Source of the DNA: Patescibacteria group bacterium
GTDB lineage: Bacteria > Patescibacteriota > Minisyncoccia > Moranbacterales > DUUL01
NCBI GenBank assembly: GCA_015493225.1
Contig: WGDO01000031.1
Coordinates: forward strand, 1,355 to 65,354
DNA length: 64,000 nt
Direction: 5' to 3'
How positions within the stretch are numbered: the first letter of the stretch is position 1; every line of letters starts with the position of its first letter. The position numbers and the translations under genes were made by a program. Positions 1 through 64,000 of the stretch are shown in pieces. The notes below the pieces were generated by a model that saw only the letters and a program-made list of their open reading frames with translations, was not told the origin of the DNA and searched no databases.

Positions 1-5
1 GAACT

Positions 6-3000
6 TTGGTAGATAAAGAGTATGTGGATAATCAATTAATGTGGGAAATAATGCCGGCTAGTACCGGAGGAATGAGAATTCAGCCAAAAAATAATAGTGT
101 GCGACAAATTTTTGTGCAGAGAGATGATAATAGTTATACTCAGTTTAAGGTGAGGAATAATAATGACGCGGGCAATGGAGCGGGAGCTATTATTGAGTTG
201 AAGGGTTCTGGAGCAGACTATACCAATAATATGTATATTGGTAAGTATGGAGCAAGTTTTTGGATACCGGAATTACGAGATAATGGAGCAGTTTTAACAG
301 ATAAAAATCTTGTTATTGGTACCGCTTCTGATTCACATGAAATTCATTTTGTAACAGGAAATTCCTATACAGATTTGCAGCCTGTGGTAGTGGCCGATAA
401 TGAAGGGTTTAGATATACTTCTGATTTATCTGCGACTTTTGTGGATAGAACTTTGGTGGACAAGGCGTATGTAGACAATGCTATTATTGCTGGGACTAAT
501 AATATTTATACGGCGGACGGGACTTTGACTAGTGAAAGAGGGTTGAGTGGTAATGGAGGTGCGTTTGGGATTGCATTTACAGAATTAAATGAATTTAATA
601 TAGATGATACAGGCTCAATTAATTTTGAGGCTACGGGAGACGGTAATTTTACAGCTCCATCTTTTAATATAGGATCGTATAGTACTGTAACCCTTGATAT
701 GACAAGTGGAGTTTCTGCTATTTTTAATGACCATAGAGTTACAAAAACAGGCGTTGAATACGGAGCTGATTATTCTGCAAATTATACAAATCGTTCTTTG
801 GTGGATAAAGAATATGTAGACAATGCTATTACAGCTGGAATTAATAATATTTATACGGCGGATGGGACTTTGACGGGAAATAGAATTATTACTATGGGAA
901 CTAATAATCTTCAGTTTGATTCCGCCGGTCAGATAGGGTTATTATTTTTGGACAGTGTTAATAATAGGGTCGGAATTGGGACAAGTAGTCCAAATAACTT
1001 GTTTCAGGTAAGTGGGTTGATTGATTTTGATGATGCGACTTCAAGTACTTTTTTTGGAAAAGATGCCGGAACTAACAATACGGCCAACTTTAATACATTT
1101 ATTGGATTTGAAGCCGGCCAGGTAACAACTTCCGGTCAACAAAATGTATACATAGGATATAGGGCGGGTAATGCCAACACTACTGGAAAAAATGGTGTTT
1201 TTATAGGAGAGAGTGCCGGAACTATGAATACTACCGGTAAATCCAATACTTTTGTTGGGCGTAAATCTGGTGAAAATAATACAACCGGTAATGAAAATAC
1301 TTTTATCGGCAAAGAATCCGGTCGATATACTACTACCGGAGGAAATAATACCGGGCTAGGTACCCAATCTTTAAGAGGCAATACAACTGGTGAATATAAT
1401 ATGGCTTTGGGAAATAATTCTTTACAGTATTCTGCCAATGCCAATCGTAATGTTGCCATTGGGTTTAGTGCTTTAGGTGGGTTTGATCATGTATATAATA
1501 ATAATGTTGTAATTGGTACTGAGGCTGGCAATCAATCAGCGGATTTAGATGGATGTGTCATGATAGGGGATAGAGTTGGAGTGACAAATACCGTAAATAA
1601 TCGTTTAATGATTGATAATTCCGGAACAAATACACCGCTTTTGGATGGTTATTTTGATAGTGATATTTTGCGAGTAAATGGAACTTTTCAAATAAACGAT
1701 CCCAGCGGAACGGGGTATGCTTTTCCCATTGCCGATGGAACAAGTGGGCAAGTTTTACAAACGGATGGTAATGGAAATTTGTCTTGGGCTTCATCTTCTG
1801 GTGGTTCCGGAGTTACTGCCTCAAATGGCTTAACGGAAGTGGGAAATGATATTAGACTGGGCGGAACATTAACACAAAACACTACAGTGGGAAGTGATAC
1901 CGACAATAGCTATCTTATATTCAGAAATTATCAAAATAATATAGCATTTTTTTCTCATAAAGACAGTGCAAATTATTCATATTTGTCAATACATTCAGGA
2001 GCGGCTGATTTTCCGCATATAGCTTTTAGGACATATAATAATGGTAATAAATATGAAATATTGGCAGATAGTAGTTTAGGTGGAGTTATTACTGATGATA
2101 TAAATCATAGAGGTCTTCAATATTATGAAGATTATTCAGCTAATTATACGAATAGAACTTTGGTAGATAAGGAATATGTAGATAATCAAATTAGTCCATT
2201 TGACACTACTGCTAATGTTACCTCAAATGAAAACGACGATTATGCCAATGATGATTTTGTGTTTGGGTCTTCTAGCTTGGCTAATGACGGCAATGACAAT
2301 CACGATAGAAGATTTTTCTTTGATAAATCTAAGGCTGCGTTTAGGGCTGGTTATACTCCAGGTTCTGAATGGGATGATGCTAATGTTGGTGTTGGTTCAA
2401 TTGCATTAGGTAGCGGATATGTTGATGGTGAAGGTTCTATAACTAATGCTCCAATTGCTTCTGGTATTAGGTCGACAGCTATTGGTATCGATGCAGTTGC
2501 CAGCGGTGATGATTCATTCGCTATAGTGCGGTCTGAAGCTATTGGCAATACTTCATTTGCTATAACGAATGGTACTGCAAACGGCTCTAATTCAGTTGCA
2601 ATGTCTGGGGGTATAACTAATAGTTCCAATTCAGTTGCAATGGCACATGGTACAACAAATGGAAATTATGCAGTTGCTATTGGTAGTAATACTACTGCTT
2701 CTGCTTATGCAGTTGCAATGGGATATCTTTCAACGGCATCTGGTCAAGACTCTGTAGCAATGGGGCAAAATTCTACTGCCTCTGCACTTGGTTCTGTTGC
2801 CTTAGGTCTTAACCCTATTGCTTCTGGTAATGCGGGTATTGCCTTAGGGCAAGGGGTATTAGCTAAATCTTATGCTGAAATTGCTTTGGGTTCTTATAAT
2901 ACGGATTATAATCCTAACAATACTACTGATGTTGATTTGTCTGATAGGGCGTTTGTGATTGGTAACGGTATTAACGATGTAAATAGATCAGATGCATTTA

Positions 3001-6000
3001 TTATGCTAAAAGATGGTTCAAGTACGTTTACTAATGTAGCATCTTATGATGCTGATTATTCAGGTTCTTATACTAATCATTCTTTGGTAGACAAGGCTTA
3101 CGTAGATAATGCTGTTGCCAGCGGCGGTTCTTCCTCTTGGACCAAAACTGGAACAAACCTTTCCCCAACAACAGCAGGAGATGATGTTTTGTTAAGTGCT
3201 GGAGAAACATTAAGCATCGCTGATTTAGCTCAAGGTTCTATTCCTTTTATCGGTGTTGGAGGATTGTTTACTCAGGATAACAATAATTTATTTTGGGATT
3301 CCGGGAACAATACTATGGGCATTGGTACCAATACTCCTTCATCAGCTCTTGATATAAACTCAAATGGGGCTAATGGGGTAGCGATATTTACCATAGGCAA
3401 TACTGCCGGAGACATTCAAATGTTTAGAACAGATGCTACCCCAGATGGTTCGGTAGCTGGTTCAATTGGTGATTTGGCTTTTGACGGGACAAATGGTGAA
3501 GTGTATATTAAAAATTCTGGGAACGGAACAAATACTGGTTGGTTAAGAATGTTGCGACAGGGAGATTTGTCTTCTTTATGGGATGCAGATGCAGATACGG
3601 GAATTCAGGTTGAAGAAACAGCCGATGAAGATATGATTCGGTTTGATACGGCTGGCAGTCAGAGAATGATAGTAAACAATAATGGTTATGTTGGTATAAA
3701 TACAGAAAATTTTGCTCATAATGTTGCAACTTTTGGTTCTGTTTTACCAACGGTTAATATTGTACAATCAAATTTAACAATGGCTGGTATAAATATTGAT
3801 AGGTTTAGTGACGATGACCAACCGGCAAGATTTTCACTTGGAAAAGCAAGGGGTACTGAATCTACTCCGACAGTTCTTCAAGCGGGGGATGAAATTATGG
3901 AATTATCTGGCATAGCTTATGATGGTGGTCAATACATATCTTCAGGTGGTCTTATTGTAAAAACAGATGGAGTTCCGGGAGCAAATAATGTACCAACTGA
4001 AATGACTTTTTTAACTACTCAATCAGGTGCTTTAGGTTCGGATGAAAAAATGGTTTTGACTTCTGATGGTAAATTAGGTATTGGTAATTTGACTCCAAGT
4101 AGTACTTTACATGTCGAAAGTGTTTCTGGTAATGTTGCTGATCCAATTTTAACTTTAGAAAATGGTGGAGGAGATTTTCAAGTTTTTAATGTTGTTAATA
4201 GTCCAGAAAGTGATATTAGTGGCTCTATTGGAGATTTAGCAGTTGATAATACTCACGGTAATATATATATTAAAGGAACAGGGACAGGTACTAATACTGG
4301 ATGGTTGCAATTAGCCACAAATAGTGGTTCTTCTCCTTGGACTAAAACCGGAACAAATCTTTCTCCAACTGCTGCTGGAGATGATGTTTTGTTAAATGTC
4401 GGAGAAACTTTAAGTATTTCTGATTTAACTCAAGGTTCAATTCCTTTTATTGGAGCTAGTGGTTTAGTTTCCCAGGATAACAATAATTTATTTTGGAATA
4501 ATGCTGATAATAGGTTGGGGATTGGAACAACTAATCCAAATTATTCTTTAGCGGTAGTTGGAACTGGTTCCGGAACAAATGGAAGTTTGGAATTGGCAAC
4601 CTATGCTAATGCTGGACCCCCTTCTGCTTTGTATTTACATAGATCAGGTGGTACAGAGGCTGCACCTACAGCTGTAACAAACAGTATGCCAATGGGCGGA
4701 TTAATGACGGGAGGATATGATGGAACTAGTATGGTAGCATATTCTGCTGGGGTGCAAATGGATGCAACAGAAGATTGGTCTAATTCAGCCCATGGAACAA
4801 GACTATTTTTTTCAACAACAGCAAATGGAACAACTGGTATGAGTACTAAAATGGTAATTGACAATAATGGTAGGGTTGGCATAGGAAGTGCTATTACTCC
4901 AAATGCTTTATTGGATGTTCGTGGAGATGCAGTGTTCAATGATGATGCCGGAGATTATGATTTTAGAATTGAGGGAGATACTGATCAAAATTTATTTTTT
5001 GTGGATGCTGGGAATAATAGGGTGGGTATTGGTACGGCTACTCCTAGTGTTAAATTACAAGTTAGTGGACAGGCAAGAGCTTCCAGCTTTAGGTCGGCCA
5101 ATGGTACAGCTGGGTCTCCATCCTATAGATTTGATGGAGACACAAACACGGGATTATTTAGAGCGGCGGCCGATAATTTAGCTTTTACAACGGGAGGGTC
5201 TGAAGCAATGAGAATTGATGCTAGTGGCAATTTAGGACTTGGAATTACAGTTCCTACCTATAGGATGACAATAGCTGGAGGAGCGTTAATGTTGGATGGT
5301 ATTGCAGCAGCTCCAACTGCATCCCAGGGTTACGCCGGTATTTATACTAATAATGGAGAGTTATATGCTTTTGACGAAAGCGCTAATTCAACACAAATCT
5401 CTCCTCATGATAAGAATGGCAAGTGGTGGTATAACTCTACTAATTTAGAAACTGGTAGTACTCTGCAAATTAAAATGGAAGACTTGACTAAGGATTTAAA
5501 TAAACTCTTAGGAGGAGGATATATTTTGGAGAATGGAACATTAGTTGACGAGGGGCAAAATGTTATTGAAAATTTAAGAACTAATATTTTGAGTGAGGAT
5601 AAAGTTATAGAGGATTTACGAGAAGCGTTGAAAAACATTGATGTGGAGGAATTGGACAACAGGATTGATGATAATGAAAATTTGATTGGTGAAATTAATA
5701 ACAGTATTAAAAATATCATAGATGAGATCAAACAACTTTGGGAAAAGGTAACAAAAAATTCTGATGATATTGAGGGATTAAAGAAAGAAAATGACGAGTT
5801 AAAAAAAGAGCTTTGTAAAGAAAATGATGATTATTCTTGGTGTGAAGATAAGGATATTAATAATGAAGATAGTGGTGATGAAGAAAATAATAATGAAGAA
5901 GTTCAGAATGATGGACAGCCAATGGAAGAGGGAATTGTTGAAGATGATGCAGATAATGTAGGAGGGGATAATAATTCTGGGGTAGCAGAAGATACAATGG

Positions 6001-6104
6001 GTAGTGATGATGAGCAAGTAGTTGAAAATCAAAATGATAATGAAGACGGTGACAATGGGGCTGTAAATAGTCAGCTTGACAATAAACAAGATAGTGTGAA
6101 GTAA
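6..6104 (+). CDS. Giant repetitive surface or adhesin-like protein of more than 2,032 aa, 5'-partial because the repeat continues upstream of the window. It has tandem ~380-aa repeats, a recurring 'NNLFWxxxNNR(V/L)GIGTxxP' tail-fibre-like motif, a coiled-coil segment and a poly-acidic C-terminal tail.
   Basis: A single 6.1-kb ORF. The motif 'Y(S/T)ANYTNR(S/T)LVDKEYVDN' occurs at least 6 times. There is an internal duplication at ~85% nt identity (nt ~3135-3310 versus ~4335-4510; SWTKTGTNLSPTxAGDDVLL...QDNNNLFW). The C-terminus is DE-rich low complexity. The first codon in the window (TTG) lies inside a repeat unit identical to the one at nt 2150-2185. Confidence 0.6.
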   Translation: MVDKEYVDNQLMWEIMPASTGGMRIQPKNNSVRQIFVQRDDNSYTQFKVRNNNDAGNGAGAIIELKGSGADYTNNMYIGKYGASFWIPELRDNGAVLTDKNLVIGTASDSHEIHFVTGNSYTDLQPVVVADNEGFRYTSDLSATFVDRTLVDKAYVDNAIIAGTNNIYTADGTLTSERGLSGNGGAFGIAFTELNEFNIDDTGSINFEATGDGNFTAPSFNIGSYSTVTLDMTSGVSAIFNDHRVTKTGVEYGADYSANYTNRSLVDKEYVDNAITAGINNIYTADGTLTGNRIITMGTNNLQFDSAGQIGLLFLDSVNNRVGIGTSSPNNLFQVSGLIDFDDATSSTFFGKDAGTNNTANFNTFIGFEAGQVTTSGQQNVYIGYRAGNANTTGKNGVFIGESAGTMNTTGKSNTFVGRKSGENNTTGNENTFIGKESGRYTTTGGNNTGLGTQSLRGNTTGEYNMALGNNSLQYSANANRNVAIGFSALGGFDHVYNNNVVIGTEAGNQSADLDGCVMIGDRVGVTNTVNNRLMIDNSGTNTPLLDGYFDSDILRVNGTFQINDPSGTGYAFPIADGTSGQVLQTDGNGNLSWASSSGGSGVTASNGLTEVGNDIRLGGTLTQNTTVGSDTDNSYLIFRNYQNNIAFFSHKDSANYSYLSIHSGAADFPHIAFRTYNNGNKYEILADSSLGGVITDDINHRGLQYYEDYSANYTNRTLVDKEYVDNQISPFDTTANVTSNENDDYANDDFVFGSSSLANDGNDNHDRRFFFDKSKAAFRAGYTPGSEWDDANVGVGSIALGSGYVDGEGSITNAPIASGIRSTAIGIDAVASGDDSFAIVRSEAIGNTSFAITNGTANGSNSVAMSGGITNSSNSVAMAHGTTNGNYAVAIGSNTTASAYAVAMGYLSTASGQDSVAMGQNSTASALGSVALGLNPIASGNAGIALGQGVLAKSYAEIALGSYNTDYNPNNTTDVDLSDRAFVIGNGINDVNRSDAFIMLKDGSSTFTNVASYDADYSGSYTNHSLVDKAYVDNAVASGGSSSWTKTGTNLSPTTAGDDVLLSAGETLSIADLAQGSIPFIGVGGLFTQDNNNLFWDSGNNTMGIGTNTPSSALDINSNGANGVAIFTIGNTAGDIQMFRTDATPDGSVAGSIGDLAFDGTNGEVYIKNSGNGTNTGWLRMLRQGDLSSLWDADADTGIQVEETADEDMIRFDTAGSQRMIVNNNGYVGINTENFAHNVATFGSVLPTVNIVQSNLTMAGINIDRFSDDDQPARFSLGKARGTESTPTVLQAGDEIMELSGIAYDGGQYISSGGLIVKTDGVPGANNVPTEMTFLTTQSGALGSDEKMVLTSDGKLGIGNLTPSSTLHVESVSGNVADPILTLENGGGDFQVFNVVNSPESDISGSIGDLAVDNTHGNIYIKGTGTGTNTGWLQLATNSGSSPWTKTGTNLSPTAAGDDVLLNVGETLSISDLTQGSIPFIGASGLVSQDNNNLFWNNADNRLGIGTTNPNYSLAVVGTGSGTNGSLELATYANAGPPSALYLHRSGGTEAAPTAVTNSMPMGGLMTGGYDGTSMVAYSAGVQMDATEDWSNSAHGTRLFFSTTANGTTGMSTKMVIDNNGRVGIGSAITPNALLDVRGDAVFNDDAGDYDFRIEGDTDQNLFFVDAGNNRVGIGTATPSVKLQVSGQARASSFRSANGTAGSPSYRFDGDTNTGLFRAAADNLAFTTGGSEAMRIDASGNLGLGITVPTYRMTIAGGALMLDGIAAAPTASQGYAGIYTNNGELYAFDESANSTQISPHDKNGKWWYNSTNLETGSTLQIKMEDLTKDLNKLLGGGYILENGTLVDEGQNVIENLRTNILSEDKVIEDLREALKNIDVEELDNRIDDNENLIGEINNSIKNIIDEIKQLWEKVTKNSDDIEGLKKENDELKKELCKENDDYSWCEDKDINNEDSGDEENNNEEVQNDGQPMEEGIVEDDADNVGGDNNSGVAEDTMGSDDEQVVENQNDNEDGDNGAVNSQLDNKQDSVK

Positions 6105-6147
6105 TTTGGTTGAGGTGATAATTTTTAATGTTCTGTACAAGTAAGAT

Positions 6148-8013
6148 TTGTCGCCTACAAAGAATAAACTTTGCTTAAGCTCAATAGTTTCTAAAAATAG
6201 CTTTAAAAAAAGTAAAGATATTGAAAATAATGAAATGTTAGATTTGATTAAAAAAATTAGTGAATTGAAAATACCGATAATTGTAATTATTGGTGGAATT
6301 TTTTTGATATTTATAGCCTTGTTTTTAAAAAAGGCTTATATTAAAAAACAGCATAAATTTTTTATTGGATTGGCAACCTTGGGGATGAGTTTATTGATTT
6401 TTTTAATTTTACTGGTATTAAATATTCCTTGGTTTCAAAATTTAAATTATTTACAAACTAGATTGTATAATCCGCAGAAAGAAGAAAATCAACATGCTAA
6501 ACTTGATACGACCCAAGATGTTATTCAGACACTTGATTTTAATAAGTTGAATAATACTTTAAATATTTCTGATGGCAATACTGTTAATCTTTCATCTTTA
6601 ATAGAAAAGTATAAGGCTGGATTAGGTTTGAGATTAGATGACGATACTTTTTCCCTAACCAGTAAAAATAGTGAGGGAACCTATGGGTCTAAAAATAAAA
6701 TTCCTCAAATTAAAGTTGACGAGCAGGGGCGTATTTTAGATGTTACAGAAATTTCTTTAGAAGACTCTGGAAATGGCAATGGTGAGGCTCAAATTTTATC
6801 CTTTGATTCCAGTACGGATAGTTTGTCTATTTCTGATGGTAATGAAGTGGACTTGTCTTCCCTGAATAATAATTATGATGGGGTTGCTGGTTCAGTTTTT
6901 TTTGCTGGAGCGAATGGAACGTTAGCTGAAAATAATGGAAATTTATTTTGGGATAATAATCATAATAGACTGGGACTGGGGACAACTACGCCGGATGAGC
7001 AGTTACATATTACGCAAAATATGAGGTTAGACCATGCTTTTGAAGATAAAGATGGAGAAGCTGGTACTGTAGGTCAAGTTTTAACATCAACGGGTACGGG
7101 AACTGACTGGGTTGATAATGTGGCGTACCCAATTCCATTTATTTCATCTTTGACACCAGTAACTGTTATTAATGGTTCTACTAATACAATTACCATTACT
7201 GGTTATAATTTTACACCAACATCGGCAGTAGCTATTTCCGGAGGTAATGTTGTAAACTCAGTAAATATTTTATCACCGGTGGAAATGCAGGTAAATGTTA
7301 CAGCGGTTGGAATAGATGGTAGCTATGATATAGTTATTTCAAATGATGGTGTTTTAAATACAGAATGGACTGGTAACGGAGTTGGATTGTTCAAAGTGAA
7401 TACCAGCGATGGAACAACTCAAGCTACGGCGGGAATAAGTTGTAAACATATTTTAGATGATGGTTTTTCTACGGGTGATGGAACTTACTGGATAAATCCC
7501 GATGGAGGTAGCACGGCCAATGCTTTTCAAGCATATTGTGATATGACAACGGACGGAGGCGGTTGGACTAGAATTGATTATGCTGCTGATTTACCTCATC
7601 AGGCACAATTTTCTGGTGGAGATGCTGATCGTTGGTTGCCAAATAATTTTACTTTTGTTTTAACTGATACACAAATTAATAATATCAGAAGTGTTTCGAC
7701 GGAAGGTAAACAGAGATATCACGGCACTTGTCAGGGAGTAATTCATTATCGTTATCAAACTAATAATTATGCTTATGCCTTTGGCTTTAGATTTCAAAAT
7801 GGAGATGAAACAGTATTTGATCAACAAAATTATCCTAGTACTAATATAGCAGTACCTAATGATGGTTGTCGAATTAATAATAATACGATGAGTAGTACTG
7901 ATTTTGACATTGCTGACATTAGGGTGCCGGTTATTAATGTGCATTCACGAGATAATTCTAGTACGGAACAATTTGGTTCACCTTTAACAAGTTATCCGGC
8001 TTGGTTAAGATAG
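6148..8013 (+). CDS. Membrane-anchored protein with an IPT/TIG-like domain and a C-terminal fibrinogen-related domain (FReD).
   Basis: N-terminal TM helix (IPIIVIIGGIFLIFIALFL). Repeated 'SISDGNxVxLSSL' units. It shares the 'NGNLFWDNNHNRLGLGTTTP' motif with the upstream giant protein. The 'ITITGYNFTPTSAVAISGG' segment looks like an IPT domain. 'GTYWINPDGG...AFQAYCDMTTDGGGWTRIDY' matches the fibrinogen C-terminal domain signature (CDMxTDGGGWT). Confidence 0.6.
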   Translation: MSPTKNKLCLSSIVSKNSFKKSKDIENNEMLDLIKKISELKIPIIVIIGGIFLIFIALFLKKAYIKKQHKFFIGLATLGMSLLIFLILLVLNIPWFQNLNYLQTRLYNPQKEENQHAKLDTTQDVIQTLDFNKLNNTLNISDGNTVNLSSLIEKYKAGLGLRLDDDTFSLTSKNSEGTYGSKNKIPQIKVDEQGRILDVTEISLEDSGNGNGEAQILSFDSSTDSLSISDGNEVDLSSLNNNYDGVAGSVFFAGANGTLAENNGNLFWDNNHNRLGLGTTTPDEQLHITQNMRLDHAFEDKDGEAGTVGQVLTSTGTGTDWVDNVAYPIPFISSLTPVTVINGSTNTITITGYNFTPTSAVAISGGNVVNSVNILSPVEMQVNVTAVGIDGSYDIVISNDGVLNTEWTGNGVGLFKVNTSDGTTQATAGISCKHILDDGFSTGDGTYWINPDGGSTANAFQAYCDMTTDGGGWTRIDYAADLPHQAQFSGGDADRWLPNNFTFVLTDTQINNIRSVSTEGKQRYHGTCQGVIHYRYQTNNYAYAFGFRFQNGDETVFDQQNYPSTNIAVPNDGCRINNNTMSSTDFDIADIRVPVINVHSRDNSSTEQFGSPLTSYPAWLR

Positions 8014-8071
8014 CATTTTGTGGCATAATACATTATATAGAACTTATCTAGGGTTCTTTTCTTTCAATGTT

Positions 8072-8177
8072 CCGCTAAGCTTTTTGAATGTTATTTTCTA
8101 CCTGATGTTTGACGCTTTGTTGATTAAAGAGGGCGTCAAACATGCGTCCGAAAATAACATCCAAAAAGCTTAGCGGG
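8072..8177. repeat. ~105-nt asymmetric hairpin element, copy 1 of 4 (arms 'aagcttt(t/c)tggatgttattttctacctgatgtttgac' and 'gtcaaacatgcgtccgaaaataacatcc(a)aaaagctt').
   Basis: Near-perfect inverted repeat read directly from the sequence. Related copies are at 8834-8936, 21853-21953 and 63879-63979. The shared upstream flank 'tagaacttatctag' is at 8038 and 8801. Confidence 0.8.
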
Positions 8178-8241
8178 TAAAGGGCTTAGAAGTCTAATAA
8201 AAACTAGGAGAATAAATGGTTAAAAAGTTTAATTACAAGAG

Positions 8242-8781
8242 ATGTTAAAAAGAAAAATAAAAATTTTTATTTTTATTGGAGTTATTTTGTCTATATTTAA
8301 TGGCATTAATATTGTTCAGGCCAAAGATAAACAAAAAAATACTTATGTAAAAGACGGAATGGTTTTTGTGGTGGGTAAACATAAACCAGATGAGAGAATT
8401 AAATCAAAAGACAAAGTTAATAAGCGTATTAATCCTAAAAAAGCAACAACTAGTAATATTAGTGAACAGGATATATCTGATAACGAGAAGATGGTTGAAA
8501 ATATAGATAATGAAGATAGCCTGGAAAAAATAACAGAAAAAGATGTAACTGAAAAAGAAGGTTTAATATATGTATTTATTGGGGCAATAAGGGGGCTTTG
8601 GGAAAAAATAACTTCCTTAGGTGAAAGAATGGATAAGCAGGATGATAATATTAATAATTTAGTGGAAACAGCAACATCAACAACGGATGAGCTTACTGAC
8701 CATAATAAAAGATTGGAAAAATTAGAGGAAACTGTTTTTAAAGACGGGGCTAATCAATCTGATGGTAATAAAGAAAAATAA
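8242..8781 (+). CDS. Hypothetical secreted or membrane protein, Lys/Glu-rich with a coiled-coil C-terminus.
   Basis: The ORF has an N-terminal hydrophobic segment (IFIFIGVILSIFNGINIVQA) and no recognisable catalytic motifs. An RBS-like 'aggag' lies upstream. Confidence 0.4.
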   Translation: MLKRKIKIFIFIGVILSIFNGINIVQAKDKQKNTYVKDGMVFVVGKHKPDERIKSKDKVNKRINPKKATTSNISEQDISDNEKMVENIDNEDSLEKITEKDVTEKEGLIYVFIGAIRGLWEKITSLGERMDKQDDNINNLVETATSTTDELTDHNKRLEKLEETVFKDGANQSDGNKEK

Positions 8782-8833
8782 ATGTTATAATAAGGTTAGT
8801 TAGAACTTATCTAGAATTTTTTCTGCAATGTCC

Positions 8834-8936
8834 CGTCAAGCTTTCTGGATGTTATTTTCTACCTGATGTTTGATGCTTCGTTAATTAAAAAAGGCATCAA
8901 ACATGCGTCCGAAAATAACATCCAGAAAGTTTGACT
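8834..8936. repeat. ~105-nt asymmetric hairpin element, copy 2.
   Basis: Same arms as copy 1 and preceded by the same 'tagaacttatctag' flank (8801). Confidence 0.8.
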
Positions 8937-8995
8937 AATAAAGAATTTAGGAGAATAGCCCTGAATGAGTTATTAAATATTTTTTACTAATTGAA

Positions 8996-9736
8996 ATGCC
9001 TAAAAAACAAAAGAAAAAAACAAACAAAAGAGTTTCCCAGAAAGTAAAGGATCATCTTTTTAGTGATGTGACAGCAAAGGATAGGAATAGGGCGGTTGAG
9101 GATATTATTGAATCTTCCAGTCCGCGCAAAAGTTTTTTTGTGATGATTGCTGTTTCGGCTGCTTTGGCGACAATGGGAATTATTGATGATAATGTAGCGG
9201 TGATTATTGGTGGTATGATGGTAGCGCCGATGTTGTCTCCAATATTGGCAATCGCTCTTGGAATAGAAATGGTTGATAATAAATTAATTTATCGTTCTTT
9301 TAAAGTTGTGGCTCTTTGGACTATTTATGCTTTAGGAGCTTCTTTGGTTTTTGCCTTATTATTAAATCAAGGTAAGGTTAATATGGAACAGTTGAACCAT
9401 GAAATGTCTTTGAGGGTTAGTGTGGGGTTGAGTACAATTTTAGTTGCCTTGGTAGCTGGTTTTGGGGCCTCTCTTTCGGTAGTTAGAAGTGAATTGGCTA
9501 AATTTATGTCTGGGGTAGCCATTGCGGTGGCTTTAATTCCGCCGATTTCCACAAGCGCCATTGGAATTAGTATCCTGAATTTTAGAATTTTTTATAATGC
9601 TTTTGCTTCGTTTGTAATTAATTTAATCGGAATTATTTTGGCGGCCTTGGTGGTGTTTTCTTTAGTGAGATTGTCGGATGCTAAAAGAAGATTAAAGTTA
9701 GAGTTGGAAGAGGAGAAGGATTTGTTGGGGGAGTGA
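8996..9736 (+). CDS. DUF389-like integral membrane protein.
   Basis: Lys-rich N-terminus followed by several TM helices. 'GGMMVAPMLSPILAIALG' resembles the conserved core of the DUF389/TIGR00341 family. Confidence 0.4.
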   Translation: MPKKQKKKTNKRVSQKVKDHLFSDVTAKDRNRAVEDIIESSSPRKSFFVMIAVSAALATMGIIDDNVAVIIGGMMVAPMLSPILAIALGIEMVDNKLIYRSFKVVALWTIYALGASLVFALLLNQGKVNMEQLNHEMSLRVSVGLSTILVALVAGFGASLSVVRSELAKFMSGVAIAVALIPPISTSAIGISILNFRIFYNAFASFVINLIGIILAALVVFSLVRLSDAKRRLKLELEEEKDLLGE

Positions 9737-9860
9737 GGTTTGTAAACCAGACATTCGCTGGTCAAGACTTTGTAAAGTCTATAAAGTCGAAAGTCTGGAA
9801 AGTTTATTATGGTAAAGTTTTAATAGGATTTAAAATTTTAATTTTTAAGTTTTTAAAAAT

Positions 9861-10268
9861 ATGATGATTAAGACTATGACAGGAACATCTTTAGAACATC
9901 ATCAAAAAAATAATAAAAACTATAGTGTAGAAAATGGAAGTCAGCAAGAAAAAGATAGAGAATTTATTGAAGATTTAAAAGAATGTATAGTAGAAGATTT
10001 GAATAAAAGTAAAAAAATAAATTTGCAAATAACAACAGAAGATGAGGAAAAAATTAAGGAACGTATTAAGAAAATGGATAATGATGAGTTTTTAAGTATG
10101 ATTTCTATGGCATTTGCTAACGTGAATAATAATTTAAGTGTTTTAAATATTTTAATTGGCATTGCAGAAGGAAGGGAAACGGATGATATAAGAAAAGCAA
10201 AACAAATAGTTAAAAGAAATGTTAAAAAAATTAACAGGTGGTTTAAAACTGATTTAAAGGTTGTTTAA
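9861..10268 (+). CDS. Hypothetical protein.
   Basis: 135-aa ORF with no recognisable motif. Confidence 0.3.
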   Translation: MMIKTMTGTSLEHHQKNNKNYSVENGSQQEKDREFIEDLKECIVEDLNKSKKINLQITTEDEEKIKERIKKMDNDEFLSMISMAFANVNNNLSVLNILIGIAEGRETDDIRKAKQIVKRNVKKINRWFKTDLKVV

Positions 10269-10465
10269 AAGTATTGGAAATATTTTTACAGTAAGGATAA
10301 ATTTTAAAATACCATAAAATGTGGTGTTTTTTTATTGCCAAAGAGTTTGGGGCGTGGTAGTATTTATTGTAGTTAGAAGAAATGGATCACATGAAATTAT
10401 TGATTTTGGATTTTCTTTTCTAAGGAGAAGGTGGAAGCTTAAATAAGGTTAATAAATGAAATATT

Positions 10466-12049
10466 ATGAAAAATAAATTTTATATTACGACGCCGGTTTA
10501 TTATGCTAATGCTCAACCGCATATTGGTCACGCTTATACAACGGTGGCGGCGGATACAATAGTAAGGTTCAAAAAACTGCAGGAAAAAGAAACTTATTTT
10601 TTAACAGGGATGGATGAACATGGGGCGAAAATTGCCCAGAAAGCAAAAGCGGAAGGAGTGGAGCCTTTGGAATTGGTGGATGGGGTAGTGAGCGATTTTA
10701 AGGCGTTGTGGGAGCGTTTGGGTATTGAGTATGATGTTTTTACTAGAACGACTGATGCTAAGCATAAAAAAGCTATTCAGACGGCAATGCAGAAGTTGTA
10801 TGGCGAAGGAATAATTTATAAAGGTGAGTACGAGGGATTGTATTGTGTTGGTTGTGAGCAATTTAAAAATGAAAGTGATTTGGTGAATGGAAAGTGTCCG
10901 GATCATAATACGGAACCGGAAATTATGAGGGAGGAAAGTTATTTAATGAAAATGACGGAAATGCAGGATTGGTTGGTGGGGGCAATTAAAAAAGATGAGT
11001 TTAGAATTAGGCCAGAAAAATATAGGAGAGAAATTTTGTCTTTTTTGGAAGATAATAAATTAGAGGATTTATCTGTTTCTCGAAAGAATGTGCAGTGGGG
11101 TATTCCCTTGCCTTTTGATGAAAGTCATACAGTTTATGTTTGGTTTGATGCTTTTTTAAGTTATGTCACTGGGTTAAATTGGGATGGAGCTAAGTTTGCC
11201 GACGAGATTGGTCAGAAGTTTTGGCCGTCGGATGTTAATTTGATTGGTAAGGATATTTTGCGGGTACATGCTACTATTTGGCCGATAATGTTAAAACATC
11301 TGGGGTTGGAAGTGTCTCGGGGTTTGTTTGTGCACGGGCATATTTTGTCTGGTGGGAAAAAGATGAGTAAGAGTTTGGGAAATGTAATTGGTATTGATGA
11401 AATGTTGGATGAATTTGGTTCGGAGGCAACTAGATATTTATTATTGTCAGCTGGACAATTTGGAGAAGATGTGGATTTGACGATGGAGAGAATGAGGGAA
11501 AAATATAATGCGGATTTGGCGAATGGGTTGGGGAATCTGCTTTCGAGAGTAGTTACTCTTTCGAGCAATTTTAAATTTAAATTTGTAAATTTTAATTCAA
11601 TTTTAAATGATGAAATTTTAAATGATAATTTAGGCGAGCAAAGCATTGCCTTTAGAGCGGAACGCAGTGTAGCGAAAGGCGAGGATTTCCCGTCCGACCA
11701 AGTCATCCGGGTGGATAGCGAGCGGGAAAGTTTTGCTAAACTCATTGAGAGTTTTGAGTTTGACAGGGCATTGAAAATGATTTGGAAGATTGTGCAGGAT
11801 AGTAATAAATTGATAGAAGAAACTAAGCCTTGGGAGTTGGCTAAGCAGGTCGAAACTGAGCATTCGCCAGTCGAAAGTCGAGAGCCTAAAGTCGAAAGTG
11901 TCGGAGAATTTGAAAAAGTGATGAAAGAATTATTTAGTAATTTGCTTGAAGTTTCCGGGTTGTTGCAAATTTTTATGCCGGAGACGGCGGAGAAAATTAA
12001 GAAGCAATTGGAAACGGGGGAGAAGGAGATTTTGTTTGAACGAAAGTGA
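10466..12049 (+). CDS. metG: Methionyl-tRNA synthetase.
   Basis: Class I aaRS signatures 'PHIGHAYT' (HIGH) and 'KMSKSLGN' (KMSKS). The C-terminal region carries repeat-derived in-frame inserts at ~11580-11640 and 11848-11905. Confidence 0.9.
   Translation: MKNKFYITTPVYYANAQPHIGHAYTTVAADTIVRFKKLQEKETYFLTGMDEHGAKIAQKAKAEGVEPLELVDGVVSDFKALWERLGIEYDVFTRTTDAKHKKAIQTAMQKLYGEGIIYKGEYEGLYCVGCEQFKNESDLVNGKCPDHNTEPEIMREESYLMKMTEMQDWLVGAIKKDEFRIRPEKYRREILSFLEDNKLEDLSVSRKNVQWGIPLPFDESHTVYVWFDAFLSYVTGLNWDGAKFADEIGQKFWPSDVNLIGKDILRVHATIWPIMLKHLGLEVSRGLFVHGHILSGGKKMSKSLGNVIGIDEMLDEFGSEATRYLLLSAGQFGEDVDLTMERMREKYNADLANGLGNLLSRVVTLSSNFKFKFVNFNSILNDEILNDNLGEQSIAFRAERSVAKGEDFPSDQVIRVDSERESFAKLIESFEFDRALKMIWKIVQDSNKLIEETKPWELAKQVETEHSPVESREPKVESVGEFEKVMKELFSNLLEVSGLLQIFMPETAEKIKKQLETGEKEILFERK
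11848..11905. repeat. 'aagtcgaaagt' microsatellite family copy, in frame inside metG.
   Basis: The DNA 'cgaaactgagcattcgccagtcgaaagtcgagagcctaaagtcgaaagtgtcgg' encodes HSPVESREPKVESV. The same motif family occurs at 9760-9810, 15705-15740, 19590-19690, 53455-53495, 60285-60380 and 61685-61790. Confidence 0.6.
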
Positions 12050-12175
12050 TAGAGCGCTGCGCTCGTTGGATTGGCTACGCCTTGTTATATTGCTTCGCTC
12101 GTTGTATCGGCTAGCGCCTCGTGGGATCGCTTTGCTCGTTGTAGACGTTGTTTCCCTAATTTGGAGATAAATGCT
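12050..12175. repeat. Three degenerate tandem ~30-nt repeats ('gctcgttg..t.ggcta.cgcc') downstream of metG.
   Basis: 'gcgctcgttggattggctacgcc', 'gcttcgctcgttgtatcggctagcgcc' and 'gctttgctcgttgtagacg', read directly. Confidence 0.5.
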
Positions 12176-12558
12176 GGTTTCGTTCGTGGTGTTTTTTTGT
12201 TTTGTTAGTTGACAGGGGTTTGCGTGAATAAAAAAAGGCCCGAGGATAAAGTCAGGCCAGGTGCATCAATGTTTTGATGATTCAGGGATGATAAAGTCGC
12301 CATACAATAATTCCAAAAATAGTTATCAAGAGTAATAGAAAAGGGCGACGTCCTCGATCCCACTCTTTTTTAAGAGTTGTCTTTTCCTTTTTTCTTCGCA
12401 TATTTTTCTCCTTGAAAGAAATTAAGATAGATAAAGAGTATCTTTTACTAGCGTAGTATATTTTGTCATAAATTGCAAGTATTAAAAAACAACGGTGTTA
12501 AGTCGTTGTTTTTTGTTTTTGTTCTTATTTTGCTTTAGTCTAAAAATAGTTTTTAAAA

Positions 12559-12795
12559 CTATTTTTTCTTGAATTCAGAGTCGTCCATTTTGGCGACGGT
12601 GATTTCAGACCAGATTAGGGCTCCAAGAGCTAGGGGAATTCCTAGAAGGGCTCCGATAAGAGTGATAATAAGAAGTAGTGCTGCTCCAGCCATAATAATC
12701 TGAATAGTTCCTTCTTTCTTTTTACCGGCAATAATTGTGCCAAGTCCGGGAATAATAAAATTCAGAACTAGGGCAATAATTTTTTCGTTGCTCAT
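12559..12795 (-). CDS. Small hydrophobic membrane protein.
   Basis: 78 aa with two predicted TM helices. Confidence 0.35.
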   Translation of the reverse strand: MSNEKIIALVLNFIIPGLGTIIAGKKKEGTIQIIMAGAALLLIITLIGALLGIPLALGALIWSEITVAKMDDSEFKKK

Positions 12796-12870
12796 TTGTT
12801 GTCTATTAAAGTAATTATATTTTTATAATAGCATTGTTTTTTACTTTGGGCAAATTAGAGTCAAAATTAT

Positions 12871-13473
12871 TTATAGAGGAATGTCGATATTCATTTTTTT
12901 AAGTAAAAAGTCATAGAGAATTAAGGCAAGGACTACTAGGAAAATCATTATTAAAAAACGAAATTTCTTTTTATGGCGATGATAGGACGTTCGTTCGTGG
13001 TGATTGACTTTATCTAAAAGTTCATCACCAAATTTAATGGAGACAAAAGTTCCCAGGGCGGAAATAAAGATAATTAACCAAAATGGGATTGGTTGTTCTA
13101 GAATATGTTTGAAAAAATTAAGAAGAGGTGTTTTGCTATATATCTCTGGGTGGATAAAAAAAGTGTATAAATTTAAAGAAATAGCAATAATCCAGACAGT
13201 TATTTCAGAAAAGAGCATTTTGATTTTTGTGATTAGACGAAAGGGGAAGTCTAGGAGAAAGCCGGCATCGGCAATTGGTGTACAAAGAACAAAAAAGGAC
13301 CAACTTAAAATGGAAACAAAAAAACCTTGCTGGACACCATATTTTTTGGCGATGAAAATAAAGTAACCAACAAAGACTAAGAGTACTAAAATAAATTTAG
13401 TTAGAACTTTACGCTTGGTTTCGTGCTGAAGGAGGTGTTTAGTTTTAATTTTAGGGGATGTTTTGCTCGACAT
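12871..13473 (-). CDS. Hypothetical polytopic membrane protein.
   Basis: 200 aa with a Lys-rich N-terminus and several hydrophobic helices. Confidence 0.35.
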   Translation of the reverse strand: MSSKTSPKIKTKHLLQHETKRKVLTKFILVLLVFVGYFIFIAKKYGVQQGFFVSILSWSFFVLCTPIADAGFLLDFPFRLITKIKMLFSEITVWIIAISLNLYTFFIHPEIYSKTPLLNFFKHILEQPIPFWLIIFISALGTFVSIKFGDELLDKVNHHERTSYHRHKKKFRFLIMIFLVVLALILYDFLLKKMNIDIPL

Positions 13474-13721
13474 TGTTGTTTACAAGGTAATTGTTATCTT
13501 TTGTAATTATAACACTAATTTTAAAAACAACAATGATTTTTGGATTGGTTTTATTTTTGATAATATTTTAAAAGAATTTATTTGAGTTGTAGTGAAATTG
13601 ATCAGGTAATTACTTAAAAACCCTCCAAATTTTCTCGCTACTTTTATTTATCAACTACGTTTATAAATAAAAGTAGCGAGAAAATTTGACTCCCTTTACA
13701 CAGGGGGTGGGCTAGGAAATG

Positions 13722-14726
13722 TTAGTCATTTTCTTCGATGCAGATTTCTTTATTGAAGATAGCTTTAAGGGTGCGAAGAAATAGTAAAATAATTAGAATA
13801 TTAAGAATGATAAAAGCAAATTTTACAAAAGAAAGCATAAATACCCAATGGGTCTTGTGTAGCAGGAAGAAGGAGGCAATAACAAAGGCGTCCAAGGGGA
13901 AGGAATAAGCCCAGGAAGAGAGGTAAAATTTAATTTTACTAAAATATTTAAATTGAAATAGGAAAAGGAAGAAAATAAACATTGAAAAATAATACAAAAT
14001 ACGAGCATTAATATCAATGGTGTTTGTTAATTTAACATAGGCAATAAAACCAACAGCAGAGGGAGCCATTAAGATGAAAAAAGTTGGCATAAGTTTTTCT
14101 TTAAGGGGCTGATGAAAAATAATGCGATTTAAAACAATGGCCATTAATATTATCCAAAAAATTATGCCGACACTAAAGAAAAACCAGGAAACTTCTTGAG
14201 AAGCATGGGCGACTCCGGCAATTGGAATAAGAACATTACCGACTACCGGCATAAAAATTGCTGGGCTGATGTGTTTTAATTCAAAATGGTCTTTATGCAT
14301 CCAGAAAGTTAAAATAGTCATTCCAAAACCGAGTTGAGCAATTACACCTAGTATCCAGAAAAATTTGGAATATTGCATAAAATGAACATTCATAAAAAGA
14401 ATGCTAAGTAACAATAAAATTTTGGCAATGATTGGAAAAAAATTTATTTTAACTGGATCGTTAAACTCTCTTTTTACTTCACTGGGAAATTTAATCCATT
14501 TTGTAAGATAAATGATGGTAGTGAGTGCAAATAAAGTTATAACTAGAGTAAATAAAATTGGGCTAAGACCAAAATTCCACTTTAAAAGAGATTCCGCTTT
14601 TTGCCAGGCAACAGTAAATCCTGCTAATCCAAGGGTGATGGAATAAAAAGAAATTGGAAAGTTTTTTAATCTAAGAGTTGTAAACATAATTGTATTGATT
14701 AATATTTGATTATTTTTATAGCCCAA
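13722..14726 (-). CDS. Putative TehA/TDT-family (C4-dicarboxylate/tellurite-resistance-like) transporter.
   Basis: About 10 TM helices. The N-terminal 'FPISFYSITLGLAGFTVAWQ' resembles the TehA/Mae1 family start. The 3' end overlaps the DUF134 gene. Confidence 0.35.
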   Translation of the reverse strand: MGYKNNQILINTIMFTTLRLKNFPISFYSITLGLAGFTVAWQKAESLLKWNFGLSPILFTLVITLFALTTIIYLTKWIKFPSEVKREFNDPVKINFFPIIAKILLLLSILFMNVHFMQYSKFFWILGVIAQLGFGMTILTFWMHKDHFELKHISPAIFMPVVGNVLIPIAGVAHASQEVSWFFFSVGIIFWIILMAIVLNRIIFHQPLKEKLMPTFFILMAPSAVGFIAYVKLTNTIDINARILYYFSMFIFFLFLFQFKYFSKIKFYLSSWAYSFPLDAFVIASFFLLHKTHWVFMLSFVKFAFIILNILIILLFLRTLKAIFNKEICIEEND

Positions 14727-14977
14727 CCATTAATTATGGCAGAGGCAATTTTTTTTTGAGAACTATGTAAAATTCTTTGGAAAGTACTTTGAGAGGTATG
14801 CATTTTTTTTGCAGCAGTTGTTTGATCTAATTCTTCAAGATTTTTTAATCTTAAGGCCTCCCATTCTTCCAGGCTAATTTCTATGATTTTAAGGTCTCTA
14901 ATAGGAACTCCTTGAGGTTTATAGAAGGTTGTGTTTGGGTGTAATTTTATTTTTCTTTTTAAATGTGGCCGAGCCAT
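14699..14977 (-). CDS. DUF134 (UPF0251) predicted DNA-binding protein.
   Basis: 'MARPHLKRKIKLHPNTTFYKPQGVPIRDL...LEEWEALRLKNLEELDQTTAAKKMHTSQSTFQRIL' fits the DUF134 pattern (an MPRP(K/H) start, then P.G.P followed by a sigma-70-region-4-like HTH). Confidence 0.65.
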   Translation of the reverse strand: MARPHLKRKIKLHPNTTFYKPQGVPIRDLKIIEISLEEWEALRLKNLEELDQTTAAKKMHTSQSTFQRILHSSQKKIASAIINGWAIKIIKY

Positions 14978-15051
14978 ATTTTTTAATTTTAAATTTTATG
15001 AAATCTCCAAGCCGTCTTATTGTTAAGACGACCTGGGAGATTTCACTAAGG

Positions 15052-15258
15052 TTATTTGTTTAAATCTCTACCTTGACCAGAGCCGTTTCTTAGCCTTCTA
15101 CCTAAACCTCTATTTTGGACAGAGCTGTTTCTTAATCCTTTGCCTAAACCCCCAAGAGGAGTGTTTCGGAGCTGATTGGAGCTGTTTACACAGGTACTTT
15201 GTTTTCGGCCTGTTCTTAGCCCTTGTCCGTTTGGACCTGTTCCATCTAAATTTGGCAT
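15052..15258 (-). CDS. DUF5320-like small Gly/Arg-rich protein, a frequent DUF134 neighbour.
   Basis: The 'MPNLDGTGPNGQGLRTGR' start matches the MP(R/N)xDGTGPxGxGPxTGRG signature. Confidence 0.5.
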   Translation of the reverse strand: MPNLDGTGPNGQGLRTGRKQSTCVNSSNQLRNTPLGGLGKGLRNSSVQNRGLGRRLRNGSGQGRDLNK

Positions 15259-15490
15259 ATATTTGATTTAGAAAAAAGTATATTTATTATTGATATAAAT
15301 ATAGAGTTTCTAATAATTAATTATTAAGATGTAAATAATGAGTATTTACATTATGAGTATATACCCATAATTAATTTTTGTCAAGTGTCTTAATAATAAG
15401 TATTTATAAATAGTTGTAATTTTATATTTAGGGATATATACTTAAAGTATAATATTTACAAGTGGTATTAATTAATAATTGTTTTAAACT
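15259..15490. promoter_or_regulatory. AT-rich divergent intergenic region carrying reiterated 'agtatttaca/aagtatttataaa' motifs, a candidate promoter/operator.
   Basis: It lies between divergent genes, DUF5320/DUF134 on the minus strand and tatD on the plus strand. At least 4 copies of 'agtat(t/a)ta(c/t)a' are visible. Confidence 0.3.
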
Positions 15491-16630
15491 ATGCTTATAG
15501 ATACACATTGTCATTTAAATTTTAAGGATTTTAGGGAGGATGCAGATGATGTTATTAAAAAAACTTTAAATGAAGATGTTCAGATGATTATTGTTGGGTC
15601 GCAGTATTCTACTAGTCGGCGAGCGGTAGAATACGCAGATAAGTATAATAGAGATGGGCAGGGTGGTGTTTGGGCGGCGGTAGGAATTCATCCGGTACAT
15701 TTGACAAGTCAAAAGTCTAAAGTCAAAAGTCTAAAGTCAAATAATGATAATGATTTGCCGGAAAAGTTGAGTATAGAGAAATTTGATTATAGCAAATATT
15801 TAGAATTAGCGAAAAATGAGAAGGTAGTGGCGATTGGGGAGGTGGGATTGGATTATCATCATTTTGATACCGCGAATCTACAAATAAACTACAAATCTAC
15901 AAATGTTGTTAGTGAAGGGGTTGATAAAAATAATGATGATGATATGGAGCAGAGAGTGGTTGATTTTGAGATGGCTAAAAAGGAAGTGGCGGGGATTATT
16001 GAGTTGCAGAAAAGTGTTTTTAGGGATTTCGTAAGGTTGGCAGATGAAGTGGGGAAGCCGTTGGTAATTCATGGTTGGAATGCGGATAAGAAAGATAAAG
16101 AGTTAGTTGAGGGAGCGGTGGCGTATGAGGATATATTGGAAATAGTTAGTAGTTCACAGTTTACAGTTCACGGTAAGAGTGGTGATCAGTCAGTAGCTAC
16201 TAGTTCACGGGCTGGTCACTTAAAAACCCCCCATCCCCCTTTTCGCGAAAGGGGGGATGACCCCCTTTATCCCACTTCGCTGAAGCTTCGAGGGACAGGC
16301 ACAGGGGGTAGAAGAGGGGTGGTGCATAGTTTTATTGGAAATTATAAAATAGCGCTTAGATTTATTGAAGAGGGATTTGTAATTGGCTTGAATGGAATTA
16401 TAACTTATTCGGAAAGTTACGATCGGTTAATAAAAGAAATTGGTTTGGAGAATATTATTTTAGAAACAGATGCTCCGTATTTAACACCAAACCCTCTAGA
16501 GCGATACAGCCGTAATGAGCCATTAAATGTAAAATTAGTAGCTCAAAAAATTGCGGATGTTTTAGAAATAGATGTCGAAAAGGTAGAAAAAATAACAACT
16601 AAAAATGCTCAAAGGTTATTTAAAATATAG
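15491..16630 (+). CDS. tatD: TatD-family metal-dependent hydrolase (DNase) containing two repeat-derived in-frame insertions.
   Basis: The TatD motifs 'IDTHCHLNF', 'GEVGLDY', 'VHSF' and 'ETDAPYLTP' are present. The protein is ~120 aa longer than typical TatD because of inserts at ~15880-15960 and 16222-16316. Confidence 0.85.
   Translation: MLIDTHCHLNFKDFREDADDVIKKTLNEDVQMIIVGSQYSTSRRAVEYADKYNRDGQGGVWAAVGIHPVHLTSQKSKVKSLKSNNDNDLPEKLSIEKFDYSKYLELAKNEKVVAIGEVGLDYHHFDTANLQINYKSTNVVSEGVDKNNDDDMEQRVVDFEMAKKEVAGIIELQKSVFRDFVRLADEVGKPLVIHGWNADKKDKELVEGAVAYEDILEIVSSSQFTVHGKSGDQSVATSSRAGHLKTPHPPFRERGDDPLYPTSLKLRGTGTGGRRGVVHSFIGNYKIALRFIEEGFVIGLNGIITYSESYDRLIKEIGLENIILETDAPYLTPNPLERYSRNEPLNVKLVAQKIADVLEIDVEKVEKITTKNAQRLFKI
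16222..16316. repeat. G/C-rich palindromic repeat module 'ccccatccccctttcgcgaaaggggggatgaccccctttatcccacttcgctgaagcttcgaggga', in frame inside tatD.
   Basis: Near-identical modules lie in intergenic DNA at 29541-29665, 30703-30840 and 62868-62928. Here the module translates as HLKTPHPPFRERGDDPLYPTSLKLRGTG. Confidence 0.7.
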
Positions 16631-16672
16631 CTATGCTGCAAGAATAAAATTCCTATAGTATTTATAAATAAT

Positions 16673-17302
16673 ATGAAAATAATAAAAGTTGATCTAGATA
16701 ATTTTTCTAAGGAAAATATTGAAACAATTGCTGAAGAAATTAGAAAAGAGCAAGTAGTTGTGTTACCAACGGATACGATTTATGGGTTGAGTGCGATTGT
16801 TGCTAACAAAAAAGCAATTCGGAAAATTTATCGAATTAAAAAGAGAATGCCAGAACAACAAAAACACCTGATACTTTTGGTAAAAAGTTTTTGTATGGTT
16901 CGGCGGTATTGTTATTTATCGCTGAAACAATACAATTATTTAAAAGAGCGATGGGTGGAAGGAAAAAGAGCATTGACGGTGATTTTACGAGGAAGAAAAG
17001 ATTATTTTCAAGAACAGGGTATAAATTTATCTGAATTAATTAGTGATGATGATGGGGTGGCTGTACGACGGCCGAATAATAAATTTTTATTAGCATTATT
17101 AAAAGAGGTTGATGAGTCAATTGTTTCTACTAGTTTGAATATTACTGGGAAAGAGGATTTAAGGGATATTTCTAAGATGGATAAATATTTTATCGATGTT
17201 AAACCTGACGTGGTGGTTGATGCTGGTTTTTTACCAAAACAAAAACCCTCAAAATTGGAGGATTTGAGGGATATGAAAGATATAAATGTTTTGAGGAAAT
17301 AG
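16673..17302 (+). CDS. tsaC: YrdC/Sua5-domain L-threonylcarbamoyladenylate synthase.
   Basis: The 'VVLPTDTIYGLSA' motif matches the YrdC fold. Confidence 0.65.
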   Translation: MKIIKVDLDNFSKENIETIAEEIRKEQVVVLPTDTIYGLSAIVANKKAIRKIYRIKKRMPEQQKHLILLVKSFCMVRRYCYLSLKQYNYLKERWVEGKRALTVILRGRKDYFQEQGINLSELISDDDGVAVRRPNNKFLLALLKEVDESIVSTSLNITGKEDLRDISKMDKYFIDVKPDVVVDAGFLPKQKPSKLEDLRDMKDINVLRK

Positions 17303-17397
17303 GGAATAGTATATATTAATTTGGATTTAACTTTTAGTTTAACCCTGCTATAATGTAGGGGTGGGATTTGGTTGTGAGAAAATAAATAAAAGGTTAG

Positions 17398-18894
17398 TTG
17401 TTTAATTATTTTTTTATGAAAATTGCAATAGATACGGCGGATTTGGATTGTGAGAGGATTGATGGGACAAGGGTTTATATTCAGAATGTTTTGAAGTACT
17501 TGGGGAGATTGGCTCCGGAGGATGAGTTTTTTTTGTTTCATAAAACGGAGTATAATAAGTTGTTGCGACCAGCGGAATTTAAAAATTATCATGATAAAAG
17601 TTTGGGCAAGGGTTTTTGGTGGACGCAGATTAAATTTGCGCGAGAAGTGCGAAAATTGAATTCTGATGTTTGTTGGATGCCAATTCAGCAAATACCTGGT
17701 CTCAATTTTCAATTTTCAATTTTCAATTTTCAATCAATTTTCAATGATTTAATTTTAAATTTTAAATTAATTTTTAATGTTTTAATTTTGAATAAGCGAA
17801 AAAATGATAGGCGAGCGCGGGAAATAAATAAGAGGAACAATACCGAGGCAAGGCCTCGGTATTCGGAGAAAGTGAAATATGTTGTTACGATTCATGATTT
17901 GGCGTTTAAATTTTTTGGGAATCATTTTCCGTTGGTGGATAGAATAAAGTTGAATTGGTACACGGATGTGGCGGTGAAAAGGGCGGATAAGATTATTGCC
18001 ATTTCGGAAGCGACGAAAAAAGATTTGATTAAATTCTATCCGGAAGTTGATGAAAATAAAATAGTAGTGGTGCGTCATGGGTTCGATAGGGAAAATTTTG
18101 AGCAGGAGTTTAGTGAAAGAGAAAAAAAAGTGTTTGCAAAAAAATATAATTTAATAAAAAAAGAGGTTGGTGAAAATGCTGAAATTCAAAATTCAAAATT
18201 CAAAATTCAAAATTATTTACTGTATGTTGGGGCGATTCAGCCGAGGAAGGATTTGGTGACTTTGATTAAGGCCTTCGATAAAATAAAATCTCAAGATGCA
18301 AGAAGCAAGATACAAACAAATCTCAAGATACAAGGGACAAGATACAAACAAATGACAAATGATAAATTACAAATGACAAATGATAAATTACAAATGACAA
18401 ATGACGAGACGCAGATAAATGACGGGTTGCAGGCAATATCAGATGTAGATGTTTCTAATTTGAAATTGGTGTTGGTGGGGGAGAAGGCATGGAAATCGGA
18501 AAGTACATTGAGGGCAATTGACAAATCGGAGTTTAAAGATGATATAATTGTGACAGGGAAGGTTGACTTTAGGGAATTAGCGATGTTTTATCGTTTTGCT
18601 AAGGTTTTTGTGTTTCCATCGTTGTATGAGGGATTTGGAATTCCAATTTTAGAGGCGATGGCTAGTAAAACGCCGGTAATAGTAGCGGATAATTCTTCTT
18701 TAACGGAAGTGGGCGGAGAAGCGGTATTGAAATTTAAAACGGGAAGCAGTGACGATTTGCAAAAACAATTACGAAAACTTTTGGAAGATAAAAATTTACA
18801 AGATAAAATAGTTGGACGAGGTCTGGAGCAAATTAAAAAATTTAGTTGGGAGAAGTGTGCGAGGGAGACGTTGGAGATTTTGAGGGGAATGTAG
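17398..18894 (+). CDS. GT4-family glycosyltransferase (group 1) containing satellite-derived in-frame inserts.
   Basis: N-terminus 'KIAIDTADL'. The C-terminal GT-B signature 'EGFGIPILEAMASKTPVIVADNSSLTEVGG' is present. Inserts are at 17700-17800 (AT satellite, read as LNFQFSIFNFQSIFN) and 18290-18420 (MTNDKLQMTNDKLQMTNDE). Confidence 0.8.
   Translation: MFNYFFMKIAIDTADLDCERIDGTRVYIQNVLKYLGRLAPEDEFFLFHKTEYNKLLRPAEFKNYHDKSLGKGFWWTQIKFAREVRKLNSDVCWMPIQQIPGLNFQFSIFNFQSIFNDLILNFKLIFNVLILNKRKNDRRAREINKRNNTEARPRYSEKVKYVVTIHDLAFKFFGNHFPLVDRIKLNWYTDVAVKRADKIIAISEATKKDLIKFYPEVDENKIVVVRHGFDRENFEQEFSEREKKVFAKKYNLIKKEVGENAEIQNSKFKIQNYLLYVGAIQPRKDLVTLIKAFDKIKSQDARSKIQTNLKIQGTRYKQMTNDKLQMTNDKLQMTNDETQINDGLQAISDVDVSNLKLVLVGEKAWKSESTLRAIDKSEFKDDIIVTGKVDFRELAMFYRFAKVFVFPSLYEGFGIPILEAMASKTPVIVADNSSLTEVGGEAVLKFKTGSSDDLQKQLRKLLEDKNLQDKIVGRGLEQIKKFSWEKCARETLEILRGM
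17700..17800. repeat. AT-rich 'caatttt/aaatttt' satellite embedded in frame in the GT4 gene.
   Basis: 'ctcaattttcaattttcaattttcaatcaattttcaatgatttaattttaaattttaaatt' has no stop codons in the gene frame. Confidence 0.7.
18290..18420. repeat. 'caaatgacaaatgataaattacaaatgacaaatga' microsatellite, in frame in the GT4 gene.
   Basis: Tandem 12/15-nt units. The same family is at 20300-20400, 21160-21345 and 29360-29410, and in reverse orientation at 32035-32058. Confidence 0.75.
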
Positions 18895-18900
18895 ATAGTG

Positions 18901-19050
18901 TGCGGGCCCTACGAAATTACAAATCAATTACAAATCTACGAATTACTCACTGCGTTCGCTATGTAGAAGTTGTCGTCTCTAAACGGGAGATAAAATAAAT
19001 TTGTAGTAAATTTGTAGTTTAGTAGGGACTGTAGTTTTGTAGGAGTTATA
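18901..19050. repeat. Composite inverted-repeat element with the conserved core 'tacgaattactcactgcgttcgctatgt', copy 1.
   Basis: The core is flanked by imperfect inverted arms 'ctacgaaattacaaatcaattacaaat ... atttgtagtaaatttgtagtttagtaggg'. Copies lie at 31943-32058 and 54530-54640. Confidence 0.7.
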
Positions 19051-19069
19051 CAAATTAAAATTAAAATGC

Positions 19070-21445
19070 ATGAAAAATATTAACAAAATTTTTAAGAATA
19101 AATTTTTGGTTGGATTGGGTGTGATGGTGTTTTTGGTATTGGTGATGAGGTTGTGGTCATTTGGTAATTTGTTGACTTTTAAGATGGATCAGGCGAGGGA
19201 TATTAAATTAATTGAGGAGGCCTATGATGGAGGGGTTGGTGAATTACCTTTATTGGGTCCGCGGGCGGCGAAAACTTATTTGCGACTTGGTCCGATTTTT
19301 TATTATTTTGAATATGGGGCGATGTTGATTTTTGGAGATCAACCTTGGTCGGTGGCGGTGCCGGACTTGATTTTTTCTATCTTGGCTATTCCCTTATTTT
19401 ATTATTTTTTGCGACAAGCTTTTAGTCGCAAGGTGAGTTTTTTGACGACGATAGTTTTTGCTTCGTCGTTTTTTCTTAATCAATACGGGCGATTTGCTTG
19501 GAATCCGAATTCCATTCCGTTTTGGAGTTTGTTGTATTTTTTGGGGATATATAAGGTAGTCAATCCCACTTCGCTGAAGCTTCGAGGGATAAAAAGTCAA
19601 AAGTCCATAAAATCTGTAAAGTCTATAAAGCCAAAAGTCGAAAGTTTACCCCGTCGAATGACTTTGGGTCGAAAGTCAGATGTTAATGTTTTTAATAGTA
19701 AAGGCAGTGATTTAAAAACCCCCCAAAATTTTCGTTCCTCAAATTTTAACCCCCTTTATACAGGGGGTGGTAAATGGTGGTTGTTGGTGGCGGTGATAGG
19801 TTATGGGGTGGCTAGTCAGTTGCATTTTACGGCAATGTTGGCATATCCTCTGATTGGGGGATTATTTGTATTGGTGATTGCGTTTTGGGAAAGTTGGAAA
19901 GAGGGTAATTCAAGAGAAAATAAAAATATATCAAAAAACAAAAAAATATTGTCAATTGACTACTTGACTATACGGGGTTTGAGGAGGTTTGTTTGGAGAT
20001 TGGGACAAGGAATTTCCTGGAAATATTGGTTGGGAGCGGTGATGATTTTGGGAGTGATGTATTTACCGATGGTTTTGAGTGAAATTTACACTCATGGAGA
20101 TAATTGGGTTCAGTTTAAGTATGCTTTGAGCGGGAGAGGGAAGCCTGAATTTTCTTTGTATGCGAAAATTATTCAGTCGGTGAAATTGCATAGTGAATAT
20201 TTTTGGTTTAGTTTAACGTCTTGGGGTGGAGGAGCAGGAACTGTTGGTTTGATTGGTTTTTTTGGTGTAGTGATTGGTGCTATATTTAGTGTATGGAAAA
20301 AATTTCAAGATACAAAATACAAGGTACAAACAAATTCCAAGATACAAGATACAAGGTACAAACAAATGACAAATGACAAATTACAAATGATAAATGATGG
20401 TGAGGAAATGACAAATGATATTGGTGTAAATAAAACAGAAAAACCCCCCAAAGTTTCTCGTGATCTCGAAACTTCCCCACTTCGTCAAAATGACTTCAAG
20501 GGGCAGGCGCCAGGGGTGGATGACAGAGTAATATTTTTTGTTTTGGTTGGTGTTTGGTGGATGGTGATGTTTTTGTTGTATACGAAGTTGGCGTTTAATG
20601 TGTTGAAACCGAGATATTGGTTATTGGAGGCGCCAATTTTTTTTGTGGTGTTGGCGGTTTTTTTGGAGGGGTTGTTTAGAAATGGGCTTAAGAAGATTAA
20701 GGGGAAATATGTTACTTATTTAGTGGTGATCGTTTTAGTAGGGATGAATTTGTGGGCGACGGGGAATTGGTATTGGGAATTGAAGAACCAAAAAGATAGT
20801 TCGTTGCCACTATGGCATTTGAAATTAAAAGACCAAAATAAAATTCCTTGGGGGCAATTGCAAAAAAGTGCAAATTATATTGAAAATTTATCTAAACAGA
20901 CGGATAAGGAGGTTTGTTTTTATACGACAGGAGAATATCGTCCGGTTTATGATTATATTTTTAAGCAACGGGGATTGAGTGAAAAAATTAGACGAATATC
21001 TTTTAGTAAGGATACAAATGATAATTGTTTGTTTATAGCCATTGATCATCATCAGCATAGAGAAACTCCGAGAATTCCAAAAGATCATAAAAATGAGTTT
21101 GAGAAAGTAGAGAAGAGGGAGGTTGGGTTTGTGACAATATGGCAAGTTAAAAAAAGAATACAAGAAACAAGACACAAACAAATTCCAAGGTACAAGAAAC
21201 AAGACACAAACAAATTCCAAGGTACAAGAAACAAGATGCAAATAAATGACAAAGCACAAACAACAAATGACAAGTCGCAAATGACAAATGACAGTGGGGG
21301 AATGACAAATGACAAATTACAAATGACAAATAACAGGGAACAGGGAGCAGTGAATAAGGAGCAGGGAGTAGAGAATAATAAAAAGAAAAAAGTTAAAAAG
21401 CCGAGGAGGGTTGAGAGGGTAAGGTGGAAGGACTTATTTAATTAG
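19070..21445 (+). CDS. GT39/PMT_2 (ArnT-like) family membrane glycosyltransferase carrying multiple repeat-derived insertions.
   Basis: About 12 TM helices. The N-terminal region 'KMDQARDIKLIEEAYDGG...LGPIFYYF' is typical of dolichyl-phosphate-mannose/undecaprenyl-phosphate-dependent glycosyltransferases. Inserts are at 19561-19690, 19715-19785, 20300-20530 and 21160-21345. Confidence 0.5.
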   Translation: MKNINKIFKNKFLVGLGVMVFLVLVMRLWSFGNLLTFKMDQARDIKLIEEAYDGGVGELPLLGPRAAKTYLRLGPIFYYFEYGAMLIFGDQPWSVAVPDLIFSILAIPLFYYFLRQAFSRKVSFLTTIVFASSFFLNQYGRFAWNPNSIPFWSLLYFLGIYKVVNPTSLKLRGIKSQKSIKSVKSIKPKVESLPRRMTLGRKSDVNVFNSKGSDLKTPQNFRSSNFNPLYTGGGKWWLLVAVIGYGVASQLHFTAMLAYPLIGGLFVLVIAFWESWKEGNSRENKNISKNKKILSIDYLTIRGLRRFVWRLGQGISWKYWLGAVMILGVMYLPMVLSEIYTHGDNWVQFKYALSGRGKPEFSLYAKIIQSVKLHSEYFWFSLTSWGGGAGTVGLIGFFGVVIGAIFSVWKKFQDTKYKVQTNSKIQDTRYKQMTNDKLQMINDGEEMTNDIGVNKTEKPPKVSRDLETSPLRQNDFKGQAPGVDDRVIFFVLVGVWWMVMFLLYTKLAFNVLKPRYWLLEAPIFFVVLAVFLEGLFRNGLKKIKGKYVTYLVVIVLVGMNLWATGNWYWELKNQKDSSLPLWHLKLKDQNKIPWGQLQKSANYIENLSKQTDKEVCFYTTGEYRPVYDYIFKQRGLSEKIRRISFSKDTNDNCLFIAIDHHQHRETPRIPKDHKNEFEKVEKREVGFVTIWQVKKRIQETRHKQIPRYKKQDTNKFQGTRNKMQINDKAQTTNDKSQMTNDSGGMTNDKLQMTNNREQGAVNKEQGVENNKKKKVKKPRRVERVRWKDLFN

Positions 21446-21713
21446 AGATTGAGAATTAAAATATGTTTTGTTTGAATTTTCAATTTGAAATTTGAAATTT
21501 GAAATGAATTTGAATTTTTTTAATTTAGAAACTAATTTTTTGTTTGCAGTTTACAATTTATGATATGCTGATTATTATTTATTGTTTTAAGAACTTAAAC
21601 ATTAAAAATTTTTATCTTTCATTTAGGGATGACACTTAGAACTTAAGGTTCTTTTAAATCACTTGCTTTCCCATTTCTTAAAAGGGATTAAACAGGGGTT
21701 TTAAAGTAAAAAA

Positions 21714-21776
21714 TCGAAAAACCCCCAAAGTTTCTCGTGACCTCGAAACTTTAATCCCCTTTATACAGGAGGTATT
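21714..21776. repeat. Composite module 'gaaaaacccccaaagtttctcgtgacctcgaaactttaatcccctttatacaggaggt' (intergenic copy).
   Basis: Related copies are at 13691-13712, 19715-19785 and 20441-20500 (in frame in the GT39-like gene), 22853-22908, 25746-25802 and 47983-48036, and in reverse orientation at 55125-55185. Confidence 0.75.
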
Positions 21777-21852
21777 AAAAGTGCTTGAAAAATGGGGGGA
21801 GTTGGCGTACAATGAATATTGTAGAATTTGTTTTGGATTTTTCTGATACCCC

Positions 21853-21953
21853 GTCAAACCTTCCAGATGTTATTTTCTCCCTGATGTTTGACTTTTTACT
21901 GATTGAAAAATGTGTCAAACATGCGTTTGAAAATAACATCTAGAAAGCTTGAC
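21853..21953. repeat. ~100-nt asymmetric hairpin element, copy 3.
   Basis: Arms 'gtcaaaccttccagatgttattttctccctgatgtttgac' and 'gtcaaacatgcgtttgaaaataacatctagaaagcttgac'. It sits ~60 nt upstream of the 22013 gene. Confidence 0.8.
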
Positions 21954-22012
21954 TGATATTTATGGAGATAATCCTGAATTAATTAATGATTATTTTTTAA
22001 ATGTAATAAGTT

Positions 22013-22597
22013 ATGAGAAAAATAGATTATAACAAAATTACTAAAATTGATAGATTGTTGGAGAAAACTTTACTTAGGTTTATTCCTTATTCGGTGACGC
22101 CAAATCAAGTAACTTATTTAAGATTTATTTTAACGCCGATAGTGGGATGGTTGTTTTACAAAGAAATTTATGACTGGGGTTTGATTTTGTTTTTGCTAAC
22201 AATGTTAACGGATGCTATTGATGGGGCGATGGCCCGAACCAGGGACCAAATTACTGATTGGGGAAAAATTATTGATCCCTTGGCAGATAAATTGGCAGTG
22301 GGAACGGTGGCAGTTTTGCTAATCATTCGTTTTTTAAATGTGCAAATTGCCGGATTAATTATTATTATTGATATTTTAATAATGTTGGTGGGTGGATATA
22401 ATAAATATATTTTAAAAAGAGGAATTCAGGCAGAAATATTTGGAAAGATGAAGTTGATTACGCAGGTAGTCGGGATAGCTGTTTTATTATTGTATATTTT
22501 ATTGTCCTGGGGTTGGTTGTTGGTGTTGGCTAAATATATTCTATATTTAGCAATTGGGTTGGCGGTGATTAGTTTGTCGAGACCACATTCCATATAA
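22013..22597 (+). CDS. CDP-alcohol phosphatidyltransferase family protein.
   Basis: The 'DAIDGAMARTRDQITDWGKIIDPLADK' motif matches D-G-x2-A-R-x8-G-x3-D-x3-D. Confidence 0.8.
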   Translation: MRKIDYNKITKIDRLLEKTLLRFIPYSVTPNQVTYLRFILTPIVGWLFYKEIYDWGLILFLLTMLTDAIDGAMARTRDQITDWGKIIDPLADKLAVGTVAVLLIIRFLNVQIAGLIIIIDILIMLVGGYNKYILKRGIQAEIFGKMKLITQVVGIAVLLLYILLSWGWLLVLAKYILYLAIGLAVISLSRPHSI

Positions 22598-22852
22598 GTT
22601 AGCTTGCAATTTACAGTTTATGGTTTGTAGATGAGCGCATGGTTTATAATTAGCAGTGATTAAATTTAAAATTTAAAATTTTAAGTTCTAAATGAATAAT
22701 TAATTATGAATTTTGAATTTTTATTTAAACTTTTTATTTCTCATTAAAAATAACGACTTTTTCTTTTAGAATAGAATCTGTTATTATATATTTAATATTA
22801 AAGACTAATCATCTAAAACTCATTTAAAGTTTAAGACTTGAAAGCTGAACTG

Positions 22853-22908
22853 AAAAACCCCCAAAAATTATCGTTCCTCGAATTTTGACCCCCTTTACAC
22901 AGGGGATG
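22853..22908. repeat. Composite module 'aaaaacccccaaaaattatcgttcctcgaattttgaccccctttacacagggg'.
   Basis: Same family as 21714-21776; read directly. Confidence 0.75.
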
Positions 22909-22940
22909 TCCGAAGGGAGCTATTAGATAAATTAAATTAA

Positions 22941-23852
22941 ATGCCGAAGATAAATACACATCTTGATTTTGCTAATGAAGTGATTCAAAATATAGAGTCA
23001 TCAAAGTTGGCGGAAATTAATTCAAATAATAAAAGAGAGTTTTTAATCGGGAGTATTTTCCCTGATATTTTTTTCTATAGGATAAATAAGCGGTTATTTA
23101 AAATGTCCGAATATATTCATGGTAAAGAAGGAAACAAAACTAATGAATTGTTATTTGATATTTTAAATGTGGCCAAAGAAAAGCAAGATGAAAAATTATT
23201 AGCTTTTGTATTTGGTTTTGTAACACATATGGTTTTGGATATGAAATTACATCCATTGATTTATTATTTAGCCGGAAATTATTATGATGAAAACAAGGAG
23301 AGGCAAAGTGAGGCGGTTTATCAGCATATTAAATTAGAAACGATGTTGGACAAATCAATCGCTGGAAAAAATAATATTAATAGTCAACTTAAATCAGTAA
23401 AATTTCTAAAAATATTAAATGATGTTTTAAGTCAAAAAGAAATTTATTTTAAAGATATTCAAATTTCAAATAAAATAATTTTATTTATAGATAGTAAATT
23501 TTTGCCAAGAAGGAGTGTACATGGATTGGCTAGGATATTGGTAAAAATTAAATTATTAGATAGAAAATATTTGGGGTTATTTTATAATGAGGTAAAAAAT
23601 GAAAAGATTGATTTGGATAAGATGATGCAATATAGGGATTTAATTAATGGAGAGCAGAAAAAGGCTAGTTTTAATATTCTGTTGCAAGAAGCTTTGGAGG
23701 AGGTTATACTGAGAATAGAAATGGCATATAAATATTACAATGGCGAGACTAGTTTGAAGGAGGCAAAAAAGATTATAAAAGGGGAAAATTTAAGTGTTGG
23801 GAAAGAGGGGGTGGCGAGCTATGCTATAAAATATACAAAAGATAAAAAATGA
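22941..23852 (+). CDS. Hypothetical protein with weak similarity to the N-terminus of zinc-dependent phospholipase C/DUF4184.
   Basis: 303-aa ORF. Only the N-terminal 'HLDFANEV...GSIFPDIFFY' segment is suggestive. Confidence 0.3.
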   Translation: MPKINTHLDFANEVIQNIESSKLAEINSNNKREFLIGSIFPDIFFYRINKRLFKMSEYIHGKEGNKTNELLFDILNVAKEKQDEKLLAFVFGFVTHMVLDMKLHPLIYYLAGNYYDENKERQSEAVYQHIKLETMLDKSIAGKNNINSQLKSVKFLKILNDVLSQKEIYFKDIQISNKIILFIDSKFLPRRSVHGLARILVKIKLLDRKYLGLFYNEVKNEKIDLDKMMQYRDLINGEQKKASFNILLQEALEEVILRIEMAYKYYNGETSLKEAKKIIKGENLSVGKEGVASYAIKYTKDKK

Positions 23853-24700
23853 AAATATTAACAAAAATTAGAAAAAGATTTTTGGTGACTGTGGAGGATG
23901 TTAAAAAATATTCTTCAGTTTCTAAGGAGTTGATAGATGATGAAAAAATATTGAACAAGGGATTTTTTTTGCAAGGGAGTAATGGGCAGGCAGTTATTTT
24001 GATGCATGGTTGGTCTTCAACTCCTTATACCATTCGAAAACTAGGTGAATATTTACATCAACAGGGTTATACGGTTATTGGTCCGAGATTAACTGGACAT
24101 GGTACAAAACCAGAAGATTTGCAGGGGGTAAAGTGGCAGGAGTGGCTAGATGATGTTGAAAAAGTTTACAAGGGAATTGTTGGAAAATATAATAAAATTT
24201 TTGTGGTTGGAACTTCTCTCGGTGGAAATTTGGCAATTTTGTTAGCGAGTAAGTTTCCACAAATTTCAGGTTTGGTTTTATTGGCAACGCCATATAAACC
24301 TAAGTCTAGAATAAAAACATATGTTTTTATATTTTTGGCAAAGGTATTTAGGATAAAATTATTACCAAAATATTATCCGGCTAGTATAAAAAGTTTAGGT
24401 ACGGCTATTACACCAATGGTTTCTTATCAAAAATACCCTGGGAGTAGTGTAGTGGAGTCTATGAAATGTATTTTAGTTTCTCGAAAAAAGATAGGAGCAA
24501 TAAAACAACCTTGTTTAATTATTCAATCAAGTGATGACCATATGATTTTATCAGAAAGTGCTGATAAAATTTATGAGGAAATTTCCTCAAAGGTAAAAGA
24601 AAAAAAATATTTGCAGAACACTTATCATTCTTTTATATCAGATGTGAATAGTCGATATGTTTTTAAGGACATTTATAATTTTTTGAAAGTCAATGGTTAA
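23849..24700 (+). CDS. Alpha/beta-hydrolase (carboxylesterase-like), paralog 1.
   Basis: 'VILMHGWSSTP', the 'GTSLGGNLA' nucleophile elbow (GxSxG), and the C-terminal Asp/His region. It overlaps the next gene by 8 nt. Confidence 0.7.
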   Translation: MKILTKIRKRFLVTVEDVKKYSSVSKELIDDEKILNKGFFLQGSNGQAVILMHGWSSTPYTIRKLGEYLHQQGYTVIGPRLTGHGTKPEDLQGVKWQEWLDDVEKVYKGIVGKYNKIFVVGTSLGGNLAILLASKFPQISGLVLLATPYKPKSRIKTYVFIFLAKVFRIKLLPKYYPASIKSLGTAITPMVSYQKYPGSSVVESMKCILVSRKKIGAIKQPCLIIQSSDDHMILSESADKIYEEISSKVKEKKYLQNTYHSFISDVNSRYVFKDIYNFLKVNG

Positions 24701-25487
24701 TTATCGGAAAAAATTTAAAATTACAAAAGAAGTGGCGGAAGCTTGGGAACAAGAGTCTATTTTTTTGGCTGGGCAAAATGATGTTTTGATTATTTTAGTG
24801 CATGGTTGGTCTTTAACACCACGGCAAATGTTAGGCTTGGCGAAACATTTAAACAAAAAAGGTTATTCAGTAAGCTTGCCTCGGTTATTAGGACATGGAA
24901 CTAAACCGGAGGATTTGGAACAAACGAAATGGCGAGATTGGGTTGGGGCTTTGGTGAAAGAAATTAGAAAACAAAAGCAAAAAAATAAATTTAGGAAAAT
25001 TATAATTGGGGGGACATCAATGGGTGGTAATGTTTGTTTATTGGCTAGTTTAGTAGCGCGGGTTGATGGACTTGTTTTGATTGGTGTTCCGGTGCATTTT
25101 AAAAATCATTTTTTTATTAAACTTGGTTCTATTGCAGTTCCATTTTTTAGAAAATATGTTAAGAAAATTCATCCCCAAAAGATAAAGTTTAATCCAAAAG
25201 ATAGTTATCAATATTTTCCGATGAAAAATTCTAGACAAGTTTTATATTTGGTACGAAATTCTGTTTTTTCCCTTAAAAAAGTGACAGCGCCACTTTTAGT
25301 TTTACAAACCAGAAAAGATTTTTTTGTGACGAAGTATTCACCATGGATTATTTATAAAAATGTATCTTCTAGAATCAAGAAAATGCAATGGTTGGAGACT
25401 GAGTCGGAAAATCATGTGCCCCAGGGAGAAGAAGTTGGGAGAATGGCGAAGTTTGTGGAGGAGTTTGTGGAAGATGTTTGTTTTTGA
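24693..25487 (+). CDS. Alpha/beta-hydrolase, paralog 2 (tandem duplicate).
   Basis: 'LIILVHGWSLTP', 'GTSMGGNV' and the shared 'GHGTKPEDL' motif with paralog 1. Confidence 0.7.
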   Translation: MVNYRKKFKITKEVAEAWEQESIFLAGQNDVLIILVHGWSLTPRQMLGLAKHLNKKGYSVSLPRLLGHGTKPEDLEQTKWRDWVGALVKEIRKQKQKNKFRKIIIGGTSMGGNVCLLASLVARVDGLVLIGVPVHFKNHFFIKLGSIAVPFFRKYVKKIHPQKIKFNPKDSYQYFPMKNSRQVLYLVRNSVFSLKKVTAPLLVLQTRKDFFVTKYSPWIIYKNVSSRIKKMQWLETESENHVPQGEEVGRMAKFVEEFVEDVCF

Positions 25488-25539
25488 TACTACGAATCTA
25501 CAAATCTATTACGAATTTACAAATGTACGAATTGTGATT

Positions 25540-25745
25540 TTTAAATCCTAATTTCTAAAGCCTAAACCCTAAACAATACTAAATTTCAAAATTCAAATGT
25601 TTCAAACAAGAGATATTACAGTTTTGAATTTTAGAATTAAATAATTTGAATTTGTTTAGAATTTAGAAATTAGGATTTAGTATTTTAATCAAAATTCAAA
25701 ATTTAAAATTCATTTAGAACTTAAAATTTAAAACTTAAAATTCTT
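25540..25745. repeat. AT-rich 'aattttaaatttta / ttgaattttagaatt' satellite (representative of at least 14 intergenic occurrences).
   Basis: Similar tracts lie at 21470-21520, 22660-22700, 34020-34040, 35650-35820, 37200-37260, 39730-39900, 42490-42600, 44910-44970, 48690-48880, 52300-52490, 53480-53640, 54420-54520 and 59170-59215. Confidence 0.7.
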
Positions 25746-25802
25746 AAAAACCCCCCAAAATTTTCGTTCCTCAAATTTTGACCCTCTTTACACAGGGGGT
25801 AG
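25746..25802. repeat. Composite module 'aaaaccccccaaaattttcgttcctcaaattttgaccctctttacacagggggt'.
   Basis: Same family. It lies at the 3' side of recG (minus strand), after a long AT satellite at 25540-25745. Confidence 0.75.
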
Positions 25803-25820
25803 TCAAGGAAAATTCACTGT

Positions 25821-27968
25821 CTACTCATTATGAATAAGTGCATCAAGTTTTTCCAGTTCTGCTTTGAGGGCTGGGAGTTTTTTTAATTTTGGGTCGAATT
25901 CCAGGACTCTTTGGGCCTCCTGGCGGGCCTGTTGAATGGTTTTAACATCGGAGAGAGACTCCATGGCAATGTCTGGGATTCCGGATTGGGCAGTACCCAT
26001 AAATTGTCCTGGTCCACGAAGTTTAAGATCGGCTTCGGATATTTTAAAGCCATCGTTAGTTTTTTCCAGAACCCTAAGACGGGCGGTGGTGTTGGCAACA
26101 TTGTCGGAAGTAAATAGAAAACAATAGGATTGATGTTTACCTCGGCCAACTCGTCCTCGAAATTGATGAAGTTGAGCCAAGCCAAATCTTTCGGCTCCTT
26201 CAATAATCATAATAGTGGCGTTGGGAATATCTACGCCAACTTCTACGACGGAGGTGGATACCAGAATGTCCAATTTTTTGTTTTTGAAATTTTGCATTAT
26301 TTTATTTTTTTCGGCTGGTTTCATTTTACCGTGCAAAAGTCCTAGTTTAAATTCTGGGAAAATTTCTTTTTGTAGTCGCTGGTGTTCTTCGGTGGCGGCT
26401 TTTACTTCTGATATTTTGGAAGTTTCAGTTACTAGGGGAAAAATTATAAAAACCTGACGACCTTGTTGGACGGATTGTTTGATGAATTGATAAATTTGGA
26501 CTCTGCCTTGCGGTTTAATTACTTTGGTAATAATTTTCTTTCGGCCGGCGGGGAATTCATCAATAATGGATAGGTCTAGATTTCCGAAGGCGGCTAGGGA
26601 TAAGGTACGGGGAATGGGTGTGGCAGTCATACTGAGTAGATGAGGTATTTCTTTTTTTTCTTTTTCTTTTTGAAGAGTTTCTTGTTGCAAATGGGCTCGT
26701 TGACGAACACCAAAGCGATGTTGTTCGTCAATAATTATTAAGCCGAGATTTTTAAAAATAACATCTTTTTGAATAATAGCATGGGTACCAATGAGTAAAT
26801 CTATTTTCCCCTGGGCTAATTTTTCTAGTAATTTTTTACGGGTGATTTTTTTACTTGGTTGATTGGCTGGAGCGCAGTGTACTTCGGAGCGGGTAAGAAT
26901 AGCAATGGTAAAATCAAGTTTACGGAAAAACTTTCTAAGGCCTTTGTAATGTTGTACTGCTAAAACTTCGGTGGGAGTCAGAAGGGCTGCTTGGTAAAGC
27001 TGATTTACAACGGAAAGAGTCGCAATGGCAGAAACAACTGTTTTTCCTGTTCCAACATCTCCTTCCAAGAGGCGATTCATCGGTTGAGGTTTTTCTAAAT
27101 CTTTAATAATTTGCCAGGTACATTTTTTTTGGGAGTTGGTCAGGGTAAAGGGAAGAGATTTTACGAATGCTTTGATAAAATCTTCGTTAAAGGGAATTGG
27201 TGGCGCTGATTTTTGTTGCCAATCTTTTTTTAATAAAAGAGTTTTTAATTGAATAAGGAATATTTTTTCAAAAGCAAATCGTTTTTTAGCCAGTTCTGCT
27301 TCTTCTTGATTGCGGGGAAAATGAATGTGTTGCAGGGCCGTGGGTAGGTCGATTAAATTTTGTGATTCCAAAATGTCATTGGGAATAAAATCATTAATTT
27401 CTACTTGGGGCAAGAGGTCTTTCATAATACGACGAAACCAAAAACTTTTTAGGCCAGCTGTTTCGTGATAAACTGGCGCCATGATGCCAGTGTTGTAGCT
27501 GTCATCATCATCTACTTGAATAATTGTTTCTTCTTGTTCTCGTTGAAGGGCGCTAACGGGGATGAACTCAAAATTGGGGTGGGAAAAAAAGGCTTCTTGT
27601 TTTTTATCAACGGAAATTTTTCCACTAAGACGAATAGCTTTACCTTCTCGGAGATAGCGAAGGGGGGCAGGAGTGTTAAACCAGGTGGCTTTGATATTGC
27701 CGGTGTCGTCTTCGATATAGGCTTCGGTAATAGTCATTCGTCGTTTCCAGGCTTGGGAAGTTTTGACATTGGTGACTCGTCCTTGAACGGTGATGGTTTC
27801 ACCAATGCGGATTTGGTCTATTTTTTTAAATTCGGAAAAATCGTCATAGCGATGAGGCAAATGATACAAAAAATCACCGACAGTTTTAATGCCGAGATTT
27901 TCCAGCTTAGTTAAATATTTTTTGCCGACGCCGTTGACCACATCGATTGGTTCGTTCATTTTTAGCAT
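25821..27968 (-). CDS. recG: ATP-dependent DNA helicase RecG.
   Basis: Walker A 'GDVGTGKT', 'DEQHRFG', 'TATPIPRTL' and 'FRGRVGRG', plus a wedge-domain N-terminus. Confidence 0.9.
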   Translation of the reverse strand: MLKMNEPIDVVNGVGKKYLTKLENLGIKTVGDFLYHLPHRYDDFSEFKKIDQIRIGETITVQGRVTNVKTSQAWKRRMTITEAYIEDDTGNIKATWFNTPAPLRYLREGKAIRLSGKISVDKKQEAFFSHPNFEFIPVSALQREQEETIIQVDDDDSYNTGIMAPVYHETAGLKSFWFRRIMKDLLPQVEINDFIPNDILESQNLIDLPTALQHIHFPRNQEEAELAKKRFAFEKIFLIQLKTLLLKKDWQQKSAPPIPFNEDFIKAFVKSLPFTLTNSQKKCTWQIIKDLEKPQPMNRLLEGDVGTGKTVVSAIATLSVVNQLYQAALLTPTEVLAVQHYKGLRKFFRKLDFTIAILTRSEVHCAPANQPSKKITRKKLLEKLAQGKIDLLIGTHAIIQKDVIFKNLGLIIIDEQHRFGVRQRAHLQQETLQKEKEKKEIPHLLSMTATPIPRTLSLAAFGNLDLSIIDEFPAGRKKIITKVIKPQGRVQIYQFIKQSVQQGRQVFIIFPLVTETSKISEVKAATEEHQRLQKEIFPEFKLGLLHGKMKPAEKNKIMQNFKNKKLDILVSTSVVEVGVDIPNATIMIIEGAERFGLAQLHQFRGRVGRGKHQSYCFLFTSDNVANTTARLRVLEKTNDGFKISEADLKLRGPGQFMGTAQSGIPDIAMESLSDVKTIQQARQEAQRVLEFDPKLKKLPALKAELEKLDALIHNE

Positions 27969-27979
27969 AATAGAGTTTT

Positions 27980-29077
27980 TTATACAGAAGTTTTTAATTT
28001 TTTATCTCTTTGATGTCTGGAAATTGCTAATTGAATTAATTTATCTAGTAACTTAGAGTAAGAAAGTCCACTTTTTTCCCATAATTTTGGGTACATACTA
28101 ATAGGAGTAAACCCGGGAATGGTATTGATTTCATTTACAAATATTTTATTATCTGCTGTGAGAAAAAAATCGACCCTACCCATACCTTCACAACAAAGTG
28201 TTTTAAATGATTTTATGGCTAACTCTTGAATTTTTTTAGTAGTAGTTTTTGAGATATTTGCTGGTATGGCCATTTCTGCCCCATTTTCATCAAGATATTT
28301 TGCGTCATATGAATAAAAATCTTGTGTAGGAATTATCTCTCCAAGGATAGAGGCAGTTGGATTTTCGTTACCTAATACTGCACATTCAATTTCTTTTCCC
28401 TCAATACCTTCTTCGATAATAACTTTATTGTCATATAGGAAAGCCTCCTGGATTGCTTTTTCAAAATCTTTGTTTTTGTTCACCTTACTAATGCCTACTG
28501 ATGAGCCTAGATTTGCTGGTTTTACAAAGAATGGTAGACCTAATAATTTTTTGAGATTATCAAAAGATATATTTTTTTTATTATCTTTTCGATAAGTTGC
28601 AAACTTGACAATTGGAATACCCGCCTCCTTTAGTAGTTTTTTAGAGATATCTTTGTCCATATTGATTGCAGAACTTAAAATGCTGGGACCGACAAAGGGG
28701 ACATCCAACATTTTTAAAAGACCTTGGATTGTTCCATCTTCTCCAAATGGGCCATGTAAAATTGGAAAAACTACATTGACTTCTTTTTTCCCTATTCCTA
28801 TTTCTTGTAAAAAGTTACTATTTTTTTGATGAGTAATTTTTTGTGCGTGGGCTTTGTCTTTAGGAGCTTTTTGTTCTAACAGTAGATTGCCACTTAGTAA
28901 TGCTTCTTTGTCAATATTTAACCAATCTCCTTTCTTGCTAATACCAATAAGAGAAATATTATATTTATCTTTGTCAATTGCCTCTACGATGCTTTTGGCT
29001 GAAAGAATTGATACTTCATGTTCGGCAGATTTCCCTCCAAAAATAATAGTTAAATTTATTTTTTTATTTTTAGGCAT
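27980..29077 (-). CDS. ddl: D-alanine--D-alanine ligase.
   Basis: The ATP-grasp motifs 'IFGGKSAEHEVS' and 'HGPFGEDGTIQGLL'. Confidence 0.9.
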   Translation of the reverse strand: MPKNKKINLTIIFGGKSAEHEVSILSAKSIVEAIDKDKYNISLIGISKKGDWLNIDKEALLSGNLLLEQKAPKDKAHAQKITHQKNSNFLQEIGIGKKEVNVVFPILHGPFGEDGTIQGLLKMLDVPFVGPSILSSAINMDKDISKKLLKEAGIPIVKFATYRKDNKKNISFDNLKKLLGLPFFVKPANLGSSVGISKVNKNKDFEKAIQEAFLYDNKVIIEEGIEGKEIECAVLGNENPTASILGEIIPTQDFYSYDAKYLDENGAEMAIPANISKTTTKKIQELAIKSFKTLCCEGMGRVDFFLTADNKIFVNEINTIPGFTPISMYPKLWEKSGLSYSKLLDKLIQLAISRHQRDKKLKTSV

Positions 29078-29197
29078 ATTGTTTGAATATTAATTAAATA
29101 TTTTTTGCTGACGCCAGTGATGGAGGCGACGGAATCGGTGCTTTAAAGCATGAAAGGGATTAATTAACGGAAAAGGCTTTTTGATATTTGGTAAATT

Positions 29198-29273
29198 TGG
29201 TGCTCTCGGTAGGAGTTGAACCTACGACCTTTCGGACCGCAACCGAACGCTCTATCCACTGAGCTACGAGAGC
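29198..29273 (-). tRNA. tRNA-Arg (anticodon GCG as read), with encoded CCA.
   Basis: Manually folded cloverleaf: acceptor GCTCTCG/CGAGAGC, U8 A9, D-arm GCTC-AGTGGATA-GAGC, anticodon stem TTCGG/CCGAA with loop TTGCGGT, T-arm GTAGG-TTCAACT-CCTAC, discriminator A, then CCA. Confidence 0.8.
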
Positions 29274-29540
29274 AAATTATTTTTTACAACTTTTTCCCAC
29301 CTCACTTTCACTAAGCGGAGTTTATCCTCCGGAGCAACTGCGAAGGAGGAAGAGCAAGTAATTAATTTCCAAGATACAAATTACAAGATACAAACAAATC
29401 CCAAACCCCAATAATCAATGTTTGAAACTGTGGTTGTTCTGCGAAGCCGTTTAGGCGAAGTGGGGAAACTGCAAACTAGCAATAAACTAAGCCTAGCAAA
29501 AATTATGGGGCTAGTCAATAATTTAAAATTTCTTAAAACT

Positions 29541-29665
29541 CTCCTCATCCCCCTTTTCGCGAAAGGGTGGGATGACCCTCTTTACCCCACTTCGCTATCC
29601 CACTTCGCCTTCGGCTACGAGGGATAAAAAGCTTTGCTGGGCAGGCGCCGGGGGTGTGAGAAGTA
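29541..29665. repeat. G/C-rich palindromic module cluster (intergenic copy).
   Basis: 'catcccccttttcgcgaaagggtgggatgaccctctttaccccacttcgctatcccacttcgccttcggctacgagggataaaaag'. The 69-aa ORF 29418-29627 consists of repeat sequence and is probably spurious. Confidence 0.7.
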
Positions 29666-29676
29666 GAAGTGCTTTG

Positions 29677-30159
29677 TCAAACGATGTTTTCTAAAAAATC
29701 CAAGATGGATTCTTTGTGGGGTTGTTCGGGAAGATATTTTGTAAGATTTTTTCTTATTTTATTGGGATTGGCTTTGCCAATGGGAATATGGATGTAGGGG
29801 GTGAGGCGATTAGTGGTTCTTAGGGATATTTCTTTTCGTCCAGCTGGTCCCGGTTCATAAAAAATCCAAAAGTGTTTAATATCAATAAATTCATAAAAAC
29901 GATCGTGGGCGATTATTCCAGTTTGGCAAATGGCAAAATGGTATTCTTCAGGATCTTTTTTTTCAAAAAGATATATTAAAATACCAGTTAGAATTGTTAT
30001 AATACTAAGGAGGAAATTATTGGTAAATAGGCTATAGGCGAGTAAAATTACTAAAAGTATAAAAACAATTATAGACCACCAGGGATGGCGTTCAAAATTT
30101 TCAAATTTATGGGCAGACCAGGTCAGAAGATAGGGATTTTTGTTTTTTGTTTTTCTCAT
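29677..30159 (-). CDS. Hypothetical membrane protein.
   Basis: 160 aa with two central TM helices. Confidence 0.4.
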   Translation of the reverse strand: MRKTKNKNPYLLTWSAHKFENFERHPWWSIIVFILLVILLAYSLFTNNFLLSIITILTGILIYLFEKKDPEEYHFAICQTGIIAHDRFYEFIDIKHFWIFYEPGPAGRKEISLRTTNRLTPYIHIPIGKANPNKIRKNLTKYLPEQPHKESILDFLENIV

Positions 30160-30208
30160 AGACTATTTTTAGATATATTTTCTTTTATTCTATCATTTTT
30201 TAAGCATA

Positions 30209-30236
30209 TTGACAAATTATGTAAATATGTTATAAT
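30209..30236 (+). promoter_or_regulatory. Sigma-70-type promoter (TTGACA-16 nt-TATAAT) for cspA, with a ~120-nt 5'UTR.
   Basis: Exact consensus hexamers: ttgaca at 30209-30214 and tataat at 30231-30236. A long 5'UTR is typical of cold-shock mRNAs. Confidence 0.6.
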
Positions 30237-30358
30237 GATGTAGTCAGAAATAGAATTATCAAAGAAGAGCATAGTCGAGTTTTATCAAGTATAATTTTGT
30301 TTTTGAAGCGTAGGGTTAGTAATAACCATGCAATAAGTAAATAAAATATTTCCAACAG

Positions 30359-30559
30359 ATGAAAACAGGAAAAATTTCTCGTCTTACAGATAGAGGATTT
30401 GGTTTTATATCTCAAGAAGGTGAAGAGAAAGATTTATTCTTTCATGCCACTGAATTGGTTGATGTAGAATACAATGACCTACAAGAAGGTGATGAGGTAA
30501 CATTTGAAGTTGCTGAAGGTCCTAAGGGATTGAACGCAGTTAAAGTAAGCCGAGCCTAA
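30359..30559 (+). CDS. cspA: Cold-shock protein (CspA family).
   Basis: RNP1-like 'KGFGFI' is present; the gene product starts 'TGKISRLTDRGFGFISQEGEEKDLFFHATEL'. Confidence 0.9.
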   Translation: MKTGKISRLTDRGFGFISQEGEEKDLFFHATELVDVEYNDLQEGDEVTFEVAEGPKGLNAVKVSRA

Positions 30560-30574
30560 TCTTTTTAGACAACG

Positions 30575-30607
30575 GACAGCCCCAATGATTTGGGGCTGTT
30601 TTTTTGT
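30575..30607 (+). terminator. Rho-independent terminator of cspA.
   Basis: Hairpin 'acagccccaa-tgat-ttggggctgt' followed by TTTTTTT. Confidence 0.75.
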
Positions 30608-30702
30608 GTTCCTGCAAATTTACAAATCTGCTACAAATCTACAAATGTACAAATATTAAATTATAACATTTAAAACTTAGAACTTAAAATTAGGGAACTA
30701 AA

Positions 30703-30840
30703 TCCACCTCTAAACCCTCCTTTATCCCACTACGCTATCCCACTTCGCTGAAGCTACGAGGGACAAGAGGCTACGAGGAACAGGTATCAGGAGGGGGAAT
30801 TAAGGAAATCCACTTCTACCCCCTTCTTTTACAAAGTAGA
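30703..30840. repeat. G/C-rich module cluster (intergenic copy).
   Basis: 'ccctcctttatcccactacgctatcccacttcgctgaagctacgagggacaagaggctacgaggaacagg...' shares blocks with 16222-16316 and 29541-29665. Confidence 0.65.
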
Positions 30841-30994
30841 GAAACCAAGGAAATTAATTTTTAAATCTTGCCATTGATTTGACATATAAGTTAGATTTGT
30901 TAGAATAAACGTAATCAAGAATATTATTAATATTCTGGATGGACATTAATAATTAAATTATAGACTTTCAAAGGTCTAATTTCTAGAAAGAGAG

Positions 30995-31777
30995 GTGAAA
31001 AGTATGGAAGAAGAAAAAACAGAAATCCAAGAGGATTTAGGTAATGGAGGGAAATTTAAGAATTGGTTACAAGATAATATTCGTATTATCTTATCTATCC
31101 TGATTGTGGCAACTATTGCGGCTGGAATATATTCATATTCTAAAAGAACAGTAGTGCCGGCAACGGGAGATAATAATGCGAAAGTTGAGGTAGCTAAGGT
31201 TGATGACTCTAAGGATAAAAATACTGAAGAAAATAATTCAGTGGTGGTTGTTGGAGAAGATAAGGCAGATAATAAAACAGAAAAAGTTGATAATAAGGAT
31301 ACAGAAAAACTTTCTGTAAACCAAGAGACTGAGTCTCAAGACAAAAAGGCTGAAGAAAAGAAAACTGAAGAAAAGAAAGAGGAAGTCAAGCAACCGGCTG
31401 TTGAGCAAAAGCAAGACAATCAGCCAGAGAAGGCTGAGCAACAAAACGAGAAGCAAGAAAAGGTTGCTTCTGGAGAAGAAACAAATGATGCTTTTGTGGA
31501 AACAGCTCAAAAAGGTGATAGTTTAACTCTCTTGGCACGTCAAGCGGTTAAACAATACCTTGAGAAAAATCCAGTTGATGGATTGACTAAGGAACATAAG
31601 ATTTATATTGAGGATTATCTTCGAAAGCATGTGGGACGTTCAGCGGGAATTAATCCAGGAGAACAAGTTAGTTTTTCAAAGGATTTAATAAAAACTGCTG
31701 TGAGTTCTGCTCAGAATTTGAATGCTAGTCAACTTAAAAATCTACAGAAATATTCTGCCAGAGTTAGCAATCTCTAA
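30995..31777 (+). CDS. Hypothetical membrane-anchored low-complexity (K/E/D-rich) protein.
   Basis: Single TM helix (IRIILSILIVATIAAGIY) followed by an acidic/basic repeat region. Confidence 0.4.
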   Translation: MKSMEEEKTEIQEDLGNGGKFKNWLQDNIRIILSILIVATIAAGIYSYSKRTVVPATGDNNAKVEVAKVDDSKDKNTEENNSVVVVGEDKADNKTEKVDNKDTEKLSVNQETESQDKKAEEKKTEEKKEEVKQPAVEQKQDNQPEKAEQQNEKQEKVASGEETNDAFVETAQKGDSLTLLARQAVKQYLEKNPVDGLTKEHKIYIEDYLRKHVGRSAGINPGEQVSFSKDLIKTAVSSAQNLNASQLKNLQKYSARVSNL

Positions 31778-31867
31778 ACCTTGATTAATTGAGAAGTAGA
31801 GAAATAAATAATATCGAAAATAAAATTAATGTCTAGATCTTTTTAATAAGGATTTTATATCCACAAT

Positions 31868-31897
31868 GAAACCCCGGCAACGACCGGGGTTTTGTTG
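31868..31897 (+). terminator. Rho-independent terminator.
   Basis: Hairpin 'aaccccgg-caacga-ccggggtt' followed by ttttgttgt. Confidence 0.6.
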
Positions 31898-31942
31898 TAT
31901 ATGATATATTCTCGTTGGTGTTGTTAGCTTTTCAAAATTTAC

Positions 31943-32058
31943 GGCCCCTACGAAAATACGAATCAATTACAAATCTACGAATTACTCACTGCGTTCGCTA
32001 TATGACGTCTAATAAACTGTGAGCAATGTTTGGAATTTGTATCTTGTATCTTGTTATG
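31943..32058. repeat. 'tacgaattactcactgcgttcgctat' core element, copy 2.
   Basis: 'ggcccctacgaaaatacgaatcaattacaaatctacgaattactcactgcgttcgctatatgacg' is followed by the reverse-orientation 'tttgtatcttgtatcttg' microsatellite. Confidence 0.7.
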
Positions 32059-32155
32059 GATTATAATTAAGTGATTGACTAGGGTTGGTTTATTGAGTAG
32101 TATATAAATAAGTGTTTAATGCTTGTAAATTAAAAGTAATTAAAAATATAAACTT

Positions 32156-34009
32156 ATGCTAAAAGATAAGGTAGAAAAAATTATTAGGGAAGTTTTGGGG
32201 AAGATGGGGGTGGAGTATGATGGGGAGATAGAATTGTCTGCTCCGCCGAAGGTGGAGATGGGTGATTTTGCGTTTGGGTGTTTTCCTTTGGCGGGAATTT
32301 TGCAGAAATCTCCCAATGAGGTGGCGGAGAAATTAGTGGAGGAGATTAATGGTTTAATCAGTGATAATAGTGAGGTAAGTGATTTGATTGAGAGTGCGGA
32401 AGCGATGGGACCGTATGTTAATTTTAAATTGAAAAGGGGAATGTTGTTTAATGATGTTTATGAAAGTATTATTGATGATGGTAAAAACAAAAGGAAAACA
32501 GAAAAACCCCCTCAGTCCCCCTTTACAAAGGGGGAAGATGGTAAGGATACAGAAAAACCCCCTCAGTCCCCCTTCAAAAAGGGGGAGGATAATAAGAAAA
32601 AAGTAATGGTGGAATATTTGTCCCCTAATACTAATAAACCATTGCACTTGGGGCATTTAAGAAATGGAACCTTGGGAATGGCAGTAGCTAACATTTTAGA
32701 GGCGGGGGAAAATAAGGTTATAAAGGCAAATTTAATTAATGATAGGGGGGTACATATTTGTAAAAGTATGTTGGCCTGGAAATTATTTGGAGAAGGAGAA
32801 ACGCCAGAAACAACTGGATTAAAAGGAGACCATTTTGTTGGTAAATATTATGTTAAGTTTGCCGAGGAGGCAGAAAAAAATCCAGAATTAGAAGAACAGG
32901 CCCAGGGAATGTTACAAAAATGGGAAGAAGGAGATAAAGAGGTGAGGAAATTATGGGAAATGATGAATAAATGGGTGTTTGATGGATTTAACAGTAGTTT
33001 TGAAGCTTTTGGTTTTGATTTTGATGTAATTTATAGAGAATCGGAAACTTATAAGTTAGGAAAAGACATTGTTAAAAATGGATTAGAAAAAGGAATTTTT
33101 AAAAAAGAGAAAAATGGGGCAGTTGTTTTTGTTTTGCCGGATAGTTTCGGCTTAGATGAGGATGGAAATAATAAAAAGATTACGGTTTTAAGGAAAGATG
33201 GAACGAGTGTTTATATTACGCAGGATTTGGGAACAGCCGTGTTAAAGGCGGAGGAATATAATTTAGACCAGTCTATTTATGTGGTTGGTTCTGAGCAAGA
33301 ATATTATTTTAAGTCGTTGTTTGAAATTTTAAAAGCTCTTGGTTATCCTTGGGCGAAAAATAGTTACCATCTTTCCTATGGAATGGTTTATTTGCCGGAT
33401 GGTAAAATGAAATCTAGGGAGGGTAAGGTTGTGGATGCCGATGATTTGGTGATTAAGGTTAAAAAAATGGCTAAGGATGGTATTAGAGAGCGTCAGGGGG
33501 ACAAAAAAATTGATGAGACTGAGTTAGAAGAGAGGGCATTGAAAGTTGCTTTGGGGGCGATTAAATTTTATTTATTAAAAGTCGGTCCGACTCAAATTAT
33601 TCATTTTGATCCAGAAGAATCTTTGTCTTTTGAGGGTTTTACGGGTCCTTATTGTCAATATGCCTATGCTCGAGGCTCAAAATTATTAAGGGATGCTGAG
33701 GTTGAGCAGGAGAAAAAAATGAAAGTTGATTTTTCGGTATTGGGGTCTAAAGAGGAATTGCAATTGATTCAGAAAATTTTGGAGGGTGATGATAAAATAG
33801 AAATGGCTGGGGAGAAATTTAATCCTTCTTTGATAGCAGTGCATATTTTTGAGCTAGCAAAAACTTTTAATCAATTTTATCACGGGGAAACTATTTTAAA
33901 AGCGGAGAATAATGTGAAGTTGGCTCGTTTGGCGTTGGTACAAATCTTTTTACAGACAATTAAAAAAGAGTTGGGGTTGTTGGGGATTGAGGTGTTGGAG
34001 GAGATGTAA
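32156..34009 (+). CDS. argS: Arginyl-tRNA synthetase containing a tandem in-frame repeat insertion.
   Basis: 'PNTNKPLHLGHLRN' (HIGH region) and a DALR anticodon-binding C-terminus. The insert 'KTEKPPQSPFTKGEDGKDTEKPPQSPFKKGED' is encoded by two tandem copies of a palindromic module. Confidence 0.9.
   Translation: MLKDKVEKIIREVLGKMGVEYDGEIELSAPPKVEMGDFAFGCFPLAGILQKSPNEVAEKLVEEINGLISDNSEVSDLIESAEAMGPYVNFKLKRGMLFNDVYESIIDDGKNKRKTEKPPQSPFTKGEDGKDTEKPPQSPFKKGEDNKKKVMVEYLSPNTNKPLHLGHLRNGTLGMAVANILEAGENKVIKANLINDRGVHICKSMLAWKLFGEGETPETTGLKGDHFVGKYYVKFAEEAEKNPELEEQAQGMLQKWEEGDKEVRKLWEMMNKWVFDGFNSSFEAFGFDFDVIYRESETYKLGKDIVKNGLEKGIFKKEKNGAVVFVLPDSFGLDEDGNNKKITVLRKDGTSVYITQDLGTAVLKAEEYNLDQSIYVVGSEQEYYFKSLFEILKALGYPWAKNSYHLSYGMVYLPDGKMKSREGKVVDADDLVIKVKKMAKDGIRERQGDKKIDETELEERALKVALGAIKFYLLKVGPTQIIHFDPEESLSFEGFTGPYCQYAYARGSKLLRDAEVEQEKKMKVDFSVLGSKEELQLIQKILEGDDKIEMAGEKFNPSLIAVHIFELAKTFNQFYHGETILKAENNVKLARLALVQIFLQTIKKELGLLGIEVLEEM
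32500..32590. repeat. Tandem 'gaaaaaccccctcagtccccctt(t/c)a(c/a)aaaggggga' palindromic module, x2, in frame inside argS.
   Basis: Read directly. Related intergenic copies are at 35828-35866, 43640-43678, 54676-54713 and 62154-62195. Confidence 0.8.
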
Positions 34010-34136
34010 AGCCTAGGGCAATTTTAAATTTTAAATATTACTTCTAAATGGAAGATAAGAATTTTGAATTAAAAATGGTTATGTATAAATGTTAAGTATT
34101 GAGTATAAGTATTAACAAAGATAACAAATAAAAAAT

Positions 34137-35019
34137 ATGGGATTTAATTTGCCTGAAATAAAAAAGAATAATTCTGAAATCGCAGAGAAAGATGTGGAGT
34201 TAAAAGAGCTCTATAAGCAGACGACAGTATATATTAATGCTGGAGGCAGGGGAACTAGATTAGAGCCAGTTGTTCAAAAAGGTGACCATGGTGTTACAAA
34301 AGCCCTTTTGCGATTTGATGGGGAAACTTTGATTGAAAAACATATAAAACTGTTATCCAATTTTGATTTTGGGAGAATAATTGTGGGGGGGGGGCGATCA
34401 TTTAAATCTTACACAATATTTACAGCAACAAGATTTAGAGAATGTTATTATTGATAATACAGAAAAACAGGAGGATACGGGAGGTGATTTGATTAAGGCA
34501 ATTCGTAAACATAATTGTGGGAAAAATATTTTAGTGGAAAATGTTGATACAATTTTATTAGTAGACAATTTTGATAGATTATTAAAACAACATAACAAAA
34601 CTAATGCTTTAGGAACTATCGTATTAACCACTAAAAAAGGTGTGCCAAATGAAGGGGCTTTTTATGTTAATGAGAATGGCAAGGTGATTTTTAGTAGCGA
34701 GGCACGAAATCAATCATCTGCAGAAGAGCCAAGTAATTGGACTGGATTTCGTGGTAGTAGTACGGGGGCAATTATTTTTTCTACTGATTTTTTAAAACAG
34801 TATAATTGGAAAGCTGGTGATGGTAAATTATCAATTTATAAAGATTTAGTTCCAGAATTAATAGAGATGGGTGGGTTGTATGCGTATGATAATGAAAATA
34901 ATTTCTTTATGGATGTTGGGACACCTGATAAATATAAACAAATTAAAAGGCACCCAAAAATTTTTGGGGCAGTTGGTGCCAGATATTTAAAAAATAAAAA
35001 TAATTATTATGGCAAATAA
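34137..35019 (+). pseudogene. Nucleotidyltransferase (sugar-phosphate NTP-transferase fold) gene split by a +1 frameshift at a G10 homopolymer. It may be phase-variable, or the extra G may be a sequencing error.
   Basis: The upstream ORF (34137-34454) carries the 'INAGGRGTRLEPV' NTP-transferase G-loop. The G run at 34385-34394 has 10 G. Removing one G fuses it in frame to ORF 34381-35019, giving ...IIVGGGDHLNLTQY... Confidence 0.6.
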
Positions 35020-35605
35020 AAAAAATGAAATCAAGCCATGGGAAGAGGTTTCTAGGGAAGTGATGTTTGAGAAATTTGGGAGGGGAATTGAGAAAGTTCT
35101 TTTTCGGCAGAGTGATGGTGAGGAGTATGATGTGTATGTAAAAAAGGAGGCGGTGTCTGTGGCGGTGGTAGCCTTAACAAAAGATAGGCAAGTTATTTTA
35201 ACCAGGCAATTTCGTCCCGGTCCAAAAAAGGTCTTGTATGAATTGCCCGGTGGTGGCTTGATAAAGGGAAAATCTTTACAAGAATCAATGGAACAGGAAT
35301 TATTAGAAGAAACGGGCTATCAAGGTAAGATGAAATTTGTAACCAGTTTAGTTGATTGCGGATATTCTACGAGAGTAAAAAATTGTTTTGTGGCGACGGA
35401 TTGTGAAAAAGTAGAAGATATTGCCGGAGATTTACACGATGATGATGGTGATGCACGAGGATTTAAAGAAGAGATTGAGGTGGAATTAGTTTCTTTAAAA
35501 GAATTTAGAGAATTATTAAGAGGTGGACAGAATAGTGATATCGAGATTGGGTATTTGGGGTTGGATTATTTGGGGTTGTTGGGAGGGGATAGCAGTGATA
35601 AATAA
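35009..35605 (+). CDS. NUDIX hydrolase.
   Basis: Nudix box 'GGGLIKGKSLQESMEQELLEETGY'. The start overlaps the upstream stop (ATGGCAAATAA). Confidence 0.8.
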   Translation: MANKKNEIKPWEEVSREVMFEKFGRGIEKVLFRQSDGEEYDVYVKKEAVSVAVVALTKDRQVILTRQFRPGPKKVLYELPGGGLIKGKSLQESMEQELLEETGYQGKMKFVTSLVDCGYSTRVKNCFVATDCEKVEDIAGDLHDDDGDARGFKEEIEVELVSLKEFRELLRGGQNSDIEIGYLGLDYLGLLGGDSSDK

Positions 35606-35896
35606 TAAATAGGCGGATTGCAAAGTTTGTAGGGTTTATAAAGTTTATAAAGAAAGCTGGAAATAAATTTTAATTTGTAATTTGTAAATTTTAATTCAAA
35701 ATAAAATTTTTAATATTTAATTTTAAAATTATCAAATATTTTAGTTGGATGTTTGTTTTAATTATTTAAAATTAGATATTTAGCTTTGAATTAAAATTTA
35801 AAACTTAAAATTTAAAATTTTTAGAAATCCCCCCTTACCCCCCCTTTAAAAAGGGGGAAGAACCGTAAACAACGCCGAAATATCCAATGGTCCAGT

Positions 35897-37123
35897 TTAA
35901 AGGTTTTTATTCAAAGCAGTGAGGAAATCTTTTTCGGCTTTGATGAGATTTTTGTTTTTGAATTTTATTTTGAGAATATTATTGGATGGCTTGATGTTGT
36001 ATTCTTCGGCGATGGCGTTGAGAGCGCGGGAGTTATCAATGCTAAAATATCCGGATGTATTTTCTGAGTCCTGACTATAAAAAATTCCAAAAATTCTACC
36101 TTTGGTGTAGTTTTTTTGTAATTCTTCCAGAACACTTGGAACCATATTTTGGTCAGCACGGGATTTTAGAAAATCTTCAGTGGAAAGGAGTGACCAAATA
36201 AACTTACGAGAATCATCCCAGTTTAAGCGAGCCATAGCTCGACCCCATAGTTTTAGGAAGGAAAGGGGTTTGGTTTTATAAAGATGACGGATAATTTCTG
36301 ATTGATCAGCTTTGGCCTTTATTAGTTTGGAAGCCAGAATCATTGTTTGGGGAGTAGTATTTGGTTTTTGGAAGCTGTTGGTAGCGGAAATAATGCCGGT
36401 TAGGAGGGCTTGGACGTTTTCTTTGTTGATGTCATTTGGGTATTGTTCAAAAAATAATTCACCAATAATTTCGGTGGTGGAGGCGGCGGTGAGGTCTACT
36501 AAATTAACTTGCCCATAGTCATCATTTTCGCTGTCGTTGTTTATGTTTACTTTGGGGATTTCAAAAAAGAGGTCAGTATTTTTTTGATAAATTTCGCCGA
36601 GGGTTTCCAGGGTAGGAGCGCCGATAATAATTACTAAATCATATTTGAAATCAGCGGGAGCCAGAGAGAAGTCTCGAGGGTCAATGGTTCCTTTTTCTGG
36701 AGTAAGGCGAATAATGGTTTCATCTTCTTTTTTATCGGTGGCGATATTTATTATTTTGTTGTATTTAGTATTGAAAATTAAAAGAAAATCTCTGGTACCG
36801 TCTAGGTCTGAGATAAAATCTTCTTTTTTTGGTTGAGTTAGAAAAGAGAGGGAACCATTATTATTTTGAAAGGAGTTATTCAAAAGTGTAACTTCTTTTT
36901 TTTGATTTTTGAGAAAATTGTAAAAAACTATACTGCTGGCAATTAGGTCGTGATTTGGTGCTGGGGGAGTGACTAAAAGAATGTTGTTGGAATTTTCTAG
37001 TAATTTGTGAAATTTTTTGAAATTTGTATTCATTTTATTTTTTGATGATTTAATAATGATTTTATTTTTTGCTATTTTTTGAGACAATTTTTTAGTTAGT
37101 TTTTTATTATAACAGAGATACAA
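35897..37123 (-). CDS. DHH/DHHA1-superfamily-like protein (NrnA-like) with degenerate catalytic motifs.
   Basis: 'ILLVTPPAPNHDLIASSIVF' resembles the HxNPDGDAIGS region, and 'LLTGIISATNSFQ' resembles the GIxTDTxxF region. The canonical DHH is not conserved. Confidence 0.35.
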   Translation of the reverse strand: MYLCYNKKLTKKLSQKIAKNKIIIKSSKNKMNTNFKKFHKLLENSNNILLVTPPAPNHDLIASSIVFYNFLKNQKKEVTLLNNSFQNNNGSLSFLTQPKKEDFISDLDGTRDFLLIFNTKYNKIINIATDKKEDETIIRLTPEKGTIDPRDFSLAPADFKYDLVIIIGAPTLETLGEIYQKNTDLFFEIPKVNINNDSENDDYGQVNLVDLTAASTTEIIGELFFEQYPNDINKENVQALLTGIISATNSFQKPNTTPQTMILASKLIKAKADQSEIIRHLYKTKPLSFLKLWGRAMARLNWDDSRKFIWSLLSTEDFLKSRADQNMVPSVLEELQKNYTKGRIFGIFYSQDSENTSGYFSIDNSRALNAIAEEYNIKPSNNILKIKFKNKNLIKAEKDFLTALNKNL

Positions 37124-37307
37124 AAAAATGCAAAATTTTGATTGTTTTTATTTTGGTTTTTTGGGAAAGTGTAGTATAATTGTTAGTAGATGGGAACTAG
37201 TTTTAAATTTTAAATTTTAAATTTTAATTCAATTTTGAATTTTTAATTTTAAATTTTGAATTTCATGGGAGCTATAAGGCTATAGTTATTAACAATAATA
37301 TAAAATA

Positions 37308-39683
37308 GTGAAACAGAAAATTGATAAAAATATTAGTCGTTATCGACGGGTGGTGACGAAAATAAATAAATTGGAGCCAACAATGGAGCAATTGGGAGAT
37401 AATGACTTTAGAGAAAAGACATTGTTTTTTAGGCGTGGACTGGAAAAGGGCGAGATAACGATTGATGATATTTTAGTTGAAGCTTATGCCTTGGTACGAG
37501 AAGCGGGGAAGAGAGTTTTGGGATTGAGAGCTTATAATGTGCAACTACAGGGAGCTTTGGCTGTGCAGGATCAGAAAATTGCGGAAATGAAAACAGGAGA
37601 GGGAAAAACTTTAACTATTTTGTTTCCAGCTTATTTAAATGCTCTGGAGGGCAGGGGGATGCACATTGTAACGGCAAATGATTATTTAGCAGAAAGGGAT
37701 GCTACGGAGATGAAACCGGTTTATGATTTGTTAGGAGTAAGTGTTGATTATATAACCAGCAAAACCAGCGTTTTTGATCGACAGGTGGCCTATGGAGCGG
37801 ATATTACCTATGCCACAAACAACGAAATCGGATTTGATTTTTTGAGGGATAATATGCTTTATGAGGCGAAAAACAAAAGACAGAGAGAATTGTATGCGGT
37901 AATTATTGATGAGGCAGATAGTGTTTTAATAGATGAGGCTCAAACGCCTTTGGTTATTTCCAATAATAAGGCTCAGGATGCCAGCGCTGGAGATATTTAT
38001 TTAAAATTAAAACCGATTATTTCTCAGTTTCAAAAAGATATTGATTACACGGTTAATTTTAAAGAACAAACAGTGGCTTTGACGCCGATGGGCTTGCAAA
38101 AAATTGAGCAGGGAGTGGGAGTTAATAATTTATATGAAGATGATGATGTGGATTATATTTATTATGTAACTCGTTTATTAAAGGCCTACGTTCTATTTGA
38201 AAGAGACAGGGATTACATCGTGGATAATGGGGAGGTGGTTATTGTGGACGAATTTACCGGGCGGTTGATGTACAATCACCGATATTATCAGGGAATTCAT
38301 CAAGCTATTGAGGCTAAGGAAGGACTGACTATTCAATCGGAAAATAAAACATTGGCTTCGGTAACATTTCAACATTTATTTAAGAGATATAAAAAAATGG
38401 CTGGTTTGACAGGAACGGCTTGGACGGCGCGTAAGGAATTTAGATTGTTTTTTAAGAAGGAAGTAGTTAGAATTCCAACTAATAAACCAATTAGAAGAAT
38501 TGATAAACCTGATAGATTTTTCGTTAGCTGGGAAGATAAAATGAACTATGTAACCTGGGCGACGCAGGAATATTATTTTAAAAAAGGAGCAACTTTAATT
38601 GGAACTCGTTCGGTGAAAAAATCAGAAGATGTTTACAAACATCTTTTGGAGTCAAACATTCCGGCACAGGTTTTAAATGCCCAACATACTAAGCGAGAAG
38701 CGGAAATTATTGCTCAGGCCGGACAGCCGCAAATGGTAACGGTGGCTACCAATATGGCTGGGCGGGGAACGGATATTAAATTGGCGGATACTGTAAAAGA
38801 GCAGTTAGGATTGTCAATATTTGGAACAGAAAGACACAACGCTCGGCGAATTGATAATCAGTTGATTGGACGGGGAGGTCGGCAGGGTGATCCAGGACAA
38901 TCACAGTTTTTGGTTTCGGCGGAAGATGTTTTAATTCAAACATATTTTAAGGATGATTATTTGAAAGTAATTCAAAGATTTGGTGATGTAAAACAAGGAG
39001 TGGAAAATAAAAAGTTGGAAAAAATTAGCAATAGGGCTCAGAGAAGAATGGAAGATGTTTTGTTTGATCAGCGGGTTTTGGGTTATGAATTTGATAAAGT
39101 CTTAGATAGACAACGAAAATCTTTTTATAAACAACGAAATAGGGTTTTGACTGATGAAGATTTAAGATCGGAAACATTGGATTTAATTCATAAAGAGCTT
39201 TATCGGTTGATGCTGACAAAATATAAACTGGGAAATAGGTCTTTTGCAGAAAAGCAAATTAGGGATGTTGCGGGAGAAATTAAAGTTTTGGTATCAAATG
39301 AATTTTTTAATAATTTGTTGGATGGTAAAATAACAGAATTGTTACAAAACGAAGGACATTCTCCAGTTGATGCTCAGGGTGCTATTTACCAAGCGGTGGA
39401 GGAATATTATAATCATTTGGAGAGCGTTTTGGGAATAGAAAAAATGAGAATGACAGAAAAAACTGTTACATTAAAAGTTTTGGATTTATTGTGGGTAAAG
39501 TATTTAGATGAAGTTATTCAAACCCAGGAAGCGTCATTGGTTTTATCCATTAGTCAGGGAGATTTTTTCAATGATTATGAAATAAAAATGTCTAAAGCTT
39601 ATCAGCAAATGTTATTGAGCATACCGAGAATTGTGGTGATGACGTTGTTTAGGACGGTTAATAAACTGAGCGCTGGAGTTTAG
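37308..39683 (+). CDS. secA: Preprotein translocase ATPase SecA, a short 791-aa form with no C-terminal zinc-binding tail.
   Basis: 'MKTGEGKTLT' (Walker A), 'VTANDYLAERDA', 'ATNMAGRGTDIKL' and 'LIGRGGRQGDPG'. GTG start. Confidence 0.9.
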   Translation: MKQKIDKNISRYRRVVTKINKLEPTMEQLGDNDFREKTLFFRRGLEKGEITIDDILVEAYALVREAGKRVLGLRAYNVQLQGALAVQDQKIAEMKTGEGKTLTILFPAYLNALEGRGMHIVTANDYLAERDATEMKPVYDLLGVSVDYITSKTSVFDRQVAYGADITYATNNEIGFDFLRDNMLYEAKNKRQRELYAVIIDEADSVLIDEAQTPLVISNNKAQDASAGDIYLKLKPIISQFQKDIDYTVNFKEQTVALTPMGLQKIEQGVGVNNLYEDDDVDYIYYVTRLLKAYVLFERDRDYIVDNGEVVIVDEFTGRLMYNHRYYQGIHQAIEAKEGLTIQSENKTLASVTFQHLFKRYKKMAGLTGTAWTARKEFRLFFKKEVVRIPTNKPIRRIDKPDRFFVSWEDKMNYVTWATQEYYFKKGATLIGTRSVKKSEDVYKHLLESNIPAQVLNAQHTKREAEIIAQAGQPQMVTVATNMAGRGTDIKLADTVKEQLGLSIFGTERHNARRIDNQLIGRGGRQGDPGQSQFLVSAEDVLIQTYFKDDYLKVIQRFGDVKQGVENKKLEKISNRAQRRMEDVLFDQRVLGYEFDKVLDRQRKSFYKQRNRVLTDEDLRSETLDLIHKELYRLMLTKYKLGNRSFAEKQIRDVAGEIKVLVSNEFFNNLLDGKITELLQNEGHSPVDAQGAIYQAVEEYYNHLESVLGIEKMRMTEKTVTLKVLDLLWVKYLDEVIQTQEASLVLSISQGDFFNDYEIKMSKAYQQMLLSIPRIVVMTLFRTVNKLSAGV

Positions 39684-39902
39684 GTTGTTGAGTTTGTTTT
39701 TTGCGGGCGGGCCCTACAAAGGTATAAATATATGTTAATTTTAAGTTTTAAATTTTAAATTTTAATTCAATTTTAAATGTCTTAATTTTAATTTTTTTAA
39801 ACAAGTGTTAAATAATAGAGTGTAATTGGTTAAATTAAGATTTAAAATTAAAGCATTGAATTAAAATTTACAAATTACAAATTAAAATTATTATTTATAA
39901 TT

Positions 39903-41168
39903 ATGAAAGAAAGAACTAGAAAAATTTTGAAAAGATTGGGGGCAGGGCTTTTATTGGGCTTGAGTTTTTTGAATTTTGGTACTGGCTGGGGAAGACAAAA
40001 GGCGAAGAGTATTCCTCGACGGGCCCAAAATGTTAGAAAAGAAACAAAGGAAGAATTAAATCCAGAAGTTCAACAGATTGCGGATATTGCTGAAAAAGAG
40101 GCGGAGGATGTTATTAATCAACAGACTCAGGAACAGCAACAACAGCAACAAATGCAGGTGCAGACCCAGGCTCGAACTCAGACACAACAATTTTTGCGTT
40201 ATGCGACAGTTGGTGGATGGGGTGTGGCGATGGCAATGTTTTTTACTTCCATGGTTTTTAATTCGCCATTTGGTTTAGGTAAAGCAGTGTTATCATTATT
40301 GCCGGGAGAACCTCATGTGGCAGTATTATCAGCTCAGGCAGAAAAAAATATTTGGGAGGTTGGTGATTCGGTGGTGGTGGATATTAAGTTGGCTACCAAT
40401 CAGGAAAAAGTAAATTATTTTAAAACAGTTTTAACTTATAATCCAGATGTTTTACAATTTCAAAAATTTGATGTTGATAAAAATAAATTTAATAAGTTGG
40501 AGCAAAATCAAATTGACACTAAGAATGGCCGGATAACTTTTATCGTTAAGAGGAATAACGGAGCAGAATTTAAAAAGGATGTAATAGCTAAATTAGTATT
40601 TAAAGCTAAAAAAGATGTTCAAACAAATGTAAATATTATTCAAAAAGAATCTTTGGTATTGAAGACGAAAAAAGCTGATAATAAAGGATATAATATTTTG
40701 GGAAAAACTGTTTCGGCTAAATTTACAATTACCCAGAAAGCTAAAACAGATATTATTTGCCCAGAAGTTGAGGCTGTGTCTAGTCGGATGGATAGTCAAG
40801 AGTGGGAGAGAATTATTAAGGGTGCGCCAATTCCTGTTAAAAGTGATAAAAATACAGTGGTGGATAGCGGAAGTATTTCTTTGAGTTGTGCATTTTCTAG
40901 CGATGGTGTTTTGCAATTATTATTTACTGGTAAAACTTTTGCCAATAATATTAAATTGCTTAATAAATTGACTGGGAGAGAAGCAAAAATAATAAGAGAT
41001 TACTCTTGGACCGAGGGAGATAATTATTTTAAAGCAGCGGTTTTGGATACTAGTAAATGGACTAAGGAAAAACCGGGAGTTTTCAAAAATGCAGTTATTA
41101 ATTTTAAAATAAATGGTCAAAAAGTTAGATTGCCAGAAAAAGGGGTTGTTAATTTTTGGGAAGAATAA
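39903..41168 (+). CDS. Membrane-anchored cohesin-domain-like protein with an N-terminal Gln-rich region.
   Basis: Signal/TM region. 'GDSVVVDIKLATNQEKVNYFKTVLTYNPDVLQF' resembles the cohesin domain core. The N-terminus carries a QQQQQQ low-complexity stretch. Confidence 0.4.
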   Translation: MKERTRKILKRLGAGLLLGLSFLNFGTGWGRQKAKSIPRRAQNVRKETKEELNPEVQQIADIAEKEAEDVINQQTQEQQQQQQMQVQTQARTQTQQFLRYATVGGWGVAMAMFFTSMVFNSPFGLGKAVLSLLPGEPHVAVLSAQAEKNIWEVGDSVVVDIKLATNQEKVNYFKTVLTYNPDVLQFQKFDVDKNKFNKLEQNQIDTKNGRITFIVKRNNGAEFKKDVIAKLVFKAKKDVQTNVNIIQKESLVLKTKKADNKGYNILGKTVSAKFTITQKAKTDIICPEVEAVSSRMDSQEWERIIKGAPIPVKSDKNTVVDSGSISLSCAFSSDGVLQLLFTGKTFANNIKLLNKLTGREAKIIRDYSWTEGDNYFKAAVLDTSKWTKEKPGVFKNAVINFKINGQKVRLPEKGVVNFWEE

Positions 41169-41187
41169 AAACTAAAAGATAGATAAA

Positions 41188-42456
41188 GTGGAATCATTAT
41201 ACTACAAAGATTTTTATCATGTGGAAGCACAGAATTTTGATGTGACTGTTGAGGAAGAGTCTCTTTTTATGATACTTTTAAAGGCAACGGGAATTTTCTT
41301 TTTGATAACGTTTATTGTTTTTGGAATTGCTAATTATCAATTTGTAAAAGCTCAATTGTTAGATTGGCGAGGAGGAAATAATTATGCGGATTTTGATAAT
41401 GATTCAGATGGAGATGGTTTACCAGATTGGTGGGAAAGAAGATATGGTTTGAATTTAGAAGTCGATGATGCTGATGAGGATAATGATGGTGATGGAGCGA
41501 ACAATTTATTGGAGTATGAATTTGATACAAATCCTTTTGAGGCGGATACGGATGGGGACGGTTATACGGATGGACAGGAAATTAAAAATGGTTATAATCC
41601 AAACGGGGAAGGGCGACTTGATACAGATGGGGATGGAATTTATGATTGGTGGGAACAACAAAATGGTTTGGATAAAAATAATCCAAGTGATGCGGAAGAA
41701 GATTTTGATAGTGATGGATTAACAAATAAGGATGAATTTATTTATAATACTGACCCATCTAAAGCAGATACGGATGGAGACGGTGTGTCTGATGGTGATG
41801 AGGTAACTCAAAAAAGTAATCCTCATGGTAAGGGACCTTTACAAATAAATAAACAGACAATGGATGACGCAGACGGTGATGGTCTTGACTTATTTCATGA
41901 AAATTTATTTGGTAGTGATCCTAATAATCCAGATACAGATGGAGATGGGTTTAGTGATTACCGAGAAGTTTCTAGAGGCTATGACCCGACTGGGGGTAAA
42001 TATATTAATGCTACTTTACGTATTCCGGCTATAGGTGTAAATGCACCAATTATTTGGGTGCATACCGTTGATGAGAAAAAAGTATTAGATGATTTAGAGA
42101 AAGGAGTAATACATTATCCGGGAACCCCTATTCCTTCTATGAAAGGTAATAGTTATATTACAGGGCACAGTAGTTATTATTCTTGGAGTAAGAGTTCTTT
42201 TAAGGAAGTTTTAAAGGGGTTGAATAAATTAAAAGTTGGGGATGAAATAATTTTTACTTTTAAGTTGTCCAGTGGGAAAACTACGGATATAGTTTATGAA
42301 GTAACTCAGCCGGGTATTGTTGTTTTACCAAATGATGATAGATTATTTAGTGATTCTGAAGGGTATGAAGTAACGCTAGTTACCTGTTGGCCCATAGGAA
42401 CTAATTTAAAAAGAATGATGGTAAAGGCGAAATTGAAGAGACCGGCGTTGAAATAG
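41188..42456 (+). CDS. Sortase-family transpeptidase fused to thrombospondin-type-3-like Ca-binding repeats.
   Basis: The C-terminus has sortase motifs 'ITGHSSY' (His), 'TLVTCWP' (TLxTC Cys) and 'RMMVKA' (Arg). The N-terminal half has about 8 'D(T/S)DGDG(x)xD' repeats. TM anchor near the N-terminus. Confidence 0.75.
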   Translation: MESLYYKDFYHVEAQNFDVTVEEESLFMILLKATGIFFLITFIVFGIANYQFVKAQLLDWRGGNNYADFDNDSDGDGLPDWWERRYGLNLEVDDADEDNDGDGANNLLEYEFDTNPFEADTDGDGYTDGQEIKNGYNPNGEGRLDTDGDGIYDWWEQQNGLDKNNPSDAEEDFDSDGLTNKDEFIYNTDPSKADTDGDGVSDGDEVTQKSNPHGKGPLQINKQTMDDADGDGLDLFHENLFGSDPNNPDTDGDGFSDYREVSRGYDPTGGKYINATLRIPAIGVNAPIIWVHTVDEKKVLDDLEKGVIHYPGTPIPSMKGNSYITGHSSYYSWSKSSFKEVLKGLNKLKVGDEIIFTFKLSSGKTTDIVYEVTQPGIVVLPNDDRLFSDSEGYEVTLVTCWPIGTNLKRMMVKAKLKRPALK

Positions 42457-42634
42457 ATAAGTAGATGGTGGATAGTAGATAGTAGATGGTAGTAAATAGT
42501 GAATAAAATTTTAAATTTTAAGTTTTAAATTTTAAATGAATTTTAAATTTCCAATTTTGAATTTTGATTGAATATTTAATGAGATAATTTTGATTTTAAA
42601 ATATTCGAATTTTAATAAATTATAAAAAAATATT

Positions 42635-43435
42635 ATGCAAGAAGAAAATAATAAAGAAATAAAAGAAAACAATGAAGTGATGTTTTCGGTGGTTATTCCG
42701 ACTTATAATGAGGCTAGTAAAGAAGATGATATGCGAAAACATTTGGCGTCTATTAAAGATTATTTTGAAAAGTTAGGGCAAAGTTATGAGGTGTTAATTG
42801 TTTTGGATGGGCCCACTGACGGGAAAACTCCTCAACTGGTTAAGGAAATTGCTAAAACAAATTCAGCCATTAGGGTGATAAACAGAAAGAAAAATAAGGG
42901 CAAGGGTTATACAGTTCGAGAGGGTTTTATGAAAGCTAAAGGGCAGATCAGATTGTTTACTGATATGGATGGAGCAACGCCAATTAATATGTTGGATAGG
43001 TTTATTCCAGAGTTTCAAAAGGGAGCTGATATTGTGATTGGTTCGCGGGATTTACATGAATCACGTATTGATGTTCATCAGCCAAAATGGAAAGAATGGT
43101 TGGGTGATTTTGGGAATTTATTAATCCAGTTCATTGGTGGACTATGGGGTATGAAAGATACACAATGTGGATTTAAGGCATTTACAAAGCAAGCAGTGGA
43201 AGATATTATTCCCAGAACAACGGTTGATCGTTGGGGAATTGATTTTGAATTATTAATAATTGGAAAAAAACTGGGTTATAAAATAAAAGAAGTGCCAGTG
43301 GAATGGATTGATAGAGGAGATAGTTTAGTTGGTTTGAGTGGATATTTTTCTACTTTTGGAGATTTGTTTAGGACGAGGTGGAATGTAATTAGGGGAGTTT
43401 ATAGGTTGGATGAAGCGGTGGATGATAGAGAGTAG
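42635..43435 (+). CDS. GT2-family glycosyltransferase (Dpm1/polyprenyl-phosphate sugar synthase-like).
   Basis: 'FSVVIPTYNE', a DxD in 'LFTDMDGATP', and 'IGSRDL'. Confidence 0.75.
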   Translation: MQEENNKEIKENNEVMFSVVIPTYNEASKEDDMRKHLASIKDYFEKLGQSYEVLIVLDGPTDGKTPQLVKEIAKTNSAIRVINRKKNKGKGYTVREGFMKAKGQIRLFTDMDGATPINMLDRFIPEFQKGADIVIGSRDLHESRIDVHQPKWKEWLGDFGNLLIQFIGGLWGMKDTQCGFKAFTKQAVEDIIPRTTVDRWGIDFELLIIGKKLGYKIKEVPVEWIDRGDSLVGLSGYFSTFGDLFRTRWNVIRGVYRLDEAVDDRE

Positions 43436-43785
43436 TCCTTTGGTTCCCCTCCTTTGGTAAAGGAGGGGTTAGGGGAGGATTTGGTTTTTCAAATTTGAAA
43501 TTTTCAATCTCATCCCTAAACGGGAGATAAAAATTTGCAATGTTTAAATTTAAAATGATTGAAATAATGGTGAACTTAGAGCATTAGATGACTTATAGTT
43601 TGTTTGTAAAAATTAAAATTTAAAACTAAAAATTCTAAAAATCCCCCCTTAGTCCCCCCTTTACAAAGAGGGGAAACTAGGAAACAATTCTTTCTTTACA
43701 AAAAGAAGAGAAAATTAGAAAATAACTATCCCTTCACCGTAAACATTAAATTATGCACTATAAACTAAATAATTAAAACAAAAAT

Positions 43786-44835
43786 ATGTTATTTAAAAAA
43801 CAAAAAACAAAAACAAAAGTGGAGCGAGATGGTGGCTACAGTGAGCTGAGGCAAGATTTGGTTACGGGGGATTGGGTGGTAATTGCTAGTGCCAGAGGAA
43901 AACGACCGCATAAAAATAAGGAGATGGAACCGGCCTGGAGAGCAGAAGATATTCCGAAAGAAAAAGATTGTTTGTTTTGTCATCCAGAGAAAACTGGACA
44001 GGTGCCAGATGTTTTAATGTATGTTGATTCTAATGATGAGTGGACTACTAGAATTTTTCCTAATAAATATCCGGCATTTAAGCCACTAAAAAATAATAGG
44101 CAGGTTAAACATCTGGAAGAGGGGCCGTATTTTTTGATGGATGGAGTTGGATATCACGATTTAATTGTTACCAGAGATCATAATCGTCAGATGGGACAAA
44201 TGGAAACAGAGGAAGTGGCAGAGGTGCTGGATGCTTATCAGACGAGATATTTGGAGTTAATGAATAAAAAATTTGTAAGGTATATTGAGATTTTTCATAA
44301 TTATGGAAAAGAGGCTGGTGGTTCGATTTATCATCCTCATTCACAATTGATGGCTATTCCAGTTATTTCTCCTTATATTAATGGAGAGTTGCGAGGGGCG
44401 GAGCAGTATGAAAGGGAGAGAGGAGAATGTGTTTATTGTACGATGTTAGAAGAAGAACAAAAAGTAAAAAAAAGAATAGTTTATGAAAATGATGATTTTA
44501 TTGCTTTTTGTCCTTTTGCTTCTCGGCGAGCTTATGAAGTGTGGGTTATGCCTAAAAAACATCAGCCATATTTTGAGCGTTTAACGGACGAAGAAAAGTT
44601 GTCGGCAGGAGAAGTTTTAAAAGAAGCTTTGGGACGGATTGATAAAAAATTAAATGGGGTGGCTTATAATTTTTATTTACATACTTCACCCTGTGATGGA
44701 AAAGATTATTATTCTTTTCATTGGCATTTTGAGATTTTGCCAAAAACTTCTATTTGGGCTGGGTTTGAACTTTCCACGGGAATAGAAATTAATGCTGTGT
44801 CGCCGGAGAAGGCAGCGGAGGAATTGAGAGATTAA
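43786..44835 (+). CDS. galT: Galactose-1-phosphate uridylyltransferase.
   Basis: The zinc site 'CLFCHPE' and the HIT-like active site 'HPHSQ'. Confidence 0.8.
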   Translation: MLFKKQKTKTKVERDGGYSELRQDLVTGDWVVIASARGKRPHKNKEMEPAWRAEDIPKEKDCLFCHPEKTGQVPDVLMYVDSNDEWTTRIFPNKYPAFKPLKNNRQVKHLEEGPYFLMDGVGYHDLIVTRDHNRQMGQMETEEVAEVLDAYQTRYLELMNKKFVRYIEIFHNYGKEAGGSIYHPHSQLMAIPVISPYINGELRGAEQYERERGECVYCTMLEEEQKVKKRIVYENDDFIAFCPFASRRAYEVWVMPKKHQPYFERLTDEEKLSAGEVLKEALGRIDKKLNGVAYNFYLHTSPCDGKDYYSFHWHFEILPKTSIWAGFELSTGIEINAVSPEKAAEELRD

Positions 44836-45019
44836 ACCATCGATATTATTTATCATTTGTAGTTTTAATGAAATGATATAAAAAAGTTGTCTTTCTTTTT
44901 ACAAAAATGGATGGTTTAAAATTTTAAATTTTAAATTTTAATTCAAACTTTATTTTTTTAATTTTAAATGATTGAAATAAACATGAGGTTAAAATAGTAA
45001 TAGATAAAAAATATCAAAA

Positions 45020-46075
45020 ATGATAAGTGAAAAATATAAATCTAAAAAAAGAAATGACGTTAAAGACACTAGTAAAAATAGTAAGGCTGGTAACGCTAAG
45101 TTTATTATTAGTGTTTTTTTGATTATTCTAGTAGCGTTATTGGTAGGGGGAAAGTGGTATTTTAATAAATATGATACTAGTGATTATGAGCATATTGGAT
45201 TTTTCCCCACCACTAAATTAAAACCAACTTGGGAGAGAAAAATTAAAACTAATCAAAAAATAAAAATTGGTTTTATCACTGATACACATGTTCATCCAAA
45301 GCGAATACATCGAGAAAATAGAGCTGATGATGCTCCTCGATATTTACCGGAAAAATTAATGGCGCCTCTAGTTGAATTTCAGGATGATATGATAAAATTT
45401 AAACCTGATTTTACAGTTCATCTGGGAGACGTTATTGAAGGAACTAATGAAAAAGATTTTGTTGGCATTGCTGGGATTAAGTTGGTGCGCGATGAGTTGG
45501 AAAAAATTGGAGTACCGGCTTGGTTTGTGCTGGGGAATCATGATGTAAGGGCAGTTACTAAACAACAATTTAAGGAGACATTGCTGATTGATTCTCTAAA
45601 TAGAGTTATAGACGTGGGAGATTATCGTTTTATTATTTTAGATGGTGATTTTAAGCCGACCGGAGAAGATACCTTTCCGAAGCATGGTTATACTCGGGGA
45701 TATTTACCTGACAAAGTTTTACAGTGGTTGGAGCCAAAGCTACAGACGAATAAGCAGGTTGTTGTTTTAATGCATTTTGCGGCTTGGCCTTCACAACTAA
45801 TTGGTACTAAGAGAGGTATAATAGGTAATGCTGAAAAATTGCGAGCGATGATGGAGAAATATAATGTTTTGGCAATTTTTAATGGACATATTGAAAAGAA
45901 AAAATATGCTAATGTGAATGGAACTCAATTTTTTTCTTTTACTGGGACGAAAGAAAGTGACGAATATAAAAACTGTTTTTATGAAGTGACTTTTCAAGGT
46001 AATGATATCAAAGTGACAATGTATTATGTCGACCCACAAACAGGGGAACATAAAGTTGTTGATTTTAAGCAATAG
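45020..46075 (+). CDS. Calcineurin-like metallophosphoesterase with an N-terminal TM anchor.
   Basis: 'GFITDTHVH', 'LGDVIEG' and 'GNHD'. Confidence 0.7.
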   Translation: MISEKYKSKKRNDVKDTSKNSKAGNAKFIISVFLIILVALLVGGKWYFNKYDTSDYEHIGFFPTTKLKPTWERKIKTNQKIKIGFITDTHVHPKRIHRENRADDAPRYLPEKLMAPLVEFQDDMIKFKPDFTVHLGDVIEGTNEKDFVGIAGIKLVRDELEKIGVPAWFVLGNHDVRAVTKQQFKETLLIDSLNRVIDVGDYRFIILDGDFKPTGEDTFPKHGYTRGYLPDKVLQWLEPKLQTNKQVVVLMHFAAWPSQLIGTKRGIIGNAEKLRAMMEKYNVLAIFNGHIEKKKYANVNGTQFFSFTGTKESDEYKNCFYEVTFQGNDIKVTMYYVDPQTGEHKVVDFKQ

Positions 46076-46154
46076 ATCTAATAATTTAGTTGACATTTCG
46101 AAAGTTGGATGTAGAATAAGGGGTGTAATTTTAAATTTGTAACTTTTTAAAAGT

Positions 46155-46469
46155 ATGTCGAAAAGTATAACAATTGAGGAAGTTAAATATACGGCGGAAT
46201 TGGCACGGTTGGAGTTTAGTGATGAAAAATTAGAAAAAATGACGAAAGATTTAGGTGATATTTTAGGTTATTTTGAAGACTTGGCAGAGGCGGATACTAG
46301 TCAAGATGTTAAAATTAATCATTATGATTTTATTTCTGAGAGAAAAAATCATTTTCGGGAAGATGAAGTCGTGCCAGCGGAGGAGAAAACGAAAGAAATA
46401 ATTAAAGATAATTTTCCAGAAAAACAAGGAGAGTTATTGGCTGTTAAATCTATATTAACCAAGAAATAA
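46155..46469 (+). CDS. gatC: Asp-tRNA(Asn)/Glu-tRNA(Gln) amidotransferase subunit C.
   Basis: 'ITIEEVKYTAELARLEFSDEKLEKMTKDLGDILGYFEDL'. It lies directly upstream of gatA. Confidence 0.8.
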   Translation: MSKSITIEEVKYTAELARLEFSDEKLEKMTKDLGDILGYFEDLAEADTSQDVKINHYDFISERKNHFREDEVVPAEEKTKEIIKDNFPEKQGELLAVKSILTKK

Positions 46470-46470
46470 A

Positions 46471-47916
46471 ATGATTAAAAAAATACATAAACAAATTCAA
46501 AGTGGAGAAAAAACCAGTGAAGAAATTTGCCGGGAATATTTAGGTAAAATTAAAGAACAAAATGAAGAGTTAAACGCTTTTATTGAAGTGTATGAGGAAG
46601 AGGAAATTCTAGAACAGGCGAAACAGGTTGATGAAAAAGTGAAAAATGGTGAGAAAATTAAATTGTTAGAAGGAATTCCTTGTGGAATTAAAGATTTAAT
46701 TAATATTCAAGGAAAAAAAACAACGGCTGGCTCCAGAATGATGGAAAATTATGTAGCTTCGGAAGATGCGGAAGTTATTAGGCGGTTGAAAAAGGAGGGT
46801 GTAATTTTTATGGGAAAGGCAAATTTGGATGAATTTGCCATGGGAGCTTCCGGAGAAAATTCCGCTTTTGGTTCGACTAAAAATCCTTATGATACAACCA
46901 AGGTGCCAGGTGGTTCTTCTAGTGGGTCGGCGGTGGCGGTGGCTTCTGAAATGTCTCCTTGGGCTCTGGGAACGGATACAGGAGGTTCTATTCGTCAGCC
47001 CTCTGGTTTTTGTGGGGTGGTGGGAATGAAACCAACCTATGGACGAGTGTCGCGACGAGGTGTTTTCCCTATGGCAACCAGTTATGATCAGGTTGGTCCG
47101 ATTGCTCAGACAGTGGAAGATGTGGCTATTGTTTTGCAAGTAATTGCTGGAGAAGACAAACAGGATAACACTACTATTAAAGAGAGTAATTTGGAAAATA
47201 AATTGGCAGAATTGGATGGAGATTTGAAAGGAGTAAAAATTGGTTATGTGAGAGAATTTTTTGAAAAGGAGGGATTGGATGATGATGTGCGAGATTTAGT
47301 AAAAGGAAAGATAGATTGGGCAAAGGAACAGGGAGCAGAAATTGTGGATGTAGAGTTACCAAATTTTAAATATTCTTTGGCGACTTATTATTTAATGATT
47401 ACCTCAGAGGTTAGTTCTAATATGGCGAGAATTGATGGGATTAGATTTGGTTTTAATGAGGCGGTTGATGGAGCGGGAGAAAGTAAAAATTTATTGGATG
47501 TCTATCAAAAATCTCGTTCCCTGGGATTGGGAGAAGAGGTGCAGAGGCGAATTGTTTTGGGAACTTATGCTTTGTCGGCTGGTTACTACGATGCTTATTA
47601 TAAAAAGGCGCAGGCAGTGCGAGAATTAATTAAAGATGATCTGCGAAAAGCCTTTGAGAAAGTTGATTTTATTATTGCGCCTACTTCGCCGACACCGGCC
47701 TTTAGATTGGGAGATAAAACCGATGACCCTTTGGCGATGTATTTGGCGGATATTTACACGGTGACCGCTAATGTGGCGATGATTCCAGCCATTGCTTTGC
47801 CAGCGGGGAAAGTGGAGCGAGAAGGAAAAGAGTTGCCAGTAGGAATGCAATTATTGGGTAAGTGGTGGGACGATTGGAAATTATTGAGTTGGGCGAAGGG
47901 GTTTGAGAATAATTAG
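46471..47916 (+). CDS. gatA: Asp-tRNA(Asn)/Glu-tRNA(Gln) amidotransferase subunit A.
   Basis: Amidase signature 'GGSSSGSAVAVAS', 'GIPCGIKDLINIQGKKTTAGS', and Ser-cisSer-Lys triad context. Confidence 0.9.
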   Translation: MIKKIHKQIQSGEKTSEEICREYLGKIKEQNEELNAFIEVYEEEEILEQAKQVDEKVKNGEKIKLLEGIPCGIKDLINIQGKKTTAGSRMMENYVASEDAEVIRRLKKEGVIFMGKANLDEFAMGASGENSAFGSTKNPYDTTKVPGGSSSGSAVAVASEMSPWALGTDTGGSIRQPSGFCGVVGMKPTYGRVSRRGVFPMATSYDQVGPIAQTVEDVAIVLQVIAGEDKQDNTTIKESNLENKLAELDGDLKGVKIGYVREFFEKEGLDDDVRDLVKGKIDWAKEQGAEIVDVELPNFKYSLATYYLMITSEVSSNMARIDGIRFGFNEAVDGAGESKNLLDVYQKSRSLGLGEEVQRRIVLGTYALSAGYYDAYYKKAQAVRELIKDDLRKAFEKVDFIIAPTSPTPAFRLGDKTDDPLAMYLADIYTVTANVAMIPAIALPAGKVEREGKELPVGMQLLGKWWDDWKLLSWAKGFENN

Positions 47917-47946
47917 GAATTAAGAATTTAGAATTAAGAGTTTAAA

Positions 47947-47977
47947 AAAACAGCTTTGATGACAAAGCTGTTTTTTG
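47947..47977. terminator. Bidirectional rho-independent terminator between gatA (+) and the Excalibur gene (-).
   Basis: Hairpin 'cagctttg-atga-caaagctg' with A-run on the 5' side and T-run on the 3' side. Confidence 0.65.
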
Positions 47978-48045
47978 ATTGTAAAACCCCTCAAAATTTT
48001 TGTTCCTTAAATTTTAATCTCCTTTATATAGGAGATAAATGAGAT

Positions 48046-48567
48046 TTATTTTTTCTTTTGATGTTTGAGCCAGTTTTCGCGGGTGGGGAGGGATTGGCAG
48101 GCGACGCCATCTTTATTTCCATCCAATCCGTGAATGTCTAATCCATTTGTGGCGCATTTTTCATAAACTTTTTGGGCTTCTTCTTGATATTTAAAATCAT
48201 CGCAATTGTAATTATAGGTTTGTTTTGGGTCACACATTGCTCCCATAATCAAATTTCCATTATCATCCCGGGATATTTTTGATTCTGACCAAGAGTGGGT
48301 CTTTGCTAGCTTTCCGAGGTCAACATCATTATTGGCCATTTCTAGTCCAAGGGCGGCTAAAAGAACGATGATAATTCCGGCGACAAAAATTCTACCTTTT
48401 TCCCAAAAGTAAAATAAGATTCCGGCGATGATCAATAGAAAAGCAATTAGCCCCAGGCGTACTTTTTTATTGCGACGAAGTCCGCTGACGTGTCTTTGTC
48501 TCTTGGAACGTGGTTTAGCTCCTTTTTCATCAATGGGGTCAAATTTTTCTCTTTTTTCTTTTGACAT
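48046..48567 (-). CDS. Membrane-anchored Excalibur (extracellular calcium-binding) domain protein.
   Basis: The C-terminus '[13 protein letters not shown]' fits the DxDxDGxxCE Excalibur motif. Single N-terminal TM helix. Confidence 0.7.
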
Positions 48568-48942
48568 TTTTGATTGTTAATTGTTAATTAAGTGATTTAG
48601 AATAATATCTTAAATCAAGTTATTTCTATTGTAACATTGTTGTTTCTATGTTACAATAGGGAACTGGTTTTCTAGTTTTAAGTTTTAAATGAGTTTTGAA
48701 TTTTGAATTTTGATATTCTTTACGATTTATGATTTACGATTTATGATTTATGATTTAAGACTTGTATATTTATGTTAGCGGTATTTTATTAAATGATCAG
48801 CAGTTTTTAAATTGAGTTATTGAAAATTGAATTTAAATTTTAAATTTTAAATTTTAAATTAAAAACTAAATTTATTCTTAATATTTTCTTTATAAAAGAG
48901 TTAGAATTAATAATCTAATATCTAATCATTAATTTTAAAAAC

Positions 48943-49350
48943 ATGTCTGTAAAAGAACGGCAGGAAAGATTAAATATTGGCAATAAAGGCGAAAAGGTGG
49001 CGGCGAATTATTTATTGGCTCAGGGTTATGAGTTATTGGAGGCAAATTATTTTAATGACAAAGGGTATCAATGGGGCGAGATTGATTTGATTGTGAAAAA
49101 TAAACAAGATGATATAGTTTTTGTGGAAGTGAAAACTAGAAAAAATTTTAAGACGGAAAATAATGATGATATTGTGCCAGAAGAAAATATTAACAATGCT
49201 AAAATTATTAAAATTCAAAAATTAGCTTGGATATTTTTAAAAGAAAATGGCTGGGAAGAAAAAAATTGGCGGATTGATGCGGTGGGGGTGATTTTTAATT
49301 ATGTTAGTAGAAAAATTGAGATTAGGCATATTAAATATATTAGAGTATGA
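48943..49350 (+). CDS. YraN/UPF0102-family endonuclease-fold protein with an internal insert.
   Basis: 'GNKGEKVAANYLLAQGYELLEANYF...GEIDLIVKNKQDDIVFVEVKTR' matches UPF0102. Extra acidic insert ~'FKTENNDDIVPEENINN'. Confidence 0.65.
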   Translation: MSVKERQERLNIGNKGEKVAANYLLAQGYELLEANYFNDKGYQWGEIDLIVKNKQDDIVFVEVKTRKNFKTENNDDIVPEENINNAKIIKIQKLAWIFLKENGWEEKNWRIDAVGVIFNYVSRKIEIRHIKYIRV

Positions 49351-49437
49351 GTAAAAAATTTGTCAAGGTGGATAAAATGAGATATTATAAGGGTAGATTT
49401 AAGGAATCTTTTATTTAAGAATTAATTTTATAGTAGT

Positions 49438-50043
49438 ATGAAAAATGATTTGGAAGAATTATTCGGTTCTAAGGAGCGGTGGCGACTTATTAAATTGTTT
49501 GTTTTAAATGATGATAAACAATATACACCCAGAGACATAATTAAACGAAATAGAATGGATGGACGAAAAGCAAGGGGTATTATTCATCAATTAGTGAAGG
49601 CAAAATTTATTAAAGAAAAAATTAAGAAAGGGAAAAAATATTATACTGTTAATAAAGATTTTCCGTTTTTTGGTGGATTGAAACAATTGGTTGTGAAATC
49701 TAATGTTTACCCACAATGTGCCAGTTTAGGAAAAATTGTTAATTTGGGTGATATAAAATTAGGTTTAGTCACGGGAATGTTTTTAGACAATCCTTCTTCT
49801 AAGGCTGATTTGTTGATTGTGGGTGACCATGTTTCTAATGCTAAAATGAAACATTTATTGGAAGATTTGGAGATAGAGTTGGGACGGGAGGTCAATTTTT
49901 CTTTAATGGATATTGCTGAATTTAAATATAGAGTGAATATGTTTGATAAGTTTATTCTGGAATTTTTTGAAGGGCCTCATGAAATGGTTGTGAATAAGGT
50001 TCAAAATGAAATTAGACAATTGAAAAGAGTTAAGAAAATCTAG
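49438..50043 (+). CDS. Hypothetical protein, possibly with an N-terminal wHTH domain.
   Basis: 201 aa. The N-terminus 'RWRLIKLFVLNDDKQYTPRDIIKRNRMDGRKARGIIHQLVKAKFI' is weakly HTH-like. Confidence 0.3.
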   Translation: MKNDLEELFGSKERWRLIKLFVLNDDKQYTPRDIIKRNRMDGRKARGIIHQLVKAKFIKEKIKKGKKYYTVNKDFPFFGGLKQLVVKSNVYPQCASLGKIVNLGDIKLGLVTGMFLDNPSSKADLLIVGDHVSNAKMKHLLEDLEIELGREVNFSLMDIAEFKYRVNMFDKFILEFFEGPHEMVVNKVQNEIRQLKRVKKI

Positions 50044-50115
50044 TAATTTATTTAAAGTAAAGCTTGGTAGAAAGCCCTGTAGAGTTACTCATTTTAAAAA
50101 AATCTAAGTTAAGAT

Positions 50116-50586
50116 ATGAAAAAAGAAAAGATAAAAATTTGGCGAGAATCAATTAGAATGAGTCAGATTTTGCTGTGGAAGGACAAAATAACTGTTACTA
50201 TAATTTATACTAGTGTTTTATTGAATCTTGGTGTTTGGTTGGTAATGGGATGGTTGTTAAAATATAATAGCCAGGGAGTAATTATTGGGCATTACAATGT
50301 GTTTTTTGGAATAGATACAATGGTTGACATGTCTAATGGAACTAGTCAGTGGGAAATATTATTTGTTCCTTTGGGGGGATTGATTTTTTTAGTGTTAAGT
50401 TTTATGATGAGTGTTTTGTTAATGGTACAATTTAATAATTTATCAGAAAAAGTTGATAAAAAAGTCGATAGTTTAATTAGCAATAAATCAATTGGATTTA
50501 TTAGTAGTAGATTATTGTTAATTGGAGCTTGGATTTTACAGTTGATTTTATTGGTGTATAGTTTAATGATTTTGAGAATTAATTAA
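50116..50586 (+). CDS. Small polytopic membrane protein, translationally coupled to the downstream GT2 gene.
   Basis: 4 TM helices. Its stop abuts the start of 50587. Confidence 0.4.
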   Translation: MKKEKIKIWRESIRMSQILLWKDKITVTIIYTSVLLNLGVWLVMGWLLKYNSQGVIIGHYNVFFGIDTMVDMSNGTSQWEILFVPLGGLIFLVLSFMMSVLLMVQFNNLSEKVDKKVDSLISNKSIGFISSRLLLIGAWILQLILLVYSLMILRIN

Positions 50587-52299
50587 ATGTATAAAAAAAA
50601 ATGGGCCTATCCTGACCCAAGAACAACTAATTTAAAAGAACATAGAATACAAAGATTTTGGGAGATTGTGCCCGGTTTTTTGACTTGGTTTACTTTAATT
50701 GGTATGTTTGTTTTTTCGCGTTTTTTTCCAGCCTACGTAGCTATTTTTGTGATAGTTTTTGATTCTTATTGGATTTTACGAACTGTTTATATTTCTTCTT
50801 ATTCGGTGATGGCTTACCGTAAAATGAAAAGATGGGCGGTGATAGATTGGATGCATAGATTGGAAACTATTTTTCGAGGGGATAAGTTATTAGGAGAGTT
50901 AGATGATGAAATTAAAAAAATAAAAAAACAGTTGGAAAATAAAGATTTAAACAGGAAACAGAGAAAATTATTGAAGAGCAAGTTGTTGGAGAGACAAAAT
51001 TTTTTGAAGAGAGCCAAAAAAGATTTAAAACATAAGAATGAATTTTTAGATTGGCATCAAGTTTATCATGTAATGATGTTGCCAAATGCTATTGAAACAG
51101 CGGATAATATTCGTCCGGCTATCCAGTCAATTCTTGATGCTAATTATCCCAAGGATAAAATTATTATTCTTTTGGCTATGGAGGAACGAGAGCCAAAAGA
51201 GAAAAGGGACCAAAAAGAGAAAATTTTACGAAAAGAATTTGGTGATAAATTTTTTGCTTTTGTGTCAACGGTGCATAGGGTTAAAGACAATGAGATGAAA
51301 TGTAAAGCTTCTAACACTACTTACGCTGCTAAAAAGATGAAGAAATTTTTGGAGGAGAAAAATATTCCTTTGGAAAATGTTGTTTTGTCTAATTTGGATT
51401 GTGAAACAAGGGTGCATCCGCAATATTTAGCAGCATTGACTTATTCTTATGTTACTGACCCAAAAAGATTAAGGAGGGCTTATCAACCTTTGCCGGTTTA
51501 TCATAATAATATTTGGGATACAATTGCTCCGGTGAGAATTATTGTTACGGGGTCTTCTTTTTGGCAGATGGTGGAATCAATGCGTCCAGAGCATATGGTA
51601 ACTTTTTCTTCTCATAGTGAACCTTTTAAAACAATAGTTGATATTGGTTATTGGCCGGTAAATGTTATTTCAGAAGACTCGTTGGTTTTTTGGAATGCTT
51701 ATAATTATTTTGATGGAGATTATTTATCTAAGCCAATTTATTTACCAGTTTCCATGGATGCGGTTTTGGGAAATACCTATTGGCATACTATTAAAAATCA
51801 GTACAAACAAAATCATCGTTGGGCCTATGGGATTGAGAATTTACCATTATTGGCGAGAGCTTTTCGGGGAAATAAAAAAATTCCTTTTTTAACAAAAGTG
51901 AAGCATCTGTTTACAATGATAGAGGGTCATTATAGTTGGGCAACTACTTCTTTTATTTTAGCAGTTTTAGGTTGGTTGCCTTTAATTCTTGGTGGGGAAC
52001 ATTTTAATGAATCTGTTTTAGCACATAATCTTCCATTTATTACTAGGGTATTAATGACTTTGGCGATGGTTGGTTTGTTGGTGTCAATGTTTTTGAGTTT
52101 GATTACTTTACCGCCACGACCAAAACATTATAAAAAACGACGATATTTGGGAATGGTTTTTCAATGGATTTTAGCTCCTTTTATTGCTCCATTTTTAGGG
52201 GCGGCGCCGGCGGTACATGCACAAACTAGGTTAATGTTTAAAAAATATATGGGAGAGTTTTGGGTGACGGAGAAGATAGTTAAGAAGTCTGTAAAATAA
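50587..52299 (+). CDS. Processive family-2 glycosyltransferase-like membrane protein (cellulose/chitin/hyaluronan-synthase type motifs).
   Basis: A D/DxD region 'SNLDCET', then 'EDSLVFW' (ED) and 'QNHRWAYG' (QxxRW). There are N- and C-terminal TM helices. Confidence 0.5.
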   Translation: MYKKKWAYPDPRTTNLKEHRIQRFWEIVPGFLTWFTLIGMFVFSRFFPAYVAIFVIVFDSYWILRTVYISSYSVMAYRKMKRWAVIDWMHRLETIFRGDKLLGELDDEIKKIKKQLENKDLNRKQRKLLKSKLLERQNFLKRAKKDLKHKNEFLDWHQVYHVMMLPNAIETADNIRPAIQSILDANYPKDKIIILLAMEEREPKEKRDQKEKILRKEFGDKFFAFVSTVHRVKDNEMKCKASNTTYAAKKMKKFLEEKNIPLENVVLSNLDCETRVHPQYLAALTYSYVTDPKRLRRAYQPLPVYHNNIWDTIAPVRIIVTGSSFWQMVESMRPEHMVTFSSHSEPFKTIVDIGYWPVNVISEDSLVFWNAYNYFDGDYLSKPIYLPVSMDAVLGNTYWHTIKNQYKQNHRWAYGIENLPLLARAFRGNKKIPFLTKVKHLFTMIEGHYSWATTSFILAVLGWLPLILGGEHFNESVLAHNLPFITRVLMTLAMVGLLVSMFLSLITLPPRPKHYKKRRYLGMVFQWILAPFIAPFLGAAPAVHAQTRLMFKKYMGEFWVTEKIVKKSVK

Positions 52300-52509
52300 A
52301 TTTAAAATTTAAAATTTAAAATTTGAATTCAATTTAAAATGATTAAATTTAAAAATAATACTAGTTTAATTTCTAATTTTCAATTTTTAATTTCTAAATA
52401 ATTTTTTAGAAATTGAAAATTAGAAATTAAAAATTGATTGAAAATTTTAAATTTTAAATTTTAAATTGAAGTAAAATGTATAATGCTTAAACTACAAACA
52501 TAAAGAGGT

Positions 52510-53493
52510 ATGGTTAATATTTTTTTTCAAGCATTAATTTTAAGTGGGGTGTTGTTTTTGGTTGGGACAAAGATATGGAAGAATAAATTTAAAAGATGGG
52601 GAGGGATTGTTTTGGTGTTGGTATTTGTGTGTTTGGTTTTGACTCATCGAGAGTTAGAATTAACTAAACAATTACAGGGAATTTTAGTTGGTAGTTTATT
52701 TATATTGGGATTCGGTTGGTGGGATGATTTGCGAAATCTATCTTGGAGACAACAGTTACTGGGACAAATATTTCTGGTGATAATTTTACTTTTCTTTGGT
52801 TTTCGGGTGGAGTATTTACATGGAATTTATAATTTTGGTTTTCACTTGGATAAAATATTTTTGGGAGGAGTGTCTGTTTTAAGTGCTATTTTTATATTTT
52901 TTTGGATAATGGGAAGTATTAATGCGATGAATTGGTTAGATGGAGTAGATTCTTCTTTGGGAATAGTAGCTTTATTTGGTGGATTAAGCATTGGGTTTGT
53001 TAGTTTATTACCGGAAGTTAATCAGCCAGCTATTGCAATCTTGGTTAGTATCTTTTTAGGGTCGATGGTTGGATTTTTATTATTTAATTTACCACCGGCA
53101 AAAGTAGAAGCGGGAACAGTGGGAAGTTATTTTGTTGGTTTTGTGTTGGCTAGTTTGGCAATTATGGCTGGGAGTAAAATTATCACAATGATGATAATCT
53201 TTATTTTACCAATGATGGACTTTGCCTTGGTAATCGTTAATAGATGGCGACGGGGAGTTTCTATTCTTCAAAAGGACCATAGTCATTTACACTATCGTTT
53301 GCGAGCGTTAGGTTGGAGTGATTTAAGAATTTTTTTAACCTATGGAATATTTTTAGGAACGGTATTGGTTTTGTATATTTGGCTACCAACCAGGGAAGCG
53401 AGATTTTATTTGTTGTTGGGGGAGATGATTGTGGTGGGAGGAGGGATAGGGTTTATAAAGTCTGTAAAGTCGAAAGTCGAAAGTCTAAAATAA
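52510..53493 (+). CDS. Glycosyltransferase family 4 (MraY/WecA-type) polyprenyl-phosphate sugar-phosphate transferase.
   Basis: 'GSINAMNWLDGVDS' matches the N(L/A)xDGxDGL motif. It has about 10 TM helices. The C-terminus ends in a repeat-derived 'KSVKSKVESLK'. Confidence 0.65.
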   Translation: MVNIFFQALILSGVLFLVGTKIWKNKFKRWGGIVLVLVFVCLVLTHRELELTKQLQGILVGSLFILGFGWWDDLRNLSWRQQLLGQIFLVIILLFFGFRVEYLHGIYNFGFHLDKIFLGGVSVLSAIFIFFWIMGSINAMNWLDGVDSSLGIVALFGGLSIGFVSLLPEVNQPAIAILVSIFLGSMVGFLLFNLPPAKVEAGTVGSYFVGFVLASLAIMAGSKIITMMIIFILPMMDFALVIVNRWRRGVSILQKDHSHLHYRLRALGWSDLRIFLTYGIFLGTVLVLYIWLPTREARFYLLLGEMIVVGGGIGFIKSVKSKVESLK

Positions 53494-53641
53494 ATTTTAA
53501 ATTTTAAGTTTTAAATTTTAAATGAATAGCTAATTTTGAATTTTAAATTTTTAATAAAGTTTATTGGTGTGCATTTAATATTAAAAATTAGTTATTCAAA
53601 ACTCATTTAAAACTTAAAACTTAAAATTTAAAACTAGTTTT

Positions 53642-54100
53642 ATGTTTAATAAAACCTTTAAATTCAAAGATATAGTTGGAATAACGCTGGTGATTTTAGC
53701 ATTGGTTGTTTTTTTGACTCAGAATGCTTTTTGGAAAGGGAGGAGCGGGACAGAGCAGACTATCTTGAAGATTGGGGGAAATGAATTACGAGTTGAAATT
53801 GCTGATGACGAGAAGGAGAGATATCAAGGGCTGAGTGGGAAGCAACAATTGAGCGATGAAGAAGGAATGTTATTTATACATCCAAAAGCAGATATGCACA
53901 AATATGTGATGAGGGGTATGAAGTTTGATTTAGATTTTATTTTTATTAAAGATGGTAAGGTGGTAGATATTGCTAAAAATGTTTCAATGGGGTATAAAGG
54001 AATAGTGCAGGGAGCGACGGAGTATGATGAAATTTTGGAAGTTCCGGCAGGATGGTGTAACCGAAGGGGGGTAAAGTTGGGGGATAAAGTTGTTAAATGA
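53642..54100 (+). CDS. DUF192 (COG1430) family protein.
   Basis: 'MLFIHPKADMHKYVMRGMKFDLDFIFIKDGKVVDI' matches the conserved DUF192 core. Signal/TM N-terminus. Confidence 0.6.
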   Translation: MFNKTFKFKDIVGITLVILALVVFLTQNAFWKGRSGTEQTILKIGGNELRVEIADDEKERYQGLSGKQQLSDEEGMLFIHPKADMHKYVMRGMKFDLDFIFIKDGKVVDIAKNVSMGYKGIVQGATEYDEILEVPAGWCNRRGVKLGDKVVK

Positions 54101-54431
54101 TATGCAATTTATTGAGCCGAAAAATGATCGAAATTATTTGTGGACGTCGCATTCTAAGCGAAAGTTGTTTCAGTATGGTTTGGGCCCGGGGGCAGTTAAA
54201 AGGGTGATGAGGTATCCAGACCGGAAAGAAGAGGGAATTGCTGAAAAAACGGTGGCGGTGATGAAAGATAAGTCTACTAAGTCTGCTAATAAGGAGTTGT
54301 GGGTGATGTATCAGATTGTGAAAGGCAAAAAAAGAGTTATTTCTGCTTGGATTTATCCTGGAAAAACGGAACCGGGGGCGGAAATTTATGTGCCGGATGA
54401 GGTTTGGGAGGAGATACAAAAGAAATTTTAA
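54090..54431 (+). CDS. Hypothetical protein, possibly a DUF4258/RelE-fold-like small protein.
   Basis: 113 aa. The 'WTSHSKRKLFQYGLGPGAVKRVM...VISAWIY' pattern resembles DUF4258, but this is unverified. It overlaps the DUF192 stop by 11 nt. Confidence 0.25.
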   Translation: MLNDMQFIEPKNDRNYLWTSHSKRKLFQYGLGPGAVKRVMRYPDRKEEGIAEKTVAVMKDKSTKSANKELWVMYQIVKGKKRVISAWIYPGKTEPGAEIYVPDEVWEEIQKKF

Positions 54432-54529
54432 GTTTTAAATTTTAAGTTTTAAATGAATATTCAATTTTGAATTTTAAATTTTAAATTTTTAATTCAATTT
54501 TTAATGATTAAATTTTAAATTTTCTGTTT

Positions 54530-54640
54530 CTACGAATTTATGAATCAACTACGAATTTACGAATTACTCACTGCGTTCGTTATGTGGGATTTGTAAATTT
54601 GTAGTTGATTTGTAGATTTGTGGTGATTGTAAGTTGTAAG
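54530..54640. repeat. 'tacgaattactcactgcgttcg(c/t)tatgt' core element, copy 3, with inverted arms.
   Basis: 'ctacgaatttatgaatcaactacgaatttacgaattactcactgcgttcgttatgtgggatttgtaaatttgtagttgatttgtagatttgtgg'. Confidence 0.7.
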
Positions 54641-54751
54641 CTAGAAAAGGTTGGGGGTGGATTTCAATTCTTAAAATCCCCCCTCAATCCCCCCCCCTTA
54701 CAAAGGGGGGAAGCTAGAAAAGTAGCAAATAATTAAAATAAGTATAAACAA

Positions 54752-55090
54752 ATGAAAATAGCTAATGAAAAATTTACAGAGGCTTTTGAGGAGGTTATTT
54801 TGAGTGTGGCTGATGGAATAATGGAAGGGGATTATTTAAAGATTAAAGCCAGCAGTTCCCAGGAGCAATTGTATGAATTTAAGGAATTTAGAGGAGCTTT
54901 TCAGCAAAGATTAAAATTATTTTATTGGCGGAAATTTATGGAATTTAAAAAAAAGGGGAAAGAAAAGTTTTTTCCAGGAGATTTAGATGAAGTTGAAAAA
55001 GATATTTATTTTATGTATATTCAATTTAAAGATTTTTTGCGAAAGCAACGGGAGAGATTGGATTTGCCGTTGGGATTTTTGGAGGAATAG
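54752..55090 (+). CDS. Hypothetical protein.
   Basis: 112-aa ORF with no motif. Confidence 0.3.
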   Translation: MKIANEKFTEAFEEVILSVADGIMEGDYLKIKASSSQEQLYEFKEFRGAFQQRLKLFYWRKFMEFKKKGKEKFFPGDLDEVEKDIYFMYIQFKDFLRKQRERLDLPLGFLEE

Positions 55091-55303
55091 ATGTAATGAG
55101 GGGCTGTTTAATTTACCCCCTGTCTAAAGGGGGTCAAAATTCGAGGAACGAGAATTTTTTGGGGTTTTTCTGTTTGTTACTTAAAAACCCCCGAAGCCTG
55201 AACAAATTCTTTTTATTCCGCTTCGCTGACGCTACGCGGACTAAAAAGAATTTATCCAGCCTTCCGCCCCCTTTAAAAAGGGGGCAACTTGGAATCAATG
55301 GTT

Positions 55304-56449
55304 TTACATATGGTCTAAAAAGTTATCAACTAACGCAAGGATTTTTTCAAGGTTATTTTCCCAAATAATTCTTTGGTCTCGTTTAAACCAAGTGCGTTGG
55401 CGTTTAGCGTAGTTTTTCTCAGCGAAGTAGACTCGTTTAATTAGCTCTTCTTTAGCTTGAATTGGGTCGGTGATAATATTTTTCTGGTCATCAAGCAGTT
55501 TGTTTTGGAGATAAAGAGGTATCCAATAGTAGGCTAGACCAAAAGCTTGAATTTCTTCCCAACTTATTTTGTATTTTTCTTTTAGATTTTTTATTTCTTT
55601 AATCATTCCATCAGTCCAACGACTTTCCAGTCGTTTTTTTATTTTTTCCGCTAATTTATCTTTGGGCCAATCTAAACCAACCTGAAGGAAGTCGATATTT
55701 TTAGGAGCATTCTTTTTTATTTTTGGTATGGTTCCTAGTTCTTCACATATTTCTAAAGCACGAATTAGGCGGAACTTATTTTTGGGATCAATGTTTTTGG
55801 CACGGTCCGGGTCTTTCTTTTGTAGTATTTTAAATAATTCATCAGTATTTTTCTTTTCTAGTTTCACTCTCAGTTTTTTATTTGGTTTTACTTCCGGGAA
55901 AATAGTGTTATCAACTACGGCGGAGATCCAAAAACCGGTACCGCCACAAAGAATAGGGATTTTATTTTCTTGATTAATTTTCTTAATTAGTTGTAGGCAA
56001 TTTTTTTGGAAATTAGTTACAGAATATTTTTTATCTTCTTGGGAGTGGGTGGTCGGACTTACAAAATCAACAAGATGATGGGGGATGTTTTTGTAAATAA
56101 AGATTTTTTTTGATTTTTCAGACGCTTTGCCTGCCTTATTGGCAGGTGAACCTGCTTCATCTAGTTTACCGGCAGGTGAACTTCCGAAATCAGTTATTAA
56201 TTTTTCAGAAGCAAGGCTTCTGAAATTTCTGGGATTTTTAATTTCTTTCCATTCTCCCTCGACTTTTCCTGTGCCTAAATCCATGTCTTTATAAATCTGC
56301 CTAGAGTCAACAGAAATAATTTCACTTTTTTTACTAACATCTTTTTCCAATTTTTTCGCAAGTCTAACAGCCAGGTCTGATTTACCTGACGAAGTCGGTC
56401 CGAGAATAACAATGACTTTGGTTTTTTTCATATACGATTGATAAGTCAA
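55304..56449 (-). CDS. miaA: tRNA dimethylallyltransferase with a ~45-aa repeat-derived insertion.
   Basis: P-loop 'ILGPTSSGKSDLAVRLAKKL' and 'ISVDSRQIYKDMDLGTGKV'. The insert 'FRSLASEKLITDFGSSPAGKLDEAGSPANKAGKASEKSKK' is encoded by 'ccggcaggtgaac' repeats and the palindrome 'ttcagaagcaaggcttctgaaa' (~56100-56235). Confidence 0.85.
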   Translation of the reverse strand: MTYQSYMKKTKVIVILGPTSSGKSDLAVRLAKKLEKDVSKKSEIISVDSRQIYKDMDLGTGKVEGEWKEIKNPRNFRSLASEKLITDFGSSPAGKLDEAGSPANKAGKASEKSKKIFIYKNIPHHLVDFVSPTTHSQEDKKYSVTNFQKNCLQLIKKINQENKIPILCGGTGFWISAVVDNTIFPEVKPNKKLRVKLEKKNTDELFKILQKKDPDRAKNIDPKNKFRLIRALEICEELGTIPKIKKNAPKNIDFLQVGLDWPKDKLAEKIKKRLESRWTDGMIKEIKNLKEKYKISWEEIQAFGLAYYWIPLYLQNKLLDDQKNIITDPIQAKEELIKRVYFAEKNYAKRQRTWFKRDQRIIWENNLEKILALVDNFLDHM

Positions 56450-56523
56450 TAAATAACAAATTAGAATCTTAAAATTAAAATCAGTAATTAATAAAGTGGG
56501 TTTAAATCAAAATTGTCAGTGGT

Positions 56524-56553
56524 ATTATGATATTATTGATAATATCATAATAG
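56524..56553. promoter_or_regulatory. 30-nt near-perfect AT-rich palindrome, a candidate operator in a divergent promoter region.
   Basis: 'tattatgatattattgataatatcataata' sits between miaA (-) and the 56731 gene (+). Confidence 0.3.
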
Positions 56554-56730
56554 ATTATCGACGGATAAAAATGATAAATTAAAAATCTAGTCTATGTTAA
56601 AAGTTTACTTTAGTTATGGGTAATCGTCAATGAGTTAAGTGCTTGGGAGCGAAGTATCGGTTCTTCATGTGCTTGCATTAATTGGGCAATCAGAGTAATA
56701 TTTTGATAGAGGGAAGTTTTTTTTTATGAA

Positions 56731-57033
56731 TTGTTAACTCCTGTTCTTACAGGAGAGGGAGCTAGCATGAAAAAAGCATTTTGGTTAGTAGTTGGAACTT
56801 TGGCAGCCATTGCTGTGGGAGTTGCTGCGTTCGACAGGCAGTTTATCCCATGGTTGATATCAGGAATTATTGCCGCATGTATTTATGCGACCGATAGAAC
56901 TCTAGGAATAGGCGGGTTTGCCTATTCTCCAAAAGACCGAGTGCTGGCAGTGCTCATGGCGATTTTAATAGTTATTGCGGGTCCGTTTGGGGTAGAGATT
57001 TCGTTACTGTGTCATTATGAGGATTACTTGTGA
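56731..57033 (+). CDS. Small membrane protein.
   Basis: 100 aa with 3 TM helices. Confidence 0.35.
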   Translation: MLTPVLTGEGASMKKAFWLVVGTLAAIAVGVAAFDRQFIPWLISGIIAACIYATDRTLGIGGFAYSPKDRVLAVLMAILIVIAGPFGVEISLLCHYEDYL

Positions 57034-57181
57034 TGTCACGATATTTTTTGGCAGAGTTGAAATTCAACTCTGCCCATCTTTTTTAATTATTATAACCTTC
57101 GTCATTACTTGCTTTTTGGTTGGGGATGGTGTTATTATAGAATGAGGGAGGAAAGGGTATTAATTGGCATTTAGTTTTTAA

Positions 57182-57616
57182 TTGATGAAGATAAAATTAA
57201 TAGTAGTGGGGAAAATGCATCAGCCGTTTTTGGGGTTGGTGGAGCAGTATTTGAAACAATGTGGACGATTTCAAGTGGCGGTGGAGTTGGTAGAATTAAA
57301 GGAGGATAAAAAAGTGGAGGAGAGGATTTTGCTTAAGACGGAGAAAAATTTCTTGATTTTATTGGATGAGAATGGTCGGGAGAAAACTTCTCAAGAATTG
57401 GCGAAATTTTTTGAAGAAAAAATGATGGGCGGACGAGATTTGGCATTGGTGATTGGAGGAGCAGATGGGCACAGCGAGACACTAAAACAGCAAGCAGATT
57501 TTTTATTGTCTTTATCGCAGTTGACTTTACCTCATGAATTAGCGACAGTGGTTTGTGCAGAAACAATTTATCGTAGTTTAAGTATTTTAAAAGGACACCC
57601 GTATCATCGAGGATAG
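57182..57616 (+). CDS. rlmH: 23S rRNA (pseudouridine1915-N3)-methyltransferase RlmH-like SPOUT protein.
   Basis: An N-terminal 'KIKLIVVGKM' start, typical size, and a SPOUT-like C-terminus. No canonical 'GxxYHRE' ending was seen. Confidence 0.55.
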   Translation: MMKIKLIVVGKMHQPFLGLVEQYLKQCGRFQVAVELVELKEDKKVEERILLKTEKNFLILLDENGREKTSQELAKFFEEKMMGGRDLALVIGGADGHSETLKQQADFLLSLSQLTLPHELATVVCAETIYRSLSILKGHPYHRG

Positions 57617-57689
57617 CTTATTAAAACTTATTTAGATGTCGGACGTCTAAGTGGATTTAAGTTTAATTAATAAATAATTTAGAAATATT

Positions 57690-59105
57690 ATGAAAAAAGC
57701 AATGGTGAAAATTAAATTGGTTTTGGAGGAGCAAAGTCAAAAAAGTAGGGCTGGTTTTGTAAAAGTAAAATTTAATGAAAAAATAAAACAGAGTAGGATG
57801 TGTAAGATTGACGGGAGAAACGTGCTGGAAGTAAAGATAGGAAAACCAAATGAAATGAATAGGAGAAAGTGGATTGTTTTTTGTCGTGGTTTGGTGCAGG
57901 TGGCTAAAAGTAATGGTATTGAAAGGTTAGAGGTTGCTTGGGATAGGTTGACTAACTTTAAGAATTTAGAACAAGATGATCTGGGACAATTGTTTGCAGA
58001 AGCGGTTGAGATGGCAAATTATGAGTTTAGAAAATACAAAAAGAAGCCAAAGGAAGGGTGGGGTGACATTAAGGAAGTTAAACTTGTTTTTTCTGACGAG
58101 AAAGTGAAGCGACAAATAAATAAGGAAATAAAAAAGGGATTGTCGGTAGTTAGTTGGGTCAATTATGCGCGGGAATTAGCGAATATTTCTGGTGGAGATT
58201 TGACACCGATTGGATTGGTTAAGGAAATTCGTAAAATTATTAAAGGAAGGGATATTAAAATGAAGGTGTTGGGGGAAAAAGAAATGAAGAAGATAGGAAT
58301 GAATGGTGTGTTGGCGGTTGGGCGAGGGAGTGGAGAACAGTCCCAATTTATTATTTTGGAATACAAAAATGGGGCAGGTAAGCCAATTGTTTTAGTAGGC
58401 AAGGGAGTAACTTTTGATAGTGGAGGGATTGACACTAAACCGCATCCACATGGTTTGGAAATGATGATGGATATGAGTGGAGCATCATCTGTCTTGGCGA
58501 CCTTATTGGCTGTCAATGACTTACAATTAAAGAAAAATGTAATCGTTTTAATTCCGGCAGTGGAAAATATGCCTTCAGGATCAAGTATGCGTCCTGGGGA
58601 TGTAATTAAAATGTACAATGGCGTCAATGTGGAAATCGGACATACCGATGCGGAGGGACGATTGATTTTGGCTGATGCGTTGGCCTATGCTAAAAAGTTT
58701 AAGCCAGGAATGGTGGTTGATGTTGCTACTTTGACTGGAGCATCATTGGTTGCTTTGGGAACAAAAGCAAATGCCTTGATGACTAGAAACGATGATTTGG
58801 CTAAACGGATAGAAAAATTAGCCGAACGAACAGGAGATTATGTTTGGCGTTTACCTTTATGGGAAGAATATGAAGGGGATATTGCCGGGGAAAGAGGAGA
58901 TATTGCCAATATTAACACCAAAGCAAAACCGGGCGAGGGAAGCACTATCACAGCTGGTATTTTTCTTTGGAATTTTGCTAAAGAATATGATAAGTGGGTA
59001 CATTTAGATATTGCGCCTAGGATGACGGCCGATTCTAACGAACAACTAGCTAAGGGTGCTGCCGGTCCGGCTATTAGATTATTGATAGAACTTTTGGAAA
59101 AATAA
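57690..59105 (+). CDS. pepA: Leucyl aminopeptidase (M17 family).
   Basis: 'GKGVTFDSGGIDTKP' and 'NTDAEGRLILADAL' (as HTDAEGRL) metal-binding motifs. Confidence 0.9.
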   Translation: MKKAMVKIKLVLEEQSQKSRAGFVKVKFNEKIKQSRMCKIDGRNVLEVKIGKPNEMNRRKWIVFCRGLVQVAKSNGIERLEVAWDRLTNFKNLEQDDLGQLFAEAVEMANYEFRKYKKKPKEGWGDIKEVKLVFSDEKVKRQINKEIKKGLSVVSWVNYARELANISGGDLTPIGLVKEIRKIIKGRDIKMKVLGEKEMKKIGMNGVLAVGRGSGEQSQFIILEYKNGAGKPIVLVGKGVTFDSGGIDTKPHPHGLEMMMDMSGASSVLATLLAVNDLQLKKNVIVLIPAVENMPSGSSMRPGDVIKMYNGVNVEIGHTDAEGRLILADALAYAKKFKPGMVVDVATLTGASLVALGTKANALMTRNDDLAKRIEKLAERTGDYVWRLPLWEEYEGDIAGERGDIANINTKAKPGEGSTITAGIFLWNFAKEYDKWVHLDIAPRMTADSNEQLAKGAAGPAIRLLIELLEK

Positions 59106-59270
59106 TTTCTAAGGCTGATTTATATTCTGCTTATTTGGGGTATAAGGTTTTTTATGAGAGCGAGGGAAAGTAAATTTTAAGTTTTAAATTTTAAATTTTA
59201 AATTTTTAATTGATGTATTTTTTGGGTATTTAATAGTACTGTAGAGATTAAGTGCTTGAATAAATTACAG

Positions 59271-59316
59271 GCATAAAAAGAAACCCGCCGAAGCAAGGTT
59301 TCTGCTTGGGCGGGTT
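59271..59316 (-). terminator. Rho-independent terminator for the minus-strand gene 59369-59896.
   Basis: Hairpin 'aacccgcc...ggcgggtt' followed by a T-run on the minus strand. Confidence 0.55.
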
Positions 59317-59368
59317 AACAACAGGAGAACATCAACCAATCTCAGCTAGGATGGCGAGTTGGTTGGGG

Positions 59369-59896
59369 TTATTCTGGAAGAATGTGAATAAGATGTTGCA
59401 AAAGCAGTCCTACATAAGTACACTTTCCAGCCAGAAGAGAAGTTGGATCAGTGTTTTTGAAAATATCAAAATTAGATATCTCCTTATCGGCTACATTGTG
59501 AAATGCGCAGGAAACAGTATGCGCATTTATTTTAATATTTTTCAATTTCTGGTTAATCTCAGGAAGAGTATTATCACTTGAGCCATTATAAAGGGATTTT
59601 AATTTGGATAAAGTAATGATAATCGGAGCAAGTTGATAAATTGAATTTAGATCTTGAGCTTGAGAAACAACGCTCAAGACAGACAACGAGCAGTTGGTGT
59701 GAACGTGACATGATATAATATCATCAGGATCACTCAATCCTACCAGCTCTTTTCCATTGATATCCCAGGTATTGCCAGTTATTCTAAGGTGGAGTTTTGA
59801 ATTGTTGGTTAATGTTATTTCGCAGAGTGAGCCGTTTTTAAACATGTAATATTGACGAACTTGACCCATCAAGATGTTATCTTTTTTAAATGGCAT
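59369..59896 (-). CDS. Hypothetical protein.
   Basis: 175-aa ORF with no recognisable motif. Confidence 0.35.
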   Translation of the reverse strand: MPFKKDNILMGQVRQYYMFKNGSLCEITLTNNSKLHLRITGNTWDINGKELVGLSDPDDIISCHVHTNCSLSVLSVVSQAQDLNSIYQLAPIIITLSKLKSLYNGSSDNTLPEINQKLKNIKINAHTVSCAFHNVADKEISNFDIFKNTDPTSLLAGKCTYVGLLLQHLIHILPE

Positions 59897-60001
59897 GGAA
59901 TATTCCTCACTTGTTGAGATTTATAAGGTTGTAAAAAAAGAGCTAAATATTAGTACATAAATATTTATAGCATACAAAATATTAAAAAGCAAGAAATTTT
60001 T

Positions 60002-60799
60002 ATGAGCAAATTAGATTTTAAAAATAAACTATTAAATATTTACAAACCCAAAGGGGTATCGTCTTTTGATGTGGTGAGGGATGTTAAGCGGATGACTGGG
60101 GAGAAAAAAGTTGGGCATGCTGGGACTTTGGATCCTTTGGCGGAGGGAGTACTAATTGTTGGTGTTGGTCGGGAGGCGACTAAGCGGTTGCGGTTTGTGT
60201 TGGAGGAGGACAAAGAATATGTTGGGGAGATTAAATTGGGAATGGTTAGTACGACGGATGATGAGGAAGGGAGGAAGTCGAAAGTCCATAAAGTTCATAA
60301 AGTCCATAAAGTTCATAAAGTCGAAAGTTTACCCCGTCGAATGACTTTGGGTCGGAAGTCTACAGAGTCGAAAGTAGCGAGCAAAACAATCTGGCCGAGT
60401 AAAATAGAAATAGAAAAAGTAATACAAGAAAATTTTATTGGGGATATCGTGCAAATAACGCCGACATATAGTGCGGTGAAGATTGGGGGAGAGCGAGCTT
60501 ATAAAAAAGCGCGACGAGGAGAAAAATTTACTCGTCCGCCACGAATTGTTACTATTAAAGAAGTTAAGATTCTAGATTATCAATTAAAATCTTTTAAGAA
60601 AATTAAACAATCTGATGATTCTAATATATCAGCAGGAAAATATCCTGTTTTGAAAATTAAAACAGTGGTTGGCTCTGGTACCTATATTCGTTCCTTGGCT
60701 CGGGAAATTGGTGAAAAGCTTGGTACTGGTGGTTATTTAACATCGCTGGTGCGAACACGAATTGGAAATTATAAAATGGAAGATAGTGTGAGATTATAA
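60002..60799 (+). CDS. truB: tRNA pseudouridine(55) synthase containing an in-frame microsatellite insertion.
   Basis: 'GHAGTLDPLAEGVLIVGVG', with the catalytic Asp in TLDP. The insert 'KSKVHKVHKVHKVHKVESLPRRMTLGRKSTESKVAS' lies at 60285-60380. Confidence 0.9.
   Translation: MSKLDFKNKLLNIYKPKGVSSFDVVRDVKRMTGEKKVGHAGTLDPLAEGVLIVGVGREATKRLRFVLEEDKEYVGEIKLGMVSTTDDEEGRKSKVHKVHKVHKVHKVESLPRRMTLGRKSTESKVASKTIWPSKIEIEKVIQENFIGDIVQITPTYSAVKIGGERAYKKARRGEKFTRPPRIVTIKEVKILDYQLKSFKKIKQSDDSNISAGKYPVLKIKTVVGSGTYIRSLAREIGEKLGTGGYLTSLVRTRIGNYKMEDSVRL
60285..60380. repeat. 'aagt(c/t)cataaagt' 9-nt microsatellite x4 plus the 'gtttaccccgtcgaatgactttgggtcg(g/a)aagtc' module, in frame in truB.
   Basis: An identical 'aagtttaccccgtcgaatgactttgggtcgaaagtc' module lies at 19640-19680 inside the GT39-like gene (encoding ESLPRRMTLGRKS in both). 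A related intergenic copy is at 61685-61795. Confidence 0.8.
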
Positions 60800-60876
60800 G
60801 ATAGGATAAATAAATTTACAAAATAAGATAGAGCTTAATATTTAAAGTCAGGTTAATTGATAGAATAAAAACAAAG

Positions 60877-60912
60877 TCAATACTTTAGCGATACGTATCG
60901 CTAAAGTATTGG
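60877..60912. terminator. Perfect 16-bp-stem palindromic hairpin downstream of truB.
   Basis: 'caatactttagcgata-cg-tatcgctaaagtattg' is followed by gcttaaatttt. The T-run is weak. Confidence 0.4.
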
Positions 60913-60981
60913 CTTAAATTTTGTGAAGATAAATATTTTTTAGGGAAGGGTGAATGGAGGAGCATTTTTATAAATACCAAA

Positions 60982-61020
60982 AAACTCCATTTGATAATAA
61001 GAAATGGAGTTTTTTGTTTT
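60982..61020. terminator. Bidirectional terminator hairpin, on the efp 3' side.
   Basis: 'aaaaactccattt-gataataag-aaatggagtttttt' is followed by tgttttg. Confidence 0.55.
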
Positions 61021-61086
61021 GTGGTGTTGGTTTGTTTGTAATTTTTTAGCCCGGAAATAAAAAATTTAGAATATGGTTTTAATTGG

Positions 61087-61644
61087 CTATCCCTTTTCGG
61101 CGTATTCGGAGGTGGTGGTATTTACTTTGATTTTGTCTCCCTGCTTGATAAAAAGGGGGGTAGTAATTTGAGCGCCGGTTTCAATGATAACTTGTTTAGA
61201 GCCACCGTCGGCGGTATTGCCCTTGACGGCTGGTGGAGCTTCTACTACTTCAAAGGTCATTTTAATTGGCAATTCAATGTTAATTGGTCTATTATCAAAA
61301 TACAGCAGGCTAACATCTACTCCTTCTTTAAGAAATTTGGCATTATCGCCAATAATTTTTGTGTTTAATTCAAATTGTTCGTAGGATTCGTTATCCATAA
61401 AATAGAAAGTATCCCCATCTTGATATAGATATTGAGCTTTTTTGGTGTCAACTTCGGCTGGAGCAACTTTGTCAGAACCTTGAAATGTTTTATTGATGGT
61501 GGCGCCTGTTTCCAGGTTTTTTAATTTGGTACGTAGAACTGCGCCCATTCGTCCCATTTTGGAATGTTGGACGGTCATTACGGAAAAAGGCTGTTCATCA
61601 ATGATGATTTTTTTGCCGGCTTTTATATCTTTGATGGATAACAT
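61087..61644 (-). CDS. efp: Elongation factor P.
   Basis: 'MLSIKDIKAGKKIIIDEQPFSVMTVQHSKMGRMGAVLRTKL' contains the KOW-like N-domain with the modified-Lys loop. Confidence 0.9.
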   Translation of the reverse strand: MLSIKDIKAGKKIIIDEQPFSVMTVQHSKMGRMGAVLRTKLKNLETGATINKTFQGSDKVAPAEVDTKKAQYLYQDGDTFYFMDNESYEQFELNTKIIGDNAKFLKEGVDVSLLYFDNRPINIELPIKMTFEVVEAPPAVKGNTADGGSKQVIIETGAQITTPLFIKQGDKIKVNTTTSEYAEKG

Positions 61645-61842
61645 AGGATTTTAATTATGAATTATAAATTGTGAATTATAAATGAAAAGTATATAAAGTT
61701 TATAGAGTCTATAAAGTTTAAAGTCCATAAAGTCTATAAAGTCCGTAAAGTCCATAAAATTTACCCCGTTGGAATTTTATGGGGTCAAAAACCATATCAC
61801 GATTTCAACGCTTAGAACGATTAGAACGTTTTCAACGTTTTT

Positions 61843-62088
61843 CTATTTTGCGACGAAGGGTAGTAGGCCAATTATGCGAGCTCGTTTGATTGCTTGGCTA
61901 ACGGTTCGTTGATGTTTAGAACAAACTTTAGTTCGTTTACGAGGAACTATTTTACCAACGGTATTAATAAATTTTCGAAGTAAAATTACATCTTTATAGT
62001 CTACTAAATCTACATTGTTGGCGCAGAAATAACAAACTTTATCTTGATTTTTTGTTGGCCGTTGTTGTTGTTGACTTTGATTGTACAT
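61843..62088 (-). CDS. rpsR: 30S ribosomal protein S18.
   Basis: 'CYFCANNVDLVDYKDVILLRKFINTVGKIVPRKRTKVCSKHQRTVSQAIKRARIIGLLPF'. Confidence 0.9.
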   Translation of the reverse strand: MYNQSQQQQRPTKNQDKVCYFCANNVDLVDYKDVILLRKFINTVGKIVPRKRTKVCSKHQRTVSQAIKRARIIGLLPFVAK

Positions 62089-62258
62089 GTTGTTGTGAAT
62101 TTATGAATTTATAATTATGAATTTATGATTTTACGATTTTAGATATATTGTAAATCCCCCTCCAGTCCCCCTTTAAAAAGGGGGAGGGCTGAGGAAATTT
62201 TTTAAAATTACTAACCTCCTAACTTCCTAAATTCTTAACCTCTTAATCTCTTAATCTC

Positions 62259-62780
62259 TTAAAACGGAATATCTTCTACTTTGATTTCTTCGGTGTCAGC
62301 GTCAACATCTATGGTTGGAATTTCTTCAGCAGCGGGGATATTAACTTCTTCATTGGCTGGTGGAGGCGTGGTGTTTGATTGTGCTCCTGTTCCAGTGCTA
62401 GTGTTTTCCTGGGAATTGTTATTTGAGCTAGGATTTGAATTATTTTCTCCAGGAGCTCCTAACAAAATAACATTTTCAGCAACAACTTCTGTCCAATATT
62501 TTTTCTGTCCGTCCTGTCCGTCATAACTTCGATGAGTTAAACGACCTTCAATATAAACTTTTTTACCTTTGTGAGCGTATTTGGAAATAACGTCACTTAA
62601 TCCTCTCCAGGCAACAATATTATGAAATTGAGCATCCTCTTTCATCTCACCGGTTTGTTGGTCTTTCCAACGACGATTAGTGGCGATGCTAAATTTTGTA
62701 AAGTTAACACCGCTGGGGGTAGCTTTTGTTTCTGGTTCACTGGTAATATTTCCAATGAACATTACTTTGTTAAGATCCAT
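62259..62780 (-). CDS. ssb: Single-stranded DNA-binding protein.
   Basis: OB-fold N-terminus 'LNKVMFIGNITSEPETKATPSGVNFTKFSIATNRRW', a Gly/Asn/Ser-rich linker and an acidic 'DIPF' C-terminal tip. Confidence 0.9.
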   Translation of the reverse strand: MDLNKVMFIGNITSEPETKATPSGVNFTKFSIATNRRWKDQQTGEMKEDAQFHNIVAWRGLSDVISKYAHKGKKVYIEGRLTHRSYDGQDGQKKYWTEVVAENVILLGAPGENNSNPSSNNNSQENTSTGTGAQSNTTPPPANEEVNIPAAEEIPTIDVDADTEEIKVEDIPF

Positions 62781-62867
62781 AGTTTTGTTATTAATAATTA
62801 AAACTAAAAATTAAATTATATTATAGATGCGTTGTACATAAAACTATTTATTTTAAGTTGCTAATTA

Positions 62868-62928
62868 AAAACCCCCCATCCCCCCTTTCGCGAAAGGGTG
62901 GGATGACCCCCTTTACACAGGGGGTGGA
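62868..62928. repeat. G/C-rich palindromic module 'accccccatccccctttcgcgaaagggtgggatgaccccctttacacagggggtgg'.
   Basis: It combines the 'cccctttcgcgaaagggg' and 'cccctttacacaggggg' palindromes. It sits between ssb and rpsF. Confidence 0.75.
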
Positions 62929-62940
62929 TTAAAAATTAAA

Positions 62941-63630
62941 TTATATATCTAGAATTTCATCTAATTTTTTATCAAGATCTTCTATGGAGATTTCATCTTT
63001 TTTTTCTTTTTTCTTGGTCGTTGTTTTTTCTTCCTCTTTCTTGTCTTCTTTCTTGTTCTCTTTTGTTTCCTCTTTTGTTTCTTGTTCTTTACTCCCTGTT
63101 TTTTCTTCTTTTTCTACCTTTGGAGCTTCCTTCTTTACATTCTTTTTCTCTTCTTTGGTGTTAGCTGAAGTCTCAGTTTTTGTAGTGTTTTTTATTGTTG
63201 CTGTTGGAGCAGTTTGTTTTTTAGTCTCTTTGGTAATTTCATCTAAAACTTTTTTGCCAGTTGCTTTGGCAGAAGCGGCGTTTTCTTTGGATTTTTTCTC
63301 TTGTTCAGCCATGGTGTCTTTGCCAATCTCTTTTTGTAAAGCTGGTAGTTCATCACTTTTAACAATGATGTGACGAGCAACTTCGCTTAGAAGATTTAAT
63401 TCCTTGGTTAATTCTTTTAAAACTTCTCCGCTTTCTAAATCAAAACGATAAACTGTATAAAAACCATATTGTTCGTGTTTAATTTCATAGGCAAGTTTTC
63501 TCTTTTTGTATGATAATTCGTCAGTTATTTTACCACCTTTACTTTCAATTAGTTTTTTAACTTGTTGTTTGATTTTGTCTACTTTCTCAGTCTGAGATTG
63601 TAGAATTAGAAAATTTATTTCGTAGTTCAT
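62941..63630 (-). CDS. rpsF: 30S ribosomal protein S6 with a ~110-aa Lys/Glu-rich C-terminal extension.
   Basis: N-terminus 'MNYEINFLILQSQTEKVDKIKQQVKKLIESKGGKITDELSYKKRKLAYEIKHEQYGFYTVYRF'. This is the rpsF-ssb-rpsR conserved operon order. Confidence 0.85.
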   Translation of the reverse strand: MNYEINFLILQSQTEKVDKIKQQVKKLIESKGGKITDELSYKKRKLAYEIKHEQYGFYTVYRFDLESGEVLKELTKELNLLSEVARHIIVKSDELPALQKEIGKDTMAEQEKKSKENAASAKATGKKVLDEITKETKKQTAPTATIKNTTKTETSANTKEEKKNVKKEAPKVEKEEKTGSKEQETKEETKENKKEDKKEEEKTTTKKKEKKDEISIEDLDKKLDEILDI

Positions 63631-63878
63631 GATTCAGTGCGTTAGTAATTAGTAAATTAGATTTTGTTTGAATAAATAAAATCCACTTGAGAATAATTCC
63701 TCACAAAGTGGTATTTTAATTTCTTAAATCTGTATAACTAACAGACGAGAAATTATTCGGGCTTTTTAAACTTGTTTTTATGATAGCAGGTGATAACACT
63801 CTTGTCAATAGCTTAGATTAAGGGTAGTATAAAGATGCTAAATAACTTATTTAAACTAAATCTACATATTAAATTTCC

Positions 63879-63979
63879 CGGCAAGCTTTTTGGATATTAT
63901 TTTCTACCTGATGTTCGACTTCTTCTCATTTTTAAAGTGTCGAACATCAGGTAGAAAATAATATCCAAAAAGCTTGCTG
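63879..63979. repeat. ~100-nt hairpin element, copy 4, the perfect-palindrome variant.
   Basis: Arms 'ggatattattttctacctgatgttcgac' and 'gtcgaacatcaggtagaaaataatatcc'. Confidence 0.8.
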
Positions 63980-64000
63980 AATAAAGATATGTTTAAAAAG

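Follow-up and report, generated by a model that had tools for sequence, protein, structure and literature searches.

What are the hairpins that stand in front of genes in this DNA, and is their folding of any consequence as RNA? An earlier note on the window (the whole stretch of 64 kb analysed here) had drawn attention to a hairpin of about 100 nt that occurs in four copies, three of them a short way upstream of genes, with an internal loop that seemed to be conserved. The window was placed on contig JALUMK010000029.1 (90 kb) of the Moranbacteria MAG GCA_027039935.1. The MetRS encoded in the window groups with Candidatus Moranbacteria, a member of the Candidate Phyla Radiation (CPR), and the gene content of the window consists only of housekeeping and cell-surface genes. 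The DNA has 34% G+C and a strong skew of G over C on the + strand, with GC skew values from +0.2 to +0.47.

The four hairpins were found again exactly where the note had placed them, in the sequence itself, by 26-mer matches, by an nhmmer profile and by a covariance model (filters off), and both the profile and the model gave exactly four copies in the 64 kb. The 26-mer from the left arm has five matches in the window at up to 3 mismatches (copy 4 is matched on both strands) and the 26-mer from the right arm has three, compared to none for either arm in shuffled sequence. The covariance-model search that the note had recommended recovered the four copies but no extra ones in the window; the next match on its list, at 13613-13701 with a score of 36 bits, is a member of another repeat family. 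The note had located the hairpin cores correctly, but its extent of about 100 nt was too short, and the full elements run well past the hairpin ends. The elements, their cores and the promoter-like sites beside them are as follows.

8001..8029, + strand: promoter-like site 5' of copy 1 (−35 TTGGTT, 17-nt spacer, TGg-CATAAT)
8040..8223, + strand: copy 1, full element, subfamily A, decayed
8040-8053: 5' terminal repeat of copy 1, GAACTTATCTAGGG
8072..8177, + strand: core hairpin of copy 1 (−58.8 kcal/mol, z-score −11.3; covariance model 130.6 bits)
8783..8791, + strand: extended −10 box TGtTATAAT of the DUF389 gene, ending 11 nt 5' of copy 2
8803..8972, + strand: copy 2, full element, with the direct repeat TTA on both sides (8800-8802 and 8973-8975)
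8834..8936, + strand: core hairpin of copy 2 (−54.6 kcal/mol; covariance model 134.5 bits)
21785..21813, + strand: promoter TTGAAA-17-TACAAT of the pgsA-like gene, its −10 box ending 10 nt 5' of copy 3
21824..21985, + strand: copy 3, full element, an old copy with mismatched stems; orthologous copy at L093:9875-10036
21853..21953, + strand: core hairpin of copy 3 (−34.5 kcal/mol on the + strand, −45.2 on the − strand)
63802-63830, + strand: promoter-like site TTGTCA-17-TAGTAT of copy 4, ending 11 nt 5' of the element
63842..64000, + strand: copy 4, subfamily B, with terminus ATAACTTATTTAAAC...; its 3' end is lost at the window edge
63879..63979, + strand: core hairpin of copy 4 (−68.7 kcal/mol, z-score −18.9)

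RNA folds of the four core hairpins have energies between −34.5 and −68.7 kcal/mol and z-scores between −8 and −19. Both peculiarities of the arms that the note had described, a non-complementary hexamer shared by three copies and a fourth copy that is palindromic, are genuine. Copies 1-3 contain a 6x6 internal loop in which TACCTG on the left faces GCGTCC on the right (TCCCTG facing GCGTTT in copy 3), and in copy 4 the right side of the loop reads CAGGTA, so that the hairpin is fully paired and forms a perfect palindrome. The 3' ends of the first three hairpins are 65, 60 and 60 nt from the ATGs at 8242, 8996 and 22013, in agreement with the spacing of 60-65 nt estimated before. At its 3' end copy 1 has an insertion of ~18 nt and a terminal repeat that is partly deleted (...CTAGGAGAATAAATGGTTA). 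The −10 box of the promoter-like site of copy 1 ends 10 nt before the start of the element, and this site overlaps the stop codon of the upstream gene (8011-8013).

When the copies are aligned, each hairpin is seen to be the core of a nested imperfect palindrome of 162-184 bp, 5'-GAACTCATCTAGGG...CCCTGAATGAGTTA-3'. The two termini are terminal inverted repeats and are paired in full-length folds; inside the element, the 5' flank GAACTCATCTAGGGTTTTTCCTTTCTAATATTCC is complementary to the 3' flank GGACAAAGGGTTTAGGAGGATAACCCTGAATGAGTTA in the aligned copies. An additional 5' flank that the note had seen in copies 1 and 2 is present, and is the terminal inverted repeat of the element. The full-length structure comprises 67 pairs; over all copies, standard pairs are formed at 91% of these positions. 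There is no conserved ORF in the element: the loops of different copies vary in length by 2-5 nt, enough to shift any reading frame, which also rules out a peptide encoded within the hairpin.

The family is not confined to the window. We found ~25 copies at roughly 20 distinct insertion sites, which are located in the window, in one related MAG and in two metagenomes, and the flanking sequences differ at each site. In a scan of a genome collection the sole genuine relatives were in the Moraniibacteriota MAG JALVDV01, and the remaining hits were mostly chance matches to 19-mers. A gapped-pattern scan of metagenomes gave 15 further loci in Ga0256831 and Ga0256832; one match from the metagenome scan, L080, is due to chance and is not a copy of the family. 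Covariance-model searching added no copies, and the viral contigs that we scanned contain no match to the element. There are also two solo 5' termini, L092:1905 and L078:938, each located 11 nt past a −10 box. Copy 4 belongs to a second subfamily (B) whose flanks have diverged. Because other members of subfamily B (L077a and L083) retain the asymmetric loop GCGTCC, the perfect palindrome of copy 4 must be a derived state. The family also breaks metagenome assemblies, in which several contigs end inside an element (L069, L077 and L085).

The history of individual sites can be read from related genomes. The gene order DUF389–135-aa gene–MetRS is kept in L086, L088 and L089, whose MetRS proteins are 76-81% identical to that of the window. 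None of the three has an element at the DUF389 site, yet all have kept the extended −10 box TG(t/c)TATAAT. Their empty sites read TAG[TTA]AATATT, and the filled site in the window reads TAG[TTA]-element-[TTA]AATATT. The check for target-site duplications that the note had proposed therefore has a clear result at copy 2, where the TTA on both sides is confirmed by three empty sites. It extends to the rest of the family: across 13 independent copies the flanks agree with a 3-bp duplication at 29 of 39 positions, against a chance rate of 0.37 per position (P = 2e-6), and shifted registers give poorer scores. The duplication is perfect at five of the 13 sites and imperfect at the other eight, and at the copy 3 site it depends on a reconstructed ancestral GTG. 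The target triplets have no consensus (TTA, AAG, AAT, AAA, AGA and others). A composite transposon consisting of copy 1, the gene and copy 2 can be ruled out, because copy 2 has its own perfect duplication.

At the pgsA-like gene, the window and L093 have a copy and the site is empty in L092 and in L094; the L094 protein is 96% identical to that of the window. Copy 3 and the L093 copy are orthologous, with derived changes in the 3' flank in common, and from this pattern of presence and absence the element must have been lost, or gained, more than once. The promoter of the gene, TTGAAA-17-TACAAT, is conserved in all four genomes, at filled and empty loci alike. A further polymorphism is seen in L069, which is syntenic with window positions 24682-27933: an element stands before a hydrolase gene there, and is absent at the window counterpart.

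Of the candidates that the note had listed, the one supported by the terminal inverted repeats, the 3-bp target-site duplication and the empty orthologous sites is a MITE with TIRs. Characteristics by which MITEs are recognized are found here (small non-coding size, TIRs, target-site duplication, dispersed copies and presence/absence polymorphism). We therefore conclude, because of the inverted repeats, duplications, empty sites, many dispersed copies and lack of coding capacity, and with a probability of about 80%, that the hairpins are the cores of a promoter-proximal MITE family of Candidatus Moranbacteria, whose arms are kept complementary mainly by DNA-level processes. There is no transposase or integrase among the window genes, and no autonomous element with matching terminal repeats in the window or the fetched loci.

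All the copies are intergenic, in short spacers, and most of them have a nearly constant relationship to a promoter. A promoter-like site lies directly 5' of the element in 15 of 20 copies, or 16 when copy 4 is placed in the correct register. We scored a site as promoter-like if its −10 box reads TAnnnT and ends 9-16 nt 5' of the element terminus, and if that box is either extended by TGn or preceded, at a spacer of 16-18 nt, by a TTG −35. Of all window positions 5.8% score by this definition; in the 60 nt before genes the figure is 10.9%, and against that background P = 3e-11. The modal distance from the end of the −10 box to the start of the element is 10-12 nt. A generic promoter scanner found the promoters of copies 3 and 4 independently. 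The spacers between promoter and element are unrelated in sequence across copies, and because the same promoters stand at element-free orthologous sites, we conclude that the promoters are older than the insertions.

Orientation is also biased: with orientation set by the flanks, the element is sense to its neighboring genes in at least 17 of the 18 informative copies. The departures from the general pattern are L074, which is antisense to the flanking genes and on the G-rich strand, so that this copy, the only one beside lagging-strand genes, follows the skew and not the gene; L033, which lies between convergent genes; and L001, which is without a recognizable promoter. Promoter spacing and orientation together bear out the non-random location relative to genes that the note had made a test of its hypothesis. 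The distance from the element to the start codon ranges from 18 to ~69 nt (18-46 nt in most copies). In L078 and L081 the leader after the element is 46-69 nt long, and the −10 distance is still tight. Because the distance to the start codon varies, preservation of the leader near the ATG is not enough to account for the fixed spacing from the −10 box, and simple tolerance of insertions does not explain the tight −10 spacing in these two long-leader loci.

Is the pairing of the arms a product of selection on RNA? The note had proposed a search for compensatory changes in the stems, and they are present, with double changes at 16 of the 34 pairs in the hairpin alignment. In the full-length alignment there are double changes at 16 of 67 pairs, a number reached in 5 of 500 shuffles, though the comparison is confounded by template switching and by strand mutation bias. 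Stem covariation is no proof of RNA selection in this family, because DNA-level processes make such double changes here. In copy 4, compared to its relatives in the subfamily, five of the six loop bases have been turned into the exact complement of the left side in a single tract. On sequence grounds, this conversion points to the signature of DNA template switching in a quasi-palindrome. In three other copies (L019, L081 and L082a) the whole core, including the apical loop, is the exact reverse complement of the usual core, and the flanks are unflipped. These three copies occupy different loci, so the inverted version of the core has also spread.

The note had taken the conserved internal loop as a sign of RNA selection, and that interpretation finds no support here, because the loop is shared by descent, lies in a core that is inverted in one subfamily, and was converted in copy 4. 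As far as the sequences allow us to judge, it is best read as a founder feature inherited by all subfamilies, rather than as a selected RNA motif. The invariance of its left side is in part a product of our search pattern, since copies found by synteny or profile (L093 and L082b) differ there. The hairpin alone has 17 G.U and 20 A.C pairs, with no strand bias, and in the mid and inner helices of the element the numbers of G.U and A.C pairs are 17 vs 14 and 14 vs 15, respectively. Selection on an RNA read from one strand would favor G.U, so the absence of a G.U excess in these helices argues against it.

We infer that the complementarity of the arms is maintained largely by template switching within the quasi-palindrome, together with inversion between the arms. 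Quasi-palindrome template-switch correction is a mutational mechanism rather than a family of elements, and we invoke it here from sequence patterns only. It accounts for the change of the 6-nt loop of copy 4 in a single step and for many of the double changes in the arms, and probably also for the subfamily with the inverted core.

The life cycle of such a MITE can be sketched as follows. A DDE-type transposase encoded elsewhere would recognize the terminal repeats, make 3-bp staggered cuts, and move the element in trans. Transcription is predicted to start 3-5 nt upstream of the element, which would place the element at about +3 to +5 of the transcript, because we assume that the start lies ~7 nt past the −10 box. 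Since the element begins 10-12 nt past that box, the mRNA should open almost directly with the element, which is predicted to form a rod-like hairpin of ~170 nt there. The native AU-rich leader of 20-30 nt before the start codon would stay free for initiation independent of a Shine-Dalgarno sequence. Any effect on the host gene is likely to be at the RNA level: the 5'-terminal stem could shield the mRNA from 5'-end-dependent decay or, alternatively, the long duplex could be a substrate of a double-strand RNase, altering the stability of the mRNA, by analogy with the Correia and ERIC elements of other bacteria. We also considered a mini-ORF for ribosome loading at the 3' terminus (AGGAGG-N10-ATG AGT TAA; in subfamily B, ATG ATT TAA or ATG GTT TAA). 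We downgraded it because a Shine-Dalgarno-like motif is present in only one of 50 window genes, and because the ATG itself belongs to the terminal repeat.

A tentative alternative, to which we give appreciable but clearly minority weight, is that the element originated as a MITE and was then domesticated as a 5' UTR module, whose copies are kept because the 5'-terminal rod stabilizes the mRNA or processes it (as a 5' stabilizer or an RNase III site). Domestication would account for the sense orientation, for the position 3-5 nt from the transcription start, and for the maintained pairing, and it agrees with the proportion of sense copies (17 or more of 18) and with the 10-12 nt spacing from the −10 box even where the leader is long. 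It is established that 5'-terminal stem-loops protect bacterial mRNAs only if very few unpaired bases precede them. The sense RNA is also the more stable one in 11 of 14 copies, with 85 G.U pairs in total vs 40, and in the outer helix the sense strand has 66 G.U vs 17 A.C pairs. The outer-helix excess and the better folding of the sense strand are suggestive and could mean RNA selection, but they are confounded by ancestry and by C-to-T pressure on the G-rich strand, a bias from which a G.U excess can arise. An orthologous copy has been retained since the split between the window lineage and L093. However, the element has been lost in the close relatives L094 and L092 with no evident consequence, old copies decay (copy 3, the L093 copy, and copy 1 at its 3' end), strand bias is absent from the mid and inner helices, and a few copies are promoterless or between convergent genes (L001 and L033).

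Somewhat less probable, in our view, is that the regular placement is mechanistic rather than selected: the integration machinery would then seek out the initial transcribed region, such as the downstream edge of the open-complex bubble, and always insert the element the same way round. In favor of this, the spacing from the −10 box hardly varies although the target triplets lack a consensus. The two solo 5' termini in L092 and L078, each 11 nt past a −10 box, also agree with it, although they fit selection and targeting equally. On the other hand, about 20% of copies are without a recognizable promoter (L001, L033 and L074), compact genomes leave few other places where an insertion is survivable, and the transposase is only putative. 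Moreover, orientation goes with the G-rich strand (probably the leading one), a hint of a mechanistic bias of another kind. A bolder form of the idea, which we hold to be more doubtful again, is that a CPR transposase integrates into the initial transcribed region of active promoters, recognizing the open-complex bubble or RNA polymerase, and so would provide genes with a 5'-terminal RNA hairpin.

Readings in which the element is itself a functional RNA fare much worse. A family of stand-alone small RNA genes would need promoters of its own, and there is indeed one directly upstream of most copies, and the pairing of the 5' and 3' ends closes a rod-like structure. We nevertheless consider this improbable: the promoter belongs to the downstream gene rather than to a small RNA, because it is also present at empty orthologous sites, where it drives that gene. 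Moreover, there is no terminator after the element and the start codon follows within 18-46 nt in most copies.

Even harder to sustain is a dedicated cis-regulatory RNA, such as a riboswitch, an attenuator or a leader like an RNA thermometer, with an internal loop that serves as the binding site for a ligand or protein. It draws on the placement upstream of genes, on the 6x6 loop that is conserved across species, and on the compensatory changes in the stems. The genes that follow the element, however, have no function in common. In the window, copies 1-3 precede genes for a secreted protein of 179 aa, a DUF389 protein and a PgsA-like enzyme; at other loci the genes code for an alpha/beta hydrolase, an epimerase, a DUF4012 protein, ribosomal protein S2, a ComF-like protein, Hsp20 and a CMD-family protein. 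Orthologs of these genes in related genomes manage without the element, and the loop is inverted in one subfamily, erased in copy 4, and conserved on its left side partly as an artefact of the search pattern. An Rfam search of the window at gathering thresholds found one tRNA only, and a permissive search added just spurious sub-threshold matches to microRNA-precursor hairpins. The unrelated genes, the orthologs without an element and the ownership of the promoter by the downstream gene together dispose of the leader and the small RNA that the note had listed as candidates.

The least credible proposal is that the hairpins are intrinsic terminators or insulators of the upstream gene, also on the note's list, or integron attC sites between cassettes: copies do lie between co-directional genes, with three genes bracketed by two copies (window 8242-8781, L077 and L082), and imperfect palindromes with unpaired bases resemble attC sites, but the stems lack a T-run behind them, none of the four elements was called as a terminator-like site, the promoter is upstream of the hairpin rather than downstream, there is no integrase in the window, the neighbors are housekeeping genes over 56 kb with no cassette array, and the homology ends at AAC/GTT, the outer four bases being neither conserved nor complementary as would be expected for RYYYAAC and GTTRRRY.

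As a MITE family, the Moranbacteria elements have counterparts in other bacteria. They are like the Correia elements (CREE) of Neisseria, which are non-coding MITEs of ~100-170 bp with TIRs and a short target duplication, dispersed in intergenic regions near promoters, co-transcribed with neighboring genes and polymorphic between strains for presence or absence; co-transcription with genes is predicted for the family described here. According to PMC2649163, CREE can bind RNase III, which cleaves or protects them. The two families have no known sequence relationship and come from Proteobacteria and the CPR, respectively. Whereas insertion of CREE duplicates TA, and their ends can give rise to promoters, the Moranbacteria family has a 3-bp duplication without consensus and sits at a pre-existing promoter. 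Unlike CREE, it is palindromic along its entire length, mostly in one orientation, and at a near-fixed spacing from the −10 box.

The ERIC (or IRU) sequences of Enterobacteria and Vibrio are imperfect palindromes of ~127 bp, whole-length, in transcribed intergenic regions, predicted to form long RNA hairpins, and they include variants with internal insertions or deletions. The Moranbacteria element is likewise a whole-length imperfect palindrome in intergenic DNA with a predicted long RNA hairpin, but it has no sequence similarity to ERIC/IRU. ERIC sequences, in contrast, are found in both orientations, for the most part inside operons or behind them; to our knowledge, neither a fixed relation to promoters nor clear target duplications have been described for them. 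The RUP and BOX elements of Streptococcus pneumoniae and the cyanobacterial Nezha elements are also small, non-autonomous, structured intergenic repeats that are thought to be mobilized in trans by the transposase of an IS, and some RUP, BOX and similar MITEs alter the expression of the downstream gene. A partner IS of the IS630-Spn1 type has been proposed for RUP; the Moranbacteria family differs in its structure and in the rules of its distribution. It works in much the same way as Correia and ERIC elements would lead one to expect, so far as can be judged by analogy, without shared sequence and with far more regular placement.

In full-text literature searches, no description of MITEs or intergenic repeats came up for CPR, Patescibacteria or Moranbacteria. 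The family is thus a fresh case of a familiar kind of selfish repeat, and not a dedicated regulatory RNA. It is also a caution for the discovery of RNA motifs, because palindromic mobile DNA yields abundant 'compensatory' changes without any selection on RNA. If the regularity of its placement comes from targeting, it would represent a new rule of insertion-site choice; if it comes from selection, the effects of 5'-terminal RNA structure can be studied as a natural experiment, in organisms that do without Shine-Dalgarno sequences. CPR genomes are usually seen as small, streamlined and poor in mobile DNA, but this one carries an active repeat family, through which closely related strains come to differ in the 5' leaders of their housekeeping genes.

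Two genes lie ahead of the first copy of the element:

6-6104, giant repeat-rich surface protein with weak YadA_head hits, >2032 aa long here and 2704 aa in the full contig
6148-8013, the next gene, encoding a 621-aa protein that has a TIG domain and matches COLFI, the fibrillar collagen C-terminal domain (E = 9e-16)

Copies 1 and 2 bracket the gene for the 179-aa secreted protein. In two relatives the syntenic loci lack both this gene and the COLFI gene. On the 3' side of the decayed copy 1 lies a 10-codon ORF (ATG GTT AAA ... TGT TAA, 8217-8249), preceded by GGAGAATAA, and this ORF overlaps the start codon of the 179-aa gene at 8242 (ATGTTAA). Possibly the 3' end of the element has created a translationally coupled upstream ORF here.

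The 5' terminus of the element also occurs on its own, without the hairpin, at two loci of related genomes or metagenomes:

L092:1905-1924, GAACTCATCTAGGGTTTTTT, a perfect 20-mer
L078:925-938, minus strand, AATTTATCTAGG

Each sits 11 nt downstream of a -10 box. The solo termini are either deletion derivatives or a sign of a link between the terminus itself and the transcription start. Separately, locus L093 of a relative (GCA_027023225.1), where the pgsA-like site is filled as in the window, encodes a 372-aa protein at 4107-5225. Precomputed Pfam hits give this protein both tyrosine-recombinase domains (Phage_int_SAM_4, Phage_integrase) and a GIY-YIG nuclease domain.

The window contains a second repeat family of ~60 nt, AAAAACCCCCCAAAATTTTCG...TTTTGACCCCCTTTACACAGGGGG, which is unrelated to the MITE:

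19712-19774, 21717-21779, 22851-22913, 25744-25806 and 47980-48042, ~60-nt copies
55114-55174, minus strand, further copy
13613-13719, long-hairpin variant

One copy, 19712-19774, is in frame within the ORF of a PMT_2 glycosyltransferase (19070-21445), where it is translated as DLKTPQNFRSSNFNPLYTGGGK, and it is absent from the orthologue in a close strain (L094). The same glycosyltransferase has another insertion of ~31 aa that looks related. The pattern resembles the in-frame Rickettsia palindromic elements.

Short tandem repeats of three periods are also present. AT-rich repeats with a period of ~8 nt (AATTTTAA/G) are dense on both strands. From 9.8 to 59.3 kb they occupy >20 intergenic regions, and in a repeat search (families D1-D5, D14 and D20) they often form inverted pairs flanking genes. 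The 7-nt-period arrays lie inside two ORFs, 17398-18894 and 19070-21445, and encode low-complexity peptide (for example TNDKLQMTND) whose length differs among strains.

17706-17793, 37201-37288, 42476-42628, 53462-53640 and 54410-54553, example regions, period ~8 nt
18277-18440, 20291-20432 and 21139-21368, period 7 nt (ACAAATG / ACAAGAT types)
19585-19638, 60266-60328 and 61680-61767, three separate sites, period 9 nt (AAGTCCATA / AAGTTCATA, family D8)

MetRS (10466-12049) is longer than in relatives, 527 aa versus ~480 aa, owing to three in-frame insertions in a linker (notable stretch, 11553-11656). The first of these is FKFKFVNFNSILNDEI, and its coding DNA consists of AATTTTAAATTT-type short repeats, the same type that fills the intergenic regions.

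GC skew is +0.2 to +0.47 across nearly the whole window, and is positive even under minus-strand genes. A Shine-Dalgarno-like motif (GGAG, GAGG or AGGA, 4-20 nt before the start codon) precedes only 1 of the 50 genes in the window, so that the leaders are AU-rich and these genes appear to initiate translation without needing Shine-Dalgarno sites.

Follow-up and report, generated by a model that had tools for sequence, protein, structure and literature searches.

Among the closest known systems are the Rickettsia palindromic elements, and RPE-1 to RPE-8 (Ogata et al. 2000/2002) are described, in the passages cited here, as short selfish repeats of about 100–150 bp that occur between genes and in frame within housekeeping genes, with one conserved peptide per family (PMC10969869, PMC1166351). 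The 64,000-nucleotide stretch analysed here (the window), from a short-read MAG of an uncultured member of the Moranbacteria (CPR) with a tiny genome, resembles this system in the reduced genome, the unrelated housekeeping genes hit, the fold-compatible positions, a presence that varies between related species and no known transposase. Several features separate the modules in the window from RPEs: they are 26–100 nt long, form mosaics, and nest in one another; they can be read in different frames or orientations; and some are tandem heptamer or 9-mer arrays without a palindrome. Their host belongs to a different phylum, and they are set apart from RPEs by description, not by sequence. The RPE-like character proposed in a first-pass annotation of this DNA holds as an analogy but not as RPE membership. 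The window holds about 16–18 internal in-gene sites per 64 kb, compared with 85 in-ORF RPEs per 1.49 Mb in R. felis, a density that may differ from the genome-wide value, the window having been picked for its repeat-rich look.

In Coxiella burnetii, the MITE-like repeats QMITE1 and QMITE2 overlap with annotated genes, whose proteins have their C-termini lengthened or replaced as a result. They hit functional genes only at the 3′ ends, possess TIRs and direct repeats, account for 0.93% of the genome, and seem to be ancient and immobile (PMC5896051). A WecA-like repeat tail in the window is comparable, whereas the window sites are mostly internal, repeats cover ~10% of the window, and close relatives differ. 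REP/BIME sequences (RAYT Y1 transposases) and IS200/IS605-derived palindrome-associated elements resemble the window repeats in their mosaics of short GC-rich hairpins and other motifs, the lack of TIRs and TSDs, the compensatory changes that maintain stems, and the target specificity beside a short motif with clean empty sites, seen here for module D. REPs are extragenic by definition and have a conserved 5′ GTAG/CGTC tetranucleotide (PMC3733652). We saw no such tag adjoining the window hairpins and, unlike in these systems, found no RAYT or TnpA gene in the window, nor any transposase or RAYT-like gene among the window ORFs scanned with Pfam.

Cyanobacterial STRRs are tandem heptanucleotide arrays scattered through the genome and described as intergenic. 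Intragenic MITEs are mentioned for Anabaena PCC 7120 (cited in PMC10969869). The window has scattered tandem heptamer arrays and some small elements within ORFs in common with these, but unlike those of STRRs its arrays have other unit sequences, are joined to hairpins, and lie inside essential genes, where they are probably translated. The mobile GC clusters, or translational bypass elements, of yeast mitochondria disrupt the reading frame, and ribosomes skip them. The likeness lies in GC-rich mobile palindromes at high density in protein-coding genes; unlike them, the window inserts preserve frame and stop freedom, which implies ordinary translation. We found no earlier report of in-frame repeat insertion in CPR in the literature; the window would extend a Rickettsia-type phenomenon to another phylum, where the repeat types are more numerous and the density, in this window, is higher.

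We consider it likely that this CPR Moranbacteria genome was colonised by short non-autonomous repeats that spread as DNA into spacers and genes, the surviving copies being translated. The repeats fill intergenic DNA and also sit in surface loops of TatD, MetRS, ArgRS, MiaA, and TruB; by self-BLASTN, interspersed repeats make up 33% of the intergenic and 4.5% of the coding bases of the window. The modules comprise GC-rich hairpin elements (A, B/C, and the 30-nt D), an AAAGTC 9-mer module, and heptamer satellites (TTTTAAA, CAAATGA, GTTCACA, and others), with the following intergenic copies:

62152–62187 (+): family A reference; further copies at 35823–35861, 43641–43671, 54679–54709, and 55254–55284.
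62865–62925 (+): family B reference, a palindrome with a 3′ hairpin, fold z-score −3.2.
29532–29650: second intergenic family B copy, with module D in the loop.
25744–25806 (+): family C reference, a two-hairpin element; further window copies at 21717–21779, 22851–22913, 47980–48042, and 55113–55171 (−).
61686–61769 (+): AAAGTCNAT 9-mer array and start of the ESLP module.
53486–53642: example of an AT-rich heptamer-satellite palindrome, with 70-nt arms and a 17-nt spacer.

About 20 AT-rich satellite arrays lie across the window, after or between genes. Families B and C have both ends in common and differ solely in the middle hairpin; comparison of the window with L002, its closest relative, shows this hairpin exchanged while the ends stay identical. 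Module D is located within the loop of the B/C 3′ hairpin. The claim of several unrelated repeat families needs correction, since B and C share ends and D nests in them. A palindromic nature of all modules was rejected: neither the 9-mer/ESLPRRM module nor the heptamer arrays fold. The in-gene features are:

11559–11632 (+): metG, AT-rich heptamer-satellite module reading NFKFKFVNFNSILNDEILNDN.
11642–11731 (+): metG, window-specific insertion of 90 nt (30 codons), absent from L002, L003, and L008.
11856–11903 (+): metG, AAAGTCGA-type repeat insertion of 48 nt, absent from L002, L003, and L008.
15706–15741 (+): tatD zone 1, AAGTCAA/AAGTCTA heptamer array, peptide SQKSKVKSLKS.
15863–15985 (+): tatD zone 2, TACAAAT-type module (NLQINYKSTN...) and tail.
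16163–16306 (+): tatD zone 3, GTTCACA heptamer array, family B element, and module D.
17702–17804 (+): GT4, AT-satellite arm reading LNFQFSIFNFQSIFNDLILNFKLIFNVLILN, with 19 intergenic partners (self-BLASTN).
18180–18405 (+): GT4 second zone, AAATTCA array (18180–18219), 32-nt repeats, and CAAATGA 21-nt array (18281–18405).
19563–19774 (+): GT39/PMT-like gene, 59-aa composite insertion of D, AAAGTC 9-mer array/ESLPRRMTLGRKS module, and C.
20297–20474 (+): GT39 third site, 32-nt and CAAATGA repeats and a segment matching intergenic 21710–21751; the L005 region is non-homologous.
21158–21334 (+): GT39 fourth site, near the C-terminus, 32-nt repeats (2.8 copies) and CAAATGA array.
32500–32588 (+): argS insert, two tandem 51-nt family A hairpin units (CCCCCTTTACAAAGGGGG).
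53455–53493 (+): WecA/MraY-like gene, C-terminal tail and stop codon from AAAGTC repeats, peptide KSVKSKVESLK.
56100–56236 (−): miaA hot-spot insertion, with an 87-nt window-specific piece at about 56113–56199.
60275–60415 (+): truB insertion (aa 92–138), AAAGT(C/T)CAT 9-mer array and ESLPRRMTLGRKS module.

The first-pass annotation had reported in-frame, stop-free repeat inserts in essential genes, and their coordinates and peptides agree with our translations. Its sites in tatD (16222–16316 and near 15880–15960), argS (two tandem modules, 32500–32590), GT4 (17700–17800 and 18290–18420), the GT39-like gene (at least four), truB (the module of the GT39-like gene), and the MraY/WecA-like C-terminus are all borne out by the repeat matches and ortholog comparisons below, and its metG site (11848–11905) is a real 48-nt insertion missing from three relatives. 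The proposed relation of coding inserts to intergenic repeats is confirmed by DNA identity within the window and, for family C, also across at least 10 contigs; coding copies in metG, tatD, GT4, the GT39/PMT-like gene, argS, truB, and the WecA-like tail match intergenic DNA at E 1e-5 to 1e-29 (self-BLASTN).

In tatD, zone 1 contains 2.6 copies of a 14-nt unit at 100% (TRF). Zone 2, of which 15862–15906 matches intergenic 25482–25526 (self-BLASTN), is present in L002, L007, and L003 and absent from L008, L009, and L005. Zone 3 contains a family B hairpin (16219–16269) and, inside the 3′ hairpin loop of that element, module D (16270–16299); the partners of 16219–16297 are intergenic 62865–62915 (96%/51 nt, E 2e-15), 29532–29596 (89%/65 nt), and 30736–30765. 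TatD length ranges from 267 to 379 aa across the aligned orthologs. The metG module at 11559–11632 has 12 intergenic partners (best 85%/55 nt, E 2e-10, self-BLASTN) and is common to L002 and L008, with differing sequence; its host frame is the only open one, and the intergenic copies carry stops in all frames. This site and 11642–11731 lie beyond those listed earlier for metG. The argS insert, which encodes KTEKPPQSPF(T/K)KGED and lies in the linker that precedes the HIGH motif, matches intergenic 62152–62187 and 35823–35861 (self-BLASTN), has a fold z-score of −2.35, and is unique to the window, being absent from 14 of 14 aligned relatives.

The two GT4 zones amount to ~36 and ~66 extra residues compared with PDB 6tvp. 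The first has CAA in place of TAA and is open in the host frame only; the second matches GT39 20299–20418 (83%/120 nt, E 2e-29). The GT39 composite, wholly absent from the L005 ortholog, consists of D (19564–19589), the 9-mer array with the ESLPRRMTLGRKS module (19590–19677), and family C (19712–19774), which matches intergenic 25744–25806 (92%/63 nt, E 1e-18); at the fourth site a 42-aa stretch is missing in L005. In truB, 60275–60360 matches GT39 19594–19677 (87%/86 nt, E 2e-22) and also intergenic 61706–61769. The truB insertion is absent from PDB TruBs and typical 225–227-aa CPR TruBs, while P0362 has the same module and L010 different content at this site. The WecA/MraY-like gene spans 52510–53493, and its L010 ortholog is without the repeat tail. 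For miaA, the site given as ~56100–56235 is a real lineage-specific insertion (fold z-score −4.3) with no BLAST partner among the intergenic repeats of the window; its tie to the repeats consists of its hairpin content and a family C copy at the same site in L011.

The alternative that fares best is an origin in situ, by local slippage and mutational bias in an AT-rich genome, the segments being non-mobile low-complexity sequence that resembles intergenic DNA by convergence. Many segments are tandem arrays with periods of 7, 9, 14, 21, or 32 nt, the argS insert is a tandemly duplicated 51-nt unit, and the tail of S6 is plain low-complexity. At one and the same site, lineages can have heptamer arrays built of different units, as in tatD zone 1, where the AAGTCAA array is confined to the window and L002 and a CAGTGAA array occupies the same position in other lineages; this fits in-situ generation as well as mobility. 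However, complex non-repetitive modules of 26–86 nt (family B/C, module D, and the ESLPRRM module) recur at 87–100% identity in unrelated genes and spacers (E 4e-6 to 2e-22). Family C has 22 distinct copies on at least 10 contigs, at least eight of them in frame within long ORFs, and is near-unchanged in at least 10 contigs from other samples. Module D is sharply bounded as a 30-nt unit in two separate places, with clean filled and empty sites at GTT^CAC(A/G)G and TTA^CACAG. Slippage probably helps arrays to grow but cannot make shared complex modules, and an in-situ origin of the segments as a whole is improbable. The filled and empty sites of D at T^CAC(A/G)G suggest real mobility; a NUDIX filled/empty pair looks like replacement rather than clean insertion, and no target-site duplications are seen apart from the 13-nt direct repeat, GC(T/G)TCTGAAAAAT, that flanks the 87-nt miaA piece.

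Spread at the DNA level also accounts better for the peptides than does a shuffling of selected protein motifs, such as interaction or localisation tags, with intergenic copies as decayed remnants, which we regard as very unlikely. Sense copies of family C always give LKTPQN(F/S)RSSNFDPLYTGG, in at least six different proteins, and TruB and GT39 have the ESLPRRMTLGRKS peptide in common, but the sense strand of family C has just one frame without stops, which explains why only that frame is used. Translation of module D gives SHFAEATRD in L003 and L009, SRFAEATRD in L007/L008, and PTSLKLRGT in tatD and GT39 of the window; family C is read as LKTPQNFRSSNFDPLYTGG in GT39, TatD (L002), MurC, a NUDIX protein, and others, and in antisense as YPLCKGGQNSRNENFGGF in MiaA of L011. 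Differing codons in the TatD inserts are almost only non-synonymous (synonymous to non-synonymous 6:36, 2:23, and 2:25), compared with 67:52, 88:82, and 91:74 in the core. The two frames of D, the two orientations of C, giving unrelated peptides, and these codon changes show that DNA and not peptide is the unit. The inserts are predicted to be unstructured: in AlphaFold models pLDDT falls below 50 at the insert zones of TatD (residues 75–92 in zone 1, 139–144 in zone 2, and 226–271 in zone 3) and MiaA (P0241, residues 69–106), with cores above 90. In addition, family C keeps its two hairpins: 95% of cells are paired, 13 changes are double-sided, and none of 500 shuffles did as well. Pairing preserved by compensatory changes in both stems indicates constraint at the nucleic-acid level.

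Ortholog alignments, with L005, L002, and L003 as the comparison set for GT39 and MetG, show the segments of TatD, MetG, ArgS, MiaA, TruB, and GT39 to be lineage-specific, multiples of three, and concentrated in hot-spot loops, which in MiaA and TruB differ in content lineage by lineage. As expected of insertions, typical Moranbacteria/Patescibacteria orthologs lack them, and their occurrence in close relatives is patchy. The coding indels between the window and L002 are all multiples of three (90, 48, 30, and 30 nt), and in the insert-free relative L005 none of the eight repeat families occurs in 20.9 kb. Frame maintenance, as claimed for the AT-rich satellite insert, is supported: stops interrupt 113 of 114 frames of the intergenic satellite copies, whereas in the coding copies the host frame is open. 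The retention of catalytic motifs also stands, in that conserved motif residues of TatD, ArgS, and MiaA, which we take to be the catalytic ones, lie in invariant alignment columns. Judged by the frame and stop statistics, translation of the inserts and purging of their stops are both very likely.

Bypassed GC-rich mobile palindromes are known in yeast mitochondria, and a further reading is that the inserts are removed or skipped (intron-like excision, ribosomal bypassing, or protein splicing) or that the host genes are pseudogenes. This is scarcely credible: inserts removed before the mature protein would be under no selection for multiples of three or stop freedom, whereas every insert has both and the intergenic homologs are full of stops; signature searches found no intron, intein, or Rfam signature, and across species-level divergence the host ORFs stay unbroken and keep their conserved motif residues. 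Mis-assembly, with reads of intergenic repeats threaded through genes, is the least credible reading of all. In its favour, the source is a MAG contig with abundant repeats, and a G10 homopolymer at 34385–34394 that splits one gene may reflect an error in sequencing. Against it, typical reads are longer than the modules, no insert disturbs the frame, which random chimeras would be expected to do, and the same or sister modules stand at matching codon positions in contigs that were assembled independently, from other samples and by other pipelines (L002, L003, L007–L011, and JGI loci; GCA_027051955.1, GCA_054010275.1, GCA_054028135.1, ENA ERZ2349xxxx, JGI, and Logan contigs), as comparison of contigs, the check on assembly artefacts, revealed.

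In the proposed course of spread as DNA, modules would combine into mosaics and enter both spacers and genes, and in-gene copies would survive only where they add a whole number of codons, bring no stop into the host frame, and sit in a surface loop, inter-domain linker, or C-terminal tail. The surviving copies would be translated as unconstrained, probably disordered peptide loops, leaving the catalytic core untouched. Afterwards, copies could lose stop codons, take in nested insertions, swap cassettes with one another, duplicate in tandem, or be deleted, which would produce lineage-specific hot spots of variable length. Our best guess for the mode of movement, on balance a doubtful one, is a hairpin- or ssDNA-dependent, target-specific process that leaves no target duplication, akin to REP/RAYT or IS200/IS605-derived systems and accompanied by gene conversion between copies and array slippage.

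Ten genes had been named as affected, and for eight of these the claim holds; yraN and S6 are without repeat support. The length of S6, earlier ascribed to a repeat insert, comes with a K/E-rich C-terminal tail that is low-complexity and has no interspersed-repeat partner. The yraN gene (48943–49350, 135 aa) gave no repeat match by self-BLASTN; its product has roughly 20 extra residues compared with the 80-position UPF0102 profile of Pfam, and 135 aa is an ordinary length for YraN.

The named homologs of the TatD encoded in the window belong to Candidatus Moranbacteria and Parcubacteria of the Candidate Phyla Radiation (CPR). The GC content of the window is ~34%, and the + strand holds most of the genes. 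The GC skew is very strong across the window (+0.2 to +0.47 in the composition profile) and falls towards zero exactly at the stretches of - strand genes, at 26-30 kb and 62-64 kb; the skew therefore depends on the coding strand no less than on replication. The identities of the host genes were assigned by Pfam as follows.

Host genes in the window (the - strand is marked)
10466-12049, MetRS (metG)
15491-16630, TatD gene
16673-17302, Sua5/YrdC-family gene
17398-18894, GT4 glycosyltransferase
19070-21445, PMT_2/GT39-like gene
32156-34009, ArgRS
48943-49350, YraN/UPF0102
52510-53493, WecA/MraY-like gene (PF00953)
55304-56449, - strand, MiaA
60002-60799, TruB
62941-63630, - strand, ribosomal protein S6

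The window is densely packed with short repeats of several kinds, including heptamer arrays of the types TTTTAAA, CAAATGA, AAGTCAA, GTTCACA, and TACAAAT, a 9-mer array with the unit AAAGTCNAT, and GC-rich hairpin modules; the modules have sizes of 26-100 nt. Among the hairpin modules, family A consists of CCCCCTTTACAAAGGGGG and a C-rich leader; family B consists of AAAAACCCCCC, the palindrome CCCCCTTTCGCGAAAGGGGG, and the hairpin GACCCCCTTTACACAGGGGGT; family C has the ends of family B with an AT stem-loop as its middle; and module D is TCCCACTTCGCTGAAGCTNCGAGGGA. Significant fold scores (z -2.4 to -4.3) were obtained for families A and B and for the miaA insert; the folding of family C is only modest, and the 9-mer module has no fold. 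No module was matched by Rfam at the gathering or permissive thresholds. Self-BLASTN of the window indicates that repeats cover 33% of the intergenic bases but only 4.5% of the coding bases, where the matches are located in metG, tatD, GT4, GT39, argS, truB, and the 3' end of the WecA-like gene. Intergenic partners with E values of 1e-5 to 1e-29 exist for every one of these host genes, as the first-pass annotation had proposed when it related the coding copies to those in the spacers; its basic observation of in-frame repeats within genes is confirmed, and the peptides it quoted are identical to our translations. A pure terminator role for the repeats was dropped, since they are not confined to the 3' sides of genes and are found in tandem, convergent, and divergent spacers alike.

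A near-perfect palindrome family of ~120 nt, with arms of ~45 nt (CCCGTCAAGCTTTTTGGATGTTATTTTCTACCTGATGTTTGAC...), is met solely outside genes in the window, and three of its four copies lie directly upstream of + strand genes.

Intergenic copies of the ~120-nt palindrome
8057-8192
8818-8953
21836-21971
63869-63987

A GC-rich 37-nt tandem repeat (AGATCGCTTCGCTCGTTGTATCGGCTAGCGCCTCGTG, 2.5 copies) lies at 12051-12143, immediately 3' of the metG stop codon, and is partly common to the closest relative, L002.

We found ~16-18 internal insert sites in 7 of the 52 protein genes of the window, and an eighth gene carries a C-terminal tail. Every indel in coding sequence that separates the window from its closest relative has a length divisible by three. 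Ten genes had been named as carrying inserts, and eight of them hold; yraN and S6 were rejected, neither yraN nor the S6 tail showing a link to the interspersed repeat families. The ~135-aa C-terminal extension of S6 is of low complexity, rich in K, E, and T, and has a 12-nt period at 63032-63075.

The ortholog sets were based on synteny and drawn from the contigs encoding the proteins; a search of the genome contigs with the TruB peptides found no relative. TatD varies from 267 to 379 aa across 33 orthologs. The three insert zones of the window TatD (aa 72-90, 125-165, and 225-272) are patchy in close relatives and missing from typical Moranbacteria TatD, so that the segments are lineage-specific, as had been predicted. 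In the codon alignment of the window tatD with six fetched relatives, the heptamers of zone 1 are AAGTCAA in the window and L002 but CAGTGAA in the relatives L003 and L007-L009; L007 has zone 2, which the otherwise almost identical L008 lacks; and zone 3 is a mosaic of nested modules. Over the whole gene, tatD is identical to its L002 counterpart (6961-8100) for the first ~270 nt and shows only scattered differences to ~600 nt, and the 3' third is much more divergent between the window and the L002 MAG. This pattern looks like a recombination mosaic between lineages.

The AT-rich satellite module of metG also occurs in L002 and L008 with a differing sequence, and insertions of 90 nt and 48 nt are specific to the window. 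In the metG of L008 (844-2319), an extra 30-nt GC-rich double hairpin, CCGCCCAAGGCGGACCAGCCTGGGGCTGGC, is nested in this module, and a similar CCTGCC...GGCAGG hairpin is found in the window miaA insert and in one L002 spacer. The argS gene carries two tandem 51-nt units of family A in the linker immediately before the HIGH motif, and none of the 14 aligned relatives has them. GT39 contains a 59-aa composite block (D, 9-mer/ESLP, and C) and a 42-aa C-terminal block, both missing in the ortholog of the insert-free relative L005. GT4 has ~36 and ~66 extra residues at its repeats compared with PDB 6tvp. In MiaA, a hypervariable hot spot follows GTGKVEGEW and its content differs in almost every relative: the window has 87 nt more than the relative L010, flanked by a 13-nt direct repeat, and the relative L011 has family C in reverse orientation. 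The miaA segment had no BLAST partner within the window; these ortholog comparisons confirmed it instead. Residues 92-138 of TruB are extra compared with solved TruBs and the typical CPR TruBs of 225-227 aa; the TruB relative P0362 has the same KVESLPRRMT(L/W)GRKS module as the window, whereas L010 and another TruB relative, P0361, have unrelated content at the site. The window TruB is just 265 aa long and stops shortly past the catalytic domain, without the PUA domain, which is likewise missing in the TruB of CPR relatives (225-301 aa).

A nucleotidyl-transferase gene at 34137-35019 is split into two overlapping ORFs, the N-terminal part of the gene matching PF12804 and the C-terminal part PF00483. 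An out-of-frame insertion caused by a repeat was rejected here, as a G10 homopolymer (34385-34394) and no repeat module lies at the break. A sequencing error, a pseudogene, and a phase-variable tract are all possible explanations of the split.

AlphaFold2 models of TatD and MiaA were built on the ortholog alignments. The TatD model shows a confident TIM-barrel with 203 residues at pLDDT >=90, and its pLDDT falls below 50 at residues 75-92, 139-144, and 226-271; MiaA likewise gave a confident model, in which pLDDT is <50 at residues 69-106. These low-confidence stretches coincide with the insert zones in both models. The residues that we presume to be catalytic in the aligned enzymes fall in invariant alignment columns. 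The 19 intergenic copies of the AT-satellite have stops in 113 of 114 frames, at ~3 per frame, but the host frame is open in the copies of metG and GT4; the opening arose via TAA-to-CAA changes in GT4 and via a shifted period in metG. Splicing out or bypassing of the inserts would leave no selection for an open frame or for lengths divisible by three. The statistics of frame and stops thus argue for inserts that would be translated.

Four lines of evidence point to an element acting at the nucleic-acid level, which the proteins carry passively. Module D reads SHFAEATRD in L003 and L009 and SRFAEATRD in L007 and L008, but PTSLKLRGT in the window tatD and GT39. Family C is read in the sense direction as LKTPQNFRSSNFDPLYTGG in the window GT39, the L002 TatD, two MurC genes, a NUDIX protein, and two other ORFs, and in the antisense direction as YPLCKGGQNSRNENFGGF in the L011 MiaA; no other frame of the element was seen fully stop-free, and the antisense one is so in some copies only. 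The ratios of synonymous to nonsynonymous differing codons are 67:52, 88:82, and 91:74 in the TatD core compared with 6:36, 2:23, and 2:25 in the TatD inserts. The two hairpins of family C are kept via compensatory substitutions, with 95% of the cells paired and double-sided changes in 4 pairs and 13 cells, which were equalled by only 0-3 of 500 shuffles.

Three observations suggest active DNA-level processes. The first concerns module D, whose 30 nt consist of a core and C[AG][AG]G. In L002, L003, and L007-L009, it is located at GTT^CAC(A/G)G within a GTTCACR heptamer array, a site that is intact and exactly empty in the window. In the window, the module instead occupies the loop of a B element's 3' hairpin, 110 nt downstream, at TTA^CACAG; L002 is exactly empty at that position, and there is no duplication at either site. 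Two readings fit: precise excision followed by re-insertion, or repeated use of a CAC(A/G)G motif as target. Second, the ends TTAAAAACCCCCCA ... GACCCCCTTTA are identical, but the 25-nt B palindrome lies between them in the window and the 22-nt C stem-loop in L002; for this cassette swap, gene conversion from another copy is the best explanation, and the window tatD copy is 96% identical to the intergenic copy at 62865-62915. Third, the window metG satellite is closer to the intergenic TTTTAAA consensus than to the TTTTCAA version of its L002 ortholog, which suggests re-templating. Slippage clearly contributes as well, as seen in the 51-nt tandem of argS and perfect 14- and 21-nt arrays.

In a filled/empty pair of NUDIX genes (L028 against L015), the net gain is 42 nt, and the change looks like a replacement. 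Target-site duplications were not found, save the 13-nt direct repeat of miaA, nor were REP-type GTAG/CGTC tags next to the modules. The window ORFs scanned with Pfam include no transposase and, in particular, no RAYT/Y1 transposase, and an IS3-type gene beside miaA in L011 has no link to the modules. The insert-free L005 has none of the eight repeat families in 20.9 kb. The phenomenon is robust. Tentatively, and with more doubt than confidence, we propose that active, hairpin-targeting, ultra-short modules (down to 30 nt) may operate in the Moranbacteria clade by motif-specific insertion with no target duplication, possible clean empty sites, and gene conversion of cassettes. By landing in frame in the loops of essential enzymes, they would keep supplying the whole lineage of these ultra-small symbiotic bacteria with new protein sequence that is disordered at first, and the mobilising enzyme might be Y1/RAYT-like or so far unrecognised.

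That selfish repeats colonise essential genes in frame is a textbook curiosity known chiefly from Rickettsia. The Rickettsia palindromic element (RPE) is the closest analogue, and the RPE-like interpretation of the first-pass annotation is supported with corrections. As with RPEs, copies are both intergenic and in frame in unrelated genes and vary between related genomes. However, RPEs are palindromic and ~100-150 bp long, while the modules here are shorter and some of them are not palindromic; the architecture is mosaic and nested, with non-palindromic tandem arrays and more than one frame and orientation, in another phylum. Homology to the RPE families is unlikely because the phylum, module lengths, and sequences differ. 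R. felis has 728 RPEs in 1.49 Mb, 85 of them in ORFs; the density of internal sites in the window, which was chosen for its repeats, is several-fold above this in-ORF density. RPE insertion has been reviewed as an unusually frequent case of in-frame fusion of MITEs. The Coxiella QMITEs, at 0.93% of the genome, affect functional genes only at their 3' ends (PMC5896051). As for the terminal inverted repeats of MITEs, inverted arms occur in the long palindromes of the AT-satellites and of the 120-nt family, but families A-D have internal hairpins instead. Unlike classical MITEs, there is no target-site duplication apart from the direct repeat of miaA, the filled and empty sites of D being clean. 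Although hairpins of the 20-40-nt size of REP/BIME elements do exist, the flanks are CAGT/TTAGT/CAT with no 5' GTAG/CGTC, and many copies are intragenic rather than extragenic. IS200/IS605-derived elements have subterminal hairpins but neither TIRs nor TSDs, insert 3' of a defined short target, and excise precisely. Module D may resemble them in some traits, being a 30-nt hairpin that is located at T^CAC(A/G)G and has exact empty sites in sister genomes, as seen at two sites; no TnpA turned up. The STRRs of heterocystous cyanobacteria are intergenic tandem heptanucleotide units such as CCCCAGT; the arrays here have the same heptamer period but differ in unit sequences, host phylum, and coding location. 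We found no relevant report in the literature on intragenic repeats in CPR, Patescibacteria, or Moranbacteria.

In CPR, several module families interact and the hot-spot loops vary between near-identical strains; the case indicates that the phenomenon recurs in reduced genomes across unrelated phyla. The inserts may partly account for the oddly long and variable orthologs of CPR, with consequences for annotation, orthology calling, phylogenomic alignments, and structure prediction. They also constitute many natural insertion-tolerance experiments on TatD, MiaA, TruB, and the aminoacyl-tRNA synthetases and may be a route by which protein sequence arises de novo. Module D, with 30 nt and clean filled and empty sites, is a concrete handle on the mobilising enzyme.

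Beyond the window, a pattern scan for family C matched 13 JGI metagenome contigs as well as a MAG labelled Bdellovibrionales; the GTDB representative genomes gave four matches only, two of them in a MAG with this label. Over all loci, BLASTN gave 22 distinct copies of family C, at least 8 of which are in frame in long ORFs. The MAG labelled 'uncultured Bdellovibrionales' (L015, 182-1945, - strand, and L012; contigs CAZRER010000082.1 and CAZRER010000023.1) encodes a 587-aa MurC-like gene with family C in frame, and these contigs are probably mis-binned CPR, relatives of this Moranbacteria clade. The second module of the MurC-like gene, AVPLPERSEGEVRPLKNLRNK, is found again in the TruB of P0362.

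Follow-up and report, generated by a model that had tools for sequence, protein, structure and literature searches.

Why should a protein-coding gene in an AT-rich genome contain an unbroken run of ten G residues, placed so that it destroys the reading frame? The run (G10) lies at 34385–34394 on the + strand of the window, by which we mean the whole 64,000-nt (64-kb) stretch of Patescibacteria DNA that was analysed, and it could mark a sequencing fault, a decaying gene, an unusual mode of decoding or a genetic switch. The answer that we favour, with moderate confidence, is the last of these: that this is a hypermutable tract that turns an enzyme on and off, heritably and reversibly, by slipped-strand mispairing, probably together with the NUDIX hydrolase encoded immediately downstream.

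As deposited, the locus (34137–35019, tract included) appears as two ORFs. The upstream one (34137–34454, 105 aa) contains the loop 'INAGGRGTRLEPV' and closes at a premature TGA, whereas the downstream one (34381–35019, 212 aa) lies in the +1 frame. The tract falls at codons 83–86 of what would be a 293-codon gene, and hence in its 5' third (Table 1). When the length of the run was reset in silico, G8 gave a product of 88 aa, G9 one of 293, G10 one of 105, G11 one of 89 and G12 one of 294; the full-length frame is kept at G9 or G12 only. Because the G9-repaired protein gives a single match to the Pfam family NTP_transferase (PF00483) that runs straight through the junction (residues 35–270, aligned with profile positions 6–239 of 245, at 45.4 bits against a cut-off of 21.2), a single gene has been interrupted. 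The first-pass annotation had thus been correct in describing ten G residues, at exactly these positions, that split one nucleotidyltransferase gene in DNA of ~30–35% GC (34.3% in the window), and also in supposing that a run of nine would restore a single protein, although the length of that protein is 293 aa and not the ~294 aa that it gave. Could the 212-aa downstream ORF be a functional protein in its own right? This idea was rejected, since the fragment is without the invariant G-loop. Translation by code 25, in which TGA specifies Gly, was likewise rejected: under table 11 the long ORFs show no interruption, and in the orthologues a TGA stop stands just where the NUDIX gene starts.

Table 1. 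Positions, in the window, of the variable tract and of the features around it
Feature	Position	Strand	Remarks
5' part of sugar-phosphate nucleotidyltransferase gene	34137..34384	+	Codons 1–83, frame 0; has the G-loop GGRGTRL; from the ORF list and from Pfam PF00483/PF12804 matches of the repaired protein
G10 variable tract	34385..34394	+	Begins with the third base of a Val codon (GTG) and continues into Gly codons
3' part of nucleotidyltransferase gene	34395..35019	+	About 208 codons long; +1 frame in the G10 allele; without other lesion
Premature TGA in frame 0 of the G10 allele	34452..34454	+	Truncated product of 105 aa
NUDIX hydrolase gene (ADP-ribose/NDP-sugar pyrophosphatase-like)	35009..35605	+	Pfam PF00293; start codon lies within an 11-nt overlap with the end of the nucleotidyltransferase gene
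A8 run at the nucleotidyltransferase/NUDIX junction	35018..35025	+	Homologous run is A7 in three related contigs

What does the gene encode when it is intact? The homologues of the repaired protein, which are of ~285 aa, come from Patescibacteria/Parcubacteria-type metagenomic bins. The closest (P0001) is an intact protein of 296 aa that is 92% identical, and at the tract site it has the sequence IIVGGGDHL, just as the repaired window protein does. The G-loop occupies residues 36–42, and none of 77 homologues departs from G36, G37 or G39. A model of P0001, made by AlphaFold2 with the 77-sequence alignment (pLDDT 94.2, pTM 0.91), has the Rossmann-like fold of nucleotidyltransferases, and its best Foldseek matches in the PDB were to the catalytic domain of ADP-glucose pyrophosphorylase, to the GDP-mannose pyrophosphorylase VTC1 and to HddC (E ~1e-15, 21–24% identity). 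A sequence search of the PDB with the nucleotidyltransferase gave one weak match (7whr), and all matches to NCBIfam equivalogs lay far below cut-off (for glgC, for example, 33 bits against 425). The protein is therefore best described as a predicted sugar-1-phosphate nucleotidylyltransferase that belongs to no named equivalog. It shares its Pfam match and a GGxGTRL loop with the established PF00483 enzymes (the GlgC catalytic domain, GDP-mannose pyrophosphorylase and HddC), but is without a C-terminal left-handed beta-helix domain, and it represents a Patescibacteria-specific subfamily that is always paired with a NUDIX protein.

The NUDIX partner resembles the ADP-ribose/NDP-sugar pyrophosphatases NudF and NudE (its sequence matches in the PDB were to ADP-ribose pyrophosphatase/NudF). 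The adjacency of the two genes is kept in L017 and L018, at 59% and 52% identity, where all the other neighbours differ, and to judge from gene order the pair is a conserved, stand-alone two-gene module. Around the nucleotidyltransferase gene, the window encodes ArgRS, the NUDIX protein, an uncharacterised protein (on the opposite strand) and SecA. An initial description of the nucleotidyltransferase as a surface-polysaccharide gene found no backing in this company: ArgRS and SecA are present without a glycan cluster, and the module occurs in unrelated contexts in distant relatives. A link to glycan synthesis is possible in the general sense only that NDP-sugars feed it. A scan for promoters and terminators around the locus was uninformative.

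How did so long a run of G come to lie at this site? In an alignment of the 77 homologues the site has the motif (I/V)(I/V)VGAGDH, with Ala at position 85 in 66 of them and Gly in three, while G86 is invariant; and two distant relatives encode the site as GTC GGC GCC GGT and GTA GGA GCT GGT, with no tract. From the prevalence of Ala at position 85 and the tract-free condition of the distant relatives, it follows that the tract is a derived feature of a small clade, and the aligned codons indicate that it arose by an Ala-to-Gly replacement combined with G at three wobble positions. Once present, it has been kept while the gene diverged by ~8% in nucleotide sequence (and the wider locus by ~13%).

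By composition alone, a G10 run is unremarkable in length: of 100 dinucleotide-preserving shuffles, 17 gave at least three G9/C9 matches, the number observed, and a first-order Markov model puts the expected number of runs of at least ten G at 0.23 per window. What sets the run apart is its context. GGG accounts for 20% of Gly codons in the window and GTG for 26% of Val codons, from which the probability of V-G-G-G being written as GTG GGG GGG GGN is ~0.01, and the other Gly-Gly-Gly tripeptides in window ORFs are written, in seven cases out of seven, with run-breaking codons. The tract is the only coding run of G or C of at least 7 nt in the 64 kb, the C9 (54689–54697) and C7 (35838–35844) runs being both intergenic. 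A scan of the genome for further G/C homopolymers of at least 8 nt, and a check of whether they lie in envelope genes, had been suggested; with no other coding example in the 64-kb window, there is no sign here of a genome-wide contingency repertoire, which is typical of genomes with such loci but not obligatory.

The most telling evidence comes from the length of the tract among relatives. The comparison involved 12 contigs, made up of the window and eleven others obtained from exact-sequence look-ups and 90%-cluster listings, a count that overstates independence, as some contigs may be re-assemblies of shared samples. The literature searched had nothing on the sample and assembly accessions that would show the sequencing platform or how far the samples are independent. 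The tract is G10, and out of frame, in the window alone (1/12); it is G9, and in frame, in four (L001 (ENA, SAMN10217875), L002 (Logan SRR18691003), L014 (ENA ERZ27262687) and L015 (Logan SRR8439053)); and it is G8, and out of frame, in seven (L003 (ENA, SAMN10217872), L004 (JGI 3300028400), L010 (GCA_027039385.1), L011 (ENA, SAMN10217879), L012 (GCA_026990405.1), L013 (Logan SRR14510437) and L016 (Logan SRR14326976)), so that the gene is out of frame in 8 of the 12. A 5,353-bp NCBI contig with an 88-aa product (P0122) and a 179-aa product (P0126) implies one more G8 carrier. Tract length differs even between sequences that are otherwise the same. L014 (G9) and L004 (G8) have no mismatches over 2,921 bp and their sole gap is the tract, and the 830–848 nt flanking the tract in L004, L012 and L013 (all G8) are identical to those in L014 and L015 (both G9). 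Between L001 and L004, which are 98.4% identical, there are only two indels, one at the tract and one in an intergenic G5/G6 run; and within the gene the tract was the only indel in every pairwise comparison. When the tract states were mapped on the haplotypes, at least three independent length changes were required, during which the same 848 flanking sites acquired no other indel and ~0.1 substitutions per site.

Attempts to extend this sample were mostly negative. A scan for the tract with its flanks returned only L004 from metagenome contigs and nothing from genome contigs, and a protein-based scan of genome contigs found only a contig end (L009, in a 'Calditrichia' MAG bin) that encodes residues 1–29 and ends before the tract. 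The 105-aa N-terminal product of the window is absent from sequence records. In the 90% clusters the window's own lineage is represented by G10 only, with no allele in frame. In most of the deposited assemblies, automated annotation splits or drops the gene, giving products of 88, 164, 179, 212 or 345 aa.

Might the variation reside in the data and not in the organisms? If the true tract were G9 everywhere, G8 and G10 would be errors of sequencing, PCR or assembly, an explanation that we consider unlikely, even though it survives better than the others to be discussed. G tracts are known to give trouble in Illumina sequencing and PCR (PMC9187656), several of the carriers are short contigs (1.5–6 kb, probably of low coverage), and the identity of L004 and L014 at all positions except the tract would also be seen had the same reads, or similar ones, been assembled twice. 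Miscalling would nevertheless have had to produce a wrong consensus in eight of the 12 contigs, and the G10 allele is carried on a contig of 90 kb. Moreover, near-identical contigs from different sources agree in tract length (L001 with L002, which are 100% identical over 7,060 bp; L010 with L011 and L016; L004 with L012 and L013; and L014 with L015), and such concordance argues against random miscalling. The behaviour of other homopolymers is also relevant. Window ORFs contain 20 runs of A or T of 8–9 nt, and every one of these ORFs is intact; adjacent same-strand ORF pairs in the window were examined for other split genes and none was found, the members of each pair having complete and different domains (DUF192, SLAC1, DUF134, Sua5 and GT4). 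With every A/T run in frame and no second split gene, the assembly does not have a general homopolymer problem, and the G10 tract is the sole frame-breaking homopolymer found in the window. The A7/A8 run at the junction with the NUDIX gene, discussed below, tracks phylogeny cleanly, which also counts against miscalling. As to the contig itself, it is free of the homopolymer noise typical of an error-prone platform.

If the variation is real, is the gene simply being lost? A mutable tract in a dispensable gene could have been inactivated independently and recently in several lineages, with no adaptive significance, and the out-of-frame condition of eight of the 12 contigs is in keeping with this. 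A further point in its favour is found at the junction of the two genes, where relatives have ...CAAAC(A8)TGA but L010, L011 and L016 have A7. The shorter run removes the nucleotidyltransferase stop, joining the frame to that of the NUDIX gene (the called product, P0128, is of 345 aa), and leaves the normal NUDIX ATG in another frame. As these three contigs also have an OFF tract (G8), the disruption of the normal NUDIX start could be a second lesion. Unlike the state of the G tract, the A7/A8 state follows phylogeny, the A7 carriers being 99.9% identical to each other, and A7 looks like a single inherited event.

Other evidence makes non-adaptive loss distinctly improbable. When the tract is set to G9, every copy translates without interruption, and there is no other stop or indel in any of them. 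For the window compared with L001/L002, L003 and L004, dN/dS is 0.08–0.11 at dS 0.29–0.36 (Nei–Gojobori), with similar values in the parts of the gene before and after the tract. Intact copies and a dN/dS of ~0.1 together imply that the OFF alleles are not old pseudogenes; neither relaxed selection nor an accumulation of secondary lesions, as would be expected of a fixed pseudogene, was seen, and the lone lesion is the tract. In-frame and out-of-frame alleles on an identical background, and the retention of the gene pair across distant Patescibacteria, also speak against the loss of a dispensable gene. A very recent inactivation may have occurred in the window's own lineage, which is known only as G10. 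The first-pass annotation had suggested a comparison with sister genomes, and took uniform G10 reads, together with orthologues that were also split, to indicate a fixed pseudogene. Both split and intact orthologues were found, and what the comparison revealed (G8, G9 and G10 among near-identical and otherwise intact genes under purifying selection) is as expected of a slippage switch.

There remains the idea that the tract is decoded in an unorthodox way, RNA polymerase slippage or ribosomal frameshifting yielding full-length enzyme, in which case the OFF alleles would merely be leaky or attenuated. Efficient transcriptional slippage in bacteria is documented mainly at A/T runs, and this counts against the idea, as does the need for shifts of opposite sign to serve the three tract lengths (G10 requiring the opposite of G8). 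Non-standard decoding might, in principle, be brought about by simple repeats (Baranov et al. 2005, PMC1088944), the G8 run presents a G_GGG_GGG heptamer in register for a -1 shift that would give the wild-type protein, and out-of-frame alleles are in the majority; yet there is an allele that is in frame, the gene of distant relatives is a plain ORF with neither tract nor interruption, the out-of-frame arrangement is not conserved among orthologues (G8, G9 and G10 all occurring in close relatives), and there is no downstream RNA structure (120 nt fold no better than shuffles, z = -0.17), so that recoding is very improbable as the main design and may at most add some leakiness to it.

We therefore return to the on/off switch. 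Four sequence attributes of a contingency locus are found here: the tract, which exceeds the usual minimum of ~7 nt, lies within an ORF, the frame is switched by a change of one unit, the length of the tract is polymorphic on conserved flanks, and the gene has no other lesion. As DNA is replicated, mispairing of slipped strands at the G run would add or remove single G residues. G9 (or G12) would be ON, giving in the case of G9 the full-length 293-aa enzyme, and G8 and G10 would be OFF, later slippage being able, presumably, to reverse either change. The genome of the window would thus be in the OFF state, with translation ending after 105 aa and the rest of the gene reduced to a 212-aa fragment that has no G-loop. 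In OFF alleles, ribosomes would halt 555 nt (G10) or ~600 nt (G8) before the NUDIX start. Because this start falls within the last part of the nucleotidyltransferase ORF, and shows no evident Shine–Dalgarno sequence or other obvious site for ribosome binding, the OFF state probably lowers NUDIX expression, and the NUDIX gene would then probably be co-switched through the loss of translational coupling. Some observations count against interpreting the tract as a switch: it is the lone coding G/C tract in 64 kb, in contrast to classical contingency-rich genomes, there is no surface-structure cluster, the window's lineage is seen only as G10, and the length of the run is not significant by composition.

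What might such a switch be for? One can imagine, though we offer this only tentatively and think it rather doubtful, a contingency locus of episymbiotic Patescibacteria in which the poly-G tract toggles an NDP-sugar synthase/NUDIX module in natural populations and A7/A8 toggles between separate and fused enzymes, with the effect of varying some nucleotide-sugar-dependent trait (such as a surface glycan involved in attachment to the host or in evasion of phages). If the tract is a true switch, then minimal genomes use mutational bet-hedging, the conserved nucleotidyltransferase–NUDIX module is marked out as a trait under fluctuating selection, and public metagenome reads offer, in G8, G9 and G10, a simple marker of population states.

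Phase variation at homopolymers has reached the textbooks for a small number of host-adapted pathogens. In the candidate phyla radiation, a group that cannot be cultivated and whose dealings with host cells are little understood, it is to our knowledge almost undocumented, and full-text searches of one literature library gave no report of it in Patescibacteria or elsewhere in the radiation. A search there on the mismatch-repair status of Patescibacteria yielded nothing of use. The nearest case within the radiation is a gene with a hypervariable 9-mer repeat in a Gracilibacterium (PMC6851277), which is a different phenomenon. The apparent design of the present locus matches that of classic intragenic poly-G/C contingency loci, and would seem, within the literature searched, to be newly described for Patescibacteria.

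The poly-G and poly-C loci of Campylobacter jejuni, Neisseria and Helicobacter (such as Cj1295 and pgtA; PMC3068675, PMC2193922, PMC8355987) are alike in having a G/C tract of 8–10 nt in the 5' third of an ORF, in the switching of frame by single nucleotides, in length variation among near-identical strains and in a gene that is otherwise intact; and their targets are often, as here, sugar-modifying enzymes. Those organisms, however, are host-associated pathogens with dozens of tracts per genome, in which switching has been measured, whereas we have dealt with one coding tract in 64 kb, in an uncultivated environmental Patescibacteria MAG, by means of comparative evidence, and with a cytoplasmic nucleotidyltransferase encoded outside any glycan cluster. 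In Vibrio cholerae O1 the genes concerned are reportedly manA and wbeL, and ON/OFF heterogeneity is said to arise there when a homopolymer shifts the frame of a gene for a sugar-nucleotide pathway. These phase-variable O-antigen biosynthesis genes contain poly-A tracts (PMC3441752). The tract in V. cholerae is of A and lies in a gene of an O-antigen cluster, with a surface phenotype and selection by phage both established, whereas ours is of G and lies outside such a cluster.

Intragenic G tracts also bring about ON/OFF switching, by replication slippage, of the pilus genes bbr_0113 and bbr_1889 of Bifidobacterium breve UCC2003, as verified by maximum-depth sequencing and in mice (PMC9187656). 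The target in that case is a surface pilin and the proof is experimental, whereas the evidence here is comparative only. The arrangement is nonetheless alike, in that two annotated ORFs are parted by the tract (G10–G12 in B. breve) and are fused when the tract is of in-frame length; in B. breve, furthermore, the downstream genes need translation of the fused ORF, and the tract length recorded in the database differs from that of the majority of the population.

Length differences among these genomes are not confined to the G tract of the nucleotidyltransferase gene. An intergenic run directly downstream of the NUDIX hydrolase gene differs between G5 and G6 (L001 compared with L004, L014 and L016, all contigs of relatives), and this is the only indel, apart from that in the nucleotidyltransferase tract, between relatives that are 98% identical; length variation therefore also affects short G runs in other parts of these genomes. 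At the overlap of the nucleotidyltransferase and NUDIX genes, an A8 run in the window is represented by A7 in three near-identical contigs (L010, L011 and L016). With A7, the two reading frames are fused (giving a called product of 345 aa), and the usual NUDIX start is out of frame.

The NUDIX gene is itself mosaic among the relatives. The window and another relative, L003, share one type (91% nucleotide identity with four gaps across the aligned nucleotidyltransferase–NUDIX segment), whereas the central segment is strongly diverged in L001 and L004. Such a distribution suggests that the NUDIX gene has recombined out of step with its neighbour.

The gene neighbourhood also varies. Some relatives have two additional genes directly upstream of the nucleotidyltransferase gene, encoding an AAA_18/AAA_33 kinase-like protein (197 aa) and an unknown protein (333 aa); in L003 they lie between the arginyl-tRNA synthetase (ArgRS) and nucleotidyltransferase genes, and they are absent from the window, L001 and L014. 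In L018, from a distant relative (Komeilibacteria), a reverse transcriptase gene (RVT_1), adjoining a bAvd-like gene, precedes the nucleotidyltransferase homologue by about 1 kb, an arrangement that is the signature of a putative diversity-generating retroelement.

Two observations concern composition and binning. On its + strand the whole window is much richer in G than in C (14,260 G vs 7,700 C), and the majority of its long ORFs are on this same strand. A contig end of low coverage, L009 (JALWDQ010000947.1; 2,133 bp), codes for residues 1–29 of the Patescibacteria nucleotidyltransferase and was binned in a MAG labelled Calditrichia, which is probably a binning error.

The other long G/C runs of the window, C9 and C7, both fall within copies of a short repeat family (approximately aaaaaCCCCCC-N3-5-CCCCC(C)TTTACAAAGGGGG), in which the C-run pairs with the G-run to form a hairpin. 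At least 10 copies are present in the 64 kb, mainly in intergenic positions.

Positions of repeats, runs and genes in the window and in contigs of relatives
Feature	Contig	Position
Hairpin repeat copies	window	16227-16265, 19719-19767, 25751-25800, 32507-32585, 35829-35857, 43643-43675, 54678-54710, 55116-55133, 55267-55284, 62167-62184, 62872-62924
C9 run	window	54689-54697
C7 run	window	35838-35844
ArgRS gene	window	32156-34009
ArgRS gene	L001	4146-5819
ArgRS gene	L014	327-2048
ArgRS region alignable as DNA	window	32068-32428
In-frame tandem repeats in ArgRS	window	32480-32590
NUDIX gene	window	35009-35605
A8 run	window	35018-35025
A7 run	L010	~1868
G5/G6 run	L001	7442
Extra-gene region	L003	874-2473
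Extra-gene region	L013	117-1716
Extra-gene region	L016	258-1259
RVT_1 and bAvd-like genes	L018	2655-4034

The ArgRS gene of the window is likewise mosaic when compared with those of L001 and L014. Most of the first ~95 residues are shared with these relatives, the remainder is far more diverged, and identity over the whole protein is only 41–42%. Only one region is alignable at the DNA level. These differences suggest that the body of the gene was replaced through recombination or transfer. Within this ORF are two tandem copies of the hairpin repeat, which are in frame and translated as ...KTEKPPQSPFTKGEDGKDTEKPPQSPFKKGED...; neither L001 nor L014 has this insertion in its ArgRS. In this they may resemble the in-frame palindromic elements of Rickettsia.
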